A stretch of 64,000 bases of DNA from an uncultured Gemmatimonadales bacterium (GCA_963708135.1 OY970192.1:1664001-1728000); one strand, 5' to 3'; positions 1 to 64,000 are shown, counted from the first letter of the stretch. Notes: generated by a model from the letters alone, not told the origin. A program made the numbers and translations.

Positions 1-135
1 AGGACCCTTGCCGGGTCGGTATGGCGTAGCGCGTGGCGGAGAAGCATGGGCGCGGCTCCGGGCTGCGGGGAGGGCGCCGGCGGCGCGAGGGGCCCGGCGA
101 AACCCCCGGCGCCGCCGGTCGCCCGCGGCAGGATG

Positions 136-177
136 AAGATGGCGGGCGGCGAGGCGAGCGCGCTATCAGAATCCTGC
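136..177 (-). promoter_or_regulatory. Bipartite promoter/operator element, copy 1 (putative AraC-dependent promoter for a gene running off the left edge)
   Basis: Minus strand GCAGGATTCTGATAGCGC-N15-CGCCATCTT. A near-identical copy with the same spacing lies at 2265-2306. Confidence 0.5.
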
Positions 178-1116
178 GCGGCCGGTTCGGGCGGGATTGC
201 CGGAGGCGTCGTCGAGGCGGCTGGCGAGCGCGCGGATCCGGCGCGACGAGGCGGCGCGCCTGAACTCGGAGGGGGTGATGGCGAACGCCTGGCGGAACGC
301 GGCCGTGAAGTGGCTGTGGCTGGAGAAGCCGAGGTCGAAGGCGACGCGGCTAAGGTCGGAGCCCCCGTCCGCGACGAGCTCGAGCGAGCGCCGCAGCCGG
401 AGCTGGTTGCGATAGCGATGGACCGTGGTGCCGAGCTCGCGCCGGAAGGCGCGGCAGAGCTGGAAGACGGAGCTGCCGGCGGCGCGGGCGAGCTCGTCGA
501 GGGAGGCGGCGCGGCGGAAGTTGGCGAGCAGGAACGAGCGGACGTTGTGAACGCGAGGGTCGCGCCGCGGCTCCTCGCCGGCGGACGGGAGGGCTTCGGC
601 GCGCGCGCAGGCCAGGCCGAGGAGGCGGCCGAGGAGGCGCACGACGGCCTCCTCCACCGGCAGCGGGTCGGGCGCCGGGGCCTCATGGACATGGCGCACG
701 ATCATGCGCTGGAGCGCGTAGGAGGCGGGATCGCTCGGGCCGTGGGTCAGGGCGAATGGGCGGTCCGGCCGGTCCGCCACCGACGGGTCGCGGGCGGCCA
801 CGATCTCGTGGAGCACGTCGGGGCGGACAGCGAACCAGTCGGAGGCGTCGCCGCGCGCATCCACGGCGCGCCGCAGGTAGCGCTGGCCGGCGTTGTAGTA
901 GGTGACCGTGCAGGGGTCGGCGGTGAACGGCCTGCCGGCCTCGTGCTGGATCTCGACGCTGGTCCGGGGAAACACGAAGATCGCGTCGGAGGTCGGGCCC
1001 GAGTCGTGGAAGCGCGGGTGGTCGACGGCCGCGCGGAACGCGCCGATCGTGACGAGGCCGGAGCCGAAGAGGGTGCGGTCGAGGGGCGGCGGCCCATCGT
1101 GGTGCTGCGGCTGCAT
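166..1116 (-). CDS. AraC family transcriptional regulator
   Basis: C-terminal double HTH (SLDELARAAGSSVFQLCRAFRRELG ... VAFDLGFSSHSHFTAAFRQAFAITPSEFR). Start placed at ATG 1116; the ORF track extends to 1146. Confidence 0.93.
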   Translation of the reverse strand: MQPQHHDGPPPLDRTLFGSGLVTIGAFRAAVDHPRFHDSGPTSDAIFVFPRTSVEIQHEAGRPFTADPCTVTYYNAGQRYLRRAVDARGDASDWFAVRPDVLHEIVAARDPSVADRPDRPFALTHGPSDPASYALQRMIVRHVHEAPAPDPLPVEEAVVRLLGRLLGLACARAEALPSAGEEPRRDPRVHNVRSFLLANFRRAASLDELARAAGSSVFQLCRAFRRELGTTVHRYRNQLRLRRSLELVADGGSDLSRVAFDLGFSSHSHFTAAFRQAFAITPSEFRRAASSRRIRALASRLDDASGNPARTGRAGF

Positions 1117-1190
1117 GGAGATTCCTCGCTGGCGGGAGAAGCCCACCCGATGAATATGGAACTCCGCCGGCTAGCGTAAGGGTCCCGCCG

Positions 1191-2261
1191 CTACCGCCTG
1201 AGCTGCTCCATCGTCCAGACCGTCGTCCAGCTCCCGCCGCGCGGGCGAGCCGCCAGCTCCCAGAGCACGGCGTCGCCGCGGCGGGCGAAACGGATGCGGC
1301 GCGCCGGGCCGCCCGGCGCACGCGGCGGCGCCTCGAACTCGCCCAGGCCGTCTGTGAAGGCGCCGCGGAACGGCGCGCCGAACGCGCCGGCGGCGGTGTC
1401 GATCCAGTAGATGCGCCAGCGCCCGGCGTCGGGGTCCCAGGCGCGCAGGCTGGCACCGCGGATCCGGTGCGGCGCCCGCATCCCTGCCCAGAAGTAGAGG
1501 ACCTCGCCCTGCCAGCTCTCCGCGAGCGCGCACGGTCCGGCACGGCTGACGACGGTGCGCGCCGGGAGCGGGCGGGCGGCCGCGTCGCCGGAGGCGAAGC
1601 GCTGGGCGATCGACCAGCGGCCGAGCCAGAAGTCGAAGCCGCCGGCGCCGCCGCCCCGGCAGCGCGCGGCTTCCGGGGTGGCCAGGTCCAGGGCGACGCG
1701 CCAGGCGCCGTTCTCCCGGATCCAGGCGGTCAGGTAGCGGCCGGCGGCGGGGGGCGGCCCGGCCCGCTCCGGCTCGATCCACCAGCGGCCGGCCGTGTAG
1801 CCGAGGGTATCGGGCCACAGCATGGCCGCGGTGTCCGGCTCCCAGCGGAAGCGCGGCCCCACCCGCTCGAGCATGGAGGCGACGGACTCCGCGACCGCGC
1901 GCGGCCCGACCACCTGCCGTCCCCGCCCGTCCTCCTTCCTTCCGCGCGCGGCCCAGACGGCGGCCCACGCCGCAGCGCCCCTCGCGCGGGAGTCGGCGGC
2001 GAACGCCCGGTCCGCGGCGATCAGCTCGTCCGGCGTGCCGGCGATCACATGGGTCGCAATCGAGGCCAGCGCGGCCGAATCGAGGCCCGGCGCGCGATCC
2101 GCGCCGCGGCCGCCGGCGCAGCCGACGGCGAACAGGACGGCGGCCGCGGCGAGGGTGGGGGAGAAGCAGCGCGACAGTGGCGCGGCGGTGCGCGTCGGAG
2201 GGTGTGCGCTCACGGGGCGGCTCGTGCGGACGGGGGTCGGGAGGTCACGGATCGGATCCAT
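1191..2261 (-). CDS. Putative lipoprotein with NTF2-like (DUF4440-type) domain and DUF1579-like C-terminal domain
   Basis: Lipobox-like AVGC. ADRAFAADSRARG..WEP..LGYTAGRW..GRYLTAW..GAWRV is an NTF2-like pattern, followed by FDFWLGRW ... WRIYWID. Start uncertain. Confidence 0.6.
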   Translation of the reverse strand: MDPIRDLPTPVRTSRPVSAHPPTRTAAPLSRCFSPTLAAAAVLFAVGCAGGRGADRAPGLDSAALASIATHVIAGTPDELIAADRAFAADSRARGAAAWAAVWAARGRKEDGRGRQVVGPRAVAESVASMLERVGPRFRWEPDTAAMLWPDTLGYTAGRWWIEPERAGPPPAAGRYLTAWIRENGAWRVALDLATPEAARCRGGGAGGFDFWLGRWSIAQRFASGDAAARPLPARTVVSRAGPCALAESWQGEVLYFWAGMRAPHRIRGASLRAWDPDAGRWRIYWIDTAAGAFGAPFRGAFTDGLGEFEAPPRAPGGPARRIRFARRGDAVLWELAARPRGGSWTTVWTMEQLRR

Positions 2262-2264
2262 CCA

Positions 2265-2306
2265 AAGATGGCGCCGCTCCCGGGCGCGGCGCTATCAGAA
2301 TCTTGC
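2265..2306 (-). promoter_or_regulatory. Bipartite promoter/operator element, copy 2
   Basis: Minus strand GCAAGATTCTGATAGCGC-N15-CGCCATCTT directly upstream of the 1191-2261 gene. Confidence 0.5.
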
Positions 2307-2316
2307 CCGGCGCCGC

Positions 2317-3411
2317 TCACGGCGCGGCGAGCGAGAGCGCCAGCGGCAGCCCAAGGAACCGGGCGTACTCCGCGGCCGCCGCCTCGACGGCCCCGATGCC
2401 CGCGGGGTCCAGCCGGCCGAACATCCGGACCTCCACCGACACGGCGTCGCGGGCAAGCGTGCGACGCCACACCCCCGCGATCCTGCCGTCGAGGGCGACG
2501 GTCGGGCCGAGCATACCGCCGCCGGCGTTCACGTGCGCGGCGTATATCGGCTCGAGGACCGCGCTCCGGTCCGTGTAGCCGACCAGGTACTCGTCGAACG
2601 CCGGGAGAAGCCGCGCGCGCGGCGGCCCCGCGGCTCCCGAGTCGTCCACGCCGCTCACCGGCGGTCCCGCCGCGCTCCAGTAGGTCCGGCCCTCGAGCTC
2701 GTGCCCGACGAAACGCTCCGCCGCCGTCTCCAGCGCGCGCCGGGCGTCGGCCGCCGGCAGGCCGGACCACCAGGCGAAATCCCGGACGGTGGCAGGGCCG
2801 CGCGCCGCGAAGTAGCGCGTCGCGAGCTCGGCCAGCGCGTCGTCGCCTTGAAGGGTGGTGCCGCCGGGGACCCACTCGTCCAGCAGGACGAACGTCTGCT
2901 GCTTGCCGCGGCGGGCGCCGAGGCAGATCAGGCCGTCCTGCGCGCAGCGCCACAGCAGGTGATAGGTGCGCTGGCCGGAGGGGTCGATGCCGGCGCCCGC
3001 CAGGACGGCGCGCATCTCGTCGCGGGTGAGGCCTCGCCCGCCTTCGAGCGCGCGCCCGAAGGCCTCGCCGGCGCGCGTGACCACGCGCTCGTCCAGTCCG
3101 AGCTGCGCCATCCGGCGGGCCGCGCGGGCCACGGCCCTCGGTGCCAGCCGTGCGAGCAGCCAGCGGACGTCCGCCGCGGGCACGAGGTGGAGCGTGCCGC
3201 GCATCGGCCAGGTGCGCACGATCGTTCGCGCGGCGATGGCCGCCTCGATCGTCGCCTCCGTGGCGTCCCGCGTCCGGAGCCCTACGGCCCAGAGCGAGGC
3301 GTGGTAGTCCTGGGCCTGCACGGCGCCCAGCCAGCCGACCGCCCCGCCCGCTCGCTCGAAGGGCGTGTGCGCGAGAAGCTGGTTGTGCCAACGCGATGTG
3401 GCGAGATCCAA
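2317..3411 (-). CDS. AlkZ/YcaQ-superfamily winged-helix DNA glycosylase-like protein (HTH_42)
   Basis: QAQD motif, VRTWPMRGTLHLV, YFAARGPATVRDFAWWSGL, LLPAFDEYLVGY. Confidence 0.85.
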   Translation of the reverse strand: MDLATSRWHNQLLAHTPFERAGGAVGWLGAVQAQDYHASLWAVGLRTRDATEATIEAAIAARTIVRTWPMRGTLHLVPAADVRWLLARLAPRAVARAARRMAQLGLDERVVTRAGEAFGRALEGGRGLTRDEMRAVLAGAGIDPSGQRTYHLLWRCAQDGLICLGARRGKQQTFVLLDEWVPGGTTLQGDDALAELATRYFAARGPATVRDFAWWSGLPAADARRALETAAERFVGHELEGRTYWSAAGPPVSGVDDSGAAGPPRARLLPAFDEYLVGYTDRSAVLEPIYAAHVNAGGGMLGPTVALDGRIAGVWRRTLARDAVSVEVRMFGRLDPAGIGAVEAAAAEYARFLGLPLALSLAAP

Positions 3412-3489
3412 CGCGGCCCCCGGTCGTGAGACGGGTGGAGCGGGCGGGCCGCAAGGTAGTCGCGGGCGAGTCGGCGAATCAACGGGCGG

Positions 3490-4137
3490 TCACCCCCGCC
3501 ACGCCTGCCGGTAGCCGACCCAGCAGTGCCACGCGGTCACGCCGACGATGCCGGTGGCGAAGATGCCCATGAAGAGCGTGCCCCAGCCGGGCAGTGAATG
3601 GGTCGTGAAGTTCGCGACCTGCTTCGTGCCCAGCACCGCGGGCATGAAGCCGGCGATGGTCACCGGCGCGTGCGGGTCCAGGTCGTGGCCGAAGACGTAG
3701 AGCTTGAAGACGAAGCGAGCCAGCGCGAACGCCGAGACGTAGGTCGTGAGGACCGTCAGGTCCACCAGCGTGCGCACGTTGCCGATGACCGCCGCGCGCA
3801 GCGTCAGGATGGCCAGCAGCCCGAGCGCGAACGGGATCCAGTCGAGGTCCGAGAGCTCGGCGCGGTTGATCTTGCGCATCCCAATGTAGTGGTTGAGCTC
3901 GTTGATCTCGTCAATGTCGTGGTTGTCGTGCCCGCCCGTCAGCCGGTAGCTGTAGATGTCCATGTACAGCCCGGTCGGGTACTGCGGCGCCTCCATGCTG
4001 ATGCGCCAGAGCGGCTTCGTGAAGCTGAGCGCCAGCGGCACCACGAGCAGGACCAGCAGGATGCGGCTGCGGAAGCGCAGCGGCTCGTTGAGGAAGGTCT
4101 CGAACCGGTCCACCAGGGACTGCATGCTCCTCTTCAT
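3490..4137 (-). CDS. nosB: NosB-like membrane protein of clade II nos clusters
   Basis: PLWRISMEAPQYPTGL, INELNHYIGM, GHDLDPHAP, LGTKQVANF motifs; about four TM segments; GGGAG RBS before ATG 4137. Confidence 0.85.
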   Translation of the reverse strand: MKRSMQSLVDRFETFLNEPLRFRSRILLVLLVVPLALSFTKPLWRISMEAPQYPTGLYMDIYSYRLTGGHDNHDIDEINELNHYIGMRKINRAELSDLDWIPFALGLLAILTLRAAVIGNVRTLVDLTVLTTYVSAFALARFVFKLYVFGHDLDPHAPVTIAGFMPAVLGTKQVANFTTHSLPGWGTLFMGIFATGIVGVTAWHCWVGYRQAWRG

Positions 4138-4198
4138 GTATCGACTCCCATCTATTTTCTGAGCAACGACTTGGCTCGTGTCACATCTTCGGTCGCCT

Positions 4199-5221
4199 TC
4201 ACACCAGGTCGCCACGGCGGATGCCGCGCCAGCCCAGCCACCAGGACAGCGTTCCCACCACCACCGGCCACGCCACGCCCACCACGAACAGCAGGCGCGT
4301 GCCCAGGTGCCGCGCCAGGAAATAGCCGACGGGTCCGAGGGTGCCGAGCCCCGGCTCCGCCGCGGACAGCAGCGCCAGGCGCGCCGCTTCCACAGGGTTC
4401 ACCGCGGCGAGGGCGAACACGGCGGGCGCGGGCACCTGCCACTCGAGCATGACGCCGATCAGCGCGAAGTCGAGCAGCGCCACGCCGAGCACCCAGACCA
4501 GGAGCACGGCGATCATGGCGCGGGCCGGCTCGCGGATGCGGACCGAGAGCGCGAGCCCGATGCCGGCAAAGCTCCACAGCAGCGCGGCGCTCACGGCCAG
4601 GCCGCGGCCGAGGAAACCCCATGGCACCGGCTGTCCGAACGCCAGCGCGCCGCCCAGGGCGAGCCCGGGAAGCAGCACGAGAAGCGGCAGGAGCAGGCTT
4701 CCCACGCGGACGAGCGTCACCGCCGCGTAGTAGTCCGCGCGGGTGACCGGATGGCTGAAGAGCAGCTCGAGGGTGCCGTCCTCGCGGGCACGGTTGACCA
4801 CCAGCCCGGTTCCGGTGAGGGCGAGGAGCGGCAGCAGCAGCACGAGCGCGTGCGTGAGCGAGAGCAGCACCCGGTCCATGCCAGTGAAGCCGAGGACGTC
4901 CGACTCGCGCAGCCCGACGACCACGAAGAGCGCCGCGAGCACGCCGTAGAGGCCGGCGCAGAAGAGCAGCCAGCGCGAGCGGAGCACCTCGCCGAGCTCC
5001 AGCCTGGCGAGCGCGGCCACCCGCGTCCAGGACGAGGTCGAGTCCTCCGCCCCGGCACGGCTGTCCGCCTCCGGCGACGTCACGGCCGCATCGGCTCCGG
5101 CGTTGCGCCGCTCCGTCTCCGCACGGCCCGCCCGCGGCCCGTCCGGCGCTGTGGTCCTGCGTCCGCGATCCCTGGCGCCGTGGGCGTCGAAGGTGAAGCG
5201 GGCCAGATCGACGGTTTCCAT
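4199..5221 (-). CDS. nosY: ABC transporter permease NosY
   Basis: REDGTLELLFSHPVTR and NPVEAARLALL; multiple TM helices; start overlaps the nosF stop (TGATG). Confidence 0.85.
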   Translation of the reverse strand: METVDLARFTFDAHGARDRGRRTTAPDGPRAGRAETERRNAGADAAVTSPEADSRAGAEDSTSSWTRVAALARLELGEVLRSRWLLFCAGLYGVLAALFVVVGLRESDVLGFTGMDRVLLSLTHALVLLLPLLALTGTGLVVNRAREDGTLELLFSHPVTRADYYAAVTLVRVGSLLLPLLVLLPGLALGGALAFGQPVPWGFLGRGLAVSAALLWSFAGIGLALSVRIREPARAMIAVLLVWVLGVALLDFALIGVMLEWQVPAPAVFALAAVNPVEAARLALLSAAEPGLGTLGPVGYFLARHLGTRLLFVVGVAWPVVVGTLSWWLGWRGIRRGDLV

Positions 5222-5883
5222 CAGCGTGCCTCCGCCCGCCAGGTGTCCACGTGCGTGTCCATCGCGACGCGGCCATCCTCGAGGCCCACGACGCGGTCCA
5301 CCAGCCGGCGCACCTCGTCCAGCCGGTGCGAGCTGAGCAGCAGCGTGGCGCCCGCCGCGCGCTCCTCGAAGAGCGTGAAGAAGGCCTCGCGCGTGTGGGC
5401 ATCCAGGCTGGCCGTGGGCTCGTCCATGATCAGGAGGGAGACGGGGGCCGCGAGCGCCAGCGCGATGAGCAACTTCTGCTTCATGCCCCCCGAGAGCGCC
5501 CGGACCGGCCGCTTCGCCACGACGTCGAGGTCGAGGCCGAGGCGGTCGGCCACGACACGGATCTCCGTGCCGGGGAGCCCGCGCAGCCGCGCCACGGCGC
5601 GCACCACCTCGCCCACGCTGGCGCCCAGCTGCGGCGCGGCCTGCGGCACGCAGGCCATGTGGGAGGCCAGCCGCGTGCGGTGCGCGAACGGGTCGCGCCC
5701 ATCCAGGCGCACCTGCCCCTCGCAGCGCAGGACGCCCATCACGGCACGGACGAGCGTGGACTTGCCGGAGCCGTTCGGCCCCACCAGACCCACCCGGCCG
5801 CCGGCGGGCACGCACAGGGAGATGCCCCTGAGCGCCTTCACGTCCTCGAAGCTCTTGCGAACCTCTTCCAGCTCGATGCGCAC
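5221..5883 (-). CDS. nosF: ABC transporter ATP-binding protein NosF
   Basis: Walker A GPNGSGKST, signature LSGGMKQK, Walker B LLIMDEPT; lies between nosD and nosY; GTG start just after the nosD stop. Confidence 0.88.
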   Translation of the reverse strand: MRIELEEVRKSFEDVKALRGISLCVPAGGRVGLVGPNGSGKSTLVRAVMGVLRCEGQVRLDGRDPFAHRTRLASHMACVPQAAPQLGASVGEVVRAVARLRGLPGTEIRVVADRLGLDLDVVAKRPVRALSGGMKQKLLIALALAAPVSLLIMDEPTASLDAHTREAFFTLFEERAAGATLLLSSHRLDEVRRLVDRVVGLEDGRVAMDTHVDTWRAEAR

Positions 5884-5884
5884 G

Positions 5885-7453
5885 TCAGCCCTCCCGCCGG
5901 CCCGCTCCGGGGCCGGGATCACGGTTCGCGTTCAGCCCGCTGGCGCGGGCGCCCGGGCGGAGCTCCAGGGCGCTTCCGCGGGTCCACGGCGGCTGCCGCG
6001 TGCGGGGGCGCGGATCCACGAGCAGAGTCTCGGGCTGGAGCAGCGGCAGCACCTCCGCCGCCACGTCCACGAGCCCCAGCGCCACCGTGCCGCGGAAGAA
6101 CCGGAGCGACGGGTGGTCGGAGACCAGGCGCGCGGAGAGGCTGCGCGGCGCGTAGGGCACGTCACCGACGCCGTCGCCATCCAGGTCGTAGCCGCGGTAG
6201 TCGTCGAAGTAGTTGCCGTCCCAGGTCACGCCGCGGGCGTTGCCCCGCCCTTCCACGGCGACCTGCGCATCGTTGTAGCGGAAGATGTTGTCGGTGAAGA
6301 CGTTCCGCGTCTCGCTGCTGTGGAACGTGACCGCCGCGCCATCCAGCGTGAACGTGTTGCGGCGTACCCACACGGAGTCGCCCGCGCGGAACGGGCTGGT
6401 GTCCAGGTAGAGGCCCTGGTTGTCCCCCGCGAAGAGGTTGTCCTCCACCCGGAGGTTGCCCGACTCCTTCACGCCGAGCCCCATGCCGTCGGAGACCGTG
6501 TTGTCCGCGAAGACGTTCCGGCGCAGCGTGAGGTCGTGCGAGTACATGACGAACACCCCCACAATGTTGCCGCGGTAGTCGTTGTCCTCCACCACGCAGT
6601 CGCTCGAGTACATGAAGTGGTTGGCGTAGCGGCTGCGGCGCACGTCGTTGCGCGCCAGCACGTTGTCCGGCGAGTACCAGACGACTATGTCGCGCGAGTC
6701 GCGCACCCGGTTGCCCTCGATCCGGGAGCCGCGCACCTCCCAGATGCGGATGCCATCGCCGCGGATGCCCACGGGCGTGGCCGGGTCGCCGGCGATGTCG
6801 TTGTCCGCGAACACGACGCCGTGGGACTGCTCGGCCACGAGCCCGAACAGCGCATGGCGCACGGCCAGCCCGCGGGCCTCGACGCTGTCGGCGTGGACGT
6901 AGACGGCCGCGTCCATCTTGTCGTAGCGCTGACCGCTGCCGTCCACCGTGAAGCCGCGCAGCACGGCGTGCGCAGACTCGACGACGATCGTCCGGCCCTG
7001 CCCGTCCGAGCGCACCACCGCGCTCCGGGGTCCGGCCAGCGTGAGCGCCGCGCGAATCGCGAGCGGCCCCGCGTAGGTGCCGGGGGCCAGGCAGAGCACG
7101 GCGCCGGCGCGGGCGGAATCCAGGAGCGGCTGGAGCGCCGTGCCGGCGGGTACGAGGCGGCCGTCCGCCGGGCAGGAGGAGGCCGCCGCGGCCCCGTCAT
7201 CGGCCGCAAGAGCGCCGCCGCGAGCCACGCCTGGCGGGACGCCGGACCGCGCGCCGGCCGGGCGGCCCGCGGGCGCCGGCAGAGCGCGGATGGGTGCGTC
7301 GCCTGATACGGGGCTCACCCCGCCCGGCGAGGCCGTGAGCGCCAGCCCGCCGGCGAGGAGGATCCCCGCGGCTCGGCCGGCGTGCCGGCCGGACCGGCGC
7401 GTGGCCCGGCCCGCACGTGGGCCGGATCGGCTGCTCGAGCTGGAGTGGATCAT
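5885..7453 (-). CDS. nosD: Nitrous oxide reductase maturation protein NosD
   Basis: Beta-helix repeats, RGDGIRIWE, SRYANHFMYS, GNYFDDYRGYDLDGDGVGDVPY; immediately downstream of nosZ. Start uncertain. Confidence 0.92.
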   Translation of the reverse strand: MIHSSSSSRSGPRAGRATRRSGRHAGRAAGILLAGGLALTASPGGVSPVSGDAPIRALPAPAGRPAGARSGVPPGVARGGALAADDGAAAASSCPADGRLVPAGTALQPLLDSARAGAVLCLAPGTYAGPLAIRAALTLAGPRSAVVRSDGQGRTIVVESAHAVLRGFTVDGSGQRYDKMDAAVYVHADSVEARGLAVRHALFGLVAEQSHGVVFADNDIAGDPATPVGIRGDGIRIWEVRGSRIEGNRVRDSRDIVVWYSPDNVLARNDVRRSRYANHFMYSSDCVVEDNDYRGNIVGVFVMYSHDLTLRRNVFADNTVSDGMGLGVKESGNLRVEDNLFAGDNQGLYLDTSPFRAGDSVWVRRNTFTLDGAAVTFHSSETRNVFTDNIFRYNDAQVAVEGRGNARGVTWDGNYFDDYRGYDLDGDGVGDVPYAPRSLSARLVSDHPSLRFFRGTVALGLVDVAAEVLPLLQPETLLVDPRPRTRQPPWTRGSALELRPGARASGLNANRDPGPGAGRREG

Positions 7454-7519
7454 CCGGTTCTTCTCCCGTGGTCGGGCGCCCGGGCCGGCCGCATCGCCGG
7501 CCCGGAACGCCGGGCGGTA

Positions 7520-9484
7520 CTACTTCCCCGCCGGCTTGACCATGAAGTAGCCCATCATCTCGAGGTGCAGCGCCGAGCAGAACTCGGTGCAGTAGTAGGG
7601 GAACACGCCGGGCTTGTCGGCCACGATGGTGGCGTCGGCGGTCTTCCCGGGCTCGAGGCTGAGGTTGACGTCGTAGCGGTCGATGCCGAACCCGTGGGTG
7701 GCGTCCGGCGTCTGCTCGAGGTTGGTGAGATGGAAGTGCACCGTGTCGCCCTGCTCCACGGTGACGGCGTCGGGCTTGATGTGGCTGCGCACCTCCGTGA
7801 CGACCACGTCCACGCGCTTGCCATGCCGCTCGATGCGCGCATCGGTCTCGGCCTTCGCGGCCCACGGATCGATCTGGTGGCTGACCGCGTTCTCGCCGGG
7901 CGAGTAGAGCTGCGTCGGCTTCAGCTTGTCCGCGCTGATGATCTGCGCGTAGTGCGGCTCGCCGAGCCCGATCGGCAGGTCGTAGAGCAGCTGCATCGGA
8001 GACGTCGTCGCATCGATCAGCTGCATGTTCTGCGGCAGCAGCGGCCCCACGTTGTTGAAGCGGTCGATCGACCACTTGTCGAGCGCGATCACGTAGTGCC
8101 CCTTCGGGTGCTCCGTGTCACCCTCGGGCGTAGCCAGGTGGCCGATGTTGTAGTGCACCGGGATCTTCTCGATCACCTTCATGTCGGCAAGCGACCACTT
8201 GGCGATCTTCGACTCGATGAACAGCGAGGTGTAGCCGTTGCCCTGGTCGTCCCACTGCGTGTGCAGCGGCCCGAGGCCGAGCTCGACCTGCCCGTGCAGC
8301 GCCGTCCGGAAGCCGATGATCGGCACGCCGTACGGGTCCTTGCCCTCGAAGTTCTTCGCGTCGATCGCCTGCTTGATCTTCGCCCAGTCGTAGACGGTCT
8401 CGTGCGTGTCCAGCTTGCCGGAGACCGCCAGGTACTTGCCGTCCGGCGTCACATCCACGCCGTGCGGGCTCTTCGGCTCCGGCACGAAGTAGAGCAGCCC
8501 CTCCGCCTCGGAGACGTCCAGCGGGATCACCTTCACGCCCTGGATGGTCTTCGTCTTCCCCGACTGCGCGGCCACCGCTGCCGCCTTCCGCCAGTCGATC
8601 ACGTGCAGGTAGTCCATGTCGTTCTGCGACGCGCCCGACTCGAGCGGCGGCTTGCCGTCCATGTCGCCGCCCGTGGCCCGCTCCGTGTCGAACGAGTTGA
8701 TGAACGCCCAGCCGTCGCTGGCCAGCTTGCCCGCGTCCGAGAGGTCCTGCATGTAGGGCGGCAGCTCCATGGCGAACGACTTCGTGGGGTCGATCTTCCC
8801 CGCCGCGCGGTCGAACTTCCAGAACATCACCGCGCCCCGGTACCTGTCGTTGTAGTCGCCGAGCGGCGCGTAGCTGCCGTCCAGCGGCACGGGGTACTGC
8901 CCGCCCTCGATGACGTAGTCCGTATTGGGCGTGACGAACGAGCCGCCGTGGTCCGTGCCCAGCAGCGGCGAGTGCACGATCTGCTGCGTCACGAAGTCCT
9001 TCAGGTTGATCACCGCGATGCGCGCGTTCGCCTTGTCGTTGATGAACAGGAATTGCCCGTCGTAGTCGCCGTTCGTTTCGCTCAGCGCCGGGTGATGGCT
9101 GTCCCCCCACCCGAGCGGATGCCCCTTCGGGGAGCTCGACGCCAGCAGCGCCTTCGACTGGTCGTCGAAGCCATAGCCCTGCCACGGCTCCGGCGTGAAG
9201 ACCGCGATGTACTTGAGGATCCGCATGCTCGGGATCCCGATCACCAGCACCTGCCCGCTGTGCCCGCCCGACGCGAACATGACGAACGGGTCCGGACGCC
9301 CGGTCGGCGTGTACGTCTTGAGCGCCGCCGTCACGTCCGCCTCCGTCAGGTTGCGCGCCTTCATCAGCGCCTGCACCGACGCTCCGCCCGAGCCCGACTT
9401 CCCGCCACCGCACCCCGCCAGCAGCACCGCGCCGACCACCGCCCCCAGCGCCGCGAGCCCGACGCGCATCCGTGAAGCCCCCAT
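7520..9484 (-). CDS. nosZ: Sec-dependent (clade II) nitrous oxide reductase, lipoprotein type
   Basis: SGGHSGQ; CuZ His motifs DSHH, DHGG, SPHG, GPLH, NIGH, EPH; CuA ATHGF...YCTEFCSALHLEM; signal ending LAGC with no twin-Arg; AAGGAGG RBS. Confidence 0.97.
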   Translation of the reverse strand: MGASRMRVGLAALGAVVGAVLLAGCGGGKSGSGGASVQALMKARNLTEADVTAALKTYTPTGRPDPFVMFASGGHSGQVLVIGIPSMRILKYIAVFTPEPWQGYGFDDQSKALLASSSPKGHPLGWGDSHHPALSETNGDYDGQFLFINDKANARIAVINLKDFVTQQIVHSPLLGTDHGGSFVTPNTDYVIEGGQYPVPLDGSYAPLGDYNDRYRGAVMFWKFDRAAGKIDPTKSFAMELPPYMQDLSDAGKLASDGWAFINSFDTERATGGDMDGKPPLESGASQNDMDYLHVIDWRKAAAVAAQSGKTKTIQGVKVIPLDVSEAEGLLYFVPEPKSPHGVDVTPDGKYLAVSGKLDTHETVYDWAKIKQAIDAKNFEGKDPYGVPIIGFRTALHGQVELGLGPLHTQWDDQGNGYTSLFIESKIAKWSLADMKVIEKIPVHYNIGHLATPEGDTEHPKGHYVIALDKWSIDRFNNVGPLLPQNMQLIDATTSPMQLLYDLPIGLGEPHYAQIISADKLKPTQLYSPGENAVSHQIDPWAAKAETDARIERHGKRVDVVVTEVRSHIKPDAVTVEQGDTVHFHLTNLEQTPDATHGFGIDRYDVNLSLEPGKTADATIVADKPGVFPYYCTEFCSALHLEMMGYFMVKPAGK

Positions 9485-9558
9485 CAGCTCCCTCCTTGTC
9501 TCATTCGACCATGTGCCTACCGGCACCCACCGCCCCCTGCGGCGGCCGGACGCCCGCC

Positions 9559-10002
9559 TCACGGCTGCTTCCCGAAATTCCGCACGATCTCCCGCAGCGC
9601 CGCCACCACCGCCGGCTTGCTGGCCAGGTCCGGATTGCCCACCATCATCGCGCTCCGGCCGACCGCGGACCCACCATAGACGATCGCCGTCTCGATCTCC
9701 TTGTCCGTCACGCTGTCCTGCCACGCCTTGTCGTGGTAGTTGCGCGGCGGCGGCACCAGCGACGCCGCCCCCGGCCCGTCGCCGTGGCCGGTCGGGCCGT
9801 GACACGCCGCGCACCGCGTCGAGAAGATCTGCTGCGCCTCCTGCCGCGCCGCCGGCGTGATCTCGGCCGTCTGCGCCTCCGCCGAAGGCGACGCGGCCGC
9901 CTCCGACCCGCTCGACGCCTGCTGATTCCCGCCACCGCACGCCGCCAGCGCCGCCGTCCCCAGCATCGCCAGCAACCAGGTCATCCCTCGTCCCGCGTTC
10001 AT
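9559..10002 (-). CDS. Monoheme c-type cytochrome lipoprotein (probable NosZ electron donor)
   Basis: LAAC lipobox, CAACHG heme motif, GDGP..PPPRN, distal Met in SAMM. Confidence 0.88.
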   Translation of the reverse strand: MNAGRGMTWLLAMLGTAALAACGGGNQQASSGSEAAASPSAEAQTAEITPAARQEAQQIFSTRCAACHGPTGHGDGPGAASLVPPPRNYHDKAWQDSVTDKEIETAIVYGGSAVGRSAMMVGNPDLASKPAVVAALREIVRNFGKQP

Positions 10003-10257
10003 GGTCTCTCCCGCGTCTCGTTACATGTCCGCCGCGGCGCTCGGCCGCAGATTCGCCCGTCGTGCCCGCCCCGCCCCAGCTTTCGCGCCCCCTCCCGTCG
10101 TGTGACCCAAAGCTACGGGGTCCCTCGCGGCCGGAAATCGGAATTCCTCATGATTCTATGCGGTATATTCCCCTACGCTGCTCCTACGGCCGTGGGGCTC
10201 AGCCCTACACGGGGCGGCCGCGCGCACCGAATATCCGGGCGCCGGAGTGGATCGCGC

Positions 10258-10273
10258 TGTGACGGATGTCACT
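10258..10273. promoter_or_regulatory. CRP/FNR-family box TGTGA-N6-TCACT
   Basis: TGTGACGGATGTCACT, 9/10 match to TGTGA-N6-TCACA, in the divergent intergenic region between the nos operon and the Crp/Fnr operon. Confidence 0.6.
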
Positions 10274-10494
10274 TGTGGGGCCGGGCGCCGGCGGCCGGGC
10301 ACGCCGCCTCTCGTGGTGGGCTCCCGGTCACCGGGTTCTCCCTACACGAGTTCCCGGGTTTGCCCCACAGACCGTGGGCGCGCAGGGCTTAGGTTGGGAA
10401 AGACGATATGCGTATGCGAAACTCGACTTCCACGTGCGTGCGCGCGCCGCGGGTTCGTTGGACGCCGGCCGGGCGCGCGGAAAGGAGATCGACC

Positions 10495-10875
10495 ATGGCC
10501 AGCATCGACCGACCGCTGGGCGGGGATGCCCTGGTGTTTCACCTGGAGGCCGAGCAGAAGGCCGCGGAGAGTCCCGAGATCCTGGCCCGGAGCGGGCGGA
10601 CGGCGCGCACGCTGGTGAAGGACCAGTCGCTGCGGGTATCCGTCCACCTGCTCGCCGCCGGGGGCGCGATCGCGGAGCACCATGCGGAGGGACCGATCAC
10701 GGTTCAGGTGCTCCGCGGCGGCATGACCTTCCGGGCGGCGGGAAGCGAATACCAGCTGCGAGCGGGCGATCTGCTGGCGCTCGATGCGGGGGTCACGCAC
10801 TCGGTGTCGTCGGAGGAGGGGTCGGCGTTCCTGCTGACGCTCTCGCTTCCCGCGGCGGCACAGGCGCCAGCCTGA
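10495..10875 (+). CDS. Cupin domain protein
   Basis: GRTARTLVK...EHHAEGPITVQVLRG...LDAGVTHSV; AAGGAG RBS. Confidence 0.85.
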   Translation: MASIDRPLGGDALVFHLEAEQKAAESPEILARSGRTARTLVKDQSLRVSVHLLAAGGAIAEHHAEGPITVQVLRGGMTFRAAGSEYQLRAGDLLALDAGVTHSVSSEEGSAFLLTLSLPAAAQAPA

Positions 10876-10888
10876 GGGAGGAGACGGC

Positions 10889-11344
10889 GTGTACACGCTG
10901 GTTCGACGCTTCATCAAGACGGGGATCGGGTTTCTGTTCGCGGGGATCGCGCTCGGCATCTGGATGCTGGTGCGGCGCGAGCTCTGGGGCATCTGGCCGA
11001 ACGCGTACCTGGTGTCGGCGCACGCGCACGCGGTCTTCGTGGGGTTCGTGATGTTCCTGATCCTGGGAGTGGCGCTGTGGCTGTTCCCGCGGGCGGAGAA
11101 GGGGGACGCGCGCTACCGGCCTGGGCGGATCGAGGCGAGCTACTGGCTGCTGGCGGCATCGACGCTGGCTCGCTTCCTGGCGGAGGCGGCGCGCTCCGCG
11201 AGCGGCGCGCGCTGGCTCGCGTGGACGGTCGTGGCGGGCGGCATCGGGCAGGCGGTGGGGCTGGGCCTCTACTTCTGGACCATGTGGCCACGCATCCGGC
11301 CGGTCGGGAGCCACCTGCGCGAGGCGAAGGGAGAGAGGTTCTAA
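10889..11344 (+). CDS. Small four-TM protein resembling one repeat of heme-copper oxidase subunit I / NnrS-like
   Basis: SAHAHAVFVGFVMFLILGVALWLFPR motif; four hydrophobic segments; co-transcribed with a Crp/Fnr regulator. Confidence 0.65.
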   Translation: MYTLVRRFIKTGIGFLFAGIALGIWMLVRRELWGIWPNAYLVSAHAHAVFVGFVMFLILGVALWLFPRAEKGDARYRPGRIEASYWLLAASTLARFLAEAARSASGARWLAWTVVAGGIGQAVGLGLYFWTMWPRIRPVGSHLREAKGERF

Positions 11345-12066
11345 TGGACCGAATGCGGAGTACGGTGAGCACGGACCCGGCGGAGCGGGTGCTGCGCGGG
11401 CTGTCCCTGTTCCGCTCGCTGGACGCGGAGGCGCTGGGGGAGGTGGCGGCGCGGACGATCCAGCGCGGGGTCGCGCGCGGCGCCACGTTGTTCCGGGAGG
11501 GGCAGCCGTGCCAGGGGCTGTACGTGGTGGTCGAGGGCAGCATCAAGGTGTACCGCGCATCGGCCGACGGCCGCGAGCAGGTGCTGCACGTGATGGGGCC
11601 CGGGCAGCCGATCGCGGAGGTGCCACTGTTCGACGGAGGCCCCTACCCTGCCTCGGCGCAGGCGCTCGAGCCGTCGCAGGTGCTCTTCCTCGGCTTGGAC
11701 TCCTTCCGCTGGCTCTACGCGCACAACCCGGCGGTGGCGGACACGGTGATCCGCGAGCTGGGGCGGCGGCTGCGGCGGATGGTCCGGCTGGTGGAGCGGA
11801 TCTCGCTGCGCGACGTCCCGGCACGCGTGGCCGCCGCGCTTCTCGACTATGCGGAGGGGGCGGACGCGCGGCGGGCGGGCGGCACGTTCTCGCTGCCGCG
11901 GACGCAGGAGGCGCTGGCGGGCGAGCTGGCCACCACCCGGGAGAGCATCGCCCGTGCGCTGGGCACGCTGCGGCGCGAGGGGATCATCCTGCAGGAGGGG
12001 AAGCGCGTCGTGATCCGCGACCTCGGCCGGCTGGCGGCACGCGCGCGCGGCGAATCGGCGACCTGA
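11344..12066 (+). CDS. Crp/Fnr family transcriptional regulator
   Basis: cNMP-binding-like domain (LFREGQ..GLYVVVEGSIKVY..GREQVL..EVPLFDGGPYPASA), HTH TQEALAGELATTRESIAR; no N-terminal FNR Cys cluster. Confidence 0.93.
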   Translation: MDRMRSTVSTDPAERVLRGLSLFRSLDAEALGEVAARTIQRGVARGATLFREGQPCQGLYVVVEGSIKVYRASADGREQVLHVMGPGQPIAEVPLFDGGPYPASAQALEPSQVLFLGLDSFRWLYAHNPAVADTVIRELGRRLRRMVRLVERISLRDVPARVAAALLDYAEGADARRAGGTFSLPRTQEALAGELATTRESIARALGTLRREGIILQEGKRVVIRDLGRLAARARGESAT

Positions 12067-12133
12067 CGCGGCGCCCCTTCGTCGCCCGTCGGGCACGGGC
12101 ACGTTGGCGTGAGGGGTCGCCGCCCCGCTTCGG

Positions 12134-13969
12134 TCAAGCGGCGCCGTGGCCGGCGAGGAGGCGACGGAACCATCCCTGCTCGCGGACGCCCTCCCGGCGC
12201 ACCCGGTCGAGCGCGGCGGCGATCGCCTCCTGTGCGTCGAGCCAGCCGACCGGGCGGCCGGGCTCTTCGCGGCGGACCACCGGCACCTGCTCTATCTGGA
12301 GGTCGGCCATGCGGACCATCGCGTCCCAGAGCCGCTCGTCCGGGTGCGCCACCGACAGCCCGCGTGTGCCGGCATCCAGCACGGTTGCCTGCCATTGCCC
12401 ACCGGCCACGGCGCGGACCAGATCACCGTACGTGATGATGCCCGCGAGCATTCCATCGGGGCCGAGGATGGGGAACGCATCACGGGCGGTTGAGGGCTCG
12501 GCCGGCGGGTTCGTAGCGTCCCTGCGGGGCGGGATCCGCTCCAGCAGCGCGGCGACCGTCATTGCCGCCTCGACGCCGGGCGGCGGCTCGCGCATGACCT
12601 CCTCGACCTTGAAGCGCTTGAGCAGATCCACCTCGAACTCCTGGTGCACGTCGACGCCGCGTTCGGCCAGCTCCGTCGTCATCAGGTCGGACGTCATCGT
12701 CTTCTTCACGAACAGGTCGGCCACGGCCGCGACCAGGAACACCGGCAGGATCGCGCCGAACTGACCGGTCACTTCCAGCGCGAAGAGCGTGAAGCCCAGG
12801 GTGGCATTGCACAGGACGCCGAACAGCACGCCCATGCTGGCGAGCGCGAAGAGCGGGACCGGCAGGTGGAGGCCGGGGATCAGGGCGTTCGTGGCGTGCG
12901 CGAAGACGTTGCCGATCGCGGCGCCGGCCACGAAGGCCGGTGCCAGGAACCCGCCCGACGTCTTGGAGCCGAGGGTGATGGTGACCCCCACGAGCTTGAA
13001 GACCATCACCGTGAGCACCAGTCCGGCGGCGAGCTGGTTGTTGAGGATCTCGCGGATGACGCTGTAGCCCACACCGAACGCCCGCGGCACCATCAGGCCC
13101 ATGAAACCGAAAGCCAGGCCGCCGAGCGCCGGCAGCACCACGTCGCTTACCGGAATGCGGTGGATGAGCCGCTCGGCCGCGAAGTAGCCTCCCTTGAACA
13201 CGGCGGCGGTCGCGCCCACGAGCACCCCGAGGAGCACCAGAAACGGCAGGGCCCGGAACACGTCGGGTGACGTGATGGCGGGCATCGTGAACATCGGCCC
13301 GGTGCCGATGAGCAGATGACGCGCCCAGGTGGCCACGATGGATGCGACCGTGATGGGGATGAACGACCGGGCACGGAACTCGAACACGAGCAGCTCGATC
13401 GCCACCAGGATGGCCGCCAGGGGCGTGTTGAAGGTCGCGGCCATCCCGGCTGCCGCCCCGGCCGCGAGCATGACCTTTCGCTCCTCGGCGCTCGCGGTGA
13501 CCCACTGCCCGACCACCGAGCCCATGGCGCCGCCGCCCTGGATGATGGGTCCCTCGACTCCGAAGGGGGCGCCCGTCCCGATCGCGAGGGCGGCGGAGAA
13601 CGGCTTCAGGAAGTAGATCCGGGGCCGGACACGACTGAAGTTGGTCCAGACCGCCTCCATCGCCTCGGGAATCCCGTGGCCGATGATCCGGCGGGAGCCG
13701 TAGCGCGCGAGGATCCCGCACGCGAGCCCGCCCAGCGCCGGCACGAACACGATCCACCAGGGGAGGCCCGCGTGGGGCGGCTCCACGAACGCCACGGACA
13801 GGCGCTGATAGAAGAAGAAGTTGTAGAGGAACCCGATGAGGTGGTACACGAGGAAGGCCGTGACCGCGGCGATCACGCCGATCGCGCCGGCCAGAATCGC
13901 GACCCAGGTCAGCCGGAACGGATCGACCTCCGTTCCCGAGGCCGCCGACCCACCGAGTGAAGCCGTCAT
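12134..13969 (-). CDS. ClC chloride channel/antiporter with C-terminal CBS pair
   Basis: GHGIPE, GVEGP, GAAAGMAATFNTP, GGFLAP, CBS domains; GGAG RBS. Confidence 0.92.
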   Translation of the reverse strand: MTASLGGSAASGTEVDPFRLTWVAILAGAIGVIAAVTAFLVYHLIGFLYNFFFYQRLSVAFVEPPHAGLPWWIVFVPALGGLACGILARYGSRRIIGHGIPEAMEAVWTNFSRVRPRIYFLKPFSAALAIGTGAPFGVEGPIIQGGGAMGSVVGQWVTASAEERKVMLAAGAAAGMAATFNTPLAAILVAIELLVFEFRARSFIPITVASIVATWARHLLIGTGPMFTMPAITSPDVFRALPFLVLLGVLVGATAAVFKGGYFAAERLIHRIPVSDVVLPALGGLAFGFMGLMVPRAFGVGYSVIREILNNQLAAGLVLTVMVFKLVGVTITLGSKTSGGFLAPAFVAGAAIGNVFAHATNALIPGLHLPVPLFALASMGVLFGVLCNATLGFTLFALEVTGQFGAILPVFLVAAVADLFVKKTMTSDLMTTELAERGVDVHQEFEVDLLKRFKVEEVMREPPPGVEAAMTVAALLERIPPRRDATNPPAEPSTARDAFPILGPDGMLAGIITYGDLVRAVAGGQWQATVLDAGTRGLSVAHPDERLWDAMVRMADLQIEQVPVVRREEPGRPVGWLDAQEAIAAALDRVRREGVREQGWFRRLLAGHGAA

Positions 13970-14166
13970 TCGATTTCTCCAGGCGCGCCGGGCCCCCGCC
14001 GCGGCATCGGGGCGGCTCCTGCGCGCTCGATGCACGGATGAACCCCTCGCGCCCGCGGCCGAGGCCCGGCGGAGAGGTGGCATGTCTGCAATGAACGGGC
14101 TGTAGAGTGAGCCGCCGCCGGCAGGCGGTCAAGAGAGCACTGGCACAGCCACGCGCGCGTCCCGGC

Positions 14167-16830
14167 TCAGTCCGCCCGCAGCGCCACCAGCGGGTCGCTT
14201 CGTGCCGCGCGGCGGGCGGGCAGGTAGACTGACGCGGCGGCCAGGGCGAGCAGCGCCCCGGCGAGGGTGGCGTAAACCACCGGGTCGGTGGGGCTCACGC
14301 CGTAGAGCAGCGAGCCGAGCCAGCGTGTGGTGAGGAGCGCCGCCAGGGTCCCCGCCGCAACGCCGCCGGCCGCCAGCGTCATCCCCTCGCCGAGCACCAT
14401 GCGCACGAGGCCGCCGGGCTGCGCGCCGACGGCCAGGCGGACGCCGAACTCCCGGTGGCGCGTGGTGACGTAGAGCGACATGACGCCGTAGATGCCGACG
14501 CTCGCCAGCACCGCCGCCAGCAGCGCGAACGCCATGAGCAGCAGCTCGGTGATACGGCGGGTGTCGAGCGAGCGGCCGACCCAGTCGTCGAGGGTCCGGA
14601 CGTTGTCGAGCGGGATGCCCGGCTCGATGGCGGCGACGGTGCGGCGCACGGCGGCGATGGCGGGGGCGGCGTCGCCTTCGGTGCGCACCGCCAGCACCGG
14701 ACGGGGGCCCGGCACCTGCGCGAACGGGAAGTAGGTGTGCGGCCGCGGCGGCTCGGCGGCATCCTCGTCGCGGACGCTCCCGGCCACTCCGACGATCGTC
14801 AACCACGTGCTGTCGCCGGTGAGGCGCACGCGCTTGCCCAGCGCGCCGGCGCCCTTCCAGTAGCGCGCCGCCAGCGCCTCGTCCACGATCGTGACTCGCA
14901 GCGATCCGGCGCGGTCGCGGTCGTCGAAGTCGCGGCCGTAGCGCAGCGGAATGCGCAGCGTGCGGAAGTAACCGGGCCCGACCGCGACCTGCACGGTCTG
15001 CGTCTCCATGCCGGTGCTCGCGGGCGGCGCGTGCCCCTCCACCAGGTAGCCGTCCGTGTTCACGCTGCCGCTGAACGGCAGCGTCGCGGCGATGGCGGCG
15101 TCGCGCACGCCCCTGAGCTCCCGGACGCGGTCCACGATCTCGGAAGTGGTGGCGACGACGGCCGTGTCGCCGGCGTATTTCACGGCGGGCAGCGGCAGCG
15201 CGACGACGGTCACGCCGTCCGGCTCGAACCCGAGCCGCGTGGCGGCCAGGTTGTGGAAGCTCCGGAGCACGAGGCCCGCGGAGATGAGCAGCACCACCGC
15301 CAGCCCGAGCTGCGCCACGATCAGCGCCGCGTTGAAGCGACGCGCCGCCGTGCGCACGCCGCCCCGCTCGGCGCCCGCCAGGTGCTCCGCGACTCGCCCG
15401 CGCGCCAGACCCGCCGCGGGCGCGGCGCCGAAGGCCACGCCGGCCGCGATCGACGTGCCGAGGGTGAACGCGAGCACGCGCCAGCTCACCCGCACATCGC
15501 CAAGGCGCGGCAGAGACACGGCGGGGGAATGCGTGATCACGTGCACGAGCGCGAACGCCAGCCCCACGCCCACGGCCCCGCCCAGCAGCGCCAGGGCGAC
15601 GCTTTCCGTCAGCAGCTGCCGCAGCACCCGCCGGCCCGTGGCGCCCAGCGCGCTGCGCAGCGCCATCTCGCGCCCGCGGCTCGCTGCCCGGCTCGAGAGC
15701 AGCATCGCGATGTTCGCCACCGCGATCAGCAGGATCAGGAGCACCGCCGCCTGCAGCACCTCGAGCGGCCGCCGGACCTCGCCGGTGAGCGCCGCCCGCA
15801 GCGGCTCGACCACCGTGGTCATGCGCGTCTCGCGCGGGTCCGTGCCCCCGTGGAACAGGTCCTTCCGGCCGGCCGCCCAGTCCCACATCACCTCCCGCGA
15901 CGCACGGCGCACCCCCGACAGCGTGGCGCCGGGCGCCAACCGGCCAACCCCCGTCATGTACCACCCGAAGCGACGGCTCGGGTCGAGCCCGAGCGGCAGA
16001 TACGCCTGCGCGTCGGGACGCGGGTAGTCGAAGCCGGCCGGCATCACGCCGATCACGCGCGTGGGCTGCCCATCCAGCACGATCGTCTTCCCGAGCACCG
16101 ACGCGCGCCCGCCGAACTCCGCCTGCCACAGGCCGTAGGAGAGCACCGCCACGTGCGCGGGGTCCGGCGTGTCCTCCGAGCGCCCGAGCGTCCGCCCGAT
16201 CAGGGGACTCACGCCCAGCACCGTGAAGAAGTCGCCCGTCGCGCGTACCACGCTCAGGCGCTGCGGCCGCCCGCCCGAGACGTAGGTGGCGCCCCGCAGC
16301 GCAAACGCCGCGAACGACTGCAGGCCATGCACACGGTCGCGGTACATCACCACGTTCTCCGGCGAGAGCGCCCAGCTGTCCAGACCGATCTCCGGGTACG
16401 CCTGCCGCAGCTGCACCAGCCGCTCCGCGTGCGGATACGGCAGCGGCCGCAGCAGGATGCCGTCCACCAGGCTGAAGATCGCCGACGTCGCGCCGATCCC
16501 GAGCGCCAGCGTCACCACCGCGAGCGCCGTGAACGCTGGCGCGCGCCGCATGCCCCGTAGCGCCAGCCGGAGATCCGACCCGATCGACTTCAGCCACCCC
16601 ATCATGCGCACCTCCCGCGCGTACGACCGATCAATGGCGACGCACTCCGCGCGAATCCGCGCCGCGTCCCCGAAGCGCTCCGCCGCGACCTCCCGCGCGC
16701 GCCCCGGCTCCACCCCCTCGCTCCGCAGCCGCGCCTCCCGCATGGCCAGGTGAAACGCGATCTCCTCCTCCACGTCCCGCTCCGGCGAGCCCAGCCGGAA
16801 CAGCCGCCGCCAACCCGGAGCCCGGCTCAC
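14167..16830 (-). CDS. ADOP-type duplicated MacB/FtsX ABC permease
   Basis: DVEEEIAFHL prefix, TLALGIGATSAIFS, two FtsX domains (REMALRSALGA; REFGVRLAVGA), ends DPLVALRAD; GTG overlaps the PadR stop. Confidence 0.92.
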   Translation of the reverse strand: MSRAPGWRRLFRLGSPERDVEEEIAFHLAMREARLRSEGVEPGRAREVAAERFGDAARIRAECVAIDRSYAREVRMMGWLKSIGSDLRLALRGMRRAPAFTALAVVTLALGIGATSAIFSLVDGILLRPLPYPHAERLVQLRQAYPEIGLDSWALSPENVVMYRDRVHGLQSFAAFALRGATYVSGGRPQRLSVVRATGDFFTVLGVSPLIGRTLGRSEDTPDPAHVAVLSYGLWQAEFGGRASVLGKTIVLDGQPTRVIGVMPAGFDYPRPDAQAYLPLGLDPSRRFGWYMTGVGRLAPGATLSGVRRASREVMWDWAAGRKDLFHGGTDPRETRMTTVVEPLRAALTGEVRRPLEVLQAAVLLILLIAVANIAMLLSSRAASRGREMALRSALGATGRRVLRQLLTESVALALLGGAVGVGLAFALVHVITHSPAVSLPRLGDVRVSWRVLAFTLGTSIAAGVAFGAAPAAGLARGRVAEHLAGAERGGVRTAARRFNAALIVAQLGLAVVLLISAGLVLRSFHNLAATRLGFEPDGVTVVALPLPAVKYAGDTAVVATTSEIVDRVRELRGVRDAAIAATLPFSGSVNTDGYLVEGHAPPASTGMETQTVQVAVGPGYFRTLRIPLRYGRDFDDRDRAGSLRVTIVDEALAARYWKGAGALGKRVRLTGDSTWLTIVGVAGSVRDEDAAEPPRPHTYFPFAQVPGPRPVLAVRTEGDAAPAIAAVRRTVAAIEPGIPLDNVRTLDDWVGRSLDTRRITELLLMAFALLAAVLASVGIYGVMSLYVTTRHREFGVRLAVGAQPGGLVRMVLGEGMTLAAGGVAAGTLAALLTTRWLGSLLYGVSPTDPVVYATLAGALLALAAASVYLPARRAARSDPLVALRAD

Positions 16831-17174
16831 GGCAGCGCCGGCGAGGTCCGGCGCAGCGCCGCCGCGATCGCTTCCGCGTGCCGGTGCCACACCGGCGCCT
16901 CCGCCCGGAAGCGCGCCTCCCCCTCCACCGTCAGCTCGTAGAACCTGGCGCGCCGATTGTTCTCCGAGACCCCCCACTCCGAGCGCAGCCACCCCCGCCG
17001 CTCCAGCCGGTGCAGCGCCGGGTAGAGCGTCCCCTCCTCCAGCAGCATCGTCTCCTCCGTCGCCCCGCCGATCCACTCGCTGATCCCGTAGCCGTGCATC
17101 GGCCCCCAGCCGAGCGCCTTCAGGATCAGCAGGTCGATGCTGCTTCGCAGCAGGTCGGAACCCGTATCGGCCAT
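16827..17174 (-). CDS. PadR family transcriptional regulator (ADOP-associated)
   Basis: DLLILKAL..GPMHGYGI..EEGTLYPALHRLE..SEWGVSENNRRARFYELT. Confidence 0.93.
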   Translation of the reverse strand: MADTGSDLLRSSIDLLILKALGWGPMHGYGISEWIGGATEETMLLEEGTLYPALHRLERRGWLRSEWGVSENNRRARFYELTVEGEARFRAEAPVWHRHAEAIAAALRRTSPALP

Positions 17175-17186
17175 CGCACCTCTCTC

Positions 17187-17203
17187 CCCTTGCGTGACAA
17201 GGG
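17187..17203. promoter_or_regulatory. Palindromic operator, probable PadR autoregulatory site
   Basis: CCCTTG-CGTGA-CAAGGG perfect inverted repeat adjoining the padR RBS. Confidence 0.55.
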
Positions 17204-17213
17204 AAGGTAATAC

Positions 17214-17269
17214 GGGCAACGGCGGCGGGCAACGGCGGCGGGCAACGGCGGCGGGCAACGGCGGCGGGC
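17214..17269. repeat. 13-bp tandem repeat (GGGCAACGGCGGC), four copies plus a partial
   Basis: Four exact consecutive copies at 17214-17265, followed by GGGC. Confidence 0.9.
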
Positions 17270-17460
17270 TCGAGGCGAGGGGCGGTGCCGCGAGTGCCGC
17301 ACCCTGGCGGCTGTCCCGACCAGCCATGGGCGGGCCCCGGCCGCGGCCGTATGCTCGGCGCGGGAAAGGCGGGCAACGGTGACGACGGCGGAACGGCGGC
17401 GGCACGGGAACGGGCGTGGCGGCCAGCCGCGCGACCCGGCCCTGGCCGAAGGGAGGACTC

Positions 17461-18459
17461 ATGGACGAGAGGGAGCGAGACGGCCCGACGGCGCGGATCC
17501 GCGCCGTCGCGGCCAGCCAGCGCGGGATCGTGACGCGCGGGCAGCTCATCGCGTGCGGCCTCTCTCCCGCGGCGGTGGGGCGTCGGGTGGCGGAGGGCTA
17601 CCTGCGGGCGCTGCACCGCGGCGTCTACCTGCTGGGGCCGCTCGAGCCGGCCCGGGCGAGAGAGCTGGCCGCCGTCCCCGCCGGAGGGCCCGCGGCCCTG
17701 CTGAGCCATACCTCCGCGGGTCGGCTGCGTGAGATGCTTTCCACCGCCCAGGCGTGCGGTCCGGTGCACGTCACCGTGCCGGGGAGCGGCCGCGGCCGGC
17801 GGGCGGGGATCGTGTTCCACCGGGTGAAACGGCTGAAGGAAGATGAGCGTGCGACCCTGGACGGCATCCCGGTCACATCACCCGGCCGCACGCTGCTCGA
17901 CCTCGCCCGGATGCTCGGCCCCCGGGAGCTCGAGCGGGCCGCCGCGGCGGCGGAACGGGCGGGGCTGATTCGCAGCGGCGAGCTTGCGGCTCTCCCGGAC
18001 CGCTACCACGGCCGGCCGGGGAGCGGGGTCCTCGGCTCGGTCCTCGGCGTCGCCGAGGGCCCTGCGCTGACCCGCTCCGAGGCGGAGCGGCGCTGCCTGG
18101 AGCTGCTCCGGTCGGCCGGGCTCCCGATGCCCCACGCCAACGTCCCCGTCGGGCCGTACGAGCTGGACCTCTTCTGGCCGCGGGAGGGCGTCGCCCTGGA
18201 GATCGACGGGCACGCCTACCACTCCTCCCGCTCCCGATTCGAGGGCGACCGCCGGAAGGACAGCTGGCTTCGTGCCCGCGGTATCGAGGTGATCCGGCTG
18301 AGCTGGCGGCAGATCACGCGGGATGCCATGGCGACCGCGGTGGAGGTCGGGCAGATCCTCGCGCTGGCGCGGGCCTTCCGGCCCGGTGGCCGAGAGGATT
18401 CTCGACCGAGTGCAGCGGGCGCGCCGCGAACTCGATCTTTCGATCGCCACGCGAGATGA
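17461..18459 (+). CDS. AbiEi-like N-terminal domain / DUF559 endonuclease-domain protein
   Basis: QRGIVTRGQL..LHRGVY, LSHTSA, VTSPGRTLLDLA, TRSEAERR, ELDLFW..LEIDG.AYH..DRRKD. Confidence 0.85.
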   Translation: MDERERDGPTARIRAVAASQRGIVTRGQLIACGLSPAAVGRRVAEGYLRALHRGVYLLGPLEPARARELAAVPAGGPAALLSHTSAGRLREMLSTAQACGPVHVTVPGSGRGRRAGIVFHRVKRLKEDERATLDGIPVTSPGRTLLDLARMLGPRELERAAAAAERAGLIRSGELAALPDRYHGRPGSGVLGSVLGVAEGPALTRSEAERRCLELLRSAGLPMPHANVPVGPYELDLFWPREGVALEIDGHAYHSSRSRFEGDRRKDSWLRARGIEVIRLSWRQITRDAMATAVEVGQILALARAFRPGGREDSRPSAAGAPRTRSFDRHAR

Positions 18460-18814
18460 ATATCGCGGCGGCGCGGCGGCTGACAGGTCGCGTACGAGAT
18501 ACATCTCGCCAGGCGAGACAAAGCTGGATCCCGCGCGGGGGAGGGCCGTACCGAACGAGATTTCGATCGCCGGCGCCGGGTCGGGAGCGGCCCACGCGGT
18601 GCTCGTGCTCGCGGGGTGAGGGCCATGCCGGGGGTGGACCGCCGCGGCGCGGCGCCGCCGCGGGGGTGGCGCCGGTCGGCCATACCGGGCGCGGCGAGGT
18701 CCGGACGCCGCGCCGATCCGGCCCGCCAACCGCCGCGGCGAGGGTCCGGCCGGCGGGCGCCGGGCCGATCGCCGCCCGGGCGCCGGGCTGCGCCGGGCGG
18801 CGGCGAACGCCCGC

Positions 18815-19250
18815 TCAGGGCTGGACGATGACGGTGCCGAGCATGCCGAGGGTCTCGTGCGGCTTGCAGAAGTAGTGGTACTCGCCGGCCGTGGCGAAGG
18901 TGTGGGTGAAGGTGCCGCCGGCGGTGACGTCGCCGGAGTCGAAGGCCTGGGCGCCGGCCGGCAGCACGGCGTCCGCGGCGTTGGCGGCTTTGGTGGCGTC
19001 GTCGGTGGCGGTGTGAACGAAGCTGGCGTCGTTGTGCCAGCGCACGGCCTGGCCGACGTGGATGGTCACGGTGGCGGGGCTGAAGTGGAGCTGCGACGTC
19101 ATCTCGACGGTGGCGGCCACATCGCCGCCGTTGTCGGTGGGGTTGGGCGCATCTCGAGGTGCAGGACAGCAGCGCGGCGGAGAGCGCGAGCATGGCCGCG
19201 GCGCCCGCGCGTCGAGCGGCGCGGACGGGGCGGTCGGTCGGAGTCTTCAT
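18815..19250 (-). pseudogene. Plastocyanin/azurin-family cupredoxin lipoprotein, frameshifted near 19153 (or sequence error)
   Basis: Type 1 Cu ligands VHT...YFCKPHETLGM lie in one frame and the signal MKT...ALLSC in another; the 436-nt span is not a multiple of 3. Confidence 0.75.
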
Positions 19251-19279
19251 GGGGATCCTGCCTTTCGTGTCGGGCACGT

Positions 19280-20434
19280 TCAGCGCTCGACGATTACGCC
19301 GGCGACCATGCCCGCGAGCTCGTGGGGGATGCAGAAGTAGCGGTACTCGCCGGGGACGGTGAAGGTGTGGGCGAAGCTCTGGCCGGGCTTGAGGTCCCCG
19401 GAGTTGAACGGCTCGGCGCCATCGGGCAGCGCCGCGTCCGCCTTCTTCTGGGCGAGCTTCGGGTCGAGGGTCACGGTGTGGACGAGGTCGGACTTGTTGG
19501 TCCAGCGGACGGTCTGTCCGACCTTGATGTGGACGGCGCCGGGCGAGAAGCGGAGCTTGTTGCTCATGGTGACCTCGGCGGCGGCATCGCTCGCGGCCGT
19601 CGCGGAGGCAGCGCCGCGCGCGGGTCCGCTGCCGGTGAAGCGGGAGAGCGCGAGCGGGATGGTGAACTCGAAGCCCCAGCGGTGGCGGCCGCCGAGGCCG
19701 ACCGAGGCGCCCTCGAGGGTCTCCGTATTCGTGTTGGAGACCTGGAGCGAGAGCGAATGGGGGGTGTAGGGGATCTCGAGCTGGAGCCCGAGGCCCCACG
19801 CCACGTCCTCGTCCGCGGAGCGGTCCACGAGGGTGGCGGCATCGCCGGCGAGGGCGATGAAGCGCTGCAGGCGGAGGGTGGCGCCGCCGGCCACGGCCCA
19901 GCGCGTCTCCCCGGTGCGGCGGAAGGACGAGAAGCCGCGGCCGGCGGCAAGGAGACGGAGCGGCCCGAGGGTGCGGGCGAGCGCGAGCTCGCCGTCCCAG
20001 CTGCGGGCGGGCTGGTTGTAGGCACCGGTGAGCGCCACGTCGAGCGGCGCGCCACGGTCCTGCCCGATCGGAAGCGCGCGGGCGAAGAGCTCCCACTCGT
20101 TCGGGAACCCGGTCACGAGGACGGAGTTGGTGGCGTAGTGCGCGCCCACGAGGACGTTGCCGGGCAGGCCGGCGCCGAGCAGGAACGTCGGATAGTTGAT
20201 GATCTTGCGCGCGGGGGCCGGCGTCACCTCGAAGCGGTGCAGGAAGTTGAAGTACAGGGTGGCGGGCGAGCCGACCCACGTGCCGCCCATGTCCGGCGGG
20301 CGCTCCAGCACGGACTGCGCGCGGGCGGCCAGCGGCCGCGCCGAGACGGGGATCAAGGCCAGGAGCGCGAAAAGACGGACGGCGCGGCCGATCCGGCCGC
20401 GCTGCGGAAAGCCTGCGATAGAGGACTCCGGCAT
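19280..20434 (-). CDS. Outer-membrane beta-barrel (DUF5777-like) fused to a C-terminal cupredoxin
   Basis: Signal peptide ending ARAQ, FNFLHRF motif, alternating beta-strand pattern, HSLSLQVSN; C-terminal VHT...YFCIPHELAGM. Confidence 0.75.
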   Translation of the reverse strand: MPESSIAGFPQRGRIGRAVRLFALLALIPVSARPLAARAQSVLERPPDMGGTWVGSPATLYFNFLHRFEVTPAPARKIINYPTFLLGAGLPGNVLVGAHYATNSVLVTGFPNEWELFARALPIGQDRGAPLDVALTGAYNQPARSWDGELALARTLGPLRLLAAGRGFSSFRRTGETRWAVAGGATLRLQRFIALAGDAATLVDRSADEDVAWGLGLQLEIPYTPHSLSLQVSNTNTETLEGASVGLGGRHRWGFEFTIPLALSRFTGSGPARGAASATAASDAAAEVTMSNKLRFSPGAVHIKVGQTVRWTNKSDLVHTVTLDPKLAQKKADAALPDGAEPFNSGDLKPGQSFAHTFTVPGEYRYFCIPHELAGMVAGVIVER

Positions 20435-20585
20435 GGCTGCCTCCGTTCGGGAACCGGACATCGCTTCGGGGCTGCCAATCCGGTCACGGCGCCGATCGGT
20501 TCCTGTCCGGGCGCGGGAGGGGGCGCGGCCGGGCAGCCGCGGGAATGCGGGAACTCCGCCGACGCCTGGCCGCGTTGGCGCGCTG

Positions 20586-21569
20586 ATGCCATCGATGATC
20601 GAGGACGCACGCGCGCCGGGTTTGCCGGTCCATCGCTTCCCGTCGCTGTACGCGCTGTGGCGGAGGGCGCGTCTGAGCGCGCCGGGGCGGGCGTTTGCGC
20701 GGGCACGCGCGGGCCGCGTGACGCGGCGTCGCCTCGAGCGGCACGCGGCGCGGGCGGAGGTGGAGGCGGATCCGTCGTACGCCGGGGAGTGGCCGCATCT
20801 CGCGGCGCTGCTCGCGCGCCTCCGCCCGCGTGAGCGGTTCGTGGTGGATCTGGCGGCGGGGGACGGCGTCACGTCGTCGTGCACGCTGCCGCTCTTCCGG
20901 GACCACGGCTGGGCGGGGCTCGCGGTGGAATGCGACGCCGCCCGTTTCCGCCTCCTCGCCCACGCATACCGCCGCTTTGCGGACGTCCGCCTCTCCGACC
21001 ACCGGGTTACGCCCGCGGACGCCGCGGCTGTGCTCGCGCGTGCCGGGACGCCGCGCGAGCTCGGCGTGCTGAACCTCGACCTGGACTCCTTCGACCTCGT
21101 GGTGGCCGAAGCGCTCCTGGCGGAGTTCCGCCCGATCGTGGTGGACATGGAGGTGAACGAGAAGGTGCCGCCGCCAATCCGGTTTGCGGTACGCTACACG
21201 CCGGACTTCCGCTGGGATGAGGGGCACTGCTACGGCTGCTCGATCTGCGCGGCGGCCAATGTGCTCGGCCGCGCCGGCTATATCCTCGAGGCGCTCGTCC
21301 ACAACAACGCGTTCTTCGTGCGCGCGGACGCCGCGGCGGCCGTTCGCATCACGCCGCTCGCCCCCGCGCTCGCCTACCGGACGGGCTATCTCGAGCGTCC
21401 GGACCGGCGCCAGCTCTTCCCGTGGAACGTCGACGTCGACGAGCTTCCGGCCATGCCACCGGCCGACGGGGTGGACGCCCTGCGCCGCCGGTTCGGACGG
21501 GTGCGCGCGGATTTCGCGCTGCAGCTCGAGCCGCTCGCGCCGGGATGGGCGGAGGCGGCCGGGCGATGA
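20586..21569 (+). CDS. FkbM-like SAM-dependent methyltransferase fold protein
   Basis: VVDLAAGDG, GWAGLAVE, VLNLDLDSFD, FRPIVVDMEVN, YGCS..A, NAFFVR. Start uncertain. Confidence 0.65.
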   Translation: MPSMIEDARAPGLPVHRFPSLYALWRRARLSAPGRAFARARAGRVTRRRLERHAARAEVEADPSYAGEWPHLAALLARLRPRERFVVDLAAGDGVTSSCTLPLFRDHGWAGLAVECDAARFRLLAHAYRRFADVRLSDHRVTPADAAAVLARAGTPRELGVLNLDLDSFDLVVAEALLAEFRPIVVDMEVNEKVPPPIRFAVRYTPDFRWDEGHCYGCSICAAANVLGRAGYILEALVHNNAFFVRADAAAAVRITPLAPALAYRTGYLERPDRRQLFPWNVDVDELPAMPPADGVDALRRRFGRVRADFALQLEPLAPGWAEAAGR

Positions 21570-22894
21570 GCGCCGGTCTGCCCCGGGGGGCATTCGATCT
21601 GGCGCCGTCGCGCGTGCGCGCCCGGTTTGCGGTGGCCCGGCGCGCCGGCACGCCGGCGTGGCTCTGGCCCGGCGTGCCCCCTGAGGCGTGGCGGGTGGCG
21701 CTAGAGGCGATCGGGGCGGCCACCTCCCGGGTCCTGGCGGGGGTCCCGGCCAGGCTGAAGGTCCCGTCCGGCGCCGTGGGTGCGCTCTCCGTTGCCGCGT
21801 ACACGTCCGGTATGGGACCCATGCTCGGGTACTGGATCGAGGGCGGGCGGCTGGACGCGGAGCGCGTGCCGGCGGCGGTGCTGCGGCTGCACCTGCGGCA
21901 CGGCCGGGAGCGGGCGGCGCGGCTCACGGCCGAGACGGCGCGCCTGGTCTCCCGGCTGGCCGAGGCGGGCGTCCAGGCGACGGTGCTGAAGGGGATGCAC
22001 ACGGCGCACGCCTACCTCCCGGAGCCCGGCACCCGCCCGCTTTCGGACGTGGACCTCTGGATCGCGGCGGACGAGCGGCGGACAGCCGAACGTGTGCTGG
22101 TTGACGCCGGTTACCTCGCCGGGCCGGTGCAGCGGCGGCCGCACAAGCGCGAGTGGCGGCCGCGGATGGGCCCGGCGCTCCCGCGCTCGCTCCTGCTGGC
22201 CCACGCCGGCGATCCGTTCGCCGTGGACCTTCACCTCTCGCTCGACCGCAACTTCTTCGGTGTCGGCACCGTGGCGCTGGACAGGGTCGCCCAACCCATG
22301 GAACCGTGGCGGCCGGCGCTCATCCGGGCCGACGCCAGCGCCGGGATTCCGGTTGACGGCGGTGCGGAATCCGGCCGGCCCGCGGTGGCCGCCGCCGGCC
22401 GGGTGCTCGGGCAGCCCGCCCTCACCCTGCTCCTGGCCGCGCACGCCTCGGAGGGGCTGCACAACCTCACGCTGCTGCGCCTGCTCGAGCTGGCAATGGT
22501 GATCCGGCGGGACCGGGAGACGCGCCTCCTCGTGTGGGAAGAGCTGCTCGAGGCGGCGGACGAGACCGGAGCCCGCCGTTTCGCCTATCCCGCGCTACGG
22601 CTGTGCGAGGTGCTCGCGCCCGGCACGCTGCCGGCGCGGGTGCTCGCGCGCTTCGAGGCCGCGGCGCCACCGGGCCTCTTGCGGGTGGTGGCGGGGCTCA
22701 CGCCGGCCACGGCGCAGCGGCTGGATGGCCTCAGCCTGGGCACCCGCTTCATGTGGGCGGGCACCGGCGCAGAGCGGCTCCGGCGGGCGCTGCACGCGCT
22801 CTGGCCGGCGCCCGCCGGCTACTCGCTCGGGCGGCTGCGCGAGATCTACGCAGGCCGCGCCTGGCGCGTGCTCCGCCGCGCGGGCGAGCGCTGA
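21566..22894 (+). CDS. Nucleotidyltransferase family protein (NTP_transf_5-like)
   Basis: VLKG...Y..PGTRPLSDVDLW, VDLH; ATGA overlap with the upstream gene. Confidence 0.82.
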   Translation: MSAGLPRGAFDLAPSRVRARFAVARRAGTPAWLWPGVPPEAWRVALEAIGAATSRVLAGVPARLKVPSGAVGALSVAAYTSGMGPMLGYWIEGGRLDAERVPAAVLRLHLRHGRERAARLTAETARLVSRLAEAGVQATVLKGMHTAHAYLPEPGTRPLSDVDLWIAADERRTAERVLVDAGYLAGPVQRRPHKREWRPRMGPALPRSLLLAHAGDPFAVDLHLSLDRNFFGVGTVALDRVAQPMEPWRPALIRADASAGIPVDGGAESGRPAVAAAGRVLGQPALTLLLAAHASEGLHNLTLLRLLELAMVIRRDRETRLLVWEELLEAADETGARRFAYPALRLCEVLAPGTLPARVLARFEAAAPPGLLRVVAGLTPATAQRLDGLSLGTRFMWAGTGAERLRRALHALWPAPAGYSLGRLREIYAGRAWRVLRRAGER

Positions 22895-22925
22895 GGCGTG
22901 ACGAGCGCAGCGCCGTGTCGTGGCC

Positions 22926-23708
22926 TCAGTTCGCCTGCAGCGCCTTCAGCTTGTCGGCCGCGTTCTTGTTCTGCGGGTTCAGTTCGAGTGAGCGCCGGTA
23001 GGCGCGGATCGCCTCGTCCTTGCGTCCGGCCGCCGCGTAGGCTTCGCCGAGACTGTCGTATACGTTCGAGGACTCGGAGTGCAGCCGTGCGTTCAGCTGG
23101 AAGAGCGCGATCGCGTTCTCCGCACTCTTTGGAAGAATCTCGTAGCCGAAGCGGTTGAGGCCGTTCTCCGGCAGCAGCAGGTTCTTGGGCGTCGCTTTCT
23201 CTTCCTTTTCGAACAGGCTCGTGGCCTCCTTGATCTGCCCGGCGCGGGCAAGTCTGAGGAACTCCTGCTGCGCCGCGACGCGCGGATTCGTCCCGGCGTG
23301 GCTGATCGTCCAGACGTAGGCGGCCACCGCCTTCTGCTGCTCACGCGTCAAGGGCATCCCGCCGCTCGGATGCATCTCGAAGCGGCGCGGGGTGACCGCC
23401 TTGAAGTCCTCCTTCCGGACGCCCCAGAAGATCGTCGAGAAGATGCCGTCGTAGTCACCCTTGCTATGCAGCCACTCGACATCGGCGAGGTTCGGAGCGT
23501 ACCGTCCGCTGCCGACGCCGCCGATCGCGTGGCAGACGACGCAGCTACCGTTATTGAAGATCTCGCTCCCCGCCAGCACGCGCTCGGGGGTCACGCTGTC
23601 GGGCACCGCGACTGGCGCGGCCGAGGTTTGTTGTGCGGCCGCATCCGGCGGGGCCACGGCCTGGCAGGCGAGCAGCAGCAAACCAGGAATCACGATCGCT
23701 GTCTTCAC
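22926..23708 (-). CDS. c-type cytochrome with C-terminal TPR
   Basis: Signal peptide, CVVCH, APNLAD.EWLH, MHPSGG; TPR SNVYDSLGEAY..AIRAYRRSLELNP. Confidence 0.85.
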   Translation of the reverse strand: MKTAIVIPGLLLLACQAVAPPDAAAQQTSAAPVAVPDSVTPERVLAGSEIFNNGSCVVCHAIGGVGSGRYAPNLADVEWLHSKGDYDGIFSTIFWGVRKEDFKAVTPRRFEMHPSGGMPLTREQQKAVAAYVWTISHAGTNPRVAAQQEFLRLARAGQIKEATSLFEKEEKATPKNLLLPENGLNRFGYEILPKSAENAIALFQLNARLHSESSNVYDSLGEAYAAAGRKDEAIRAYRRSLELNPQNKNAADKLKALQAN

Positions 23709-23829
23709 GGCGCATCCTCCTCTTTAACAGTGTGGGTACATCGGATCGCGCGGTCCGGCCGTGGAACACGGCGCGTGACCGCGCGATCCGTGGAGCCGCG
23801 CGAACGACCGCTCGGGCGACTATTGAGAT

Positions 23830-24933
23830 CTACGCGGGCCGCGCCTGACGCGCGCTCCGTCGCGCCGGGGACCGGCGAGGCTGGGCGAGTCCACCCCGCG
23901 GCGGGCCGGCATCGGTCCAGCGCAGGACGCCGCCCTCGGCGCGCACTCGGCCAGCCTCGGCGTGGTCGCCGAGGGCCGGGACGAGCCGGAGGTCCAGCAC
24001 GCGGATCACGCCTGCCGCCACCACGAGCGCCACGTCCTCGGCCTCGGCCTCGAGAACGGGCCGGCGGAACACGGCCAGGTCCGCGCGCGCGCCGACCTCG
24101 AGCGAGGGTGGCGGCAGGCCGAGCCGGCGCGCGGCGGCGTCGCCCACGGCGTCGAGCAGCCGGGCGTCCGTGAGCGGGCCGAGACGGCGCGCGTGGCGCA
24201 GCTCGTCGAGCAGCGAGCCGGCGGCGGTGAGGCGCGAGTCGCTGCCGAGGAGCACGTCCACGCCGGAATCGAGCAGGGCCGCGGGCGCGGTCCGGCCGAG
24301 CAGGAAGAGGTTCGAGGTCGGGCACCAGACCACGGCTGCGCCCGCTTCGACCAGGCGCCGGGTGCCGTCCCCGTCCACGCCCACGGCGTGCACGGCCAGC
24401 AGGTCGGGCGTGAGCAGGTCGAGGCGGGCGAGCTCTCTCACTTCGTCGGCCGCGGCCTCGTTGGTGCCCTCCGCAAGGTGGATCGCGAGCGGCCCGCTCC
24501 CCGCCGCCGCCGCGCGCAGGTCCGGCTCGAATCCGAGGGAGTGGACGGAGCGGATGCGGGCCACGCGCAACGGCAGGCCGGCCTCGAGGTCCGGCTCCCA
24601 GCGGTCGTGGTGCACCACCGTCGTCACGCCCGCGAACAGGTTCTTCCAGGCGCCGCGCAGCAGTGCCTCCCGGCGAGGCACGCCGCGGCCGCGCGCAATG
24701 GCGTCCGCGCAGCGCGCATGGATGTCCCGCCCCCACGCGTAGGCATCCGGGTAGGGCGGCGCGCCGAGCCGGCCGTAGTGGTTGCGGTGCAGGTGGTCGT
24801 GCGCGTTGACCAGCCCGGGCCGCAGCTCGCCGCCCGGGATGCGGAGCACGACCTCGAAGCGCCCCTCCGGCGCGACGATGCGGCCGTCCTCCACGCCGAC
24901 CGCCGCGTTCGCCGCCTCCACGAGGAACCTCAT
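23830..24933 (-). CDS. Metal-dependent amidohydrolase (deaminase-type)
   Basis: PGLVNAHDHL, GVTTV, IHLAEGT, VHAVG, WCPTSN, LGSDS; ATGA coupling. Confidence 0.85.
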   Translation of the reverse strand: MRFLVEAANAAVGVEDGRIVAPEGRFEVVLRIPGGELRPGLVNAHDHLHRNHYGRLGAPPYPDAYAWGRDIHARCADAIARGRGVPRREALLRGAWKNLFAGVTTVVHHDRWEPDLEAGLPLRVARIRSVHSLGFEPDLRAAAAGSGPLAIHLAEGTNEAAADEVRELARLDLLTPDLLAVHAVGVDGDGTRRLVEAGAAVVWCPTSNLFLLGRTAPAALLDSGVDVLLGSDSRLTAAGSLLDELRHARRLGPLTDARLLDAVGDAAARRLGLPPPSLEVGARADLAVFRRPVLEAEAEDVALVVAAGVIRVLDLRLVPALGDHAEAGRVRAEGGVLRWTDAGPPRGGLAQPRRSPARRSARQARPA

Positions 24934-25631
24934 GGCGGCCCCCGCCGGCGAAGCAGGAGGGCGAGCACCAGCGGCAGCCCGAGCTGCTGCGCGTACCGAT
25001 CGAGGCGGCCGGCCCGGGCGTAGAAGCCGCGCACCTCCGGACCGACGCGTCCCTCGACCGTGTCGAGCGGCTCGAGCCCCGCGCGCTCCGCGGCGGCGGC
25101 GTGCGCAGCCGCCGCGTGGACGTGGTGCTCGATCTCGACCAGCGCGCCGGCCTGGTCGCGGAAGGTGCGCCGGTGGCCGGCGGCCGCGGCGGCGGGATGG
25201 AAGTCGCTGACGAGCACCGCCCCGCCGGGGCCGCACACGCGGCCGAGCTCCGCGTAGGCGGTGGCCAGATCCGGCAGGTGGCCGAGCACGAGCCGGCACC
25301 AGACCAGGTCGAACGTGCCGTCCCGGAACGGGAGCCGCCGCACGTCCGCGGCCGCGAGCCGGCGCCCGCCCCGCCCCGTCGCGAGCATCTCCGGCGTGAG
25401 GTCGATGCCAACCGAGAGCGCGGCGCCGGAGCGCGGCAGCCGCCGTCCCGTGCCGCACCCGGCGTCGAGCAGCCGCCGCCCCTCCACCGCCGGCGAGAGG
25501 CGCCGCGCCACGCTCTCCTCGAGCCGGCTCACCGCCGTCTCCCGCGCGTAGCCGGGTGCCCACCGCCGGTACGCCTCGCGGGGGGCGAGGGGCGCGGCCG
25601 CCGCCGGGCCGGAAGCCGTCGGGGCGCTCAC
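24930..25631 (-). CDS. Class I SAM-dependent methyltransferase (BioC-like)
   Basis: AYRRWAPGY, LLDAGCGTGR, LPF..GTFDLV, VSDFHP. Confidence 0.88.
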   Translation of the reverse strand: MSAPTASGPAAAAPLAPREAYRRWAPGYARETAVSRLEESVARRLSPAVEGRRLLDAGCGTGRRLPRSGAALSVGIDLTPEMLATGRGGRRLAAADVRRLPFRDGTFDLVWCRLVLGHLPDLATAYAELGRVCGPGGAVLVSDFHPAAAAAGHRRTFRDQAGALVEIEHHVHAAAAHAAAAERAGLEPLDTVEGRVGPEVRGFYARAGRLDRYAQQLGLPLVLALLLRRRGPP

Positions 25632-25689
25632 GCGCGACTCCGCCGTACGCCGCCGCCCCTGCCGGGCCCGACCCGCGGGGGTGCGCTCA

Positions 25690-27204
25690 TCACGGCGTCA
25701 CTGCCGCCGGCGGCCGCAGGTGACCGTACTGCTGGCGGTCCTCGGGCGGGATGGCGGCCCACCTGCGCACGGCGCGCAGCAGCCGCGGGTCCTCGAACTC
25801 GCCGCGCTCCCAGCGCCTGCGGGCGAGCACGCGAGCCAGAACGCGGCCCCAGCGGCGGACGCGCCGCTCGTGGACCGAGGGGAAGCGGCTGCGCAGCACG
25901 AGCTCGAAGTTGGCCACGCGGGCCTTGAGCCGCCGGTCGAGCCACGGCACCTCCGGATCCTCGTGGGTCATCCACGACACCCAGCGCGGCTCGATCCACT
26001 CCTCCAGCGTGTCGGGCGTGCCGGCGAGCGGGTCCACGTCGCCGTAGGTGCCGCGGCGCTGCGGCGTGGGCGTGTAGAAGTAGCGGATCAGCTCCATGTC
26101 CGGGTTCACCGCCTTCAGCCGGCGGATGAAGGCGAGCGTGTTCTCGATCTCGCGCTCCGGCTCGTCGGGGTCGCCGAAGACGAACGAGAATTCCGGCGTG
26201 ATGCCGTGCTCGCGCGTGCGGGCCGCCACCTCCAGAACCTGGGCGGTGGTGAGCTTCTTGTTCATCCGCCGGAGCACCTCGTCGGAGCCGGACTCCGCGC
26301 CGAAGAAGACCATGGAGAGCCCGGCGCGGCGGAGCAGCCGCAGCGTGTCATCCGAGAAGCGGAGCAGCGCGTCCACGCGCGACTCGCACCACCAGCGCAG
26401 CCCGAGCGGCGCGAGGCGCTCCGCCAGCTCGCGGGCGTGCGCCTCGGTCAGGAAGAAGTTGTTGTCGTAGAAGTGGACGGAGTCCATCCCGTGCGTCCGG
26501 GCCAGCCACGCCAGGTGCGCCGCCGTGCGCGCGGGCGCCTGCTGCTTCTCGCGGCTGCCGAACACGGACACCACGCCGCAGAAGCTGCAGGCGTACGGGC
26601 AGCCGATGGAGGCCTGGTAGACCCCCGAACGGCGGCCCAGGTGCGTCGGGTGAAGGTAGTCCGCCACGGGGATCCGGTCATACGGCGGGTCCGGCAGCGC
26701 GTCCGGCCCGATCCACGGCCGCTCCGGCCCGATCCGGTGCGTGCCGTCCGACTCCCGGAACGCCAGTCCCGCCACGGTGCGCGGGTCGCGCTGGCCATCC
26801 ACGACCTCCAGCAGCTCCACGAAGGTGCGCTCCCCCTGCCCCCGCACCGCGTAGTCGATGTAGGGTGCGTTCAGCACCGGGTGCGGGTAGAGCCCCGCGA
26901 AGTTGCCGCCCCACACGATCGGCAGGCGTGGATATCTCGCCTTGAGGCCGCGCGCGAGCGGCACCGCGGACACCAGCTGCGGACCCGGCATGACCGTGAA
27001 GGCGACGGCCTTCACCGGATCCGGCCCGCCCGCCGCCGCGTCGATGCGCGCCGCGAGCTCGCCCGCCACGTCCACGCCGGGGCGGTTGCCGTCCACGATG
27101 TCCCAGGATGTTCCCTCCGGAAGCGCCGCTCCCACGGCCATCACCGAGAGCGGAAAGCGACGGTTCGGCGGCCGCGTGGCCCGGGGATTCACGAGCAGGA
27201 TCAT
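25690..27204 (-). CDS. B12-binding domain radical SAM protein
   Basis: N-terminal Rossmann B12 domain (PIVWGG, VRGQGE), CPYACSFC, FYDNNF, GAESGS. Confidence 0.93.
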   Translation of the reverse strand: MILLVNPRATRPPNRRFPLSVMAVGAALPEGTSWDIVDGNRPGVDVAGELAARIDAAAGGPDPVKAVAFTVMPGPQLVSAVPLARGLKARYPRLPIVWGGNFAGLYPHPVLNAPYIDYAVRGQGERTFVELLEVVDGQRDPRTVAGLAFRESDGTHRIGPERPWIGPDALPDPPYDRIPVADYLHPTHLGRRSGVYQASIGCPYACSFCGVVSVFGSREKQQAPARTAAHLAWLARTHGMDSVHFYDNNFFLTEAHARELAERLAPLGLRWWCESRVDALLRFSDDTLRLLRRAGLSMVFFGAESGSDEVLRRMNKKLTTAQVLEVAARTREHGITPEFSFVFGDPDEPEREIENTLAFIRRLKAVNPDMELIRYFYTPTPQRRGTYGDVDPLAGTPDTLEEWIEPRWVSWMTHEDPEVPWLDRRLKARVANFELVLRSRFPSVHERRVRRWGRVLARVLARRRWERGEFEDPRLLRAVRRWAAIPPEDRQQYGHLRPPAAVTP

Positions 27205-28013
27205 GGAACCGTCGCCTCCCAGAGGTCGAAGCGGGACGGGGCGCGCCGCCGCCGGAGCCGCGCCACCAGCGGCCGCGCCTCGTACCAGAGTGGATAGCGG
27301 ACGCGGCGGCGGCGCCAGCGGAGCCCGAGCGGGGCCGAGGCCTGCTCCAGGGTTCGGGCCGTCAGGAACTCGATGAACGGCAGGGTGAGGAGCGCCCCGG
27401 CCCGCGCCCCGAACCGGCCCGCGGCGTCCGCCCGCTTCTCCGCCACCATGCGCCGACCCGCTTCCTCATCGCGGTAGAACGGCGAGTCCAGGATCACGAC
27501 ACGCCCGCCCGGGCGCACCGCGCGCACCGCCTCGGCGAGGGCGCGCGGCAGGTCCAGCGCGTAGTGCAGCGACGCGTTGAAGACCGCCAGGTCGAAGCTC
27601 CACGGCCGCAGCGGCAGCGCCTCGAACGAGGCGACGATGGGGCGGACGCCTCCCCGCGCGCTCCCGGTGCGCGGCGCGGCGCCGAGCCCGTCCACGGCAT
27701 CGTCGCGCAGGTCGAGCGGCACGGCGTCGTGGCCGTCCAGCGCGGCGCGGCGGGCGAGCCAGCCGTTGCCGGCGCCCAGGTCGAGCAGCCGGAGCGGCGT
27801 TCCGCTCTCGCGTGCGAGCGGCCGGAGCACGTGCCGCAGGAACGCCTCGTAGCTTCGCGCACGCACCCGCCACTGCCGCGCCAGCGGACCACGCCGGAGG
27901 TAGGGCAGCACGTCCGCCTCGTGCCGCCCGCGCCCCCGCCCCTCCGCGGCGCGCTGCTCCGCATAAGCGCTCCGGAAGCCGGCCGGCGGCGATATCGGCG
28001 CGCGCGTGCTCAC
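27201..28013 (-). CDS. Class I SAM-dependent methyltransferase
   Basis: LLDLGAGNGWL, FDLAVFNASLHY, RPGGRVVILDSP; GTGA overlap. Confidence 0.87.
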   Translation of the reverse strand: MSTRAPISPPAGFRSAYAEQRAAEGRGRGRHEADVLPYLRRGPLARQWRVRARSYEAFLRHVLRPLARESGTPLRLLDLGAGNGWLARRAALDGHDAVPLDLRDDAVDGLGAAPRTGSARGGVRPIVASFEALPLRPWSFDLAVFNASLHYALDLPRALAEAVRAVRPGGRVVILDSPFYRDEEAGRRMVAEKRADAAGRFGARAGALLTLPFIEFLTARTLEQASAPLGLRWRRRRVRYPLWYEARPLVARLRRRRAPSRFDLWEATVP

Positions 28014-28837
28014 GGCGCCGCCTCCGTGGTGCGCGCAAGGTGGAAGAGCACGTGGTCGCCCAGGAGCGCCAGCGGCCGCGAGGCGACGCGGTCCAGCCGC
28101 TCGAGCGCGCCGAGCAGCCGCGGGTGGCGCGAGATCCACGGCTCGGCGGCGCTCGGGGGCACGAAGATGCCGATCCCCCGCACCGCGCGGAGCCGGAACC
28201 AGGGCTGGAACGCGCGCGCGACGGCCGCGGGCCGGTGGTACCGGACCGCGAAGTCGCGGCCGCCGAGCCGGGCCACCACGCTCCCCCGCCGCAGCCGGCG
28301 GACGGCCGCGGCCGGGCGGCGCCGCACGAGCTCGACGAGCGCCTCGCCGGGCGGGAACGTCCCGAACAGCACGAGCAGCGCGGGCGCCCCCGGCCGGAGC
28401 AGTCGGGCCAGCCCGCGCGCGACCGGGGCGAGGTCGGCAACGCAGTTGAGCGCGGCGAAGTTGGAGAACGCGCCGTCGAAGAGCGGCGCGCCTGCGCGGC
28501 GCGCGGCGAGTCCGTCCAGCGCCTCCGCGGCCGCGACCTGCGCCCCGCACCCCGCCATGCCTCCGAGCTTCCGCGCCGCGGTCTCCACCATGCGCGGGGC
28601 GGGATCCGTGACGAGCACGCGGCGACCCCGTTTCGCCAGCCAGAGCGCGTCCTCGCCGGTGCCGCCGCCCAGCTCGAGCAGGAGGGCGCCGGCGGGGAAC
28701 GCGGCCTCGAGGCGGCCGCGCACGGCGCGGCGTTGCGCGGCCACGCTGCGCCAGCCGCCGTAGCGCGCGTCGAACGCGTCCGCGATGGCGTCGAAGGCGC
28801 GGGCGGGCGGAGGCAGGATCGTCGCCTGAAGGCTCAT
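28010..28837 (-). CDS. Class I SAM-dependent methyltransferase
   Basis: AFDAIA, LLELGGGTGEDA, FDGAFSNFAALNC, LRPGA; ATGA overlap. Confidence 0.87.
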   Translation of the reverse strand: MSLQATILPPPARAFDAIADAFDARYGGWRSVAAQRRAVRGRLEAAFPAGALLLELGGGTGEDALWLAKRGRRVLVTDPAPRMVETAARKLGGMAGCGAQVAAAEALDGLAARRAGAPLFDGAFSNFAALNCVADLAPVARGLARLLRPGAPALLVLFGTFPPGEALVELVRRRPAAAVRRLRRGSVVARLGGRDFAVRYHRPAAVARAFQPWFRLRAVRGIGIFVPPSAAEPWISRHPRLLGALERLDRVASRPLALLGDHVLFHLARTTEAAP

Positions 28838-30234
28838 GTGCCGACGGCGAGCCGGATGGGGGCCGCGGAGCGGTGCAGCGGCTCCTCGGCGGCGAGGTTC
28901 GACCACGCGGCATCGTTCGCTCCGCAGCGGGCCTCGTCGTGGAGCGCGTCCCGGATGGCGCGGTAGAACGGGGTGGTGTAGGTGCCCTGGAAGAGCATCG
29001 CAAGCTCGTCCGTGTCCTGCCAGTTGCGGCGCGCGCCGAGCTGGGCGCGGACGGCGTCGTGGAACGGCGTGCCGGGCAGCGGATACGCCACGGAGACGCC
29101 AATGTCGTCGGGCCGCTCGTCGCGCACGAGGTCGCGCGTGGCGAGCAGGTCGTCCCAGGTCTCCGAGGGGTAGCCGAGCTGGAGGAACCAGCAGGCGCGG
29201 ATGCCGCGCGCCTTGAGGGTGCGGGTGGCGGCGCGCGCCTGCTCGACGCGGGTGCCCTTGTCCATGGCGTCGAGGATGTGCTGCGCGCCGGACTCGACGC
29301 CCATCCAGACCTCCTCGGCGCCGGCTTCCGCCAGGGCATCGACCACATCGGGCCGCATCAGGTTGACGCGCGACTGGATCATGAAGGGCGTGCGCGCCCG
29401 GCGACGCGTGACCTCGGCCGCGAAGTCGCGGATCCAGCCGGCGGTGAGGCCGAAGATGTCGTCGGCGAACCAGACGTGGTCCGGGCGGACTCGCTCCTTC
29501 AGCAGCCGCAGCTCCTCGGCCACGGAGGCGGGCGAGCGCTGGGCGTAGCGGCGGCCGAAGATCGGCTTCGCGCACCAGTTGCAGCCGTAGGGGCAGCCGC
29601 GCGACGTCACCACGTTCCACGACAGCCGGCCGTGGCTCCCGACCCACGCCGCCCGGTAGCGCTCGATGTCCACCAGGTCCCATGCGGGGAGCGGCAGCGC
29701 GTCCAGCTCCGTGAGCGCCGGGCGGCGCTCGCTGTAGCGCACCTTCCCTCCCCCGGCGGCGCGCGCGAGCCCCGGTACGTCGTCCGGCGCCGCGGCGGGG
29801 TCGCGCCGCCACAGCTCCGCCAGCTCGAGAAAGGTGGCCTCCGCCTCTCCCACCAGCACGGCATCCGCGCCCGCGGTCAGGTAAAGCGCGGGGCGGTCCA
29901 CGGCGTCGGACCCGTTCACCACCACGCGGCAGCCACGGTGCCGGGCCGCGCGCACCATGGCGAGCGTCGCCTCGCGCATGCGCAGCGTGCACATCTTCGT
30001 CAGGAAGTTGAAGTTGTCCTCGAGGATGCCGACGACGGCCGGCCGGTGCTCGTCGAGGGCGGCGTCGAAGGCCTCCAGTCCCGGCGCGAGCATGGCATCG
30101 AAGAAGGCGACGTCGTGCCCTGCCTCCCGCGCGAGCGCGGCCGCCAGCAGCGTGGCCAGCGGAGGATACGGCTTCATCCGCTCCCACTGCTTCGGGTCGT
30201 GGCGGAGGAAATAGGAGTGCGCGAGAAGGATCAC
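28834..30234 (-). CDS. B12-binding domain radical SAM protein
   Basis: PYPPLATL, GEAE, SRGCPYGCNWC, FADDIF, GVESGAQ, YPLPGT. Confidence 0.93.
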   Translation of the reverse strand: MILLAHSYFLRHDPKQWERMKPYPPLATLLAAALAREAGHDVAFFDAMLAPGLEAFDAALDEHRPAVVGILEDNFNFLTKMCTLRMREATLAMVRAARHRGCRVVVNGSDAVDRPALYLTAGADAVLVGEAEATFLELAELWRRDPAAAPDDVPGLARAAGGGKVRYSERRPALTELDALPLPAWDLVDIERYRAAWVGSHGRLSWNVVTSRGCPYGCNWCAKPIFGRRYAQRSPASVAEELRLLKERVRPDHVWFADDIFGLTAGWIRDFAAEVTRRRARTPFMIQSRVNLMRPDVVDALAEAGAEEVWMGVESGAQHILDAMDKGTRVEQARAATRTLKARGIRACWFLQLGYPSETWDDLLATRDLVRDERPDDIGVSVAYPLPGTPFHDAVRAQLGARRNWQDTDELAMLFQGTYTTPFYRAIRDALHDEARCGANDAAWSNLAAEEPLHRSAAPIRLAVGT

Positions 30235-30389
30235 GGCGGCTCTCCGGCGGCGGTGCTCGGATGCGGGGCCTCGACCCGCGGGGGTGGCACCGCCGGAAAC
30301 CCGGTGATGGGCGTGGATGGTTCCTGGTGGGGGCAGGACGGGGGCACTGCGGGCAGGGAGCTGCGGGGCTTCGATCGGAGGAGGTGTGC

Positions 30390-31460
30390 GTGGCGGGAAG
30401 CTCGGTCGAGGTGGGGGCGCTCGGGCTGCGGGTGCGGTTCGAGTCGGAGGAGGCGGAGCTGCTGGCGGCGGCGCGGTCGGCGTACGGGCCGCCCCCGGGC
30501 GCGGATCGGCCGGAGGCGGCCGAGTCGCCCGCGGCGCGCATCCAGCTGCGGCTGGCGGAGGCGCCGCCGACCGGCGATCCCGGTCCCGCCGCCGCGTCCC
30601 GCGCGCCGCTCATCCGCGTGGCCGGGGACCGCCTCCTGATCACGCGCGGCGGCGGCATCCGCGCGGAAGCGGACGCGCGGGCGGGAACGGCGTGGGCCGC
30701 GGTGCCGGAGCGACTGCTGGAGGATCCCGCCACCCTCGCGGAGAGCGTGCTGGACACGCTCACGCTCTTCCTGCTCACGCGGCGCGGGAGGATCCCGGTG
30801 CACGCGGCGGCCTTCGTGCGCGGCGGCACGGCGGCGGTTCTCGCGGGGCGGAGCGGCAGCGGGAAGAGCACGCTCGCACTCCACGCCCTGCGCGCGGGGT
30901 GGCCCGTGCTGACGGACGACGCGGTCTACGTCCAGCTCCCGCCGGTGCCCCGCATCTGGGCGCTCCCCCGCCCCCTTCACGTCCTCCCCGGCGATCCGGC
31001 CGCGGCCGTGTCGCCGGAGCGCGCCGCGGCGGACCGCTCCAGCGGGCCGGGCCGCTCCGCCACGGACCCGGCTCCCGCCCTCACGCCGGGGCGGAACGGC
31101 GCCGTCGCGGACGCAGCCGCCTGGCCGGCCGGCAGGGTGCGCATGCGCCACGGGCGGCTCAAGCGCGCCATCCACGATCCGGGGCCCCGCGCCGAGGGGG
31201 GATCCGTCCCGGCTCGCCTCGACCACGCCGACCGCGCCGCTCTGTTCGTCCTGGAGCGGGGCGGCTCCGTCGCCCTCGCGCCACTCGGGATCGACGAGGC
31301 CGCGGCCGCGTTGGCCGGCGCGCTCGAGCCGGGCTTCGACGTGTTCCGCCATGCGTTGCCCGAGGCGGTCCGCGTCCTCGCCGCGGCCGGGGCGTGGCGG
31401 CTCACGCTGGGGCGCGATCCCGCGGCCGCGCTGCACGCGATCGCGGAGGTGCTGGGCTGA
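30390..31460 (+). CDS. HprK-related P-loop kinase
   Basis: VHAA, Walker A GRSGSGKST, GW.VLTDD; GGAGGAGG RBS before GTG. Confidence 0.78.
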   Translation: MAGSSVEVGALGLRVRFESEEAELLAAARSAYGPPPGADRPEAAESPAARIQLRLAEAPPTGDPGPAAASRAPLIRVAGDRLLITRGGGIRAEADARAGTAWAAVPERLLEDPATLAESVLDTLTLFLLTRRGRIPVHAAAFVRGGTAAVLAGRSGSGKSTLALHALRAGWPVLTDDAVYVQLPPVPRIWALPRPLHVLPGDPAAAVSPERAAADRSSGPGRSATDPAPALTPGRNGAVADAAAWPAGRVRMRHGRLKRAIHDPGPRAEGGSVPARLDHADRAALFVLERGGSVALAPLGIDEAAAALAGALEPGFDVFRHALPEAVRVLAAAGAWRLTLGRDPAAALHAIAEVLG

Positions 31461-31568
31461 GCCGACGGCTCGCCGCGGCGCGGTGGCCAGCCGTGTCGTG
31501 GCGGACCGGTCGTGGGCCCCATCCGCGGCGCCGAGAGCCGATTGCCGGCGCCTTGTCTCCCGCCGCCT

Positions 31569-33119
31569 TCAGCGCTTCTCCGCCCCGAGCGCGCCCGCCC
31601 GCACGCGGATCCCCGCCCGCAGCGCGCTCTCCCGCCACCCGGCGCCCCGCTCGAGCGCGGCGCTGCCGAACGCCACCACGCCGTCCGGAGCGACCCACTC
31701 GACGTCCAGCGAGCCGCCCCGGCTCGTGCCCTGCCGGAGCGGCGAGAACAGGTTCTCCGGTCCGCGCCGCCGGTGGAACGCGCGCGCGGCCAGCTCGATC
31801 CCGCGCGGCAGCTCGATGCGGCCGTAGGCGAGCCACTGCACGCCCTCCCCGCCGAGCGGGTGGCCGAGCGGCACGCGCCCGTCGATCCACGGCAGCGCGG
31901 AGTGCCGGTACCACGGCGGGTTTCCGCAGCAGTGCCCGGCCAGGCTCGTCCGCTCCAGCCCCAGCGAGGCCGCGGGCGCGCCCGGCAGGGCGGGCAGCTC
32001 GACCCCCGCCGTGACCCCCGGCACGTGCGTCCAGGCGAAGCCGAGGTCGTCGAAGGCCCACTCGCCGTAGATGGCCACCGGCAGCCCGCCGGTCGGCGGC
32101 CTCCAGCGCGCTTCCAGCGAGGCGACCTGGTTCTCGGTCTCACCGTGCGCCCCGCCGGCCAGCCCGAGGAGGAAGCCGGGGATCTCCCCGGGCCGCAGGT
32201 GCCGGTTGCCGCGCCCGTCGAACGCCGCGGCCCGCGTGGCCGCGAGCCACAGCCTCGGGTGCGGCCGCGCCCACAGCCGGAGCGCCAGGAACGCCGGGTG
32301 CTCGACCGCGCCCGCCTCGTGCAGGCGGGCCCCGAGCGCCTCCAGGCGCACCGGTCCCGCCGCCGCGAGCAGGCCCGGCAGTCGGGCCGAGCCGAGCGTC
32401 ACCCCGGCACCGTCGAAGGCGACGCCTCCGCCGAGCACGATCGAGCGATCCGCCTCCGCGCCGTACGCCACGTCCCGCCGGCCGGCCCAGGCCGAGAGCG
32501 CCCCCGCGCGCAGGGCGAGATAGCCGCCATCCAGCCGGACCCGCCCCGCCGCGGCCTCGGGCCGCACGACCGCCGCCAGGTGGCGCCCGAGAACGGCATC
32601 CACCTCGAGCCGCGCGGCCGGTTCCGTGAGTGGTCCCAGCCGCGCCGGCGCATAGGTTACCCCGTCCCGGTCGTAGCCGGAGAGGAGCGCGCCCCGCCGT
32701 GCCAGGTAGCCGAGCTCGCCCAGGGCCTCGATCCGCGCACCGCCCCCCTCCCCTTCCCCCGGCCCGAGCTCCGCGGCGAGGCGCGCGGCGAAGCCGCCGG
32801 CCAGGCGCGCGAGGCCGGGCGTCGCGGCGTCCACCGCCGCGGCCGCGAAGCGCCGCCGCGCCTCCGCCCGATCGAGGAAGCCCGCGCCCGGATCGAGCCC
32901 TTCGCCGCCGAGGCCGAGCGCGTCCAGTCGCCCGAGCGCGGCCACGGCCCAGTGGTCCGCCGGGAGCCCCGGCGATGCGGGGGCCCGCGCCTGGGCGGCG
33001 GCGGCCGTGGCGCAGGCCAGCACCGCGAGCGCGCCGGCGCGCACGCTGCGGATGACCGGCAGGAGGGCGTGCTGGACGCCGTCGCCTCGGGGGCGGGGCG
33101 GCCGCTCCGGCCGCCGCAT
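31569..33119 (-). CDS. Capsule assembly Wzi-family outer-membrane protein
   Basis: Signal peptide, WAGRR..YG, ENQVAS, YGEWAFDD, WYRHS...LGHPLGG; adjacent to the EPS operon. Confidence 0.75.
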   Translation of the reverse strand: MRRPERPPRPRGDGVQHALLPVIRSVRAGALAVLACATAAAAQARAPASPGLPADHWAVAALGRLDALGLGGEGLDPGAGFLDRAEARRRFAAAAVDAATPGLARLAGGFAARLAAELGPGEGEGGGARIEALGELGYLARRGALLSGYDRDGVTYAPARLGPLTEPAARLEVDAVLGRHLAAVVRPEAAAGRVRLDGGYLALRAGALSAWAGRRDVAYGAEADRSIVLGGGVAFDGAGVTLGSARLPGLLAAAGPVRLEALGARLHEAGAVEHPAFLALRLWARPHPRLWLAATRAAAFDGRGNRHLRPGEIPGFLLGLAGGAHGETENQVASLEARWRPPTGGLPVAIYGEWAFDDLGFAWTHVPGVTAGVELPALPGAPAASLGLERTSLAGHCCGNPPWYRHSALPWIDGRVPLGHPLGGEGVQWLAYGRIELPRGIELAARAFHRRRGPENLFSPLRQGTSRGGSLDVEWVAPDGVVAFGSAALERGAGWRESALRAGIRVRAGALGAEKR

Positions 33120-34936
33120 CAGGGCGCCATCTCCGCGATCGCCGCCCGCATCGCAAGCCGCCCGGCCTCGAGCGTATGGACGGTATCGGCCACCGCGGTC
33201 ACCCGCGCGTCGTGCGTGGCGACGAGGACGGTGATGCCACGGCCGAGCGCGCCCAGCGTGGCGGCGATCCCGGCCGCCGAGACGGCATCCAGCTCGGCCG
33301 TCGGCTCGTCGAGCAGCAGCACGGCCGGGGAGCCGGCCAGGGCGCGGGCGAGCGCGAGCCGCCGCCGTTCGCCGCCGGAGAGCCGGCCGCCGCGCTCGCC
33401 CACCCACGTGTCGAGCCCCGCCGGCAGCGTCGAGAGGAGCGGGCCGGCCCCGGCGCTCAGCAGCGCCCGGCGGATGGCGGCGTCGCCGAGTCCCGCGCGC
33501 CCGAAGGCAACGTTCTCCCGGATCGTGCCGCGCAGGATCGCGCTCTCCTGCGCCAGGTAGCCGAGTCGCGCACCCCACGCCCCGCCCAGCGCGCCGAGCG
33601 GCGCGCCGTCCGCGCGCACGACGCCCGCCAGCGGCGTCCGCAGCCCCGCCACGATCTCGAGCAGCGTGGTCTTTCCCGCCCCCGTCGGTCCGACCACCGC
33701 CACGAGCGCGCCCGCGGGCACGAGCAGCCGGATCCGCTCGAGGCCCGCGCGGGCATCGTGGGTGTAGCGCACATCCTCCAGCGCGATCCCGTGCTCGAGC
33801 ATGCCGCCGGCGCGGAGCCGGTGGCGGACCGCGCCCGGCCCCCCATGCGCGGCGCGCGCCGGCATCGGGCGTACGGTCGCGTCGTCCGGCTCCGTCGCAT
33901 CCCGCACGACCCTCACCCCCCCGCCCTCGTGGGCGGCCGTCAGCGCCTCGATCTCGCGCTCGACGGCCGCGTAGGCGCTCGAGGCCGCCGCCATGGCCTG
34001 GTACTCCGACTGGACCGCCCGCAGCCGGCCCGCCATCCGCTGGAAGAGGATCGCCACGAGCAGCAGCGTCGGCAGCGGCACGCGCGCCCACGCCAGCGCG
34101 AGGTAGAGCGCGCCGAGCCCGAGAATGGCCAGGATCGGCTCATCGAAGGAGCGGAGCGCCTCCGTCGCCCGGATGTGCGCCTCCTCGGCCTTGCGCAGCT
34201 CGGCCGCGTCCGCGTCGAGCCCCTGCCGGAAGGCCCGCTCCCGCCGCATGGCGCGGATCGGCGCGAGGGCGTGGGCGACATCCACGAGTCGCGCGGCCAG
34301 CGTCCGTGAGGCAGCGGTCTGCGCCACGCCGGCACGCCGGCCCGCGCGTACCCATGCCCCCAGTACCACGCTGCCGACCACGCCCACGCCGAGCGCCGCC
34401 AGCCCGGCCGGCCACGAGACGGCGAGCACCGCCGCCGCGTACACCGCGAGCTGCACCGCGGCGGCCAGCACGCCGCAGGCGTCCCGGTACGCGAAGCCCG
34501 CCCAGAAGGCATCGCGCGTCACGCTCCCGGCAAGGGCGCCCGGCGCGCATCCCGCCGCGGCCGGCCAGCGCGCGCGAAAGAGCGCCCGGACCAGCCGGCG
34601 CCGCAGCGATTCGGCCACCTCGGCCACGGCCGCGGCCACCTGCGCCATGGCCACCCAGCGGAACAGCGCCTTGGCCAGGAGGGCCGCCGCGATGACCGCC
34701 AGCAGGACGGGCATTGTCGGCGCCAGGCCGAGAGCCCGGAGCAGCGCCGAGATCGCACCCGCCGCGCGCGACGGCGGGCCCGCGGCCGGCAGCGCGGACT
34801 CGAGGAGCGGCAGCAGCGTGAGCAGCCCGAAGCCCTCCGCCGCCCCGGCGAGCGCCATCAGCACGACCAGCGCGGCCGTCCTGCGCGGGCGGGTTCGGAG
34901 CGCGGTCCACAGCGGGCGATCGGCGGATGCGGGCAT
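33119..34936 (-). CDS. Fused permease/ATPase ABC exporter
   Basis: N-terminal TM domain (AEGFGLLTLLPLL), GPTGAGKTT, TIRENV, LSGGERRR, LLLDEPT. Start uncertain. Confidence 0.9.
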   Translation of the reverse strand: MPASADRPLWTALRTRPRRTAALVVLMALAGAAEGFGLLTLLPLLESALPAAGPPSRAAGAISALLRALGLAPTMPVLLAVIAAALLAKALFRWVAMAQVAAAVAEVAESLRRRLVRALFRARWPAAAGCAPGALAGSVTRDAFWAGFAYRDACGVLAAAVQLAVYAAAVLAVSWPAGLAALGVGVVGSVVLGAWVRAGRRAGVAQTAASRTLAARLVDVAHALAPIRAMRRERAFRQGLDADAAELRKAEEAHIRATEALRSFDEPILAILGLGALYLALAWARVPLPTLLLVAILFQRMAGRLRAVQSEYQAMAAASSAYAAVEREIEALTAAHEGGGVRVVRDATEPDDATVRPMPARAAHGGPGAVRHRLRAGGMLEHGIALEDVRYTHDARAGLERIRLLVPAGALVAVVGPTGAGKTTLLEIVAGLRTPLAGVVRADGAPLGALGGAWGARLGYLAQESAILRGTIRENVAFGRAGLGDAAIRRALLSAGAGPLLSTLPAGLDTWVGERGGRLSGGERRRLALARALAGSPAVLLLDEPTAELDAVSAAGIAATLGALGRGITVLVATHDARVTAVADTVHTLEAGRLAMRAAIAEMAP

Positions 34937-35073
34937 GAGGCGCGGGGTCAAGGAAGCGGGCACAGGCGTGAATCCGGCTCCGCCAACGCGACGACCGGCG
35001 TCGATCGTTCCCGGGAACGAATTCGCGGCGACTCCGGCTTGGCGGGGCGACCCGTTCACCGCGAGGCCCACCC

Positions 35074-35688
35074 ATGAACCGATTCCGAACCGCCGCGATC
35101 GTGCCCATCCTCCTCGCCCTCTGCGCCGCGAGCGCGGCGGCGCAGACGGAGAGCGTCCGGCTTCAGCCCGGCGATGCCGTACGCCTCGCCGTGCGCGACG
35201 AGCCAGGGCTCACCGGCGAGTTCCCCGTCGTCGCCTCGGGCAATGTGCTGCTCCCCGAGATCGGCTTCGTGCGGGCGGCCGACCGCCCCTTCGCCGACGT
35301 CGCGCGCGACGTTCGCCAGGCCTACGCGCGTTATGTCGTGAACCCGGAGGTCGTGCTCATCCCGCTCGTCCGCGTCGCCGTGCTCGGCGAGGTGCGCCGG
35401 CCGGGGCTCTTTCCCGTCGATCCGACCCAGACGATCGGCGACGTGCTCGCGTCCGCCGGCGGCGTCACGCCCATGGGCAACGCCAACCGGATCACCCTCG
35501 TCCGCGGCGCCGAGCGCACTCGCCTGCACCTCTCGCCCGACGAGCCCGCGCTTGCCGCGCACCTGCGCTCGGGCGATGAGATCGTGGTGGGCGCCCACGG
35601 CTGGCTGCAGCAGAACCTCCCCGTCCTCGTGGGCGCCGGCGCGTCCGTCCTCGCCGCCGCCGTCACCAGCATCATCGTCCGCCACTGA
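35074..35688 (+). CDS. Polysaccharide export protein, Wza/SLBB family
   Basis: LQPGD, G.VLLPEIG, VAVLGEVRRPG, LASAGG, LRSGDEIVV. Confidence 0.88.
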   Translation: MNRFRTAAIVPILLALCAASAAAQTESVRLQPGDAVRLAVRDEPGLTGEFPVVASGNVLLPEIGFVRAADRPFADVARDVRQAYARYVVNPEVVLIPLVRVAVLGEVRRPGLFPVDPTQTIGDVLASAGGVTPMGNANRITLVRGAERTRLHLSPDEPALAAHLRSGDEIVVGAHGWLQQNLPVLVGAGASVLAAAVTSIIVRH

Positions 35689-37898
35689 TGGAGCGCCCCA
35701 TGAACGATGAATCCGGCCCCGACGCCGTCCTCGAGCGCTGGTCGCGCGTCGTGCGCCGTCGCTGGCGGGGCGCCGCCGCAATCGGCGCGGGGGTCGTGCT
35801 GCTCGGCGCGGCGCTGCTCTTCCTGACCCGCCCCGTCTGGCGCGCCGAGGCGGCGCTCCGGCTGGGTGCGCCCCCGCCCGTCGGCGGCGTCTCGCTGGGG
35901 TCGAACGGCTCGCCCTCCGGGCTGCTCACCCTGTTCCAGCAGATGACCGGCGACCCCTTCGCCAACGAGCTCGAGCTGCTCGACAGCCGGACCGTCACCG
36001 AGGGCGTGGTCCGCGACGCGGCCCTGAACGTGACGCTCCGCACCCCCCGCGGCTGGTATCGCGATTCCCTCTTCACCCGGCTGTCGGCGGGAGATGACAC
36101 CCGCAAGGCGACGTTCCGCGCCGAGTGGCTCGGCGGCGGCCGCGTCGCCGTGCGGCGCACGTCCCCGTCGGATTCGATGATCGGGACGTTCGCGCCCGCG
36201 ACGCCGGCCGCGTTCGGCGGCATTGTCGCGGTGTTCCGTCCGTATCGCGCCGGACAGCCACGGACCGTGGACCTGCACACCCTCCCCTTCGGCGACGCGG
36301 TCAGGCGCACGGCCAGGCGGCTGCAGGCGGAGCGAACGCGCCGCGAGGCCAACCTGGTCCGCGTCCACTACGACGATCCGGATCCGGGCCTCGCCCTCGC
36401 CGTCGTCCGCTCCGCCGCGGACCGCTACATCGCGCTCCGCTCGGCGCTCCAGCGGCGCGAGAGCGGCCAGACGCGGGACTCGCTCGAGACCGTCGTCGGC
36501 GACACCCGCCGCGAGCTGCGCCGCGAGGAGGATGCCCTCGAGCGGTTCCAGCACGGCGCCCGCGTGATCGCACCGCAGGCGCAGGCGGAGGCGGTGATCA
36601 AGCGGCAGGCGGAGGTCGCCACCGAGCTGCAGAAGGCGCGCGGCGAGCTGGCGGGCACGGACGAGGTGCTCCGTCGCCTGGCGGCCGAGCCGGATCCTGC
36701 CACCGCCTGGGCCGGCCTCGTCGCCCACCCGACGTTCCTCGAGAATCGGACGCTGGGCGACCTGCTCGGCACGCTCGTGCACGCCCAGCAGCAGCGCATC
36801 GACCTCGCCTCGCACCGCACGGCCGAGGACCCGCAGGCCCGTGCGCTCGACCGGCAGATCCGCTACGTGGACGCATCGCTCCGCTCCATGGTGCGCCAGT
36901 ACCGGGACGGCGTGGCGCGCGAGGTGGATCGGCTGCAGGCCCAGTGGGCGGCGCTCGACTCGGTCATCGCCGCGGCGCCGGCCGCGGAGGTCCGCCTCGG
37001 CCGTTACCAGCGCGATGTCCGCCTCCTCTCCGAGGTCTACCTCTTCGCGGACCAGCGGCTCCGACAGGAGGCCCTGCGCGACGCCGTTTCCTTCGCGAGC
37101 GTCCAGCTCGTCGACCCTCCGGAGCTGCTCTTCAAGCCCGTATGGCCGCGCAAGGGCATCGGCCTGGCCGTCACGCTCCTGCTCGCCCTCGTCTTCGGCA
37201 CCCTCGCCGTGGCCGCCGCCGAGCGCGCCGACCGGCGCATCCGCGGCGCGGCCGAGCTCCGCCGCCTGGCGCGCGTGCCAGTGCTCTCCGCCCTCGCCAC
37301 GGACGCCGACGGCCGTCCCGTGCTGCCGGCCCCGGACCGGCAGGCCCTCCTGGCCGCGCGGCCCCGCCTCGAGGTGCCCGGCCCTCTCGTCCTCGCGCCG
37401 GTCGATGACCCGTCGGCCGCCGAGGCGCTCGCCGCCGCGCTCCGCGATCCAGCTCCCGAGGGCGCGGGGGCGACCCGGCCCGGGGTGGCCGCGCTCGCGC
37501 ACGCCGGCGCCGCCGGAGCGAACGCGGCCGGCGACGACCGCGCCCACGGCCAGCCCGGCGCGGGCCGCGGCCGGGGCGGAAACGGCGGCGGCGGGAACGG
37601 TGCCGCCGGAAACGGTGCCGGGGGGAACCGCGCCGGGAATGGCGACGGCCGTCGCCACGGCGGAGCGCCCGGCGGCTACACGGGCATAGTCGCCACGCGG
37701 CCACTGGACGGCTACGGGCCCGCGGCTGAGGCGGCGGCCGAATGCGGGCGCGTCATCCTCGTCGTGCGGGAGGGTGTCACCCGCCGCGACGACCTGGCGC
37801 GCGCCGCGGCCTTCCTGGGCGAGGCTTGCGCGGATGTGGCGGGCATCGTGGTGCTCGCGGCGAGCGCCCGCGAGGCGGAGGCCGTATGGCGGTCGTGA
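35688..37898 (+). CDS. Wzc/GumC-type polysaccharide co-polymerase with degenerate kinase domain
   Basis: Two TM segments flanking coiled coils, VQLVDPP..KPVWPR, DRRIRG...PVLS; no Walker A or Tyr cluster visible. Confidence 0.82.
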   Translation: MERPMNDESGPDAVLERWSRVVRRRWRGAAAIGAGVVLLGAALLFLTRPVWRAEAALRLGAPPPVGGVSLGSNGSPSGLLTLFQQMTGDPFANELELLDSRTVTEGVVRDAALNVTLRTPRGWYRDSLFTRLSAGDDTRKATFRAEWLGGGRVAVRRTSPSDSMIGTFAPATPAAFGGIVAVFRPYRAGQPRTVDLHTLPFGDAVRRTARRLQAERTRREANLVRVHYDDPDPGLALAVVRSAADRYIALRSALQRRESGQTRDSLETVVGDTRRELRREEDALERFQHGARVIAPQAQAEAVIKRQAEVATELQKARGELAGTDEVLRRLAAEPDPATAWAGLVAHPTFLENRTLGDLLGTLVHAQQQRIDLASHRTAEDPQARALDRQIRYVDASLRSMVRQYRDGVAREVDRLQAQWAALDSVIAAAPAAEVRLGRYQRDVRLLSEVYLFADQRLRQEALRDAVSFASVQLVDPPELLFKPVWPRKGIGLAVTLLLALVFGTLAVAAAERADRRIRGAAELRRLARVPVLSALATDADGRPVLPAPDRQALLAARPRLEVPGPLVLAPVDDPSAAEALAAALRDPAPEGAGATRPGVAALAHAGAAGANAAGDDRAHGQPGAGRGRGGNGGGGNGAAGNGAGGNRAGNGDGRRHGGAPGGYTGIVATRPLDGYGPAAEAAAECGRVILVVREGVTRRDDLARAAAFLGEACADVAGIVVLAASAREAEAVWRS

Positions 37899-38542
37899 CC
37901 CGCCGCGCGACGCCGCGCCCGCTCCCGGTGGAGCGCGCCGAGGGGCAGCTCCGGCGCATGGCGGATCTGGCCGGTGCCTCGCTGCTCCTGGTCGCGGCCC
38001 TGCCGCTTATCGTCCTCGGCGCGGCGCTCGTCCTCGCCGGCTCCGGCCGGCCGGTCTTCTTCGGCCACGTGCGCGTCGGCCGGGACGGCCGCCCCTTCCG
38101 CTGCTGGAAGCTGCGCACCATGCGGCCGGGCGCGGAGCTCCAGCTCGAGCGCGATCCGCGGCTCGCCGAGCGGCACGCCGCCAACGGCTTCAAGCTGCCG
38201 CTCCGGGAGGACCCGCGTATCACCGGCGTCGGGCGCTGGCTGCGGCGCACGCATCTGGACGAGCTGCCGCAGCTGGCCAACGTGCTCGGCGGGTCCATGT
38301 CCCTCGTCGGGCCGAGGCCGGTGGTGCTCCCCGAGCTGGGGGAGTATGGCGCCGCCGCGGATGAGCTGCTGAGCGTGCGGCCCGGCATCTTCGGCGCCTG
38401 GACGAGCCGCGGCGCGGCGCGGCCTCCCTACCCGGAGCGGGCGCGCATCGAGCTCGCCTACGTCCGCACCCGCTCGCTCGCGCAGGACCTCCGCATCCTC
38501 GCCCGCTCCATCCCGGTGGTGCTGCGCGGCCAGGGGGCGTGA
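37886..38542 (+). CDS. Priming sugar transferase (polyprenyl glycosylphosphotransferase)
   Basis: RVGRDGRPFRCWKLRTM, DPRITGVGRWLRRTHLDELPQLANVLGGSMSLVGPRP. Confidence 0.93.
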   Translation: MAVVTRRATPRPLPVERAEGQLRRMADLAGASLLLVAALPLIVLGAALVLAGSGRPVFFGHVRVGRDGRPFRCWKLRTMRPGAELQLERDPRLAERHAANGFKLPLREDPRITGVGRWLRRTHLDELPQLANVLGGSMSLVGPRPVVLPELGEYGAAADELLSVRPGIFGAWTSRGAARPPYPERARIELAYVRTRSLAQDLRILARSIPVVLRGQGA

Positions 38543-39771
38543 GAGCCGTGGACGCCGCGATCCGCGAGAGCACCGCGCCGGCTGACCGACGGCTGCTGGT
38601 CCTCAACACGGCGGCCCTCGTCCTGGCCTACGCCATCCCCCGCGCGCTCACGTTCGTGGCCGCGGTCGTAGCGGCCAGGGTGCTGGGCGCCGCCGTCTTC
38701 GGCGGCTTCACGACGGCCGCCGCGCTCGCCGTGCTGGCCAGCATCTTCGGCAGCCTGGGGCTCCAGCCGCTCCTCGTCCGCGAGATCGCGCGCGGCCCGG
38801 CCGATGCGCCGGCTCTCCTCGCGGCCGCCGACTCGGTCCGCGCGGCCGCCGTCGTGCTCATGGCGGCCGCGCTCCTCCTCGGCGTGCTCCTCCTGCACCT
38901 GCCCGCCCCGGTGGCCCTCGGCGCCGGCCTCCTCGGCGCGGGCTACGCCGTCGGCGGTTTCGTCGAGAACCGCGGCGCCTACTTCCAGGGCATCGAGCGC
39001 ATGCACGTCTGGACGCGGGCCAGCGCCCTCGTCGGCCTGGTCAGCGGCGTGCTGGGTACCCTCCTCGCCCTGGCCACCGGCAGCCTCGTGGCCTTCTGCG
39101 CCGCGCCCCTCGCCGGCCAGGGCGCGGCGCTCCTCTGGCTGCGCGGCCGTGCGCCGCGCGCCGGGAGCTCTCGCGCCCGCAGGCGCGCGCTCGTCCGCTC
39201 GCTCGCACCCTTCGCCGCGGCCTTCGTGGCCACCACCCTGTACTACCGGTCCGACGTGCTCCTGCTGGCGCGCTGGTGGCCCGCCCGCGAGGTGGGCCTC
39301 TACGGCGCCGCCCACCGGTTCCTCGACGTGGCGCAGGCGCTCGCGCTCGCGGCCGCCGGCGCGCTGCTCCCCCGCATGGCCCGCAGCCCGGGTGCGGGCG
39401 CCGCGATTGCCCGCCGCGCCCTGCTCCTCGGCTCGGCCGCCGCCGCCGCCGCGCTCCTGGCGCTGCGCGTGCCGGTGGTGCGCCTCCTGTACGGCTCCGA
39501 CTATGCCGCCGCGGCGCCGGTCCTGGCCCTGCTCGCGCCCGCCATCGTCCCGCTCTCGATCAACATGCTTGCGCTCGCCGCGCTCGCGGCCGCCGACCGC
39601 ATGGGCGCCGCGGCCCGCTCCTTCCTCATCGCCACGGTCCTGCTCCTCGCGCTCGACCTGTGGCTCGTCCCGCGCCACGGCGCCACGGGCGCCGCCGCGG
39701 CCGAGCTCGTGGCGGAGTCCGCGCTGGCTCTGCTGCTCGCCCGCGACGTCGCGCGCGCCGCCCGGCCATGA
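38539..39771 (+). CDS. Wzx-type oligosaccharide flippase
   Basis: ARVLG...FG, GLQPLLVREIAR, YYRSDVLLL, VGLYGAA, LVPRHGATGAAAA. Confidence 0.85.
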   Translation: MRAVDAAIRESTAPADRRLLVLNTAALVLAYAIPRALTFVAAVVAARVLGAAVFGGFTTAAALAVLASIFGSLGLQPLLVREIARGPADAPALLAAADSVRAAAVVLMAAALLLGVLLLHLPAPVALGAGLLGAGYAVGGFVENRGAYFQGIERMHVWTRASALVGLVSGVLGTLLALATGSLVAFCAAPLAGQGAALLWLRGRAPRAGSSRARRRALVRSLAPFAAAFVATTLYYRSDVLLLARWWPAREVGLYGAAHRFLDVAQALALAAAGALLPRMARSPGAGAAIARRALLLGSAAAAAALLALRVPVVRLLYGSDYAAAAPVLALLAPAIVPLSINMLALAALAAADRMGAAARSFLIATVLLLALDLWLVPRHGATGAAAAELVAESALALLLARDVARAARP

Positions 39772-40880
39772 GAGTCGCGTACCTCTCCAAGGCGCTCGTG
39801 ACGGCCGCCTACCGCGCCAAGCTCACCGCGCTGGCGTGCCACGTGGACGTCGCCGCCCTGGTCCCCGACCGCTGGGGAAGCGCGCCGGTCGAGCCGGTCC
39901 GGGCCGGCGAGCATCCCGTGCAGTTCCTGCCGGCATGGCTCCACGGTCACAACCACCTGCACGTGTACCACGGGCTGCGCCGCGCGCTCGACCGCCTGCG
40001 CCCCGACCTGCTGCACATCGACGAGGAGCCCTACAGCGCCGTCACGCTCCAGGCCGCCACGCTCGCCCGCCGGCGCGCCATCCCCTGCCTCTTCTTCTCC
40101 TGGCAGAACCTCGACAAGCGCCTGCCGCCGCCGTTCGGCCTGCTGCGCCGCCATGTGTTCGTCCGCGTCAACGGCGGCATCGCCGGCACGGCCGCCGCCG
40201 CGCGCGTGCTGCGCGCCCGCGGCTTTTCCGGCCCGCTCGCCGTCATCCCGCAGTTCGGCGTCGATCCCGACCGCTTCCGCCCCGATGCCCTGGCTCGCGC
40301 GCGCAGCAGGGCGGCGCTCGGGATCCCCCAGTCCGCCTTCGTGGTGGGCTTCGGCGGCCGCCTCGTGCGCGAGAAGGGCGTCGACCTCCTCGTGCGCGCC
40401 GTCGCCGCGACGCCGGGCGCGTGGCTGCTCCTCGCGGGCGCCGGACCGGAGCGGCCGGCGCTCGAGCGGCTGGCCGCGCAGCTCGGCGTGCGTCTCGTCG
40501 CGACCGGGCAGCTCCCGTCCACCCGCATGCCCCCCTTCCTCGCCGGCCTCGACGTCCTCGCGCTGCCGTCCCGCGCCACCGCCAGCTGGGCCGAGCAGTT
40601 CGGCCGCATCCTCGTCGAGGCCATGGCCTGCGGCATCCCCGTCGTCGCGTCCCGCTCCGGCGAGATCCCCGAGGTCGTCGGCGAGGCCGGGCTCCTCATC
40701 CCGGAAGGCGACGCCGCCGCCCTTGCCGCGGTTCTTGCCCGCCTCGCGGACGAGCCCGCGGCACGCGAGGCGCTCGGCCGCGCCGGCCGGGCCCGCGTGC
40801 TCGACCGGTTCACCCATCGGCGCGTCGTCGCCGACTCCGTCGAGTTCTACGAGCGGCTGCTCGACCGGAGGCGCCCGTGA
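39768..40880 (+). CDS. Glycosyltransferase family 4
   Basis: GRLVREKGVD, EQFGRILVEAMACGIPVV. Confidence 0.93.
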   Translation: MRVAYLSKALVTAAYRAKLTALACHVDVAALVPDRWGSAPVEPVRAGEHPVQFLPAWLHGHNHLHVYHGLRRALDRLRPDLLHIDEEPYSAVTLQAATLARRRAIPCLFFSWQNLDKRLPPPFGLLRRHVFVRVNGGIAGTAAAARVLRARGFSGPLAVIPQFGVDPDRFRPDALARARSRAALGIPQSAFVVGFGGRLVREKGVDLLVRAVAATPGAWLLLAGAGPERPALERLAAQLGVRLVATGQLPSTRMPPFLAGLDVLALPSRATASWAEQFGRILVEAMACGIPVVASRSGEIPEVVGEAGLLIPEGDAAALAAVLARLADEPAAREALGRAGRARVLDRFTHRRVVADSVEFYERLLDRRRP

Positions 40881-42280
40881 CCGGCCTGGCCGCCCTCCTG
40901 CCACCGCGCCGGCCCGCGCCCCTCGCCGCCGCGGCGCCGGCGCGCCGCGATCCCGACGCCGACCTGGCCCTCGCGGCATCCGCCGCGCTCGCCGCCGGCA
41001 CCGTGCTCGGCCTCGCCGGTGCCGCGGCCGGCGCGCTCCCGCTCGCCCTGGCCGGCGGCCTCCTCGCAGCCGCCGCGCTCACCGTGCTGCTCGCGGCCGG
41101 AACGCTCCCGATCACCGCCACGCTCGCGCTGGCCGCGCCGCTGCCGGCGCTCTACGCCTCCGGCACCGTCCGCGTGGCCGCCGTTGCCCCGGTGGCGGCA
41201 ATCGCGCTGGTGGCCTGGTGCATCCGGCGCGGCGCCGACCGCGCCCCCCTGCGAGCGGGCCAGCTCCCGCTGCGGCCGCTTCTCGCCCTCGCGCTCTCCT
41301 TCCTGCTCGCGACCGCCTTCGCGGACCACGTCCTCCTCGGCGTCCGCGAGTCCCTCGACTTCCTCGTGCTCCTCGCGCTGCTCCTGGCCGCGACGGACGA
41401 GCTGGCCCGGCGCCCGGGCGCTCGTCACGTCCTCGTCGATACCCTCGTCGGAGCCGCCGGCGTGTGCGGTGCGCTCGCCGTGCTCGAGGCGGTCGGCGTG
41501 CTGCCGAACGCCTTCCCGCGCTGGGGCACGCCGTACCACCGCGCGGCGCTCGGCTTCGGCCAGCCGAACAACCTCGGCCTGTTCCTGGCTCTCGTCCTGC
41601 CGCTCGCGGCGCACCGCCTCGCCCGGAGCCGCGGCCCCGGCCGCGCCCTCGCCGGCGCCGCGCTCGCCGCCACGGCGGTCGGCCTCGTGGCCACCTTCTC
41701 CCGCACGAGCTGGCTCTCCGTGCTCGCGGCCGCCGCGGCGCTCGTGCTGATCGGCGAGTGGCGCCTCTTCCTGCGCGTCGGCCTGGCCGTCCTGGCGGCC
41801 GCGGTCGTCGTCGAGCTCGGCTCGGGCGGGATGCTGAGCGACACCTTCGCCCGCACGATCGGCGACTGGGTGGTCGAGCAGCGTGCCGCCCTCTTCCTGG
41901 CCGCGGCGCACATGTTCGCCGCCCATCCCCTCGTCGGCCTCGGCCCTGGCGGTTTCGCGGACCAGGTCGAGCGCTACGCGGCCGGGCTCATCGACCTCTG
42001 GGACCTTCAGGCCACGCCGCACGACGCCTACATCCAGATGGCCGCGGAGACCGGCGTGATCGGGCTGCTCGCCTTCCTCGGCTTCCTGTTCGGCGTGCTG
42101 CGCGTCGCCGCCCGCCGCACCCGCGCCGCGGCGCCGTCCGAGCGCGGGCTCCGGCTGGCGCTCTTCGCCTCGACCGTGGTGCTCGCCGTCCAGTGCATCG
42201 GCATCTGGCCCTTCAGCCACGGGACCGGGGAGGCCGCGGCGCTGATCCTGGCGCTCGTGTGCGCGGACGGGACGCCATGA
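40877..42280 (+). CDS. Wzy/O-antigen ligase family polymerase
   Basis: FGQPNNLG, TFSRTSW, HPLVGLGPGGF, PHDAYIQMAAETGVIG. Confidence 0.88.
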   Translation: MTGLAALLPPRRPAPLAAAAPARRDPDADLALAASAALAAGTVLGLAGAAAGALPLALAGGLLAAAALTVLLAAGTLPITATLALAAPLPALYASGTVRVAAVAPVAAIALVAWCIRRGADRAPLRAGQLPLRPLLALALSFLLATAFADHVLLGVRESLDFLVLLALLLAATDELARRPGARHVLVDTLVGAAGVCGALAVLEAVGVLPNAFPRWGTPYHRAALGFGQPNNLGLFLALVLPLAAHRLARSRGPGRALAGAALAATAVGLVATFSRTSWLSVLAAAAALVLIGEWRLFLRVGLAVLAAAVVVELGSGGMLSDTFARTIGDWVVEQRAALFLAAAHMFAAHPLVGLGPGGFADQVERYAAGLIDLWDLQATPHDAYIQMAAETGVIGLLAFLGFLFGVLRVAARRTRAAAPSERGLRLALFASTVVLAVQCIGIWPFSHGTGEAAALILALVCADGTP

Positions 42281-43401
42281 TCCTCGGCGTGAACGGCCGC
42301 TTCTACGCCGCGCCCGTGACCGGCGTGCAGCGCTTCGCCCGCGAGGTGGCCGGCCGCCTGCTCCGCAGCCATGCGACGGTGCTCTTCCTCCCCGCCGACG
42401 CGCCTCCGCCCGCGGGGCTCGCGCCGGAGACGCGCGTGGTCCTGGGTCGCCTGCGCGGGCACGTTTGGGAGCAGCTCGAGTTGCCAAGCCAGGCCCGCGC
42501 CCTCGGCTGCTCCGTCCTGCTCCACCTCGCGGGGACCGCGCCGCTCGCCCGCACGGGCGACGTCCTCGTGATCCACGATGTGTTGCCGCTCACCGATCCT
42601 GCGTGGTTCGGCCGCCGCTTCCGCGCCTGGCGCCGCCTGGTGCTCCGCCGGGCCGCGCCGCGCGCCGGCCGCATCGTCACGGTGTCCGCGTGGGCGGCGG
42701 ACGAGATCGCGCGCTCGCTGCGGGTCGCGCCGCGTCGCATCACAGTGGCGCCCCAGGGGCTCGCCCCCTTCGACCACCCCGCGCCGGCCGCCGCCGTCGC
42801 GGCGGCGCGTGCGCGCCTCGGCCTCGACGGCCCGTTCCTGCTCGCCATCGGCGCGGCCGATCCGCGCAAGAACCTCCGCTTCCTGGCCCGCGTGCTCCTG
42901 CGCTGGCGCGAGCGCGGCGCCGATCCGCCCCCGCTCGTCGTGGCCGGCGGCGCGCCCGCCCGCCTGTTCGCGGCCGCGGGAGACTGGGCCGCCGGCCTCG
43001 ACGTCCGGACCCTCGGCCGGTTGGACGATGCCACCCTCCACGCCCTCTACACTGCCGCCGCCGCGCTCTGCCACCCCGCGCACGCGGAGGGCTTCGGTCG
43101 GCCCCCACTCGAGGCGCTCGCCTGCGGCACGCCCGCCGTGGTGGCCGACTACGCCTGCGCCCGCGAGGTGCTCGGCGGCGCCGCGTGCATCCTGCCGCTC
43201 GAGCCGGACCGCTGGGTGGACGCCCTCGCGCCGCTCGCCGCCACCGCTCGCGCGGACCGCGCGACGCCGGGCGCCCCCGCCGCGCCGCCCGCGTGCCCGC
43301 TCCCTCCCGCCGCCCGCGCGAGCTGGGATGCCGCCGCCGCCGCCGTCCTCGACGCCTGCCGCGCCGCCGCCGCGGAGCGGCTCGGGAACGGGAGGCCGTG
43401 A
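42277..43401 (+). CDS. Glycosyltransferase family 4
   Basis: TGVQRFARE, WEQ..LP, PRKNL, EGFGRPPLEALACGTP. Confidence 0.92.
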   Translation: MILGVNGRFYAAPVTGVQRFAREVAGRLLRSHATVLFLPADAPPPAGLAPETRVVLGRLRGHVWEQLELPSQARALGCSVLLHLAGTAPLARTGDVLVIHDVLPLTDPAWFGRRFRAWRRLVLRRAAPRAGRIVTVSAWAADEIARSLRVAPRRITVAPQGLAPFDHPAPAAAVAAARARLGLDGPFLLAIGAADPRKNLRFLARVLLRWRERGADPPPLVVAGGAPARLFAAAGDWAAGLDVRTLGRLDDATLHALYTAAAALCHPAHAEGFGRPPLEALACGTPAVVADYACAREVLGGAACILPLEPDRWVDALAPLAATARADRATPGAPAAPPACPLPPAARASWDAAAAAVLDACRAAAAERLGNGRP

Positions 43402-44618
43402 TGCGCGTGGCCCTCGTGCACGACTGGCTGACCGGCATGCGCGGCGGGGAGCGCGTTCTCGAGGCGCTGATCTCGCTCTTCCCCGCGAGCGAGATCTTCA
43501 CGCTCTTCCACCTGCCCGGCAGCGTCTCCGCGGCGATCGAGGCGAGGCCGATCCACACCTCCTTCCTCCAGGCCGCGCCGGGCCTCGCGCGCGGATACCG
43601 CCGCTGGCTGCCGCTCTTCCCGCTCGCCGCCCGCGCGCTCCCCATCGAGGGCTTCGACCTGGTCGTTTCGAGCAGCCACTGCGTGGCCGCCGCCGTCCGG
43701 ACCGGCGGCACCCCGCACCTCTGCTACTGCCACACGCCGATGCGCTACGCCTGGGAGCCGATCGACCCCTACCTCCCATCACGCGGCCGCCGCGCCCTGC
43801 GTCCCGCCGCCAGCCTTGCCTCGGCCGCGCTGCGCCGCTGGGATGCCGCGGCCGCGCGCGGGGTGGACGCCTTCATCGCCAACTCCGCGAACGTACGCGA
43901 GCGGATCCACCGCGCCTACGGCCGCGCCGCCGCCGTGGTCCACCCGGGCGTGGAGCTCGGCCGCTTCGCCGCGCCGCGTGCGCCGGAGGACTTCTACCTC
44001 GTGCTCGGCGCGCTCGTCCCGTACAAGCGCGTGGACCTCGCCATCCGGGCGTGCGCCCTGCTCGGGCGCCGCCTGCTCGTGGCCGGCGTCGGCCCCCACG
44101 AGAAGCGCCTGCGCGCCATGGCCGGCCCCGGGACGGAGCTCCTCGGCCGCGTCTCCGACCTCGAGGCCGCGGACCTCTACGCCCGCTGCCGCGCACTGCT
44201 CCTCCCGGGCGTGGAGGACTTCGGCATCACGCCCGTCGAGGCCCACGCCGCCGGCGCGCCCGTCCTGGCCCTCGCCGCGGGCGGCGCCCTCGAGACCGTG
44301 GCCGGCCCCGTGCTGGACGCCGCCGGCCGCGTCCTGCGTGTCCACGACCCCGCCGGCTCCGGACCCACCGGCGTGCTGTTCGACCAGCCGGCGCCCGCGG
44401 CGCTGGCCGCCGCCATCCTCGCCGCCGAGCGCATGCGCTTCCCGGAGGCGACGCTGCGCGCGAGCGCCGCCCGCTTCTCTCCCGCCCGCTTCGCCGCCGG
44501 GATCCTCGCGGCCGTGGACCGGCTCGTGGAAGCGGCCCCCGAGCGGCGCGATGGCAGGGCACGGCCACGGCCGGCCACGACCGGCGGCAGGGACGGCCTC
44601 GCGGCGGGGGCCGCATGA
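43401..44618 (+). CDS. Glycosyltransferase family 4
   Basis: RVALVHDWLTGMRGGERVL, YCHTPMRYAW, VPYKRVDL, EDFGITPVEA. Confidence 0.93.
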   Translation: MRVALVHDWLTGMRGGERVLEALISLFPASEIFTLFHLPGSVSAAIEARPIHTSFLQAAPGLARGYRRWLPLFPLAARALPIEGFDLVVSSSHCVAAAVRTGGTPHLCYCHTPMRYAWEPIDPYLPSRGRRALRPAASLASAALRRWDAAAARGVDAFIANSANVRERIHRAYGRAAAVVHPGVELGRFAAPRAPEDFYLVLGALVPYKRVDLAIRACALLGRRLLVAGVGPHEKRLRAMAGPGTELLGRVSDLEAADLYARCRALLLPGVEDFGITPVEAHAAGAPVLALAAGGALETVAGPVLDAAGRVLRVHDPAGSGPTGVLFDQPAPAALAAAILAAERMRFPEATLRASAARFSPARFAAGILAAVDRLVEAAPERRDGRARPRPATTGGRDGLAAGAA

Positions 44619-45757
44619 GACCGCTGCGCGTGGTCCACGTGGGCTGCGAGCTCGATCGCGACCGCCGGGGAGGCGTGGACCTCCTCGAGGCGTGGCCCAC
44701 GCTGCCCGCGGTGGCGGTGGCCGTGAGGGACGCGGGCGTGGAGGTGTCCGTGGTCCAGGCGGCGCATCGCGACGGGATCGTTCGGCGCGGCGGCGTCGTC
44801 TTCCACTTCGTGGCCGAGCCGGCGCTCTGCCGAATTCCGGGCACCCGCGGCGCGGCGGGACGCCTCCCGCTCCGGCTGGCCCGGACGGTGGCCCGGCTGC
44901 GTCCGGATCTGCTCCACCTCCACGGCCTGGCCTTCCCGCTCCACGCCGCGCTGCTCGCCCGCCTCGGCGTGCCGCTGCTCGCGCAGGATCACGCCGACCG
45001 GCCGCCACGCCGCTGGCGCGCCGTACACCGGCGCGGCCACGCGCGCCTGTCCGCCGCCGCGTTCACTGCCCGCGAACAGGCCGACCCCTTCTTCGACGCG
45101 GGGCTCCTCGCACCCGGGACGCCGGTGCTCGAGATCCCGGAATCCTCCAGCGCCTTCACGGCCGGCAGCCGGCGGGCGAGCCGCGCCGCGGCCGGCCTCC
45201 ACGGCGATCCGGCCGTGCTCTGGATCGGCCGGCTCGACGCCGACAAGGACCCGCTCACCGCGCTGGCCGCCTTCCGCCTCGCCGCGCCGCTGCTCCCCGA
45301 TGCACACCTCTGGTGCTGCTTCGGCGCGGAGTCGCTGCTGCCGGCCGTGTGCGCGCGCGTCGCCGCCGATCCCGTCCTCGGCGCCCGCGTCCACCTGCTC
45401 GGCCGCGTGCCGCCCGAGAACGTCGAGATGCTCTGCCGGGCGGCCGACCTGTTCCTCACGACCAGCCGGCGCGAGAGCGCGGGCTATGCGCTGCTCGAGG
45501 CGCTCGCCTGCGGCTGCGCCCCCGTCGCGAGCGACATCCCGGCCGTACGCGCCCTCACCGGCCGCGGCAGAATCGGCTGGCTCGCGCCCGCCGGAGATGC
45601 GCCCGCCTTCGCCCGGGCGCTCCTCGCCGCCGCGACCGCGGACCGCTGCGCGTGCCGCCGCCTCGTGCTCGACCACTTCGCGCACCGCCTCTCGTTCTCC
45701 GCCCTCGGCGCGAGCCTCGCCGCTGCCTACGAGGATCTCGCGGGAGCCCACCGATGA
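44615..45757 (+). CDS. Glycosyltransferase family 4
   Basis: WIGRLDADKD, ESAGYALLEALACG. Confidence 0.9.
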   Translation: MRPLRVVHVGCELDRDRRGGVDLLEAWPTLPAVAVAVRDAGVEVSVVQAAHRDGIVRRGGVVFHFVAEPALCRIPGTRGAAGRLPLRLARTVARLRPDLLHLHGLAFPLHAALLARLGVPLLAQDHADRPPRRWRAVHRRGHARLSAAAFTAREQADPFFDAGLLAPGTPVLEIPESSSAFTAGSRRASRAAAGLHGDPAVLWIGRLDADKDPLTALAAFRLAAPLLPDAHLWCCFGAESLLPAVCARVAADPVLGARVHLLGRVPPENVEMLCRAADLFLTTSRRESAGYALLEALACGCAPVASDIPAVRALTGRGRIGWLAPAGDAPAFARALLAAATADRCACRRLVLDHFAHRLSFSALGASLAAAYEDLAGAHR

Positions 45758-46887
45758 AGGTCGCCCTGCTCGTGCCCGGCGGCGTGGACCGCGGCGGGAC
45801 CCACCGCGTCATCCCCTGCCTGCTCTGGCTGATCGAGCGCCTCGCAGCCGCCGGGATCGAGCTCCACGTCTTCGCCCACGCCCAGGAGCCCCGCCCGGGG
45901 CACTGGATGCTGCTCGGCGCCCGCGTCCACAACGCCGGCCGGCGCCCCAGGCGGCTGCGTATGCTCGCGGACATCCTGGCCGAGCACCGGCGCGCACCCT
46001 TCGACGTGCTGCACGCCGTCTGGGCGGCGCCCTCCGGCACCGTGGCCGGCCTCGCCCGGGCGCTCACCGGCGTCCCCGTCCTGCTGCACCTCACCGGCGG
46101 GGATCTCGCCGACCTGCCGGAGATCGGCTACGGCGTGCGCGCACGGCTGCGCGGACGTGCCTGGCTCCGCCTCGCCGTCGCGGGCGCCGACCGCATCACG
46201 GTCCCCAGCGGCTTCATGCTCCGCCGCGCCGGCGAGCTCGGCATCCCCGCCCGCACGCTCACGTACGGCGTCGCACTCGACCGCTGGCCGCCCCTGCCGC
46301 CGCGCCGGCGAGCGCCGTTCGCCCCTGCCCGTATCCTCCACGTGGCCAGCCTCAACCGCGTCAAGGACCAGGAGACGCTGCTCCGCGCCGCCGCCGAGCT
46401 GCGCACCCGCGGCATCGATTTCCACCTCGATATCGTCGGCGAGGACACCCTCGGCGGGGAGGTACAGCGGCGGTGCGCGGCGCTCGGCCTGGCGGACCGC
46501 ACCACCTTCCACGGGTTCCTTCCGCACACAGCCCTCCGGCCCCTCGTGGAGGCCGCTGACCTGCTGCTCCTCTCTTCCCGCCACGAGGCCGACCCGATCG
46601 CGCTGCTCGAGGCGGCCGTCGCCGGCGTGCCCGCCGTCGGCACCGCCGTCGGCCATCTCGCCGACTGGGCGCCCGACGCCGCCCTCGCCGCGCCGCTCGG
46701 CGACGCGCCCGCCCTAGCCGCCGCCGCCGCCGCGCTGCTGCGCTGCGAGGACCGCCGCCTCGCCATTGCCGCCGCCGCCCAGCGCCGCGCCCGCGCCGTC
46801 GATGCCGACCATACCTTCGCCCAGGTCCTGGACGCCTACATCCGCCTCGCCCGCACTCGAACCCGCGCCTCCGCGCCCCGCCAATGA
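45754..46887 (+). CDS. Glycosyltransferase family 4
   Basis: ASLNRVKDQ, SRHEADPIALLEAAVAGVP.VGT.VG. Confidence 0.9.
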   Translation: MKVALLVPGGVDRGGTHRVIPCLLWLIERLAAAGIELHVFAHAQEPRPGHWMLLGARVHNAGRRPRRLRMLADILAEHRRAPFDVLHAVWAAPSGTVAGLARALTGVPVLLHLTGGDLADLPEIGYGVRARLRGRAWLRLAVAGADRITVPSGFMLRRAGELGIPARTLTYGVALDRWPPLPPRRRAPFAPARILHVASLNRVKDQETLLRAAAELRTRGIDFHLDIVGEDTLGGEVQRRCAALGLADRTTFHGFLPHTALRPLVEAADLLLLSSRHEADPIALLEAAVAGVPAVGTAVGHLADWAPDAALAAPLGDAPALAAAAAALLRCEDRRLAIAAAAQRRARAVDADHTFAQVLDAYIRLARTRTRASAPRQ

Positions 46888-47245
46888 AATCACGGTGCTT
46901 TTACGCCCCCGCCCTTCTGTCCCGGCCGGACGGCGCCCCGACGCCGGACCATCCCGCCACGCTCCGGACCACGTGCCGAGCCGGCATCGACCCGGCTCGC
47001 GCCTGCGGACCCCGCCTCGACTACGGCCTTCTCTTCCTCCGCATCGTCCTCGGCGTCGGCACCGCCCGCGACGCCGACCCCTTCCTCCATCCGCGCTGAC
47101 CCGCCCGGCCGCCCACCCCTCCGCGCCGGAACCCTTTCCGCCCGCCGGTGGTTGTATCAATTCGGGACACCATGAAACCTTCGAATGTGCGAGGCCGGCC
47201 GCTCCCCCGACGCGAGCCCACGGTCCGGCGCAGAAGGAGATCCCC

Positions 47246-48580
47246 CTGGCAGCTCCAGTGCTCGCCGTTCTCGCGAGAACCGACGCGTTCGAGCGTGTCT
47301 GGCAGGGCCTTGCCGAATCCTCCGGCGGCCGCCTCTGCCTCGCGGCGAGCGCGGACGAGCTGCCGCCCGCGGGCGAGGCCGCGGGCACGATCGTAGGCGT
47401 GGCCGGGGAGGAGTCCTGCGCGGCGGAGGCGGTGGGCGAGGCCCGCGCGCGCGGGGCGACGGAGATCGTGGTGGTTGGCGCCGCCACGGAACACCGGCCG
47501 GCCGTGGCGGCCATCCGCGCCGGCGCCTCCAACTACTTCGTCCTGCCCGCGGAGCTCGAGGCGCTGCGCGCCTGGTGCGCCGAGCGGGTCGAGCGCGTCC
47601 GCGGGCGCGAGCGCGTGGCCGCCCTCGCCGCCCGCGAGCGCTCCAGGTACGACTTCTCGCAGCTCATCGGGGAGAGCCCCGCCCTGCGCGAGGCCCTCGA
47701 CCGCGCCGCCAGCATCATCGACCGCGGCAGCGCCACCATCCTCATCACCGGCGAGACCGGCACCGGCAAGGAGCTCCTCGCCCAGGCGATCCACTACAAC
47801 GGGCCCCGCGCCTCGCAGCCCTTCGTCGAGATCAACTGCACCGCGCTCCCCGCCACCCTGCTCGAGGCCGAGCTCTTCGGCTACGAGAAGGGCGCCTTCA
47901 CCGACGCACGCGCCGCCAAGCCCGGCCTCTTCGAGGCGGCCGACGGCGGCACCCTCTTCCTGGACGAGATCGGCGACCTCTCCCTCGAGCTCCAGGCCAA
48001 GCTCCTCAAGGTGCTCGAGGACCGGGAGGTCCGCCGCCTCGGAAGCCTCCGCAGCCGCCGCGTCGATGTCCGCCTGGTCACCGCCACGCATCGCGACATC
48101 CACGCCGCCGTCCACGAGGGCGGCTTCCGGCAGGACCTCTTCTTCCGCCTCGCCGTCATCCCGATACACCTTCCGCCGCTCCGCGACCGCGGCGACGATG
48201 TGATCCTGCTGGCCCGGCACTTCGTCGATCGCTTCGCCACCGAGTACGACCTCGACCGCCCCGCCATCACCCCCGCCCTCGCCGCCATCCTGCGCGCCCA
48301 CCCATGGCCCGGCAACGTGCGCGAGCTCCGCAACGCCATCGAGCGCGCCATCCTCCTCGGCCGCGGCCGCATCCAGCCCGAGCACCTCTTCATGGAGGGG
48401 GCGACGACTCCCGCCGCCCACGCCGACGCCGTCCTCCCCTTCCCGGCCACCCTCGACCGCATCGACGCCGCAGCCGCCCGCGCCATGCTCGACCACTGCG
48501 AGGGCAACAAGCGCGCGGCCGCCCAGGCCCTCGCCATCAGCCGCTCCCGTCTCTACCGCCTCCTCGAGCGCCCGGAGTAG
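47246..48580 (+). CDS. Sigma54-dependent enhancer-binding protein (Fis-type HTH) with degenerate receiver-like N-terminus
   Basis: GETGTGKE, ELFGYEKGAFTDA, LFLDEIG, FRQDLFFRL, WPGNVREL, GNKRAAAQALAISRSRLYR. Start (CTG 47246 or GTG 47258) inferred from the AAGGAG RBS. Confidence 0.95.
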   Translation: MAAPVLAVLARTDAFERVWQGLAESSGGRLCLAASADELPPAGEAAGTIVGVAGEESCAAEAVGEARARGATEIVVVGAATEHRPAVAAIRAGASNYFVLPAELEALRAWCAERVERVRGRERVAALAARERSRYDFSQLIGESPALREALDRAASIIDRGSATILITGETGTGKELLAQAIHYNGPRASQPFVEINCTALPATLLEAELFGYEKGAFTDARAAKPGLFEAADGGTLFLDEIGDLSLELQAKLLKVLEDREVRRLGSLRSRRVDVRLVTATHRDIHAAVHEGGFRQDLFFRLAVIPIHLPPLRDRGDDVILLARHFVDRFATEYDLDRPAITPALAAILRAHPWPGNVRELRNAIERAILLGRGRIQPEHLFMEGATTPAAHADAVLPFPATLDRIDAAAARAMLDHCEGNKRAAAQALAISRSRLYRLLERPE

Positions 48581-48636
48581 TGGACCGCATCGGGTCGGCG
48601 ATCCGCGCCCTGCATGATGCTTCCGGACCCGTCTCC

Positions 48637-48734
48637 GGTGTCTCGCAGCGGGACACCTGTCCTGTCACGGGGCACGAGGTAGTCAGTATAACTTGTTGTG
48701 TTGCATTGTGTTAGCCGCCGGAACGGTGGTTGCT
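48637..48734 (+). promoter_or_regulatory. Sigma54 promoter with tandem upstream activator sites and AT-rich IHF-like spacer
   Basis: CGGAACGGTGGTTGCT (GG 48720-21, N10, GC 48732-33); near-perfect palindrome GGTGTCTCGC-A-GCGGGACACC at 48637-48657; a second TGTCC..GGGCA at 48658-48674; AT-rich TATAACTTGTTGTGTTG in between. Confidence 0.72.
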
Positions 48735-48779
48735 TCTCAACCGCTCCGCATTCGCGCACACCCCGGCATGGAGCTCCGT

Positions 48780-49397
48780 ATGCGACGACTACTTCCCGCC
48801 CTGATCGCCCTGCTCGCCGCCTGTGAGCCGCTCACCGGGCCGGCCGGGCAGGGGCCGGGCGGATCCCTGGACAACACGACGGGCGGGCCGATCGTGGCGC
48901 CGCTCGACTCGGCCTACGTCCCGCTGGTGCCGGGGGACACGAGCGTCTGGGCGGTGAAGGGCCGCGCCCTGAGCATCGTCCTGCGCTTCCGCGGCACGGC
49001 GCCGGGGACGCAGGGAGACACGCTCGCGGAGCTCGTGCTCTCGGCGGGCTCGCTGCTCCGGCGCCCGGACGGGTCGGCGCTGGCGGACGGGGACTCGGTG
49101 CGGATCACGATCCATCCGGACGCGTCGCTGATGAAGTTCACGTTCGGTCCGTCCGGGCTCGCATTCGATCCGGAGGCGCCGGCAATGATGCACATGTGGT
49201 GCACGCACGCGGCCGCGGACCTGAACGGCGACGGCACGGTGAACTCGACGGACGAGCAGCTCTGGTACCGGATGAAGATCTGGGAGCGGGAGACGGACAC
49301 GGAGCCGTGGTCGTCGCTCACGACGACGCGGTCGCCGGACGGGCTGCGGCTGGAGGCGCCGGTCACGGGCTTCACGTCCTTCTCCGTAGCGAGCTGA
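48780..49397 (+). CDS. Hypothetical lipoprotein with EF-hand/dockerin-like Ca-binding loop
   Basis: MRRLL...LAAC lipobox; DLNGDGTVNSTD; GGAG RBS. Confidence 0.75.
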   Translation: MRRLLPALIALLAACEPLTGPAGQGPGGSLDNTTGGPIVAPLDSAYVPLVPGDTSVWAVKGRALSIVLRFRGTAPGTQGDTLAELVLSAGSLLRRPDGSALADGDSVRITIHPDASLMKFTFGPSGLAFDPEAPAMMHMWCTHAAADLNGDGTVNSTDEQLWYRMKIWERETDTEPWSSLTTTRSPDGLRLEAPVTGFTSFSVAS

Positions 49398-49407
49398 GCG
49401 GACGGCC

Positions 49408-50418
49408 GTGGCCGACCACGCCTCCTCCGCCACCCTCCTGGAGCGGGCACGCGCGCTCCAGGCGGAGCGGGACTTTCCCGCGCTCGCGGCGCTGCTCGCT
49501 CCGATCGAGCGGGAGACGCTGCGCGCCGAGCCGGAGCTCGGGCTGCTGCTGGCGGAGGCGTGGCGGCGGGGGGGCGAGCGTGACGCGGCGCTCGCGCTGG
49601 TGCGGGAGCTCGAGCCGCTGTGCCGGTGGCGTGGCAACGACCGCCTCTACCGCGGGCGCGCGAACCTCGAGGGGATCCTGCTGTTCGAGCGCGGGGATGT
49701 GGCGGGCGCGGAGGCGCAGTGGTGTCACCTGGTGGATGCCGCCGCCGAGGGCGGCGACGACGAGTTCTCCGCGCGCGCCAACCAGAACCTCGGGATCATC
49801 TACACCCTGACGGACCGGCGCGAGCAGGCGCTCGCCAGCCAGGAGCGGGCGATCATCGCCTACCAGCGCCTCGGCCATCTGCGCGGGCTCGCCCAGGCAC
49901 ACAACAACCTGGCCATCAGCTACCGCGAGATCGGCTTCTGGCCGGAGGCCGACCAGGCCTTCCGCCAGGCGCGCGGCTACGCCCGCGCGGACGGCAGCGA
50001 GGACGAGCTCGGCCGCATCGAGCTCGAGTCCTCGCTGCTCGCCGCCATGCGTGGGGACGGCGAGCTCGGCGCGGTCACGGCCGAGCGCGCCCTGGGCCGC
50101 TTCCGGCGGCTGAGGGAGCCGGCGGGCGTGGCGGAGGCGCTGCGGGTGCTGGGCGTCGTCGCCTTGTGGGGTGGCCGGCCCGACGAGGCGGCCAGCCGGC
50201 TCGGAGAAGCCCTCGAGGCCGCGCGCCGCCTGCACCTCCGGCTGCTGGAGGCGGAGACCCTCGAGGCGCTGGCCGCCCTCGCCGCGCAGCGCGACGGGGA
50301 AGCGGAGGCCGCCCGCCTGCGCGCGCAGGCGGAGGCGCTGTTCGCCGAGCTCGGCGCCGTCCAGTGGGGGGTCAGGATCCGGGCGCAGCTCAACGAGCAC
50401 ATGAACGCCGAGCGCTGA
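49408..50418 (+). CDS. Tetratricopeptide repeat protein
   Basis: ARANQNLGIIY, AQAHNNLAISY, AEALRVLG repeats. Confidence 0.85.
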   Translation: MADHASSATLLERARALQAERDFPALAALLAPIERETLRAEPELGLLLAEAWRRGGERDAALALVRELEPLCRWRGNDRLYRGRANLEGILLFERGDVAGAEAQWCHLVDAAAEGGDDEFSARANQNLGIIYTLTDRREQALASQERAIIAYQRLGHLRGLAQAHNNLAISYREIGFWPEADQAFRQARGYARADGSEDELGRIELESSLLAAMRGDGELGAVTAERALGRFRRLREPAGVAEALRVLGVVALWGGRPDEAASRLGEALEAARRLHLRLLEAETLEALAALAAQRDGEAEAARLRAQAEALFAELGAVQWGVRIRAQLNEHMNAER

Positions 50419-50419
50419 C

Positions 50420-51088
50420 ATGCCGGACGCGACGAACGAGTCACTCAGCGGAAGGGATGCGGAACCGATGACACCGCCAGTGGGCATGATCGAAGCGGAG
50501 CCCGAGCTCTCCAGGGCGGGCTTCGAGGAGGAGGCGCTTCCCTGCCTGGATGCCGTCTACCGTTTCTCGCTCCGCCTCACCGGCGGCAACGAGGACGAGG
50601 CGGAGGATCTCGTGCAGGAGACGTTCCTGCGGGCGTACCGCGCGTGGAGCACCTACTCGCGCGGGACGAAGGTGCTCTCGTGGCTCTTTACGATCTGCCG
50701 CCACGTGGCCGTGCGCCGGAGCGAGCGGCGCGGCTACCAGTCCGAGCGCACCACGTCCGAGCTGGGCCTCGACGGCATCGAGGCGCTCAGCGCGCTCGGC
50801 CCCGTCTCCCCGTGGGACGCGGCCAACGCGATCTTCGATGGGATGGTCGATGTCGAGGTGATGCGGGCGATCGACGAGCTGCCGCCCGAGTACCGGGCGG
50901 CCGTCGTGCTGAGCGATCTGCACGACCTCCGCTACCACGAGATCGCCGAGGTGCTCGGCGTCCCGACGGGCACCGTGAAGAGCCGCATCCACCGCGGCCG
51001 CAGGCTGCTCCAGCGCAAGCTCTACGACTTCGCCGTCGAGCAGGGCTACGTCGACCTGCGGAAGGGCGTGGAGAGGCGGGCGAGCTGA
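50420..51088 (+). CDS. ECF RNA polymerase sigma factor (SigH/SigR-like)
   Basis: AEDLVQETFLRAY, SWLFTI, LPPEYR..VVL..YHEIAEVLGVPTGTVKSRIHRGR. Confidence 0.95.
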   Translation: MPDATNESLSGRDAEPMTPPVGMIEAEPELSRAGFEEEALPCLDAVYRFSLRLTGGNEDEAEDLVQETFLRAYRAWSTYSRGTKVLSWLFTICRHVAVRRSERRGYQSERTTSELGLDGIEALSALGPVSPWDAANAIFDGMVDVEVMRAIDELPPEYRAAVVLSDLHDLRYHEIAEVLGVPTGTVKSRIHRGRRLLQRKLYDFAVEQGYVDLRKGVERRAS

Positions 51089-51306
51089 TGCCGGCCCGCC
51101 CCGGCCAGAGGCAGGAGGTGGGTGGGGCTACCTCTTCTCCCCTCTTCCAATGAGGCCGCGCCCGCGATCAATGAGGACGCCCCAGAGGCGGTGAAAGCGG
51201 CCAGGGAGTGAAATTCGGATTGTTGAGATACGGCGCATGCGTTATGGAATCCGGCACGCCGTGGCGCTCCCACTGCACGCCGCGGAACGCGTAGAGCAGC
51301 GAGAAC

Positions 51307-52628
51307 CAGTACTGTCCGGTTAAGCTGAGATGATGATGCCGTAACGGATTGCTACGTGGTGCGTTACGACGTTTTGGTTGCCGCACCGATTTGAACTTCG
51401 CTGCTGCGCCGCTATCCTGCCCGGACCCCCCGGCCGGAGTGGCGCATGAATCCCGGAAGCACGGTTTTCTCACAGGTGATGGCCCACGCATCTCGCTTCG
51501 CGCTCGATCGGTGCATCCGCCGCTACCACGGCAACCGGAGGGTCCGACGTTTCTCGTGTCGGGACCAGTTCCTCGCCATGGCCTTTGCCCAGCTCACCTA
51601 CCGGGAGAGCCTGCGGGACCTCGAGGCCATCCTCGGGGCGGCCCCCGAGAAGCTGTACCATCTTGGCTTCCGTTCGCCGCTCTCTCGCAGCACGCTCGCC
51701 GATGCGAACGAGAATCGCGACTGGCGCATCTACGCCGATTTCGCTCAACGCCTGATCGCAGACGCGCGTCGGCTCTACGCCGACGACACGTTGGGGATCG
51801 AGCTCACGAACACCGTCTACGCGCTGGATTCCACCACGATCGACCTGTGTTTGTCGCTGTTCCCCTGGGCCTCGTTTCGTACGAGCAAAGGCGGCGTGAA
51901 GCTGCATACACTGCTCGACTTGGCAGGCAGGATCCCCGCCTACGCCTGGATCACGGACGCGAGCACCCACGATGTGCGCATCCTCGATGCGCTCATCCCG
52001 GAGCCCGGATCGATCTACGTCCTGGACCGCGGCTACGTCGACTTCGCCCGGCTCTACCGACTCGATCAGCACCGGGCCACCTTCGTCGTTCGCGCCAAGG
52101 CAAACCTCAAGTTCAACCGGCTCTCCTCAGGACCCGTCGATCGCACCACCGGCGTCTTCTGTGATCAGATCATCCGCCTTGCGCTGCCCCCGTCTGCCAG
52201 GGCCTATCCCGACCGGCTTCGCCGCGTGCGTTTCAAGGACGCAGGGTCCGGGCAGGACCTCGTCCTTCTGACCAACAACGTCGCGCTGCCCGCCGTTACC
52301 GTGGCCGAGCTCTACCGCCTGCGGTGGCAGATCGAGCTCTTCTTCAAATGGATCAAGCAGCACCTCAGGATCAAGCGCTTCTTCGGCACGAGCGCGAACG
52401 CTGTGCGCACGCAGATCTGGATCGCGATCAGCGTTTACGTCCTCGTCGCGATCGTCCGCAAGCGGCTCCGGATCGAGCGCGAACTCTACACAATTCTACA
52501 GATCCTGAGCGTCTATGCGTTCGAGAAAGCCCCTCTCGCACAAGTACTTACGCGTTCGGCCTACACCCCCGAAGTCCCCTCCGATCGTAACCAGTTGTCG
52601 CTCTTCAACTTATAACCGGACACTACTG
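51307..52628 (+). mobile_element. IS4-family insertion sequence, 1322 bp, complete
   Basis: Terminal IRs CAGTACTGTCCGGTTA / CAGTAGTGTCCGGTTA (reverse complement); 9-bp direct repeat AGCGAGAAC at 51298-51306 and 52629-52637. Confidence 0.95.
51446..52615 (+). CDS. IS4 family DDE transposase (DUF4372-type N-terminus)
   Basis: QLTYRESLRD, ALDSTT, KLH, DRGY, YREK-type motif Y..RWQIELFFKWIKQHL. Confidence 0.96.
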   Translation: MNPGSTVFSQVMAHASRFALDRCIRRYHGNRRVRRFSCRDQFLAMAFAQLTYRESLRDLEAILGAAPEKLYHLGFRSPLSRSTLADANENRDWRIYADFAQRLIADARRLYADDTLGIELTNTVYALDSTTIDLCLSLFPWASFRTSKGGVKLHTLLDLAGRIPAYAWITDASTHDVRILDALIPEPGSIYVLDRGYVDFARLYRLDQHRATFVVRAKANLKFNRLSSGPVDRTTGVFCDQIIRLALPPSARAYPDRLRRVRFKDAGSGQDLVLLTNNVALPAVTVAELYRLRWQIELFFKWIKQHLRIKRFFGTSANAVRTQIWIAISVYVLVAIVRKRLRIERELYTILQILSVYAFEKAPLAQVLTRSAYTPEVPSDRNQLSLFNL

Positions 52629-52950
52629 AGCGAGAACATCTCAGCCATGACCGAGTCATTCGGAACCGAGACCACGGAAGCCCGGGCATCGGGTGCAGCG
52701 AGCGCGCGGTAAACGTCGACATGGTCCGGGTACTCTTCCTCCGCCCTCTCGATGATCTGGCGCATGAGCTGGTGCTCGCGATTCGCCAGGGATTCGGCCG
52801 AGTAGGCCCGGACCTCTGCCCTGCGGTCCCGGATCGTGTAGTCACGTGTTCCGGTTGAGTTTGCCGTCAGCGAACCGACGTCCGAGCACGCGGCGATCGT
52901 CAACGCCACAGACGCACAGGCAATCAGTGGCCTAACCATGTTTTGCCTCC

Positions 52951-53490
52951 TCACGAAGACTTGAAGCGCGATTCGCACACACCTACATGAGGTCCGCCCG
53001 GGGGCACTGCCTCAGGCCAGGTGTAAAAGCGCTTGACCCACAGCACCTTGCTGCGCGCGCGACCCACGCCCGCCAAGGCGCGTTCGGGACTCTTCTGGAG
53101 CTCCAGAAATACATCCCGCGTATGCTGTGCCTGCCTATCGCCCCAAAGAGGGATCGGGACACCGGTGTGCGGTCCTACGCGAAGCGTCTCGTCCCGCTTC
53201 GGACACGCCGTCTCCGCACGGTGTACCGCATGGAGGGTGAAGAGCGCCTCCGTCAGTAGTTCCGGCGAGGCTGCGCTTGCTCGCATCAGAATATAGTCGT
53301 TCGGCGGACCCTTCGCCCGGCGCTGAATAACCGCATCCGTTCCCGGGTATGGCAGCGAATCGACGACTGCCGCCACGATCGGGATAAATCCTCTGCGGTA
53401 TCGGACGCTGTCCGCCGCCGACTGCGCGCAAAGGGGAACCGCACCTGCCGCCGCGAAACTCGCAATCATTGCCCAATGTCGCATTTTCAT
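52951..53490 (-). CDS. Hypothetical secreted protein
   Basis: Signal peptide ending LCAQ, GAGG RBS, lower-GC sequence; no family recognised. Confidence 0.6.
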   Translation of the reverse strand: MKMRHWAMIASFAAAGAVPLCAQSAADSVRYRRGFIPIVAAVVDSLPYPGTDAVIQRRAKGPPNDYILMRASAASPELLTEALFTLHAVHRAETACPKRDETLRVGPHTGVPIPLWGDRQAQHTRDVFLELQKSPERALAGVGRARSKVLWVKRFYTWPEAVPPGGPHVGVCESRFKSS

Positions 53491-53531
53491 TTTCTGCCTC
53501 GATGTCGGCGCGGATATCGGATTCCCGCATT

Positions 53532-54061
53532 CTACTGGCATACAAGTGCGCTACCAGACCACAGAGTATACCAGGTCCCGGTTGCCTCGTCATACGCTTC
53601 GAGCGTCACTTCTTCGGTCGTGCAGGTCATGCTGCCGCTGCCCCCATCGCCGCTGCCGCTGCCCCCCGAACAGTCCTCGAAATATTGTAGCTGGGCGCAA
53701 TCGCCCTCCGGCGCAACTGCGGCCTCTTCACCGGCGAGAAACTGTACGCCTACGAGCGTTGTCGGCATGCCAGGGCTATATTGCAATGGGCCTGGTAGTA
53801 TACGTCAAAATAGCGAAACCACTGATTTGCATACAGTTCGAAATTGTCACTTTCTGGCGACAGGAACTTCGCGTCGTATGGTCCGACAGGTGCTTGTATC
53901 TGGTGGGTCGGCTGGAGCGACAGGACAACGCTGTTGACATAATCTGGCTTGTGTTCTAGGAGGACCACGCCACCGTACGTGGCGGGGCAGGTTGCCGAAG
54001 CGGCGGAGGTCATAACGGTGGTCGCCACGACGGCAAACGGGAGCCGACGGGATCGGATCAT
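53532..54061 (-). pseudogene. Hypothetical secreted Cys-containing protein, apparently split by a frameshift (ORFs 53750-54061 and 53532-53786)
   Basis: The first ORF has a signal peptide. The overlapping second ORF has a Gly/Ser linker and a C..W..W..C tail and no evident RBS. Confidence 0.45.
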
Positions 54062-54375
54062 GCGAGTCGACCTTGTCAGGAGGATCGGTGGAGGGAGAAC
54101 GCCTCGGAATACCCCGTCTCACCGCCGGTTGTAAGCTGAATAGAAGCGACGGCTTAATGATCGACAGTTCCGTCAACCTGTGAAGTCGATAGTCGAGGCG
54201 CCGCAGGCGCGGGAGGCCACGTTGACATGGGAATGAACGAAGCCCTGCGCCGGAGACAGGGCAGCAGGGGCGGCGCGACGAGCCCACTGACGGGCAGGAT
54301 CCTTGCCCGTAATGGACGCGCTGCCCGCCGACGGTCCCGGGTGCACGAACCCCACGCGAGTTCAGCGTCGCGCCA

Positions 54376-54636
54376 TCAGGTTTTCTCCCGCCGGTGCTCC
54401 TCCGCGAGCGCGTCGAGCACGCGCCGCCGCAGCGTCGCCGGCACGGGCGGCACCTCCCGCCGCCGGCGTAGCGAGGCGACGAACGCCGCGTCAACCTGGT
54501 AGCGCGCCCGGCACGCCGGGCACGCCGCCAGATGCGCGGCCAGCGCCTCCCGCTCATCGGGCGCGAGCTCGCCGTCGATGTACGCCGAGAGCTGGTGCCC
54601 CGCCTCCAGGCACTCCGCCGCACGCTCCTCGATCAT
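54376..54636 (-). CDS. Zinc-binding (zf-HC2) anti-sigma factor
   Basis: C...LSAYIDGEL...HLAACPAC; GGAGG RBS; no TM segment. Confidence 0.88.
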   Translation of the reverse strand: MIEERAAECLEAGHQLSAYIDGELAPDEREALAAHLAACPACRARYQVDAAFVASLRRRREVPPVPATLRRRVLDALAEEHRREKT

Positions 54637-54777
54637 CGTCCTCCAGGGCTCCGGAACCTGCCCTCAGAATAGCGCGTACGGGGCACCCCCGCGAGCACGA
54701 CGATACGCTGTGCCTGGTTCCGGTGCGCGGCTCACGACCCCTTCCGGTGGGCGGCTGCGAATGTTGCCGCCGTGCCG

Positions 54778-56730
54778 TCAGCCTCCGCTGGCCATCCGAT
54801 TCACGACGTCCTCGAGCGCGCGCACGCGCGTGGCATCGCTCGAGGAGGCTGCCTCGGAGCCGAGCTGACCGGCCAGCTTGCTCAGCGCGCTGGCCCGGAC
54901 CGAGCCGCGGGCCTTCTCGGCGCCCGCGAGGCCGCTGCGGATCGCGGAGATCCGCGCGGCGGGCAGTCCGTGGTCGCGTTCGAGCTGGTCGAGGTACGCC
55001 CGCGCCACGGAGAACGCGGCCGGCCACACGAACTTCGGCTGGCTCTGCGGGTTCAGCACATCGAAGTGGACGAGCTTCGCGGCGTCGATCTCGTTCTGGG
55101 TGAGGTCCGGCGTCGGCGTCAGCTCGAACACATCGAGGCCGCGCGCGATCTCGGAGCCGTAGATGTAGCCGTTGTAGTAGTAGCCCGACCAGTAGCCGCC
55201 GAGCACCAGCTTCGAGGCGTCGATCGGGCCACGGTCGAAGTAGGCGATCTCCTTCGGGTGCTCGGGGTCCGTCCAGTCGAAGACGGAGACGCCGCCCTGG
55301 TACCAGCCCTGGACCATGATCGTGCGCCCGGGGACGGGGATCAGCATGCCGTTGTGCGCGACGCAGTTCTCCTGCGGCGTCTGCGCCGCCGGCATCTTGT
55401 AGTAGCCCGCCTGCGTCAGCTGCCCATCCTTCAGCGTGAAGATCGCGTCCGCGCCCCAGTCGATCGGGTCCGTGGCGCGGCACTTGGCCTGCGTGCCGCC
55501 GCCCCACTCGTCCGTGTAGAGCAGCGCCGACGCGTCGTTGTTGAACGTGGCCGAGTGCCAGAACGAGAAGTTCGAGTCGGCCACGGCCTGCAGCCGCACC
55601 GGGTGCACGGGGTCCTTCGTGTTCAGGAGCAGCCCGTACCCCGAGCAGGCGCCGGCGGCCAGGCCGGCGGCCGGATAGACCGTGATGTCGTGGCACTGCG
55701 AGGGGCCGGCGTCGCCGCGGTTCATCCCGAAGCGCGTGGTGACGCCCATCTGCTCGAGGCTGTCGCGCAGCGCGGCCTCGAGCGCGTCGTTGCCGCGGTT
55801 CGTCATGAGCCGGCCCATGAGCCGGGCCACGGTCTCCGAGTCCGCCGCGGTGGCGGTGGCCGGGAGCCCGAGGCGGGGCAGGAAGCGGCGGGCGGCGCGC
55901 GTCGCCGCGCCGTTCGCGGTGTCGGCCGGTGCCGGCCCGTGGCTGGGCGGCGCCGTGAGGTCGTTGAAGATGCGGGGCGAGCTCACGATCTTCGCCTGCT
56001 CGGGGTGGTCCACCGGCACGCGGATGACCTCGATGCGGAAGAGCGCCGTCTTCGGGTCCGTGATGTCGCCGCCCTCGCAGCCGGCCAGCTCGCTCTCGGG
56101 CCGCACGCGCGCCAGCCCCGAGACGTAGACGTAGACCACGTTCGGGTCGGCCGGATCCGGCACCAGCGTGTGCGTGTGCGAGCCGCGGCAGGTCTGCACG
56201 TCCGCCACCTGCTTCGGCGCGTGCGGGTCCGAGATGTCGAAGATGCGGATCCCGAGCATCCGGTCCGTGCTCACGCTGTCCTGAACGCCCTGCATGCCGC
56301 AGTCGAGCCGGCTGCCGGTGTTCTCGGCGGAGACGAAGAGCAGGTTGCGGTAGACGGAGACGTCGCCCTGCTCGGTGAAGCAGGGATAGGCCTCCGCCAG
56401 CCTGGGCGCGGCCGGATCCGTTATGTCCCAGATCTGCAGCCCGCTGAAGTTGCCCTGGTAGGCGTAGTGCCCGCCGAACGCCATGTCGGAGTTCGCGTAG
56501 CGGAGCCCGCCCGGATCGTCCGGATGGAAGATATCCGGCTTGTTCTCGTGCGCGACCAGCTTCAGGCCGCGGGACGCGACGCCCGCGTCGTAGAGCCCCG
56601 CCTTCAGCCCGACGCGCGGATCGTGGGTGTTCGACTGCGCGCCGAGCGGCGCCGCCAGCGCGAGCAGCGAGAGGAGCGACGTCGCCGCCAGCAGGGCGGC
56701 CGGTGCGGCGAAGCGACCGTGTTCTTTCAT
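54778..56730 (-). CDS. LVIVD-repeat secreted protein
   Basis: NSDMAF, QGDVSVY, VQTCRGSHTHT, QCHDITVYP, FWHSATFNND, ENCVAHNG, EIAYFDRGP. Confidence 0.85.
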   Translation of the reverse strand: MKEHGRFAAPAALLAATSLLSLLALAAPLGAQSNTHDPRVGLKAGLYDAGVASRGLKLVAHENKPDIFHPDDPGGLRYANSDMAFGGHYAYQGNFSGLQIWDITDPAAPRLAEAYPCFTEQGDVSVYRNLLFVSAENTGSRLDCGMQGVQDSVSTDRMLGIRIFDISDPHAPKQVADVQTCRGSHTHTLVPDPADPNVVYVYVSGLARVRPESELAGCEGGDITDPKTALFRIEVIRVPVDHPEQAKIVSSPRIFNDLTAPPSHGPAPADTANGAATRAARRFLPRLGLPATATAADSETVARLMGRLMTNRGNDALEAALRDSLEQMGVTTRFGMNRGDAGPSQCHDITVYPAAGLAAGACSGYGLLLNTKDPVHPVRLQAVADSNFSFWHSATFNNDASALLYTDEWGGGTQAKCRATDPIDWGADAIFTLKDGQLTQAGYYKMPAAQTPQENCVAHNGMLIPVPGRTIMVQGWYQGGVSVFDWTDPEHPKEIAYFDRGPIDASKLVLGGYWSGYYYNGYIYGSEIARGLDVFELTPTPDLTQNEIDAAKLVHFDVLNPQSQPKFVWPAAFSVARAYLDQLERDHGLPAARISAIRSGLAGAEKARGSVRASALSKLAGQLGSEAASSSDATRVRALEDVVNRMASGG

Positions 56731-57416
56731 CGTGTCCCGTCCGGGGTGAGTTTGTCGAGCAGCGCCTCCATGCGCGTGATCTGCGCGCGCTGGCCGGCGT
56801 CAATGTCCGTGGCGAAGGTCGAGAGGTCCGCCTGCTGACCGCCGCCCGGCGTGTGGAAGAGGGTCGCCACCATGTCCAGCGCGCCCTGGTGGTGCTTGAT
56901 CATTCCGGTGAGGTAGAGATGGTCGAACTCCTTGCCGCGTGACGCGTCCAGCCGCCGCATCTCGGCCGGGCTCAGCATCCCCGCCATCATCATGGGATGC
57001 GGACCCATGTCCATCCCCGGCATGTGCAGCGGGCTCGTGTCCCGCACCGGCCCCGTCGCCCCCGCGAGCATGTGCAGCGGGTCGGGCGCGGCGAGCCCGC
57101 GTTCCTCGAGCCAGTGCTGCATGAGCGCGATCTCGTCGCGCTGCGAGATCGCGATCCGCTTGCACAGGATGCGGACCGCCGGGCTGGCGTCGTGCGTCGG
57201 CGCCCAGTCCGACATGACGACCGCCTGGGCGTGATGGATGATCATCCCCTGCATGAAGTCGGCGTCGGCCTTCGTGTAGTCGTGCGGCGCGCCGGGCGCG
57301 CCCTGCGCCACCAGCCGGGCCGGCGCCAGGGTGAGCAGCGCGGCGAGTAGCGCGAGCGGAGGAAGCGCGGACGCGAGCCGCGCTGCGGCCCCTCCGGGTT
57401 GGAATCGTATGGACAT
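56727..57416 (-). CDS. DUF305 domain secreted protein
   Basis: ADADFMQGMIIHHAQAV, Q.DEI.LM, MIKHHQGALDM; Met-rich loop; ATGA overlap with the LVIVD gene. Confidence 0.9.
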   Translation of the reverse strand: MSIRFQPGGAAARLASALPPLALLAALLTLAPARLVAQGAPGAPHDYTKADADFMQGMIIHHAQAVVMSDWAPTHDASPAVRILCKRIAISQRDEIALMQHWLEERGLAAPDPLHMLAGATGPVRDTSPLHMPGMDMGPHPMMMAGMLSPAEMRRLDASRGKEFDHLYLTGMIKHHQGALDMVATLFHTPGGGQQADLSTFATDIDAGQRAQITRMEALLDKLTPDGTR

Positions 57417-57709
57417 GGCGTGCCCCACGGCTCTTCTGCGGACGAAGATGGAATTCCTCATGTCGGGGTGCGTGAAGCGCAAATCTACGGAGCGGCCTCG
57501 CCGCCCCGCAACCCGAGGCCGCCACCTCTCCCGGCCGGCCCTTGCCCTGCGACTGCCGCCGGGCGCATCCTCCTCCGCGCCCCGCAAGTCCCTTCTCCGT
57601 CCCGGCTCCCCGGCCCGAGGTGCTCCATGCGACGAACCCGCGTCACACCCTCCATCACGATCCGCGCTCTCCGCGCTCCCCCTGCCCGGCGCGCGCCCGG
57701 GCCGCCGCG

Positions 57710-58470
57710 GTGAGCGTGTTGGGCCTCTCCGAGGCCGCCCGGCTCGGCGTCGTGCTCGTGAAGCGGCCCGACGACGCGTTCGGCTCGGCCGCGGCCATCG
57801 CCGCCGCGTGGCGGCCCCTCGGCTACACTGCCCCGCCCGACCTCGCCGCCGCCCGGCGCGAGCACGACGCGTTCGTGCGGCTGTTGCAGGATGCCGGCGC
57901 GCGGCCGGAGTTCCTCCCGGCCGCGCGCGAGACGGGCCTCGACTCCATCTACGCCAGGGACGCGTCCGTCGTCTGCGGCCGCGGCGCCATCCTGTGCCGG
58001 ATGGGCAAGCCGGCGCGACGCGGCGCACCAACGACGACGGCATCCGCCAGCTCCGCGCTCTGCTGGACGGCGAGGTGGACGAGCTCGTCACGGTCCCGCT
58101 CCCGCACTGGCGCGGCCCCGGCAATGTCTTCCACCTGATGTCCATCGTGAGCCCCGACGACGCGGACCTCGCCGTCGTCTACTCGCCGCTCCTGCCGGTG
58201 CCGTTCCGCCAACGGCTCCTGGCCCGCGGGATCCGGCTCGTGGAGGTGCCGGACGAGGAGCTCGGGACGCTGGGCTGCAACGTGCTGGCGCTCGCGCCAC
58301 GCCGGTGTCTGGTGGTGGCGGGCAACCCCACGACCCGCCGCCCGCTCGAGGCGGCGGGCGCCGAGGTCGTGGAGCTCGAGGGGCGGGAGATCTGCCTCAA
58401 GGGCTCGGGTGGCCCGACCTGCCTGACCCGGCCGGTGACGCGAGGCGACGCGGCATCGACGCGGCCATGA
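57710..58470 (+). pseudogene. Amidinotransferase/dimethylarginine dimethylaminohydrolase-family gene with internal deletion and frameshift near 58025
   Basis: DSIYARD..MGKPARRG in one frame; TN..GI.QL, FHLMS, GCNVLA, GGPTCLTRP in another. The usual EGGD segment is absent. Confidence 0.8.
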
Positions 58471-58650
58471 ACCGTGCGTTCGCCAAGGCAGTAGCGGACC
58501 ACCGGAGCGCGGACGTCCCGATGGTCATCGAGGGCGCGAGCGGCGGAGCCACGCTTCAAGACCCGCATGTCGTGGAAACGGAGCGAGAGGCCAAGGTCCG
58601 ACGACGCCGGCGGTCGGCTTAGTCCCCTTTGTTGCTGCGCGCACCACACG

Positions 58651-58679
58651 GGAGGCCGCCCGAACGGGCGGCCTCCTTT
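58651..58679 (+). terminator. Putative intrinsic terminator
   Basis: GGAGGCCGCCC-GAAC-GGGCGGCCTCC perfect 11-bp stem followed by a short T run. Confidence 0.65.
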
Positions 58680-58924
58680 CGCATTCACGGGTAGCCCCTG
58701 TGTGCGGCCTGAAGCCATGCACTGGGCCCGTTAACGCCCCTGTGCGGGCGCTCTCGCCCGCGGCCCATGCGTAGCCCGACCGGGGCGAGCCGCCCGACCG
58801 GCAGATCCGCGGCCGGTGTGCCGGTCAGCGCATGAGCTCGCCACCCGGCTCCCGTGGCGGGTGAGCGCCGGCACATCAGCGTCGAAACCGTGGCACCGGC
58901 CCCGTCTTCCGGGTAGAATAGGGC

Positions 58925-59569
58925 ATGACTGCTGCGCACCGGTACTCGCTCGATGCCGACGAGGTTTCCCTGGATCTCTCGGACAACTACGAGATGGCGC
59001 TGGGCGAAGTCGTCCGGTGGGAGGGATGGCAGACGAACCGGACCTCTCGTCCTTACGTCATTCTCGGCGAGCGCCACGGTGTTCGGCTCGGAATCCGGCA
59101 GCAGATTCGCCCGGTCGCGCTTGATACGGAGGACCGCGATGTCCTCATCATCCCGACTGCGGAGGAGACGCTTCGGATAAAGGCGTTTCTCGCCTTCAAG
59201 CGACGGGCAGTCCGGGATTATCTCGACGTCGCCGCTCTGGCCGATCTACTGGGCCCGGAGCGTACGGCGGAGGCGCTCGGCTGGTTGAACGTCCTGTACG
59301 AAGGGGAAGGTAACCAGACCGCCGCAACCAAGTTTGCAGAGGCCGTGGCCGCCGATCCGCAGGACCTGGGCAAGGTGGATCTGCGGACGTATCGCGGGAT
59401 TCGCGCACCCTACAACGATTGGGCGTACGTAGCGGCCCGCTGCCGGGAGATTGGAGAGGCACTGTTTCTGCGCGAGATGGAGAAGGAGTTGCCGACGGAT
59501 GTGCAGGAGTTCATCGACCGGCAGATCCGTCGTGCGGCAAACCGTGGGACCTCGGGAGGTTCACGATGA
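58925..59569 (+). CDS. AbiEii-like nucleotidyltransferase-fold protein, possibly N-terminally shortened
   Basis: HRYSLDAD, PTAEETLRIKA, R..RDYLDVAAL; the GG(T/S)A motif normally upstream of HR.S.D.D is missing. Confidence 0.6.
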   Translation: MTAAHRYSLDADEVSLDLSDNYEMALGEVVRWEGWQTNRTSRPYVILGERHGVRLGIRQQIRPVALDTEDRDVLIIPTAEETLRIKAFLAFKRRAVRDYLDVAALADLLGPERTAEALGWLNVLYEGEGNQTAATKFAEAVAADPQDLGKVDLRTYRGIRAPYNDWAYVAARCREIGEALFLREMEKELPTDVQEFIDRQIRRAANRGTSGGSR

Positions 59570-59814
59570 CGGGGCGCATCACGACCGAACCCGGCTTCCT
59601 GGATTTGGTTGACGTGCTGACGACGGGCGGCACGGCCGAATGGCAGGAGCTTTATCAGCGGGCGAAGCAGGACGCTGCCCTCCGTTTCGAGATTCGGGAG
59701 GCGCTACCAATGGTCGATCCGGAGATCGGCGCAGCTCGTCAGCTGTGGACGCTTCTACTGAGCAGGATTGAGGCGGTTGAGTCGCCCGGTCGGTCACATC
59801 CCCGAGTCGCATAA
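59566..59814 (+). CDS. Small hypothetical protein, putative partner/antitoxin
   Basis: ATGA overlap and GGAGG RBS; predicted helical, 82 aa. Confidence 0.55.
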   Translation: MTGRITTEPGFLDLVDVLTTGGTAEWQELYQRAKQDAALRFEIREALPMVDPEIGAARQLWTLLLSRIEAVESPGRSHPRVA

Positions 59815-59948
59815 CTCCGACTCAGCGCCTCCGTGCCTGAATAGAGGCCACCGTCCCAACACGGCGGCCTCTTCGCTTTCCGTACACACTGGCCAGACCC
59901 ACCGCGCCGCCGCTCACGCGCGCCGCCCCGAGCCTCGACCTGTCAACG

Positions 59949-60350
59949 GTGGCTTCGACGGCCGGTACGGAGTTCGCCTACGTGACCAACGCCGGTTCGG
60001 ACAACGTGTCGGTGATCCGGACCTCGGACAACGCGGTGACGGCGACCGTCGCCGTGGGGAGTAGCCCGTTTGGCGTGGCAATCGGTGTGGGCGCCGCCGA
60101 TCAGCTCGACGAGCTCGCGGCGACGATCGACGGCCTCTCGCTCGACAAGCAGACCGAGAACAGTCTTCTGACGAAGCTTCGCAGCGCCGAGAAGTCGCTG
60201 GACAAGGGCAACACCTCCGCCACGTGCAGCCAGCTGTCGGACCTGCTGAGCCAGATCACCGACTTCGCGTCGGCGGGGAAGCTGACGGACGAGCAGGCTA
60301 GCGAGCTCACCGCGGACGTCAGCCGGATCCAGGCCGTACTCGGCTGCTGA
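59949..60350 (+). pseudogene. 5'-truncated YVTN beta-propeller gene with FIMAH-like helical C-terminus
   Basis: A single AYVTNAGSDNVSVI..VAVGSSPFGVAI repeat, then NSLLTKL..A..KL...A.EL; no signal peptide or further blades. Confidence 0.65.
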
Positions 60351-60582
60351 AGCGAGGGCGGCCGGACTCTCCCGGGGCAGTTGCCGGGAGATCCGGCCGC
60401 GTCGGGCTTTCCGCGCCTCCTCGAAGCCCGAGGCCCGGTGAGGAAGGGCGTGCTCACCGCCGGGCCCAGGGCGAGGAGCTCACTTCGCTGAGCAGCTCAT
60501 CCGGGCCGGTTGAACCCGGTGGGCGCCGGGCGGAAGAGCCGCCACCTCCGCGCGGTGACCCTGCCGCGTGGGTGTGCGCGGC

Positions 60583-62352
60583 TCAGAGCCTCGGCGGCGT
60601 GGCGGTCGCCGGGATCCGGAGCTTGCGCTGCACGGCCCGGAAGCGCGGATCGTCGCGGATCGGGTCGAACACCGGGAGCCACAGGTCGCGCGCCCGGGAG
60701 TACAGCTCGCCCGGCCCCGTGTCGCGCGCCCAGCGCTCGAGGGCAGCGAGCGCCGCCTCCCGCTGCCCCAGCACGCTGTACCAGACCGGGCGGAGCATCC
60801 CGCCGAACGCGGCCTGCAGGACCGTCGTCGTATCGATCAGTCCCAGCACGGCGCCCCGCTGCGCCGGATCGGCCGCGGCGCGCACGAGCCTGGCCGCTTC
60901 ATCGTCGTCTTCCTGAAACTGCGCCGCGGCGGCCCTGATCGTCTGCTCCGCCTCCGCGTACCGGTGCGCCAGGAGCAGCGTCATCGCCAGGTAGGAGCGC
61001 GACCAGCGGTAATCGGGGCGTTCGCGGATGTCGATCCGGAACTGGTCGATGGCATCGTCGTAGCGGTGCCCGGCCGTGAGGAGCGTCGCGAGCACGTAGC
61101 GCGGGTTCGGCGCCAGCGGGTCCAGCGCGACGGCCTTCTTCTCCTGGGCCAAGGCCGCCCCGAGATCACCCCTGGTGTGCAGCATCTGCGCGAACTGGTT
61201 GTGCGCCTCGGCGGAGCTCGGGTTCAGCGCGACCGCGGCCTCGTATTCCGGCCGCGCCGCCTCGAACTGGAGGCGGTCGCGAAGCACGTTGGCGAGCGCG
61301 CAATGCGCATCGCCGTTGTCGGGATCGAGCGCGAGGGCCCGCCGCGCCGCTCGTTCGGCGGCGTCGAGCGAAGGCGTCCAGTCGGCGAGATCGTACCAGG
61401 GGAGCAGCTCCCGCGCCTGCGCGAGCGCCGCCCACGCGGCCGCATAGGAGGAGTCGAGGGCGACGGCCTGCGCGAGCTGCGCCGTCGCCGCGTTGAGCGC
61501 CGGGCCGCGGTTCGCGATGTTCGCGATTCCGCGCAGATACAGCTCGTGCGCGCGCACGTTGGCGGTGGCGGGCGGCGGAGTGGCCCGCGCGCCCAGCTTC
61601 AGCTCCAGCGCGTCGGCGATCGCGCGGCTGATCTCATCCTCGACGGCGAAGATGTTCTCGGCGCTGCGGTCGTACCGCTTCGACCAGATGTGGTAGTCGG
61701 TGCGCGTGTCGATCAGCTGCGCCGTGATCCGGACCTCGTTGCCGGCCCGCTGCACGCTCCCCTCGAGCACCGTCGCGACGTGCAGCGCCCGGCCGATCTC
61801 GCTCAGGTTCAGGTTCCGCCCCTTGTACGCGAACGAAGACGTGCGCCCCGCCACCTGCAGCCCCGGGATCTGCGCGAGCGCGTTCAGGATCTCCTCCGTG
61901 ATCCCATCGCTGAAGTACTCCTGCGCCGCATCGGCGCTCATGTTGACGAACGGAAGCACCGCGATCGACCGGGCCGGGCCGGTCCCGGGGTCCGGCACCG
62001 CCGCGGCGCGCCCGTGCCGCGACAGCCACCAGGCGCCGACGCCCACGCCCACGGCGAGCAGGATGAGAAACAGGACGACGGCGGGCCGGCCGCCCCGGCC
62101 TGCCGCCGCCGGCCCCGCGTGCCTGATGCCGTCCGGCGTGATGTCGAACGCCCAGGCCAGGGCGACCGCGACGGGGAACCCCAGCGCGACCAGCACCAGC
62201 ACGACCTTGCCCACCCAGAGCGGCGCGCCGAGCATGGGCAGCACGGCGCTCGCGCCCTGCACCACGGCCCACGCGCCCACGGCGTAGATCGCGGCCACGC
62301 GGAATACGCGCCGCCGCTCGAGCTCCGACAGCCAGTTACCGATCAGCGACAT
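60583..62352 (-). CDS. Membrane protein with TolB-like N-domain and TPR repeats
   Basis: ELERRRVFRVAAIY, SIAVLPFVNMS..QEYFSDGITEEILNALA, VLEGSVQR, TPRs, DPIRDDPRF. Confidence 0.9.
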   Translation of the reverse strand: MSLIGNWLSELERRRVFRVAAIYAVGAWAVVQGASAVLPMLGAPLWVGKVVLVLVALGFPVAVALAWAFDITPDGIRHAGPAAAGRGGRPAVVLFLILLAVGVGVGAWWLSRHGRAAAVPDPGTGPARSIAVLPFVNMSADAAQEYFSDGITEEILNALAQIPGLQVAGRTSSFAYKGRNLNLSEIGRALHVATVLEGSVQRAGNEVRITAQLIDTRTDYHIWSKRYDRSAENIFAVEDEISRAIADALELKLGARATPPPATANVRAHELYLRGIANIANRGPALNAATAQLAQAVALDSSYAAAWAALAQARELLPWYDLADWTPSLDAAERAARRALALDPDNGDAHCALANVLRDRLQFEAARPEYEAAVALNPSSAEAHNQFAQMLHTRGDLGAALAQEKKAVALDPLAPNPRYVLATLLTAGHRYDDAIDQFRIDIRERPDYRWSRSYLAMTLLLAHRYAEAEQTIRAAAAQFQEDDDEAARLVRAAADPAQRGAVLGLIDTTTVLQAAFGGMLRPVWYSVLGQREAALAALERWARDTGPGELYSRARDLWLPVFDPIRDDPRFRAVQRKLRIPATATPPRL

Positions 62353-62457
62353 GGGGTCAGCCGGATGTCCCTCGCGGGTGAGGCCACAAGGTGGATCGGA
62401 GGTGCGCCGGAGCGCAACACCTGCCTTCCCCCTCGTGGCCCCCCGGGGCTGGGGGAG

Positions 62458-62693
62458 CGGCGGGTGGGGGTGAAGCGGGTGTGGGTGGGGGCGAGGTCGG
62501 GGGTGGGGGCACCGCGGGAGCGAGGCGGGTGGGGGTCTGCTTCGGGTGGGGGGCTCTCCCATGGGGCTCTCCCGTCGCTCCCGCTGTAAACCCCCACCCG
62601 CGGTGAGACCCGCGGTGCCCCCACCCGCGGGGCCGCGGGGTCGGAGGGGGCGTCCCCCGCCCCCACCCTCGCCCGCAGCACCCTCACCCGCCG
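62458..62693. repeat. Long imperfect GC-rich nested inverted repeat built from CGGGTGGGGG units
   Basis: Paired arms 62458-72/62679-93, 62475-93/62658-76, 62501-18/62609-26 (perfect 18 bp) and 62525-36/62590-601 (perfect 12 bp). Confidence 0.8.
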
Positions 62694-62754
62694 TTGCCCC
62701 CGCCCGCCGTTGACTGCTCCGGCGCGCCCGCCGGCGGTCACCCGCCGCTGCGCG

Positions 62755-63324
62755 TCAACCGAGCACGTTCCTGTAGATCTCCGCCAGCTCCAGGACGCAC
62801 CCGATCGAGGCCAGCTCGACCAGCGTATCCAGCCCACGGAAGTCGCTCAGCAGCCAGTCGCCGCCGCTCTGCCGCTGCTGCCGCTGGATGAGCGGCTCCT
62901 CCTGGGATGCCAGGACATACTCCTGCAGCGACTCGAGCCGGCGGTAGTGCTCCGCTTTCCGGCCCCGGTCGTAATCCTCCGTGGATGGCGAGAGCACCTC
63001 GACGAGGAGCACGGGGTTGAGCAGCGTATCGAAGTTGTCGTCCTCGAGCCGCGGCTCGCCACAGACGACGGCGATGTCCGGGTACGTGTAGAGCCCCGTG
63101 GGATCCACCTTGACCCGCATATCGCTCGGATAGACGTCGCACGGCCCGCCCCGAAGCTGGCGATCGAGCGCAACGACCAGGTTCTTCACCACCAGGACGT
63201 GCTTTCGGCTCGCCCCCTCCATCGCGAACACTTCGCCCGAGAAGTACTCGTGCTTCGTCTCCGCGTGCCGCTCCGCCTCGAGGTATTCCTCGGCCGTGAT
63301 GCGCGGCCTCGGCCGTGTCGCCAT
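62755..63324 (-). CDS. Uma2 family (DUF820) endonuclease
   Basis: KHEYFSGEVFAM, YTYPDIAVVC, VEVLSPSTEDYDRGRK..Y..SLQEYVL. Confidence 0.93.
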   Translation of the reverse strand: MATRPRPRITAEEYLEAERHAETKHEYFSGEVFAMEGASRKHVLVVKNLVVALDRQLRGGPCDVYPSDMRVKVDPTGLYTYPDIAVVCGEPRLEDDNFDTLLNPVLLVEVLSPSTEDYDRGRKAEHYRRLESLQEYVLASQEEPLIQRQQRQSGGDWLLSDFRGLDTLVELASIGCVLELAEIYRNVLG

Positions 63325-63453
63325 GGGGGTCTTCCCGCCGGGGTCCGTGGACACTGCGCCTCCCGCGTCAACTCGTTACGCTTCCGCCCGGGGCAATGGA
63401 ATAACCGAAACGGCCGCTCCGCCGGAGGCCTCGCCCCCGGCCGCACCGGCCGG

Positions 63454-64000
63454 CTACCGGACCCGCACGCCCCTGGCCGTGTCCCAGTGCAGCACATGCT
63501 CGTGCTTCGGCAAAGGCGCGCCGGGCGCCTCCGCGATCGTCACGCCGTACGTCCAGCTCGGCGGGCAGATCGCGACGTAGCGCGCGTAGCCGCCCGTGCC
63601 GCCCTTGAACTTCGGGTAGCCGATCGTCACCAGGCAGCCCGTCGCCGGCACCTCGTCCAGGTGCGCCACCCCCTCCGCCTGCGTGTAGCCGTGGTGCATC
63701 AGCCAGTGCTCGCCTTCGAGCGTGGCCGTCGTGTCCGTGTCCAGCGGCTCGTGGCCGTGGAACAGGATGTGGCGCTCCAGGTGGAGGAGCTGGAGCGCGG
63801 CAAGCGACACGCCGGGGAAGATCTTCTCGCCCGCGAGGGCGGGCTCCGGCCAGCGCTTCGACCAGTCCGATCGGACCATGACGACGGCGCCCGCCGGAAC
63901 GCGTCCGTGCCCCGCCTCCCAGCGCCGGATGTCCGAGACCTGGAGGTGGTAGCGTCGACGATCGAGATCACCACCAGCGGCCGCACCGCGTAGGTCGGCG
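63454..64000 (-). CDS. Cyclase family (kynurenine formamidase-like) protein, partial, apparent frameshift near 63953
   Basis: VRSDWSKRW, FPG, GHEPLDTD, GGTGGYARYVAI; the upstream RPLVVISIVD is in a different frame from YHLQVSDI. Confidence 0.8.
   Translation of the reverse strand, partial: ADLRGAAAGGDLDRRRYHLQVSDIRRWEAGHGRVPAGAVVMVRSDWSKRWPEPALAGEKIFPGVSLAALQLLHLERHILFHGHEPLDTDTTATLEGEHWLMHHGYTQAEGVAHLDEVPATGCLVTIGYPKFKGGTGGYARYVAICPPSWTYGVTIAEAPGAPLPKHEHVLHWDTARGVRVR

Follow-up and report, generated by a model that had tools for sequence, protein, structure and literature searches.

A portable ten-gene cassette with two predicted cobalamin-dependent radical SAM enzymes, nested with a Wzx/Wzy polysaccharide operon in an uncultured Gemmatimonadales bacterium

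In the Lic phosphocholine pathway (LicA, LicC and LicD), a kinase step and a nucleotide transfer precede linkage to a glycan of the cell surface, a logic that the locus described here may share. Among radical SAM enzymes with a cobalamin domain, AprD4, HpnJ, GenK and GenD1 act on sugars, and TIGR04295 is a family that we take to be linked to an oligosaccharide cassette. A kinase paired with a PF14907 nucleotidyltransferase is known to be characterised only in lasso peptide clusters (PMC6993621, PMC8498205), where the pair is reported to act on the peptide (PMC6993621). PsmN of the pseudomycoidin pathway is reported to need a D-x-D pair and to be required for the addition of a hexose to a phosphate (PMC6993621). 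No publication placing cobalamin radical SAM enzymes in a Wzx/Wzy pathway was found among open-access texts; PMC9576775 appears to be unrelated to the cassette.

The window, i.e., the whole stretch of DNA analysed, comprises 64,000 nucleotides (GCA_963708135.1 OY970192.1:1664001-1728000), and the locus occupies positions 20586-46887 (Table 1). Genes were called with a codon-usage caller trained on the source genome, giving 22 genes, and the 22 proteins were assigned to families by Pfam and NCBIfam profile searches with curated cut-offs. These searches bear out the inventory of an initial annotation, which had listed wzi, wza, a priming transferase, wzx, a wzy-type gene and five GT4 genes together with two B12 radical SAM enzymes, three class I methyltransferases, an amidohydrolase, a PF14907 protein and an ABC exporter. 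Its FkbM-like label is backed by an Atlas placement (0.97) with clusters in which 16–25% of members carry PF05050, the protein itself giving no Pfam or NCBIfam match. It was also right that nucleotide-sugar synthesis genes, a precursor, an RRE and a lasso cyclase are absent from the block, as judged by profile and ORF searches. Its gene list was incomplete, having omitted a cytochrome c/TPR gene that breaks up the block, is 80% identical to a paralogue at C1:3.217 Mb of the source genome and probably lies outside the pathway. Four starts were revised (NTP5 to 21566, wzx to 38539, GT4b to 42277 and GT4d to 44615), each of which overlaps the preceding stop. All junctions from wza to GT4e overlap in the window, GT4c/GT4d included, and GT4d and GT4e follow on from the wza–wzy operon, coupled to its end by ATGA overlaps.

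Table 1. Genes called in the locus, with coordinates in the window.
Gene or product	Coordinates	Strand	Module, assignment and occurrence
FkbM-like methyltransferase	20586..21569	+	Accessory; 3/80 related loci; without Pfam match
NTP5, PF14907 nucleotidyltransferase, polymerase-beta fold	21566..22894	+	Core; Pfam, K-G and D-x-D, fold
Cytochrome c/TPR lipoprotein	22926..23708	-	Insertion; Pfam, paralogue; partial matches in 3/80 loci
AmH, amidohydrolase, nucleoside/nucleobase deaminase group	23830..24933	-	Core; invariant H45, H47, H152xxE155, H182, D232
MT1, class I methyltransferase	24930..25631	-	Core; Pfam
rSAM_A, predicted cobalamin-binding radical SAM enzyme	25690..27204	-	Core; PF02310 and PF04055
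MT2, class I methyltransferase	27201..28013	-	Core, frequently missing; Pfam; 49/80 loci
MT3, class I methyltransferase	28010..28837	-	Core; Pfam; 75/80 loci
rSAM_B, predicted cobalamin-binding radical SAM enzyme	28834..30234	-	Core; PF02310 and PF04055; search anchor
HprK-like P-loop kinase	30390..31460	+	Core; 68/80 loci with divergent queries
Wzi capsule assembly protein	31569..33119	-	EPS module; PF14052
ABC exporter, HepA/CydD-like, start uncertain	33119..34864	-	Accessory
Wza-type export protein	35074..35688	+	PF02563; opens coupled wza–GT4e operon
Wzc-like co-polymerase, degenerate kinase domain	35688..37898	+	PF13807
Priming polyprenyl-phosphate sugar-1-phosphate transferase	37886..38542	+	PF02397
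Wzx flippase	38539..39771	+	PF01943
GT4a	39768..40880	+	EPS module; 4/80 loci
Wzy/O-antigen-ligase family membrane protein	40877..42280	+	PF04932
GT4b	42277..43401	+	EPS module
GT4c	43398..44618	+	EPS module; 0/80 loci, found in genome G016
GT4d, core cassette glycosyltransferase	44615..45757	+	Start overlaps GT4c stop (ATGA)
GT4e, core cassette glycosyltransferase	45754..46887	+	Last gene of the operon

The conserved unit is a set of ten genes, not the whole 26 kb: rSAM_A, rSAM_B, MT1–MT3, AmH, the HprK-like kinase, NTP5, GT4d and GT4e. Eighty related loci were compared using rSAM_B as the anchor; contig ends cut 33 of these, and 47 were full-length. MT3 occurs in 75 of the 80, rSAM_A in 68, MT1 in 59, AmH in 55, MT2 in 49, GT4e in 46 and GT4d in 34, while divergent queries recovered the kinase in 68 and NTP5 in 40. 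Pairwise identity of GT4d, GT4e, NTP5, the kinase, AmH and MT3 follows that of rSAM_B (rho 0.48–0.71), a correlation matched by 0 of 499 permutations in a test where related loci are not independent. The linkage spans Gemmatimonadota, Pseudomonadota and Acidobacteriota, the cassette being found in 32 of 300 Acidobacteriota genomes, and the radical SAM genes stay with the two GT4 genes, the kinase and the nucleotidyltransferase across three phyla. Of the 40 loci having both, 29 place the kinase no more than 1.5 kb from GT4d/e, so the EPS block in the window is seen to lie inside the cassette. The FkbM-like gene, the ABC exporter and the EPS operon of the window's type are confined to particular lineages (each gene in 0–8 of the 80 loci), and this operon adjoins the cassette in Gemmatimonadota only (5/80 loci plus G016); what had been presented as a single 26-kb system is two modules. 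The cassette also varies in content. Expanded versions with additional B12 enzymes and a SPASM enzyme occur in 22 of the 80 loci, and in six a protein termed c16, which lacks Pfam and NCBIfam matches and is presumably GT-B-like from its motifs, stands in for GT4d/e. A second nucleotidyltransferase-like family, so labelled by eye from a G-S-x-D-x-D motif and without a Pfam match, was seen in 10 even-draw loci (9 Acidobacteriota).

A search of 10 kb around the cassette meets polysaccharide genes in 14 of the 80 loci and in 10 of the 47 full-length ones, against 2.6% of source-genome positions, an enrichment that overstates the link because glycan genes form islands whatever their function. Wza, Wzc, the priming transferase, Wzx, Wzy and Wzi were all absent within 10 kb in the other 37 full-length loci, which is at odds with the single system first proposed. 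Where the association occurs, it has arisen repeatedly: the radical SAM cassette is joined to polysaccharide operons unrelated to one another in at least five lineages. On a quick tree of a 50-row subset, the polysaccharide-context label changes nine times, at least six of them forced by starred branches. Wzx and Wzy proteins from other loci show little or no similarity to those of the window (E 2e-4 to 8; seven compared, non-Acidobacteriota). One genome carries the full core adjoining a different Wzx/Wzy-type operon, and in another (G418) Wzx is located within the cassette. Among even-draw genomes, Wzx, Wzy or Wza falls within or beside the cassette in three of four Pseudomonadota matches, and a Wzx/Wzy operon lies within about 20 kb in one of 11 fetched Gemmatimonadota loci, some of these contigs being short. 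PF01943 or PF04932 was found in six of 25 fetched Acidobacteriota loci and in none of the other 19. The arrangement is clearest in the proteobacterial family of genome G654, where rSAM_B occurs in 54 of 150 genomes. In 18 of 20 fetched loci of this family, a count that represents one lineage, wzy-wzz-MT3 lie on one strand with wzz directly upstream of the cassette. The order is mostly fdtB-wzx-GT2, then wzy-wzz-MT3, then AmH-MT1-rSAM_A-GT4d-GT4e, with a single other glycosyltransferase ahead of wzy.

Within the EPS module, Wzx scores 81.8 bits against PF01943 (cut-off 28.2) and has 10 hydrophobic segments, and the Wzy candidate reaches 54.4 bits against PF04932, above the cut-off for a family that also includes ligases. 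The priming transferase (PF02397), Wza (PF02563) and Wzi (PF14052) are each above cut-off as well. The gene initially called wzc does encode a Wzc-like protein, with PF13807 above cut-off, PF02706 slightly below it and a periplasmic part weakly matching TIGR01005, but no Walker A motif was found, nor any tyrosine among the last 40 residues.

Both rSAM_A and rSAM_B carry an N-terminal B12-binding domain (PF02310) followed by PF04055 with a CxxxCxxC motif whose cysteines are invariant in the alignment (A1), and on these sequence features they are predicted cobalamin-dependent (class B) radical SAM enzymes. Their scores against BchE, HpnJ, HpnR, PhpK and AprD4 are 64–124 bits, where the cut-offs are 400–650 (the best being 124 versus 481 for BchE), and against TIGR04295 they are 36 and 98 bits (cut-off 400). 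An assignment to the BchE, hopanoid or phosphonate enzymes was rejected on these cut-offs, and neither protein reaches the cut-off of a characterised NCBIfam family. With 7942 of 8000 candidates at E<=1e-30, rSAM_B belongs to a large family whose members are mostly annotated as bacteriochlorophyll cyclases, a label that the scores do not back. In a plasmid collection, radical SAM matches were distant only, and none of the 30 matches listed exceeds 33.5% identity. The source genome also encodes other B12-binding proteins, including a MetH-like protein of 1183 aa.

The kinase has a Walker A motif, scores 32 bits against TIGR04352 (cut-off 200) and finds HprK as its best natural PDB match (E 8e-6). 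NTP5 matches PF14907 and has an invariant K-G and an invariant D-x-D (D145/D147). Its sequence gave nothing meaningful against the PDB and Foldseek only E>=0.045, while its fold neighbours are MenT1 (Z 12.0), ANT(2'') (Z 11.5) and LnuA. No classical sugar-1-phosphate nucleotidyltransferase is among the structural matches listed, which is not decisive against such an activity, and donor activation by NTP5 lacks direct support because the closest folds, MenT1, ANT(2'') and LnuA, move NMP to hydroxyls. FKRP, which we take to be a LicD-type enzyme, is a weak fold match (Z 6.1, rmsd 4.3, 162 aligned) below MenT1 and ANT(2''). No choline kinase, LicC-family cytidylyltransferase or LicD had a Pfam match among the 22 proteins. 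The analogy once drawn with phosphocholine-type activation is accordingly a weak one: unlike the Lic enzymes, the kinase here is of the P-loop HprK type and NTP5 has PF14907 and a polymerase-beta fold, outside the LicC family.

AmH has HxH, HxxE, H and D active-site residues that are invariant in 39 sequences, and its predicted structure is a barrel (pLDDT 93.7) whose best matches are adenosine, MTA and SAH deaminases (TM 0.69 to PDB 4gbd). From sequence and model, it is assigned to the nucleoside/nucleobase deaminases within the amidohydrolase superfamily (PF01979). In five Acidobacteriota loci, AmH is fused to MT1. The best solved relative of GT4d is PimA, and those of GT4e are BshA and MshA, all of which use small or lipid acceptors.

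What emerges is a ten-gene cassette that is portable and, at this locus, nested with a Wzx/Wzy polysaccharide operon. On balance, with modest confidence, we favour the reading that its product is an unusual methylated sugar unit destined for a Wzx/Wzy glycan; a multiply methylated, phospho-linked substituent, as initially inferred, is one form that such a product might take. In such a pathway, the HprK-like kinase would phosphorylate a sugar or sugar-like precursor on a hydroxyl, and NTP5 would form an activated donor by nucleotide addition; alternatively, NTP5 could act like its fold relatives and place a nucleotidyl or phospho group on the hydroxyl of a sugar. O- or N-methylation may fall to the class I methyltransferases, while the two cobalamin radical SAM enzymes could methylate unactivated carbons or possibly carry out a radical rearrangement. 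AmH might deaminate the inhibitory by-products SAH and 5'-deoxyadenosine. GT4d and GT4e would then move the product onto the undecaprenyl-linked repeat before flipping, polymerisation and export, and at loci lacking an adjacent assembly operon, a distant one in the same genome could act in trans. More tentatively, it is conceivable that this represents a widespread soil-bacterial pathway for cobalamin radical C-methylation or rearrangement of a surface-polymer sugar that is activated non-canonically by the HprK-like kinase and the polymerase-beta-fold nucleotidyltransferase.

The same chemistry could also serve a different acceptor in the envelope, namely a glycoconjugate that is not a polymer (LPS core, glycolipid or glycoprotein glycan), with the polysaccharide islands merely reflecting envelope-gene clustering. 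The majority of loci are without Wzx/Wzy, GT4d is nearest PimA, and genes for GT9 (heptosyltransferase family) occur in the cassettes of 5/80 loci and of further even-draw loci, with recurrent GT87/PMT-type membrane transferases, O-antigen-ligase-like proteins, sulfotransferases, PIG-L de-N-acetylases and an EptA neighbour. We nevertheless consider such an acceptor rather unlikely, as operon structure, both in the window and in the family of G654, puts GT4d/e on a single transcript together with wzx, wzy and either wza or wzz, and the Wzx of G418 sits inside the cassette itself. Synthesis of a methylated glycoside or nucleoside-like metabolite that diffuses, along the lines of aminoglycoside or pactamycin tailoring and with the kinase and nucleotidyltransferase providing self-protection or masking, appears improbable: across loci there is no conserved exporter, regulator or scaffold-forming enzyme, polysaccharide-operon embedding recurs independently, and the profiles of AprD4 and other pathway families give scores far under cut-off. 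It would agree with AprD4 being the nearest named solved relative of both radical SAM proteins (first or second match; E 7e-14 and 3e-23), with the NTP5 fold resembling ANT(2'') and LnuA, with the place of AmH among the nucleoside deaminases and the BshA/MshA affinity of GT4e, and with the expanded cassettes and a GTP cyclohydrolase II gene adjoining rSAM_B in some Acidobacteriota loci.

That the two modules are chance neighbours, the EPS operon having inserted into an unrelated cassette and passively captured GT4d/e, is very unlikely given the GT4c/GT4d stop/start overlap and at least five further non-orthologous polysaccharide contexts, even though the restriction of the window-type arrangement to Gemmatimonadota and the foreign cytochrome gene that likewise breaks up the block would fit it. 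Scarcely credible is a RiPP pathway, in which the kinase and NTP5 would phosphoglycosylate a peptide in the manner of PsmK/PsmN while the radical SAM enzymes methylate it. Its appeal lies in the lasso clusters mentioned above, the PsmK/PsmN and paeninodin-type pairs being an HprK-like kinase and NTP-transferase as found here, with D145/D147 invariant in NTP5. Unlike in those clusters, no precursor peptide, RRE, protease or cyclase was found here, and the partners are GT4s, methyltransferases and B12 radical SAM enzymes. The gaps of the block hold no small ORF, 1123 small ORFs near the cassette (95 sources) yielded no convincing common family, and the sole PqqD and lasso B2 genes of the source genome are 3 Mb distant. 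One large small-ORF cluster was a low-complexity match chain and was judged spurious.

Phage binding, recognition by plants and immune systems, adhesion and resistance to degradation in soil are all governed by the substituents of surface glycans. If the more tentative reading given above, radical chemistry on a surface-polymer sugar with non-canonical activation, is true, the cassette would represent a novel class of bacterial surface-glycan modification, some 7,900 misannotated "Mg-protoporphyrin cyclases" would gain a function, and PF14907 would gain a role beyond lasso peptides. Relatives of rSAM_B in G654's family are named from Rhodanobacter, Dyella and Luteibacter, and since these include cultured species, direct testing by knockout and NMR is possible. 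Caulobacter sp. S45, Gluconacetobacter asukensis and Sphingomonas sp. 7/4-4 are further candidate cultured hosts.

The order of B12-binding and radical SAM domains in rSAM_A and rSAM_B is that of AprD4, HpnJ, TIGR04295 and GenK/GenD1; their scores against the first three are far below cut-off, and their neighbours differ. AmH keeps the metal and catalytic residues of the SAH/MTA/5'-deoxyadenosine deaminases (Tm0936-like; PDB 4gbd, 4dzh and 4f0r), but is about 20% identical to them and about 70 residues shorter. Every assembly and export gene type of the Wzx/Wzy-dependent group 1 capsule/EPS loci is present here too, with the Wzy-family protein as a candidate polymerase, in one coupled operon plus wzi. 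In contrast to those loci, the block has a Wzc-like protein without Walker A or tyrosine tail and is without wzb or nucleotide-sugar genes, and its polysaccharide operon is interleaved with the radical SAM cassette.

Gene calling relied on a model of codon usage built from the window's own genome (5.45 Mb, a single contig), because the raw list of open reading frames is crowded with shadow frames at 75-80% G+C. In a homology search, the rSAM_B relatives of this genome were named from Gemmatimonadota. The calls, together with Pfam, NCBIfam and Atlas matches, bore out the gene inventory of the initial annotation, in which a Wzx/Wzy exopolysaccharide (EPS) operon adjoins two cobalamin radical-SAM enzymes (rSAM_A, rSAM_B), three methyltransferases (MT1-MT3), an amidohydrolase (AmH), an HprK-like kinase and a PF14907 protein (NTP5), and they added a cytochrome c/TPR gene. 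With starts re-examined, the locus divides into four units (see table), and the start of GT4d falls within the GT4c stop codon. In the Wzc-like protein the C-terminal domain is degenerate: the kinase motifs are gone, with no Walker A and no tyrosine tail, and the counterparts of this protein in two related loci (L047, L089) equally lack both.

Units of the locus and coordinates of features in the window and in related stretches
Feature	Position	Strand	Description
Unit a		+	FkbM-like gene and NTP5; ATGA junction
Unit b		-	rSAM_B-MT3-MT2-rSAM_A-MT1-AmH; four 4-base overlaps and one 58-base gap
Unit c		- (ABC-wzi)	kinase divergent from rSAM_B, then ABC-wzi
Unit d			wza-wzc-priming transferase-wzx-GT4a-wzy-GT4b-GT4c-GT4d-GT4e; overlap at every junction
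Presumed nitrous-oxide reductase-type cluster	3490-10002	-	named from sequence; presumed members: 649-aa NosZ-like protein, NosD-like protein, ABC ATPase, permease, cytochrome c
Cupredoxin/barrel pair	18815-20434	-	counterparts at 50-61% identity within the cassette of G012
Cytochrome c/TPR gene	22926-23708
Wzc-like protein	35688-37898
Sigma-54 activator (PF00158) and TPR-like protein	47258-50418	+	after GT4e
Presumed IS4-like transposase gene	51446-52615	+	identified from sequence
Lower G+C (0.61-0.66)	52000-54500 and 58900-59600		around the IS4-like gene; further fragments close by
Amidinotransferase/DDAH-like gene	57331-58470	+	seemingly split over two frames (57710-58138, 57994-58470); possible frameshift
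Activator/TPR-like counterparts, genome G307	L102:136-2087		59% and 34% identity; ~8 kb from cassette
Cupredoxin genes, related locus	L011:9152-14835
PqqD/RRE, lasso B2-type and 613-aa cyclase-like gene trio	G000:C1:4735320-4737882		window's own genome; no precursor called by script

The genome collection was scanned with an alignment of 20 rSAM_B sequences; this gave at least 586 relatives among at least 599 candidate stretches, and the best 80 loci, from Gemmatimonadota, Alphaproteobacteria and Acidobacteriota, were compared. MT3 was present in 75 of them, rSAM_A in 68, MT1 in 59, AmH in 55 and MT2 in 49; the kinase and GT4e were found in 46 each, GT4d in 34 and NTP5 in 33, and divergent queries raised the kinase to 68 and NTP5 to 40. 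These cassette counts are lower bounds, since only 47 of the 80 loci reach 20 kb. EPS-module genes, in contrast, were rare (Wza 5, Wzc 5, priming transferase 8, Wzx 5, Wzy 4, Wzi 2, GT4a 4, GT4b 2, GT4c 0), and the FkbM-like (3) and ABC (2) genes were few. Pairwise identities of six core genes follow those of rSAM_B, a sequence pattern that shows joint inheritance and says nothing on function. Taken together, frequent core genes, rare EPS genes and joint inheritance indicate that GT4d and GT4e are part of the radical-SAM cassette, not of the EPS module. The kinase lies within 1.5 kb of GT4d or GT4e in 29 of 40 loci; in the window, 13 kb of capsule genes intervene. The linkage initially proposed between the radical-SAM enzymes and the GT4s, kinase and nucleotidyltransferase holds for GT4d/e, the kinase and NTP5 and is not supported for GT4a-c.

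Expanded cassettes carry two or three more B12 enzymes and a SPASM enzyme. Fusions seen in single assemblies (L019, L021, L155, L055) join GT4d to GT4e (788 aa), MT3 to MT2 (562 aa), MT2 to a further methyltransferase (529 aa) and, in L055, the kinase to c16 (804 aa), a protein that replaces GT4d/e in some loci. In L156, L158, L159, L166, L167, L171, L175, L177, L178 and L180, in which NTP5 was not detected, a protein of 290-360 aa lies beside or close to rSAM_B; it carries a motif resembling that of nucleotidyltransferases, has no Pfam match and is possibly a non-orthologous replacement.

Even draws of genomes were also searched with rSAM_B or its profile, at E-value limits that differ between searches. 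Carriers numbered 16 of 350 further genomes from the window's phylum, 2 of 400 Pseudomonadota, 2 of 400 Alphaproteobacteria and 32 of 300 Acidobacteriota; in the family of the proteobacterial genome G654 they numbered 54 of 150. This family is probably Rhodanobacteraceae, because its rSAM_B relatives, at 75-83% identity, carry the names Rhodanobacter, Dyella and Luteibacter.

By hand labels, polysaccharide genes lie within 10 kb of the cassette in 14 of the 80 loci and 10 of the 47 full-length ones (at least 20 kb), against 2.6% of positions across the window's genome as background; in range, L087 and L090 have only nucleotide-sugar genes and L057 only YjbH, and the genome of L087 has a Wzc beyond labelling range. 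On a quick tree the label requires 11 changes over 79 rows, and over the 50 labelled or full-length rows it needs 9 changes, at least 6 of them forced by starred branches. The window's type of operon recurs in L025, L047, L086, L089, L096 and genome G016, and a second type lies beside G307. Further contexts are found in Sphingomonas (L058/L067), in Rhizomicrobium (L055, whose cassette encloses wzi), in G418 (whose cassette encloses a Wzx), in G1425, and in Caulobacter sp. S45 and Gluconacetobacter, where c16 stands in place of GT4e and a genome-wide search found no GT4e. Among 20 G654-family loci picked from the 54 for long contigs, wzz immediately precedes MT3 in the same orientation in 18, at gaps of -55 to 340 bases in 17 and 1020 in one, and is itself preceded, as far as the stretches extend, by fdtA/fdtB-type amino-sugar genes, wzx, one GT2 and wzy; insertions push the wzz region out of range in the other two. 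Wzx and Wzy of the other cassette-linked operons bear little or no resemblance to those of the window.

Many loci nonetheless show no such genes within range. No polysaccharide marker was seen in 37 of the 47 full-length loci or at the G1357 cassette locus; a Wzx/Wzy operon occurred in 1 of 11 even-draw Gemmatimonadota loci examined (11 of 16 matches), and Wzx or Wzy_C in 6 of 25 Acidobacteriota loci (25 of 32 matches). Given these repeated, unrelated contexts and the many marker-free loci, the link is recurrent and independent, not obligatory. Chance adjacency of cassette and EPS operon would be very improbable. We lean towards a cassette that would build a methylated sugar unit, which GT4d/e would add to the Wzx/Wzy repeat; every chemical step of this pathway is predicted from family membership. 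In the remaining loci other envelope enzymes recur (GT9, GT2, GT87, PMT-like transferases, sulfotransferases, PIG-L with GNAT), and the principal rival, though an unlikely one, is an envelope acceptor that is not part of the polymer; a diffusible glycoside as the product is rather more doubtful. A RiPP pathway is the least credible reading: the block contains no precursor, RRE or cyclase, as the initial annotation had stated, no shared family was found among small ORFs near the cassettes, and the only PqqD and lasso B2 genes of the genome lie at C1:4.735 Mb, 3 Mb from the window.

Both radical-SAM enzymes share the class B architecture; neither exceeds 124 bits against NCBIfam families that require 250 or more, and their best solved relatives are AprD4 and PDB 9ccb. 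AmH is of deaminase type, since its HxH, HxxE, H and D residues are kept in 39 of 39 aligned sequences and adenosine, MTA and SAH deaminases rank first in sequence and fold searches; a sugar deacetylase was rejected on the same grounds. That AmH and MT1 are fused in five related loci of Acidobacteriota would fit a role in SAH removal. The HA and GxGKS motifs of the kinase are invariant; the acidic pair following its P-loop is variable. Among solved relatives, PimA comes closest to GT4d and BshA/MshA to GT4e (E 1e-22 to 1e-26), a similarity at family level only.

The predicted NTP5 structure (pLDDT 88.5) matches polymerase-beta-type enzymes: MenT1 (Z 12.0, rmsd 3.1, 181 aligned), ANT(2'') (Z 11.5, rmsd 3.2, 165 aligned), LnuA (Z 9.3, rmsd 3.5, 150 aligned) and FKRP (Z 6.1). 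These relatives move a nucleotidyl or phospho group onto a hydroxyl. By analogy with PsmN, NTP5 may be either a new transferase or a maker of glycosyltransferase substrate. In PMC6993621, PsmN, modelled on ANT(2''), is required for hexose addition to phosphorylated pseudomycoidin and needs D134/D136, and the authors leave undecided if PsmN represents a new transferase or supplies a host glycosyltransferase with its substrate; PMC8498205 states that no in vitro test was made.

Several neighbours recur. Cupredoxin genes, some accompanied by an outer-membrane barrel, lie beside or inside the cassette in L011, L020, L039, L067, L091, L097, L099, L127, L128, L165, L169 and L178, and mono-haem and multi-haem cytochrome genes are frequent. 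GTP cyclohydrolase II-like genes occur in or beside Acidobacteriota cassettes (L163, L164, L165, L172, L180), accompanied in four loci by a GT87-type membrane protein. The sigma-54 activator is a possible regulator, and the IS4-like gene, low G+C and fragments suggest a mobile-element region.

As for known systems, the tailoring cassette falls into no curated family, and searches of open-access papers found no description of it; the assembly system, Wzx/Wzy, is of a known kind.
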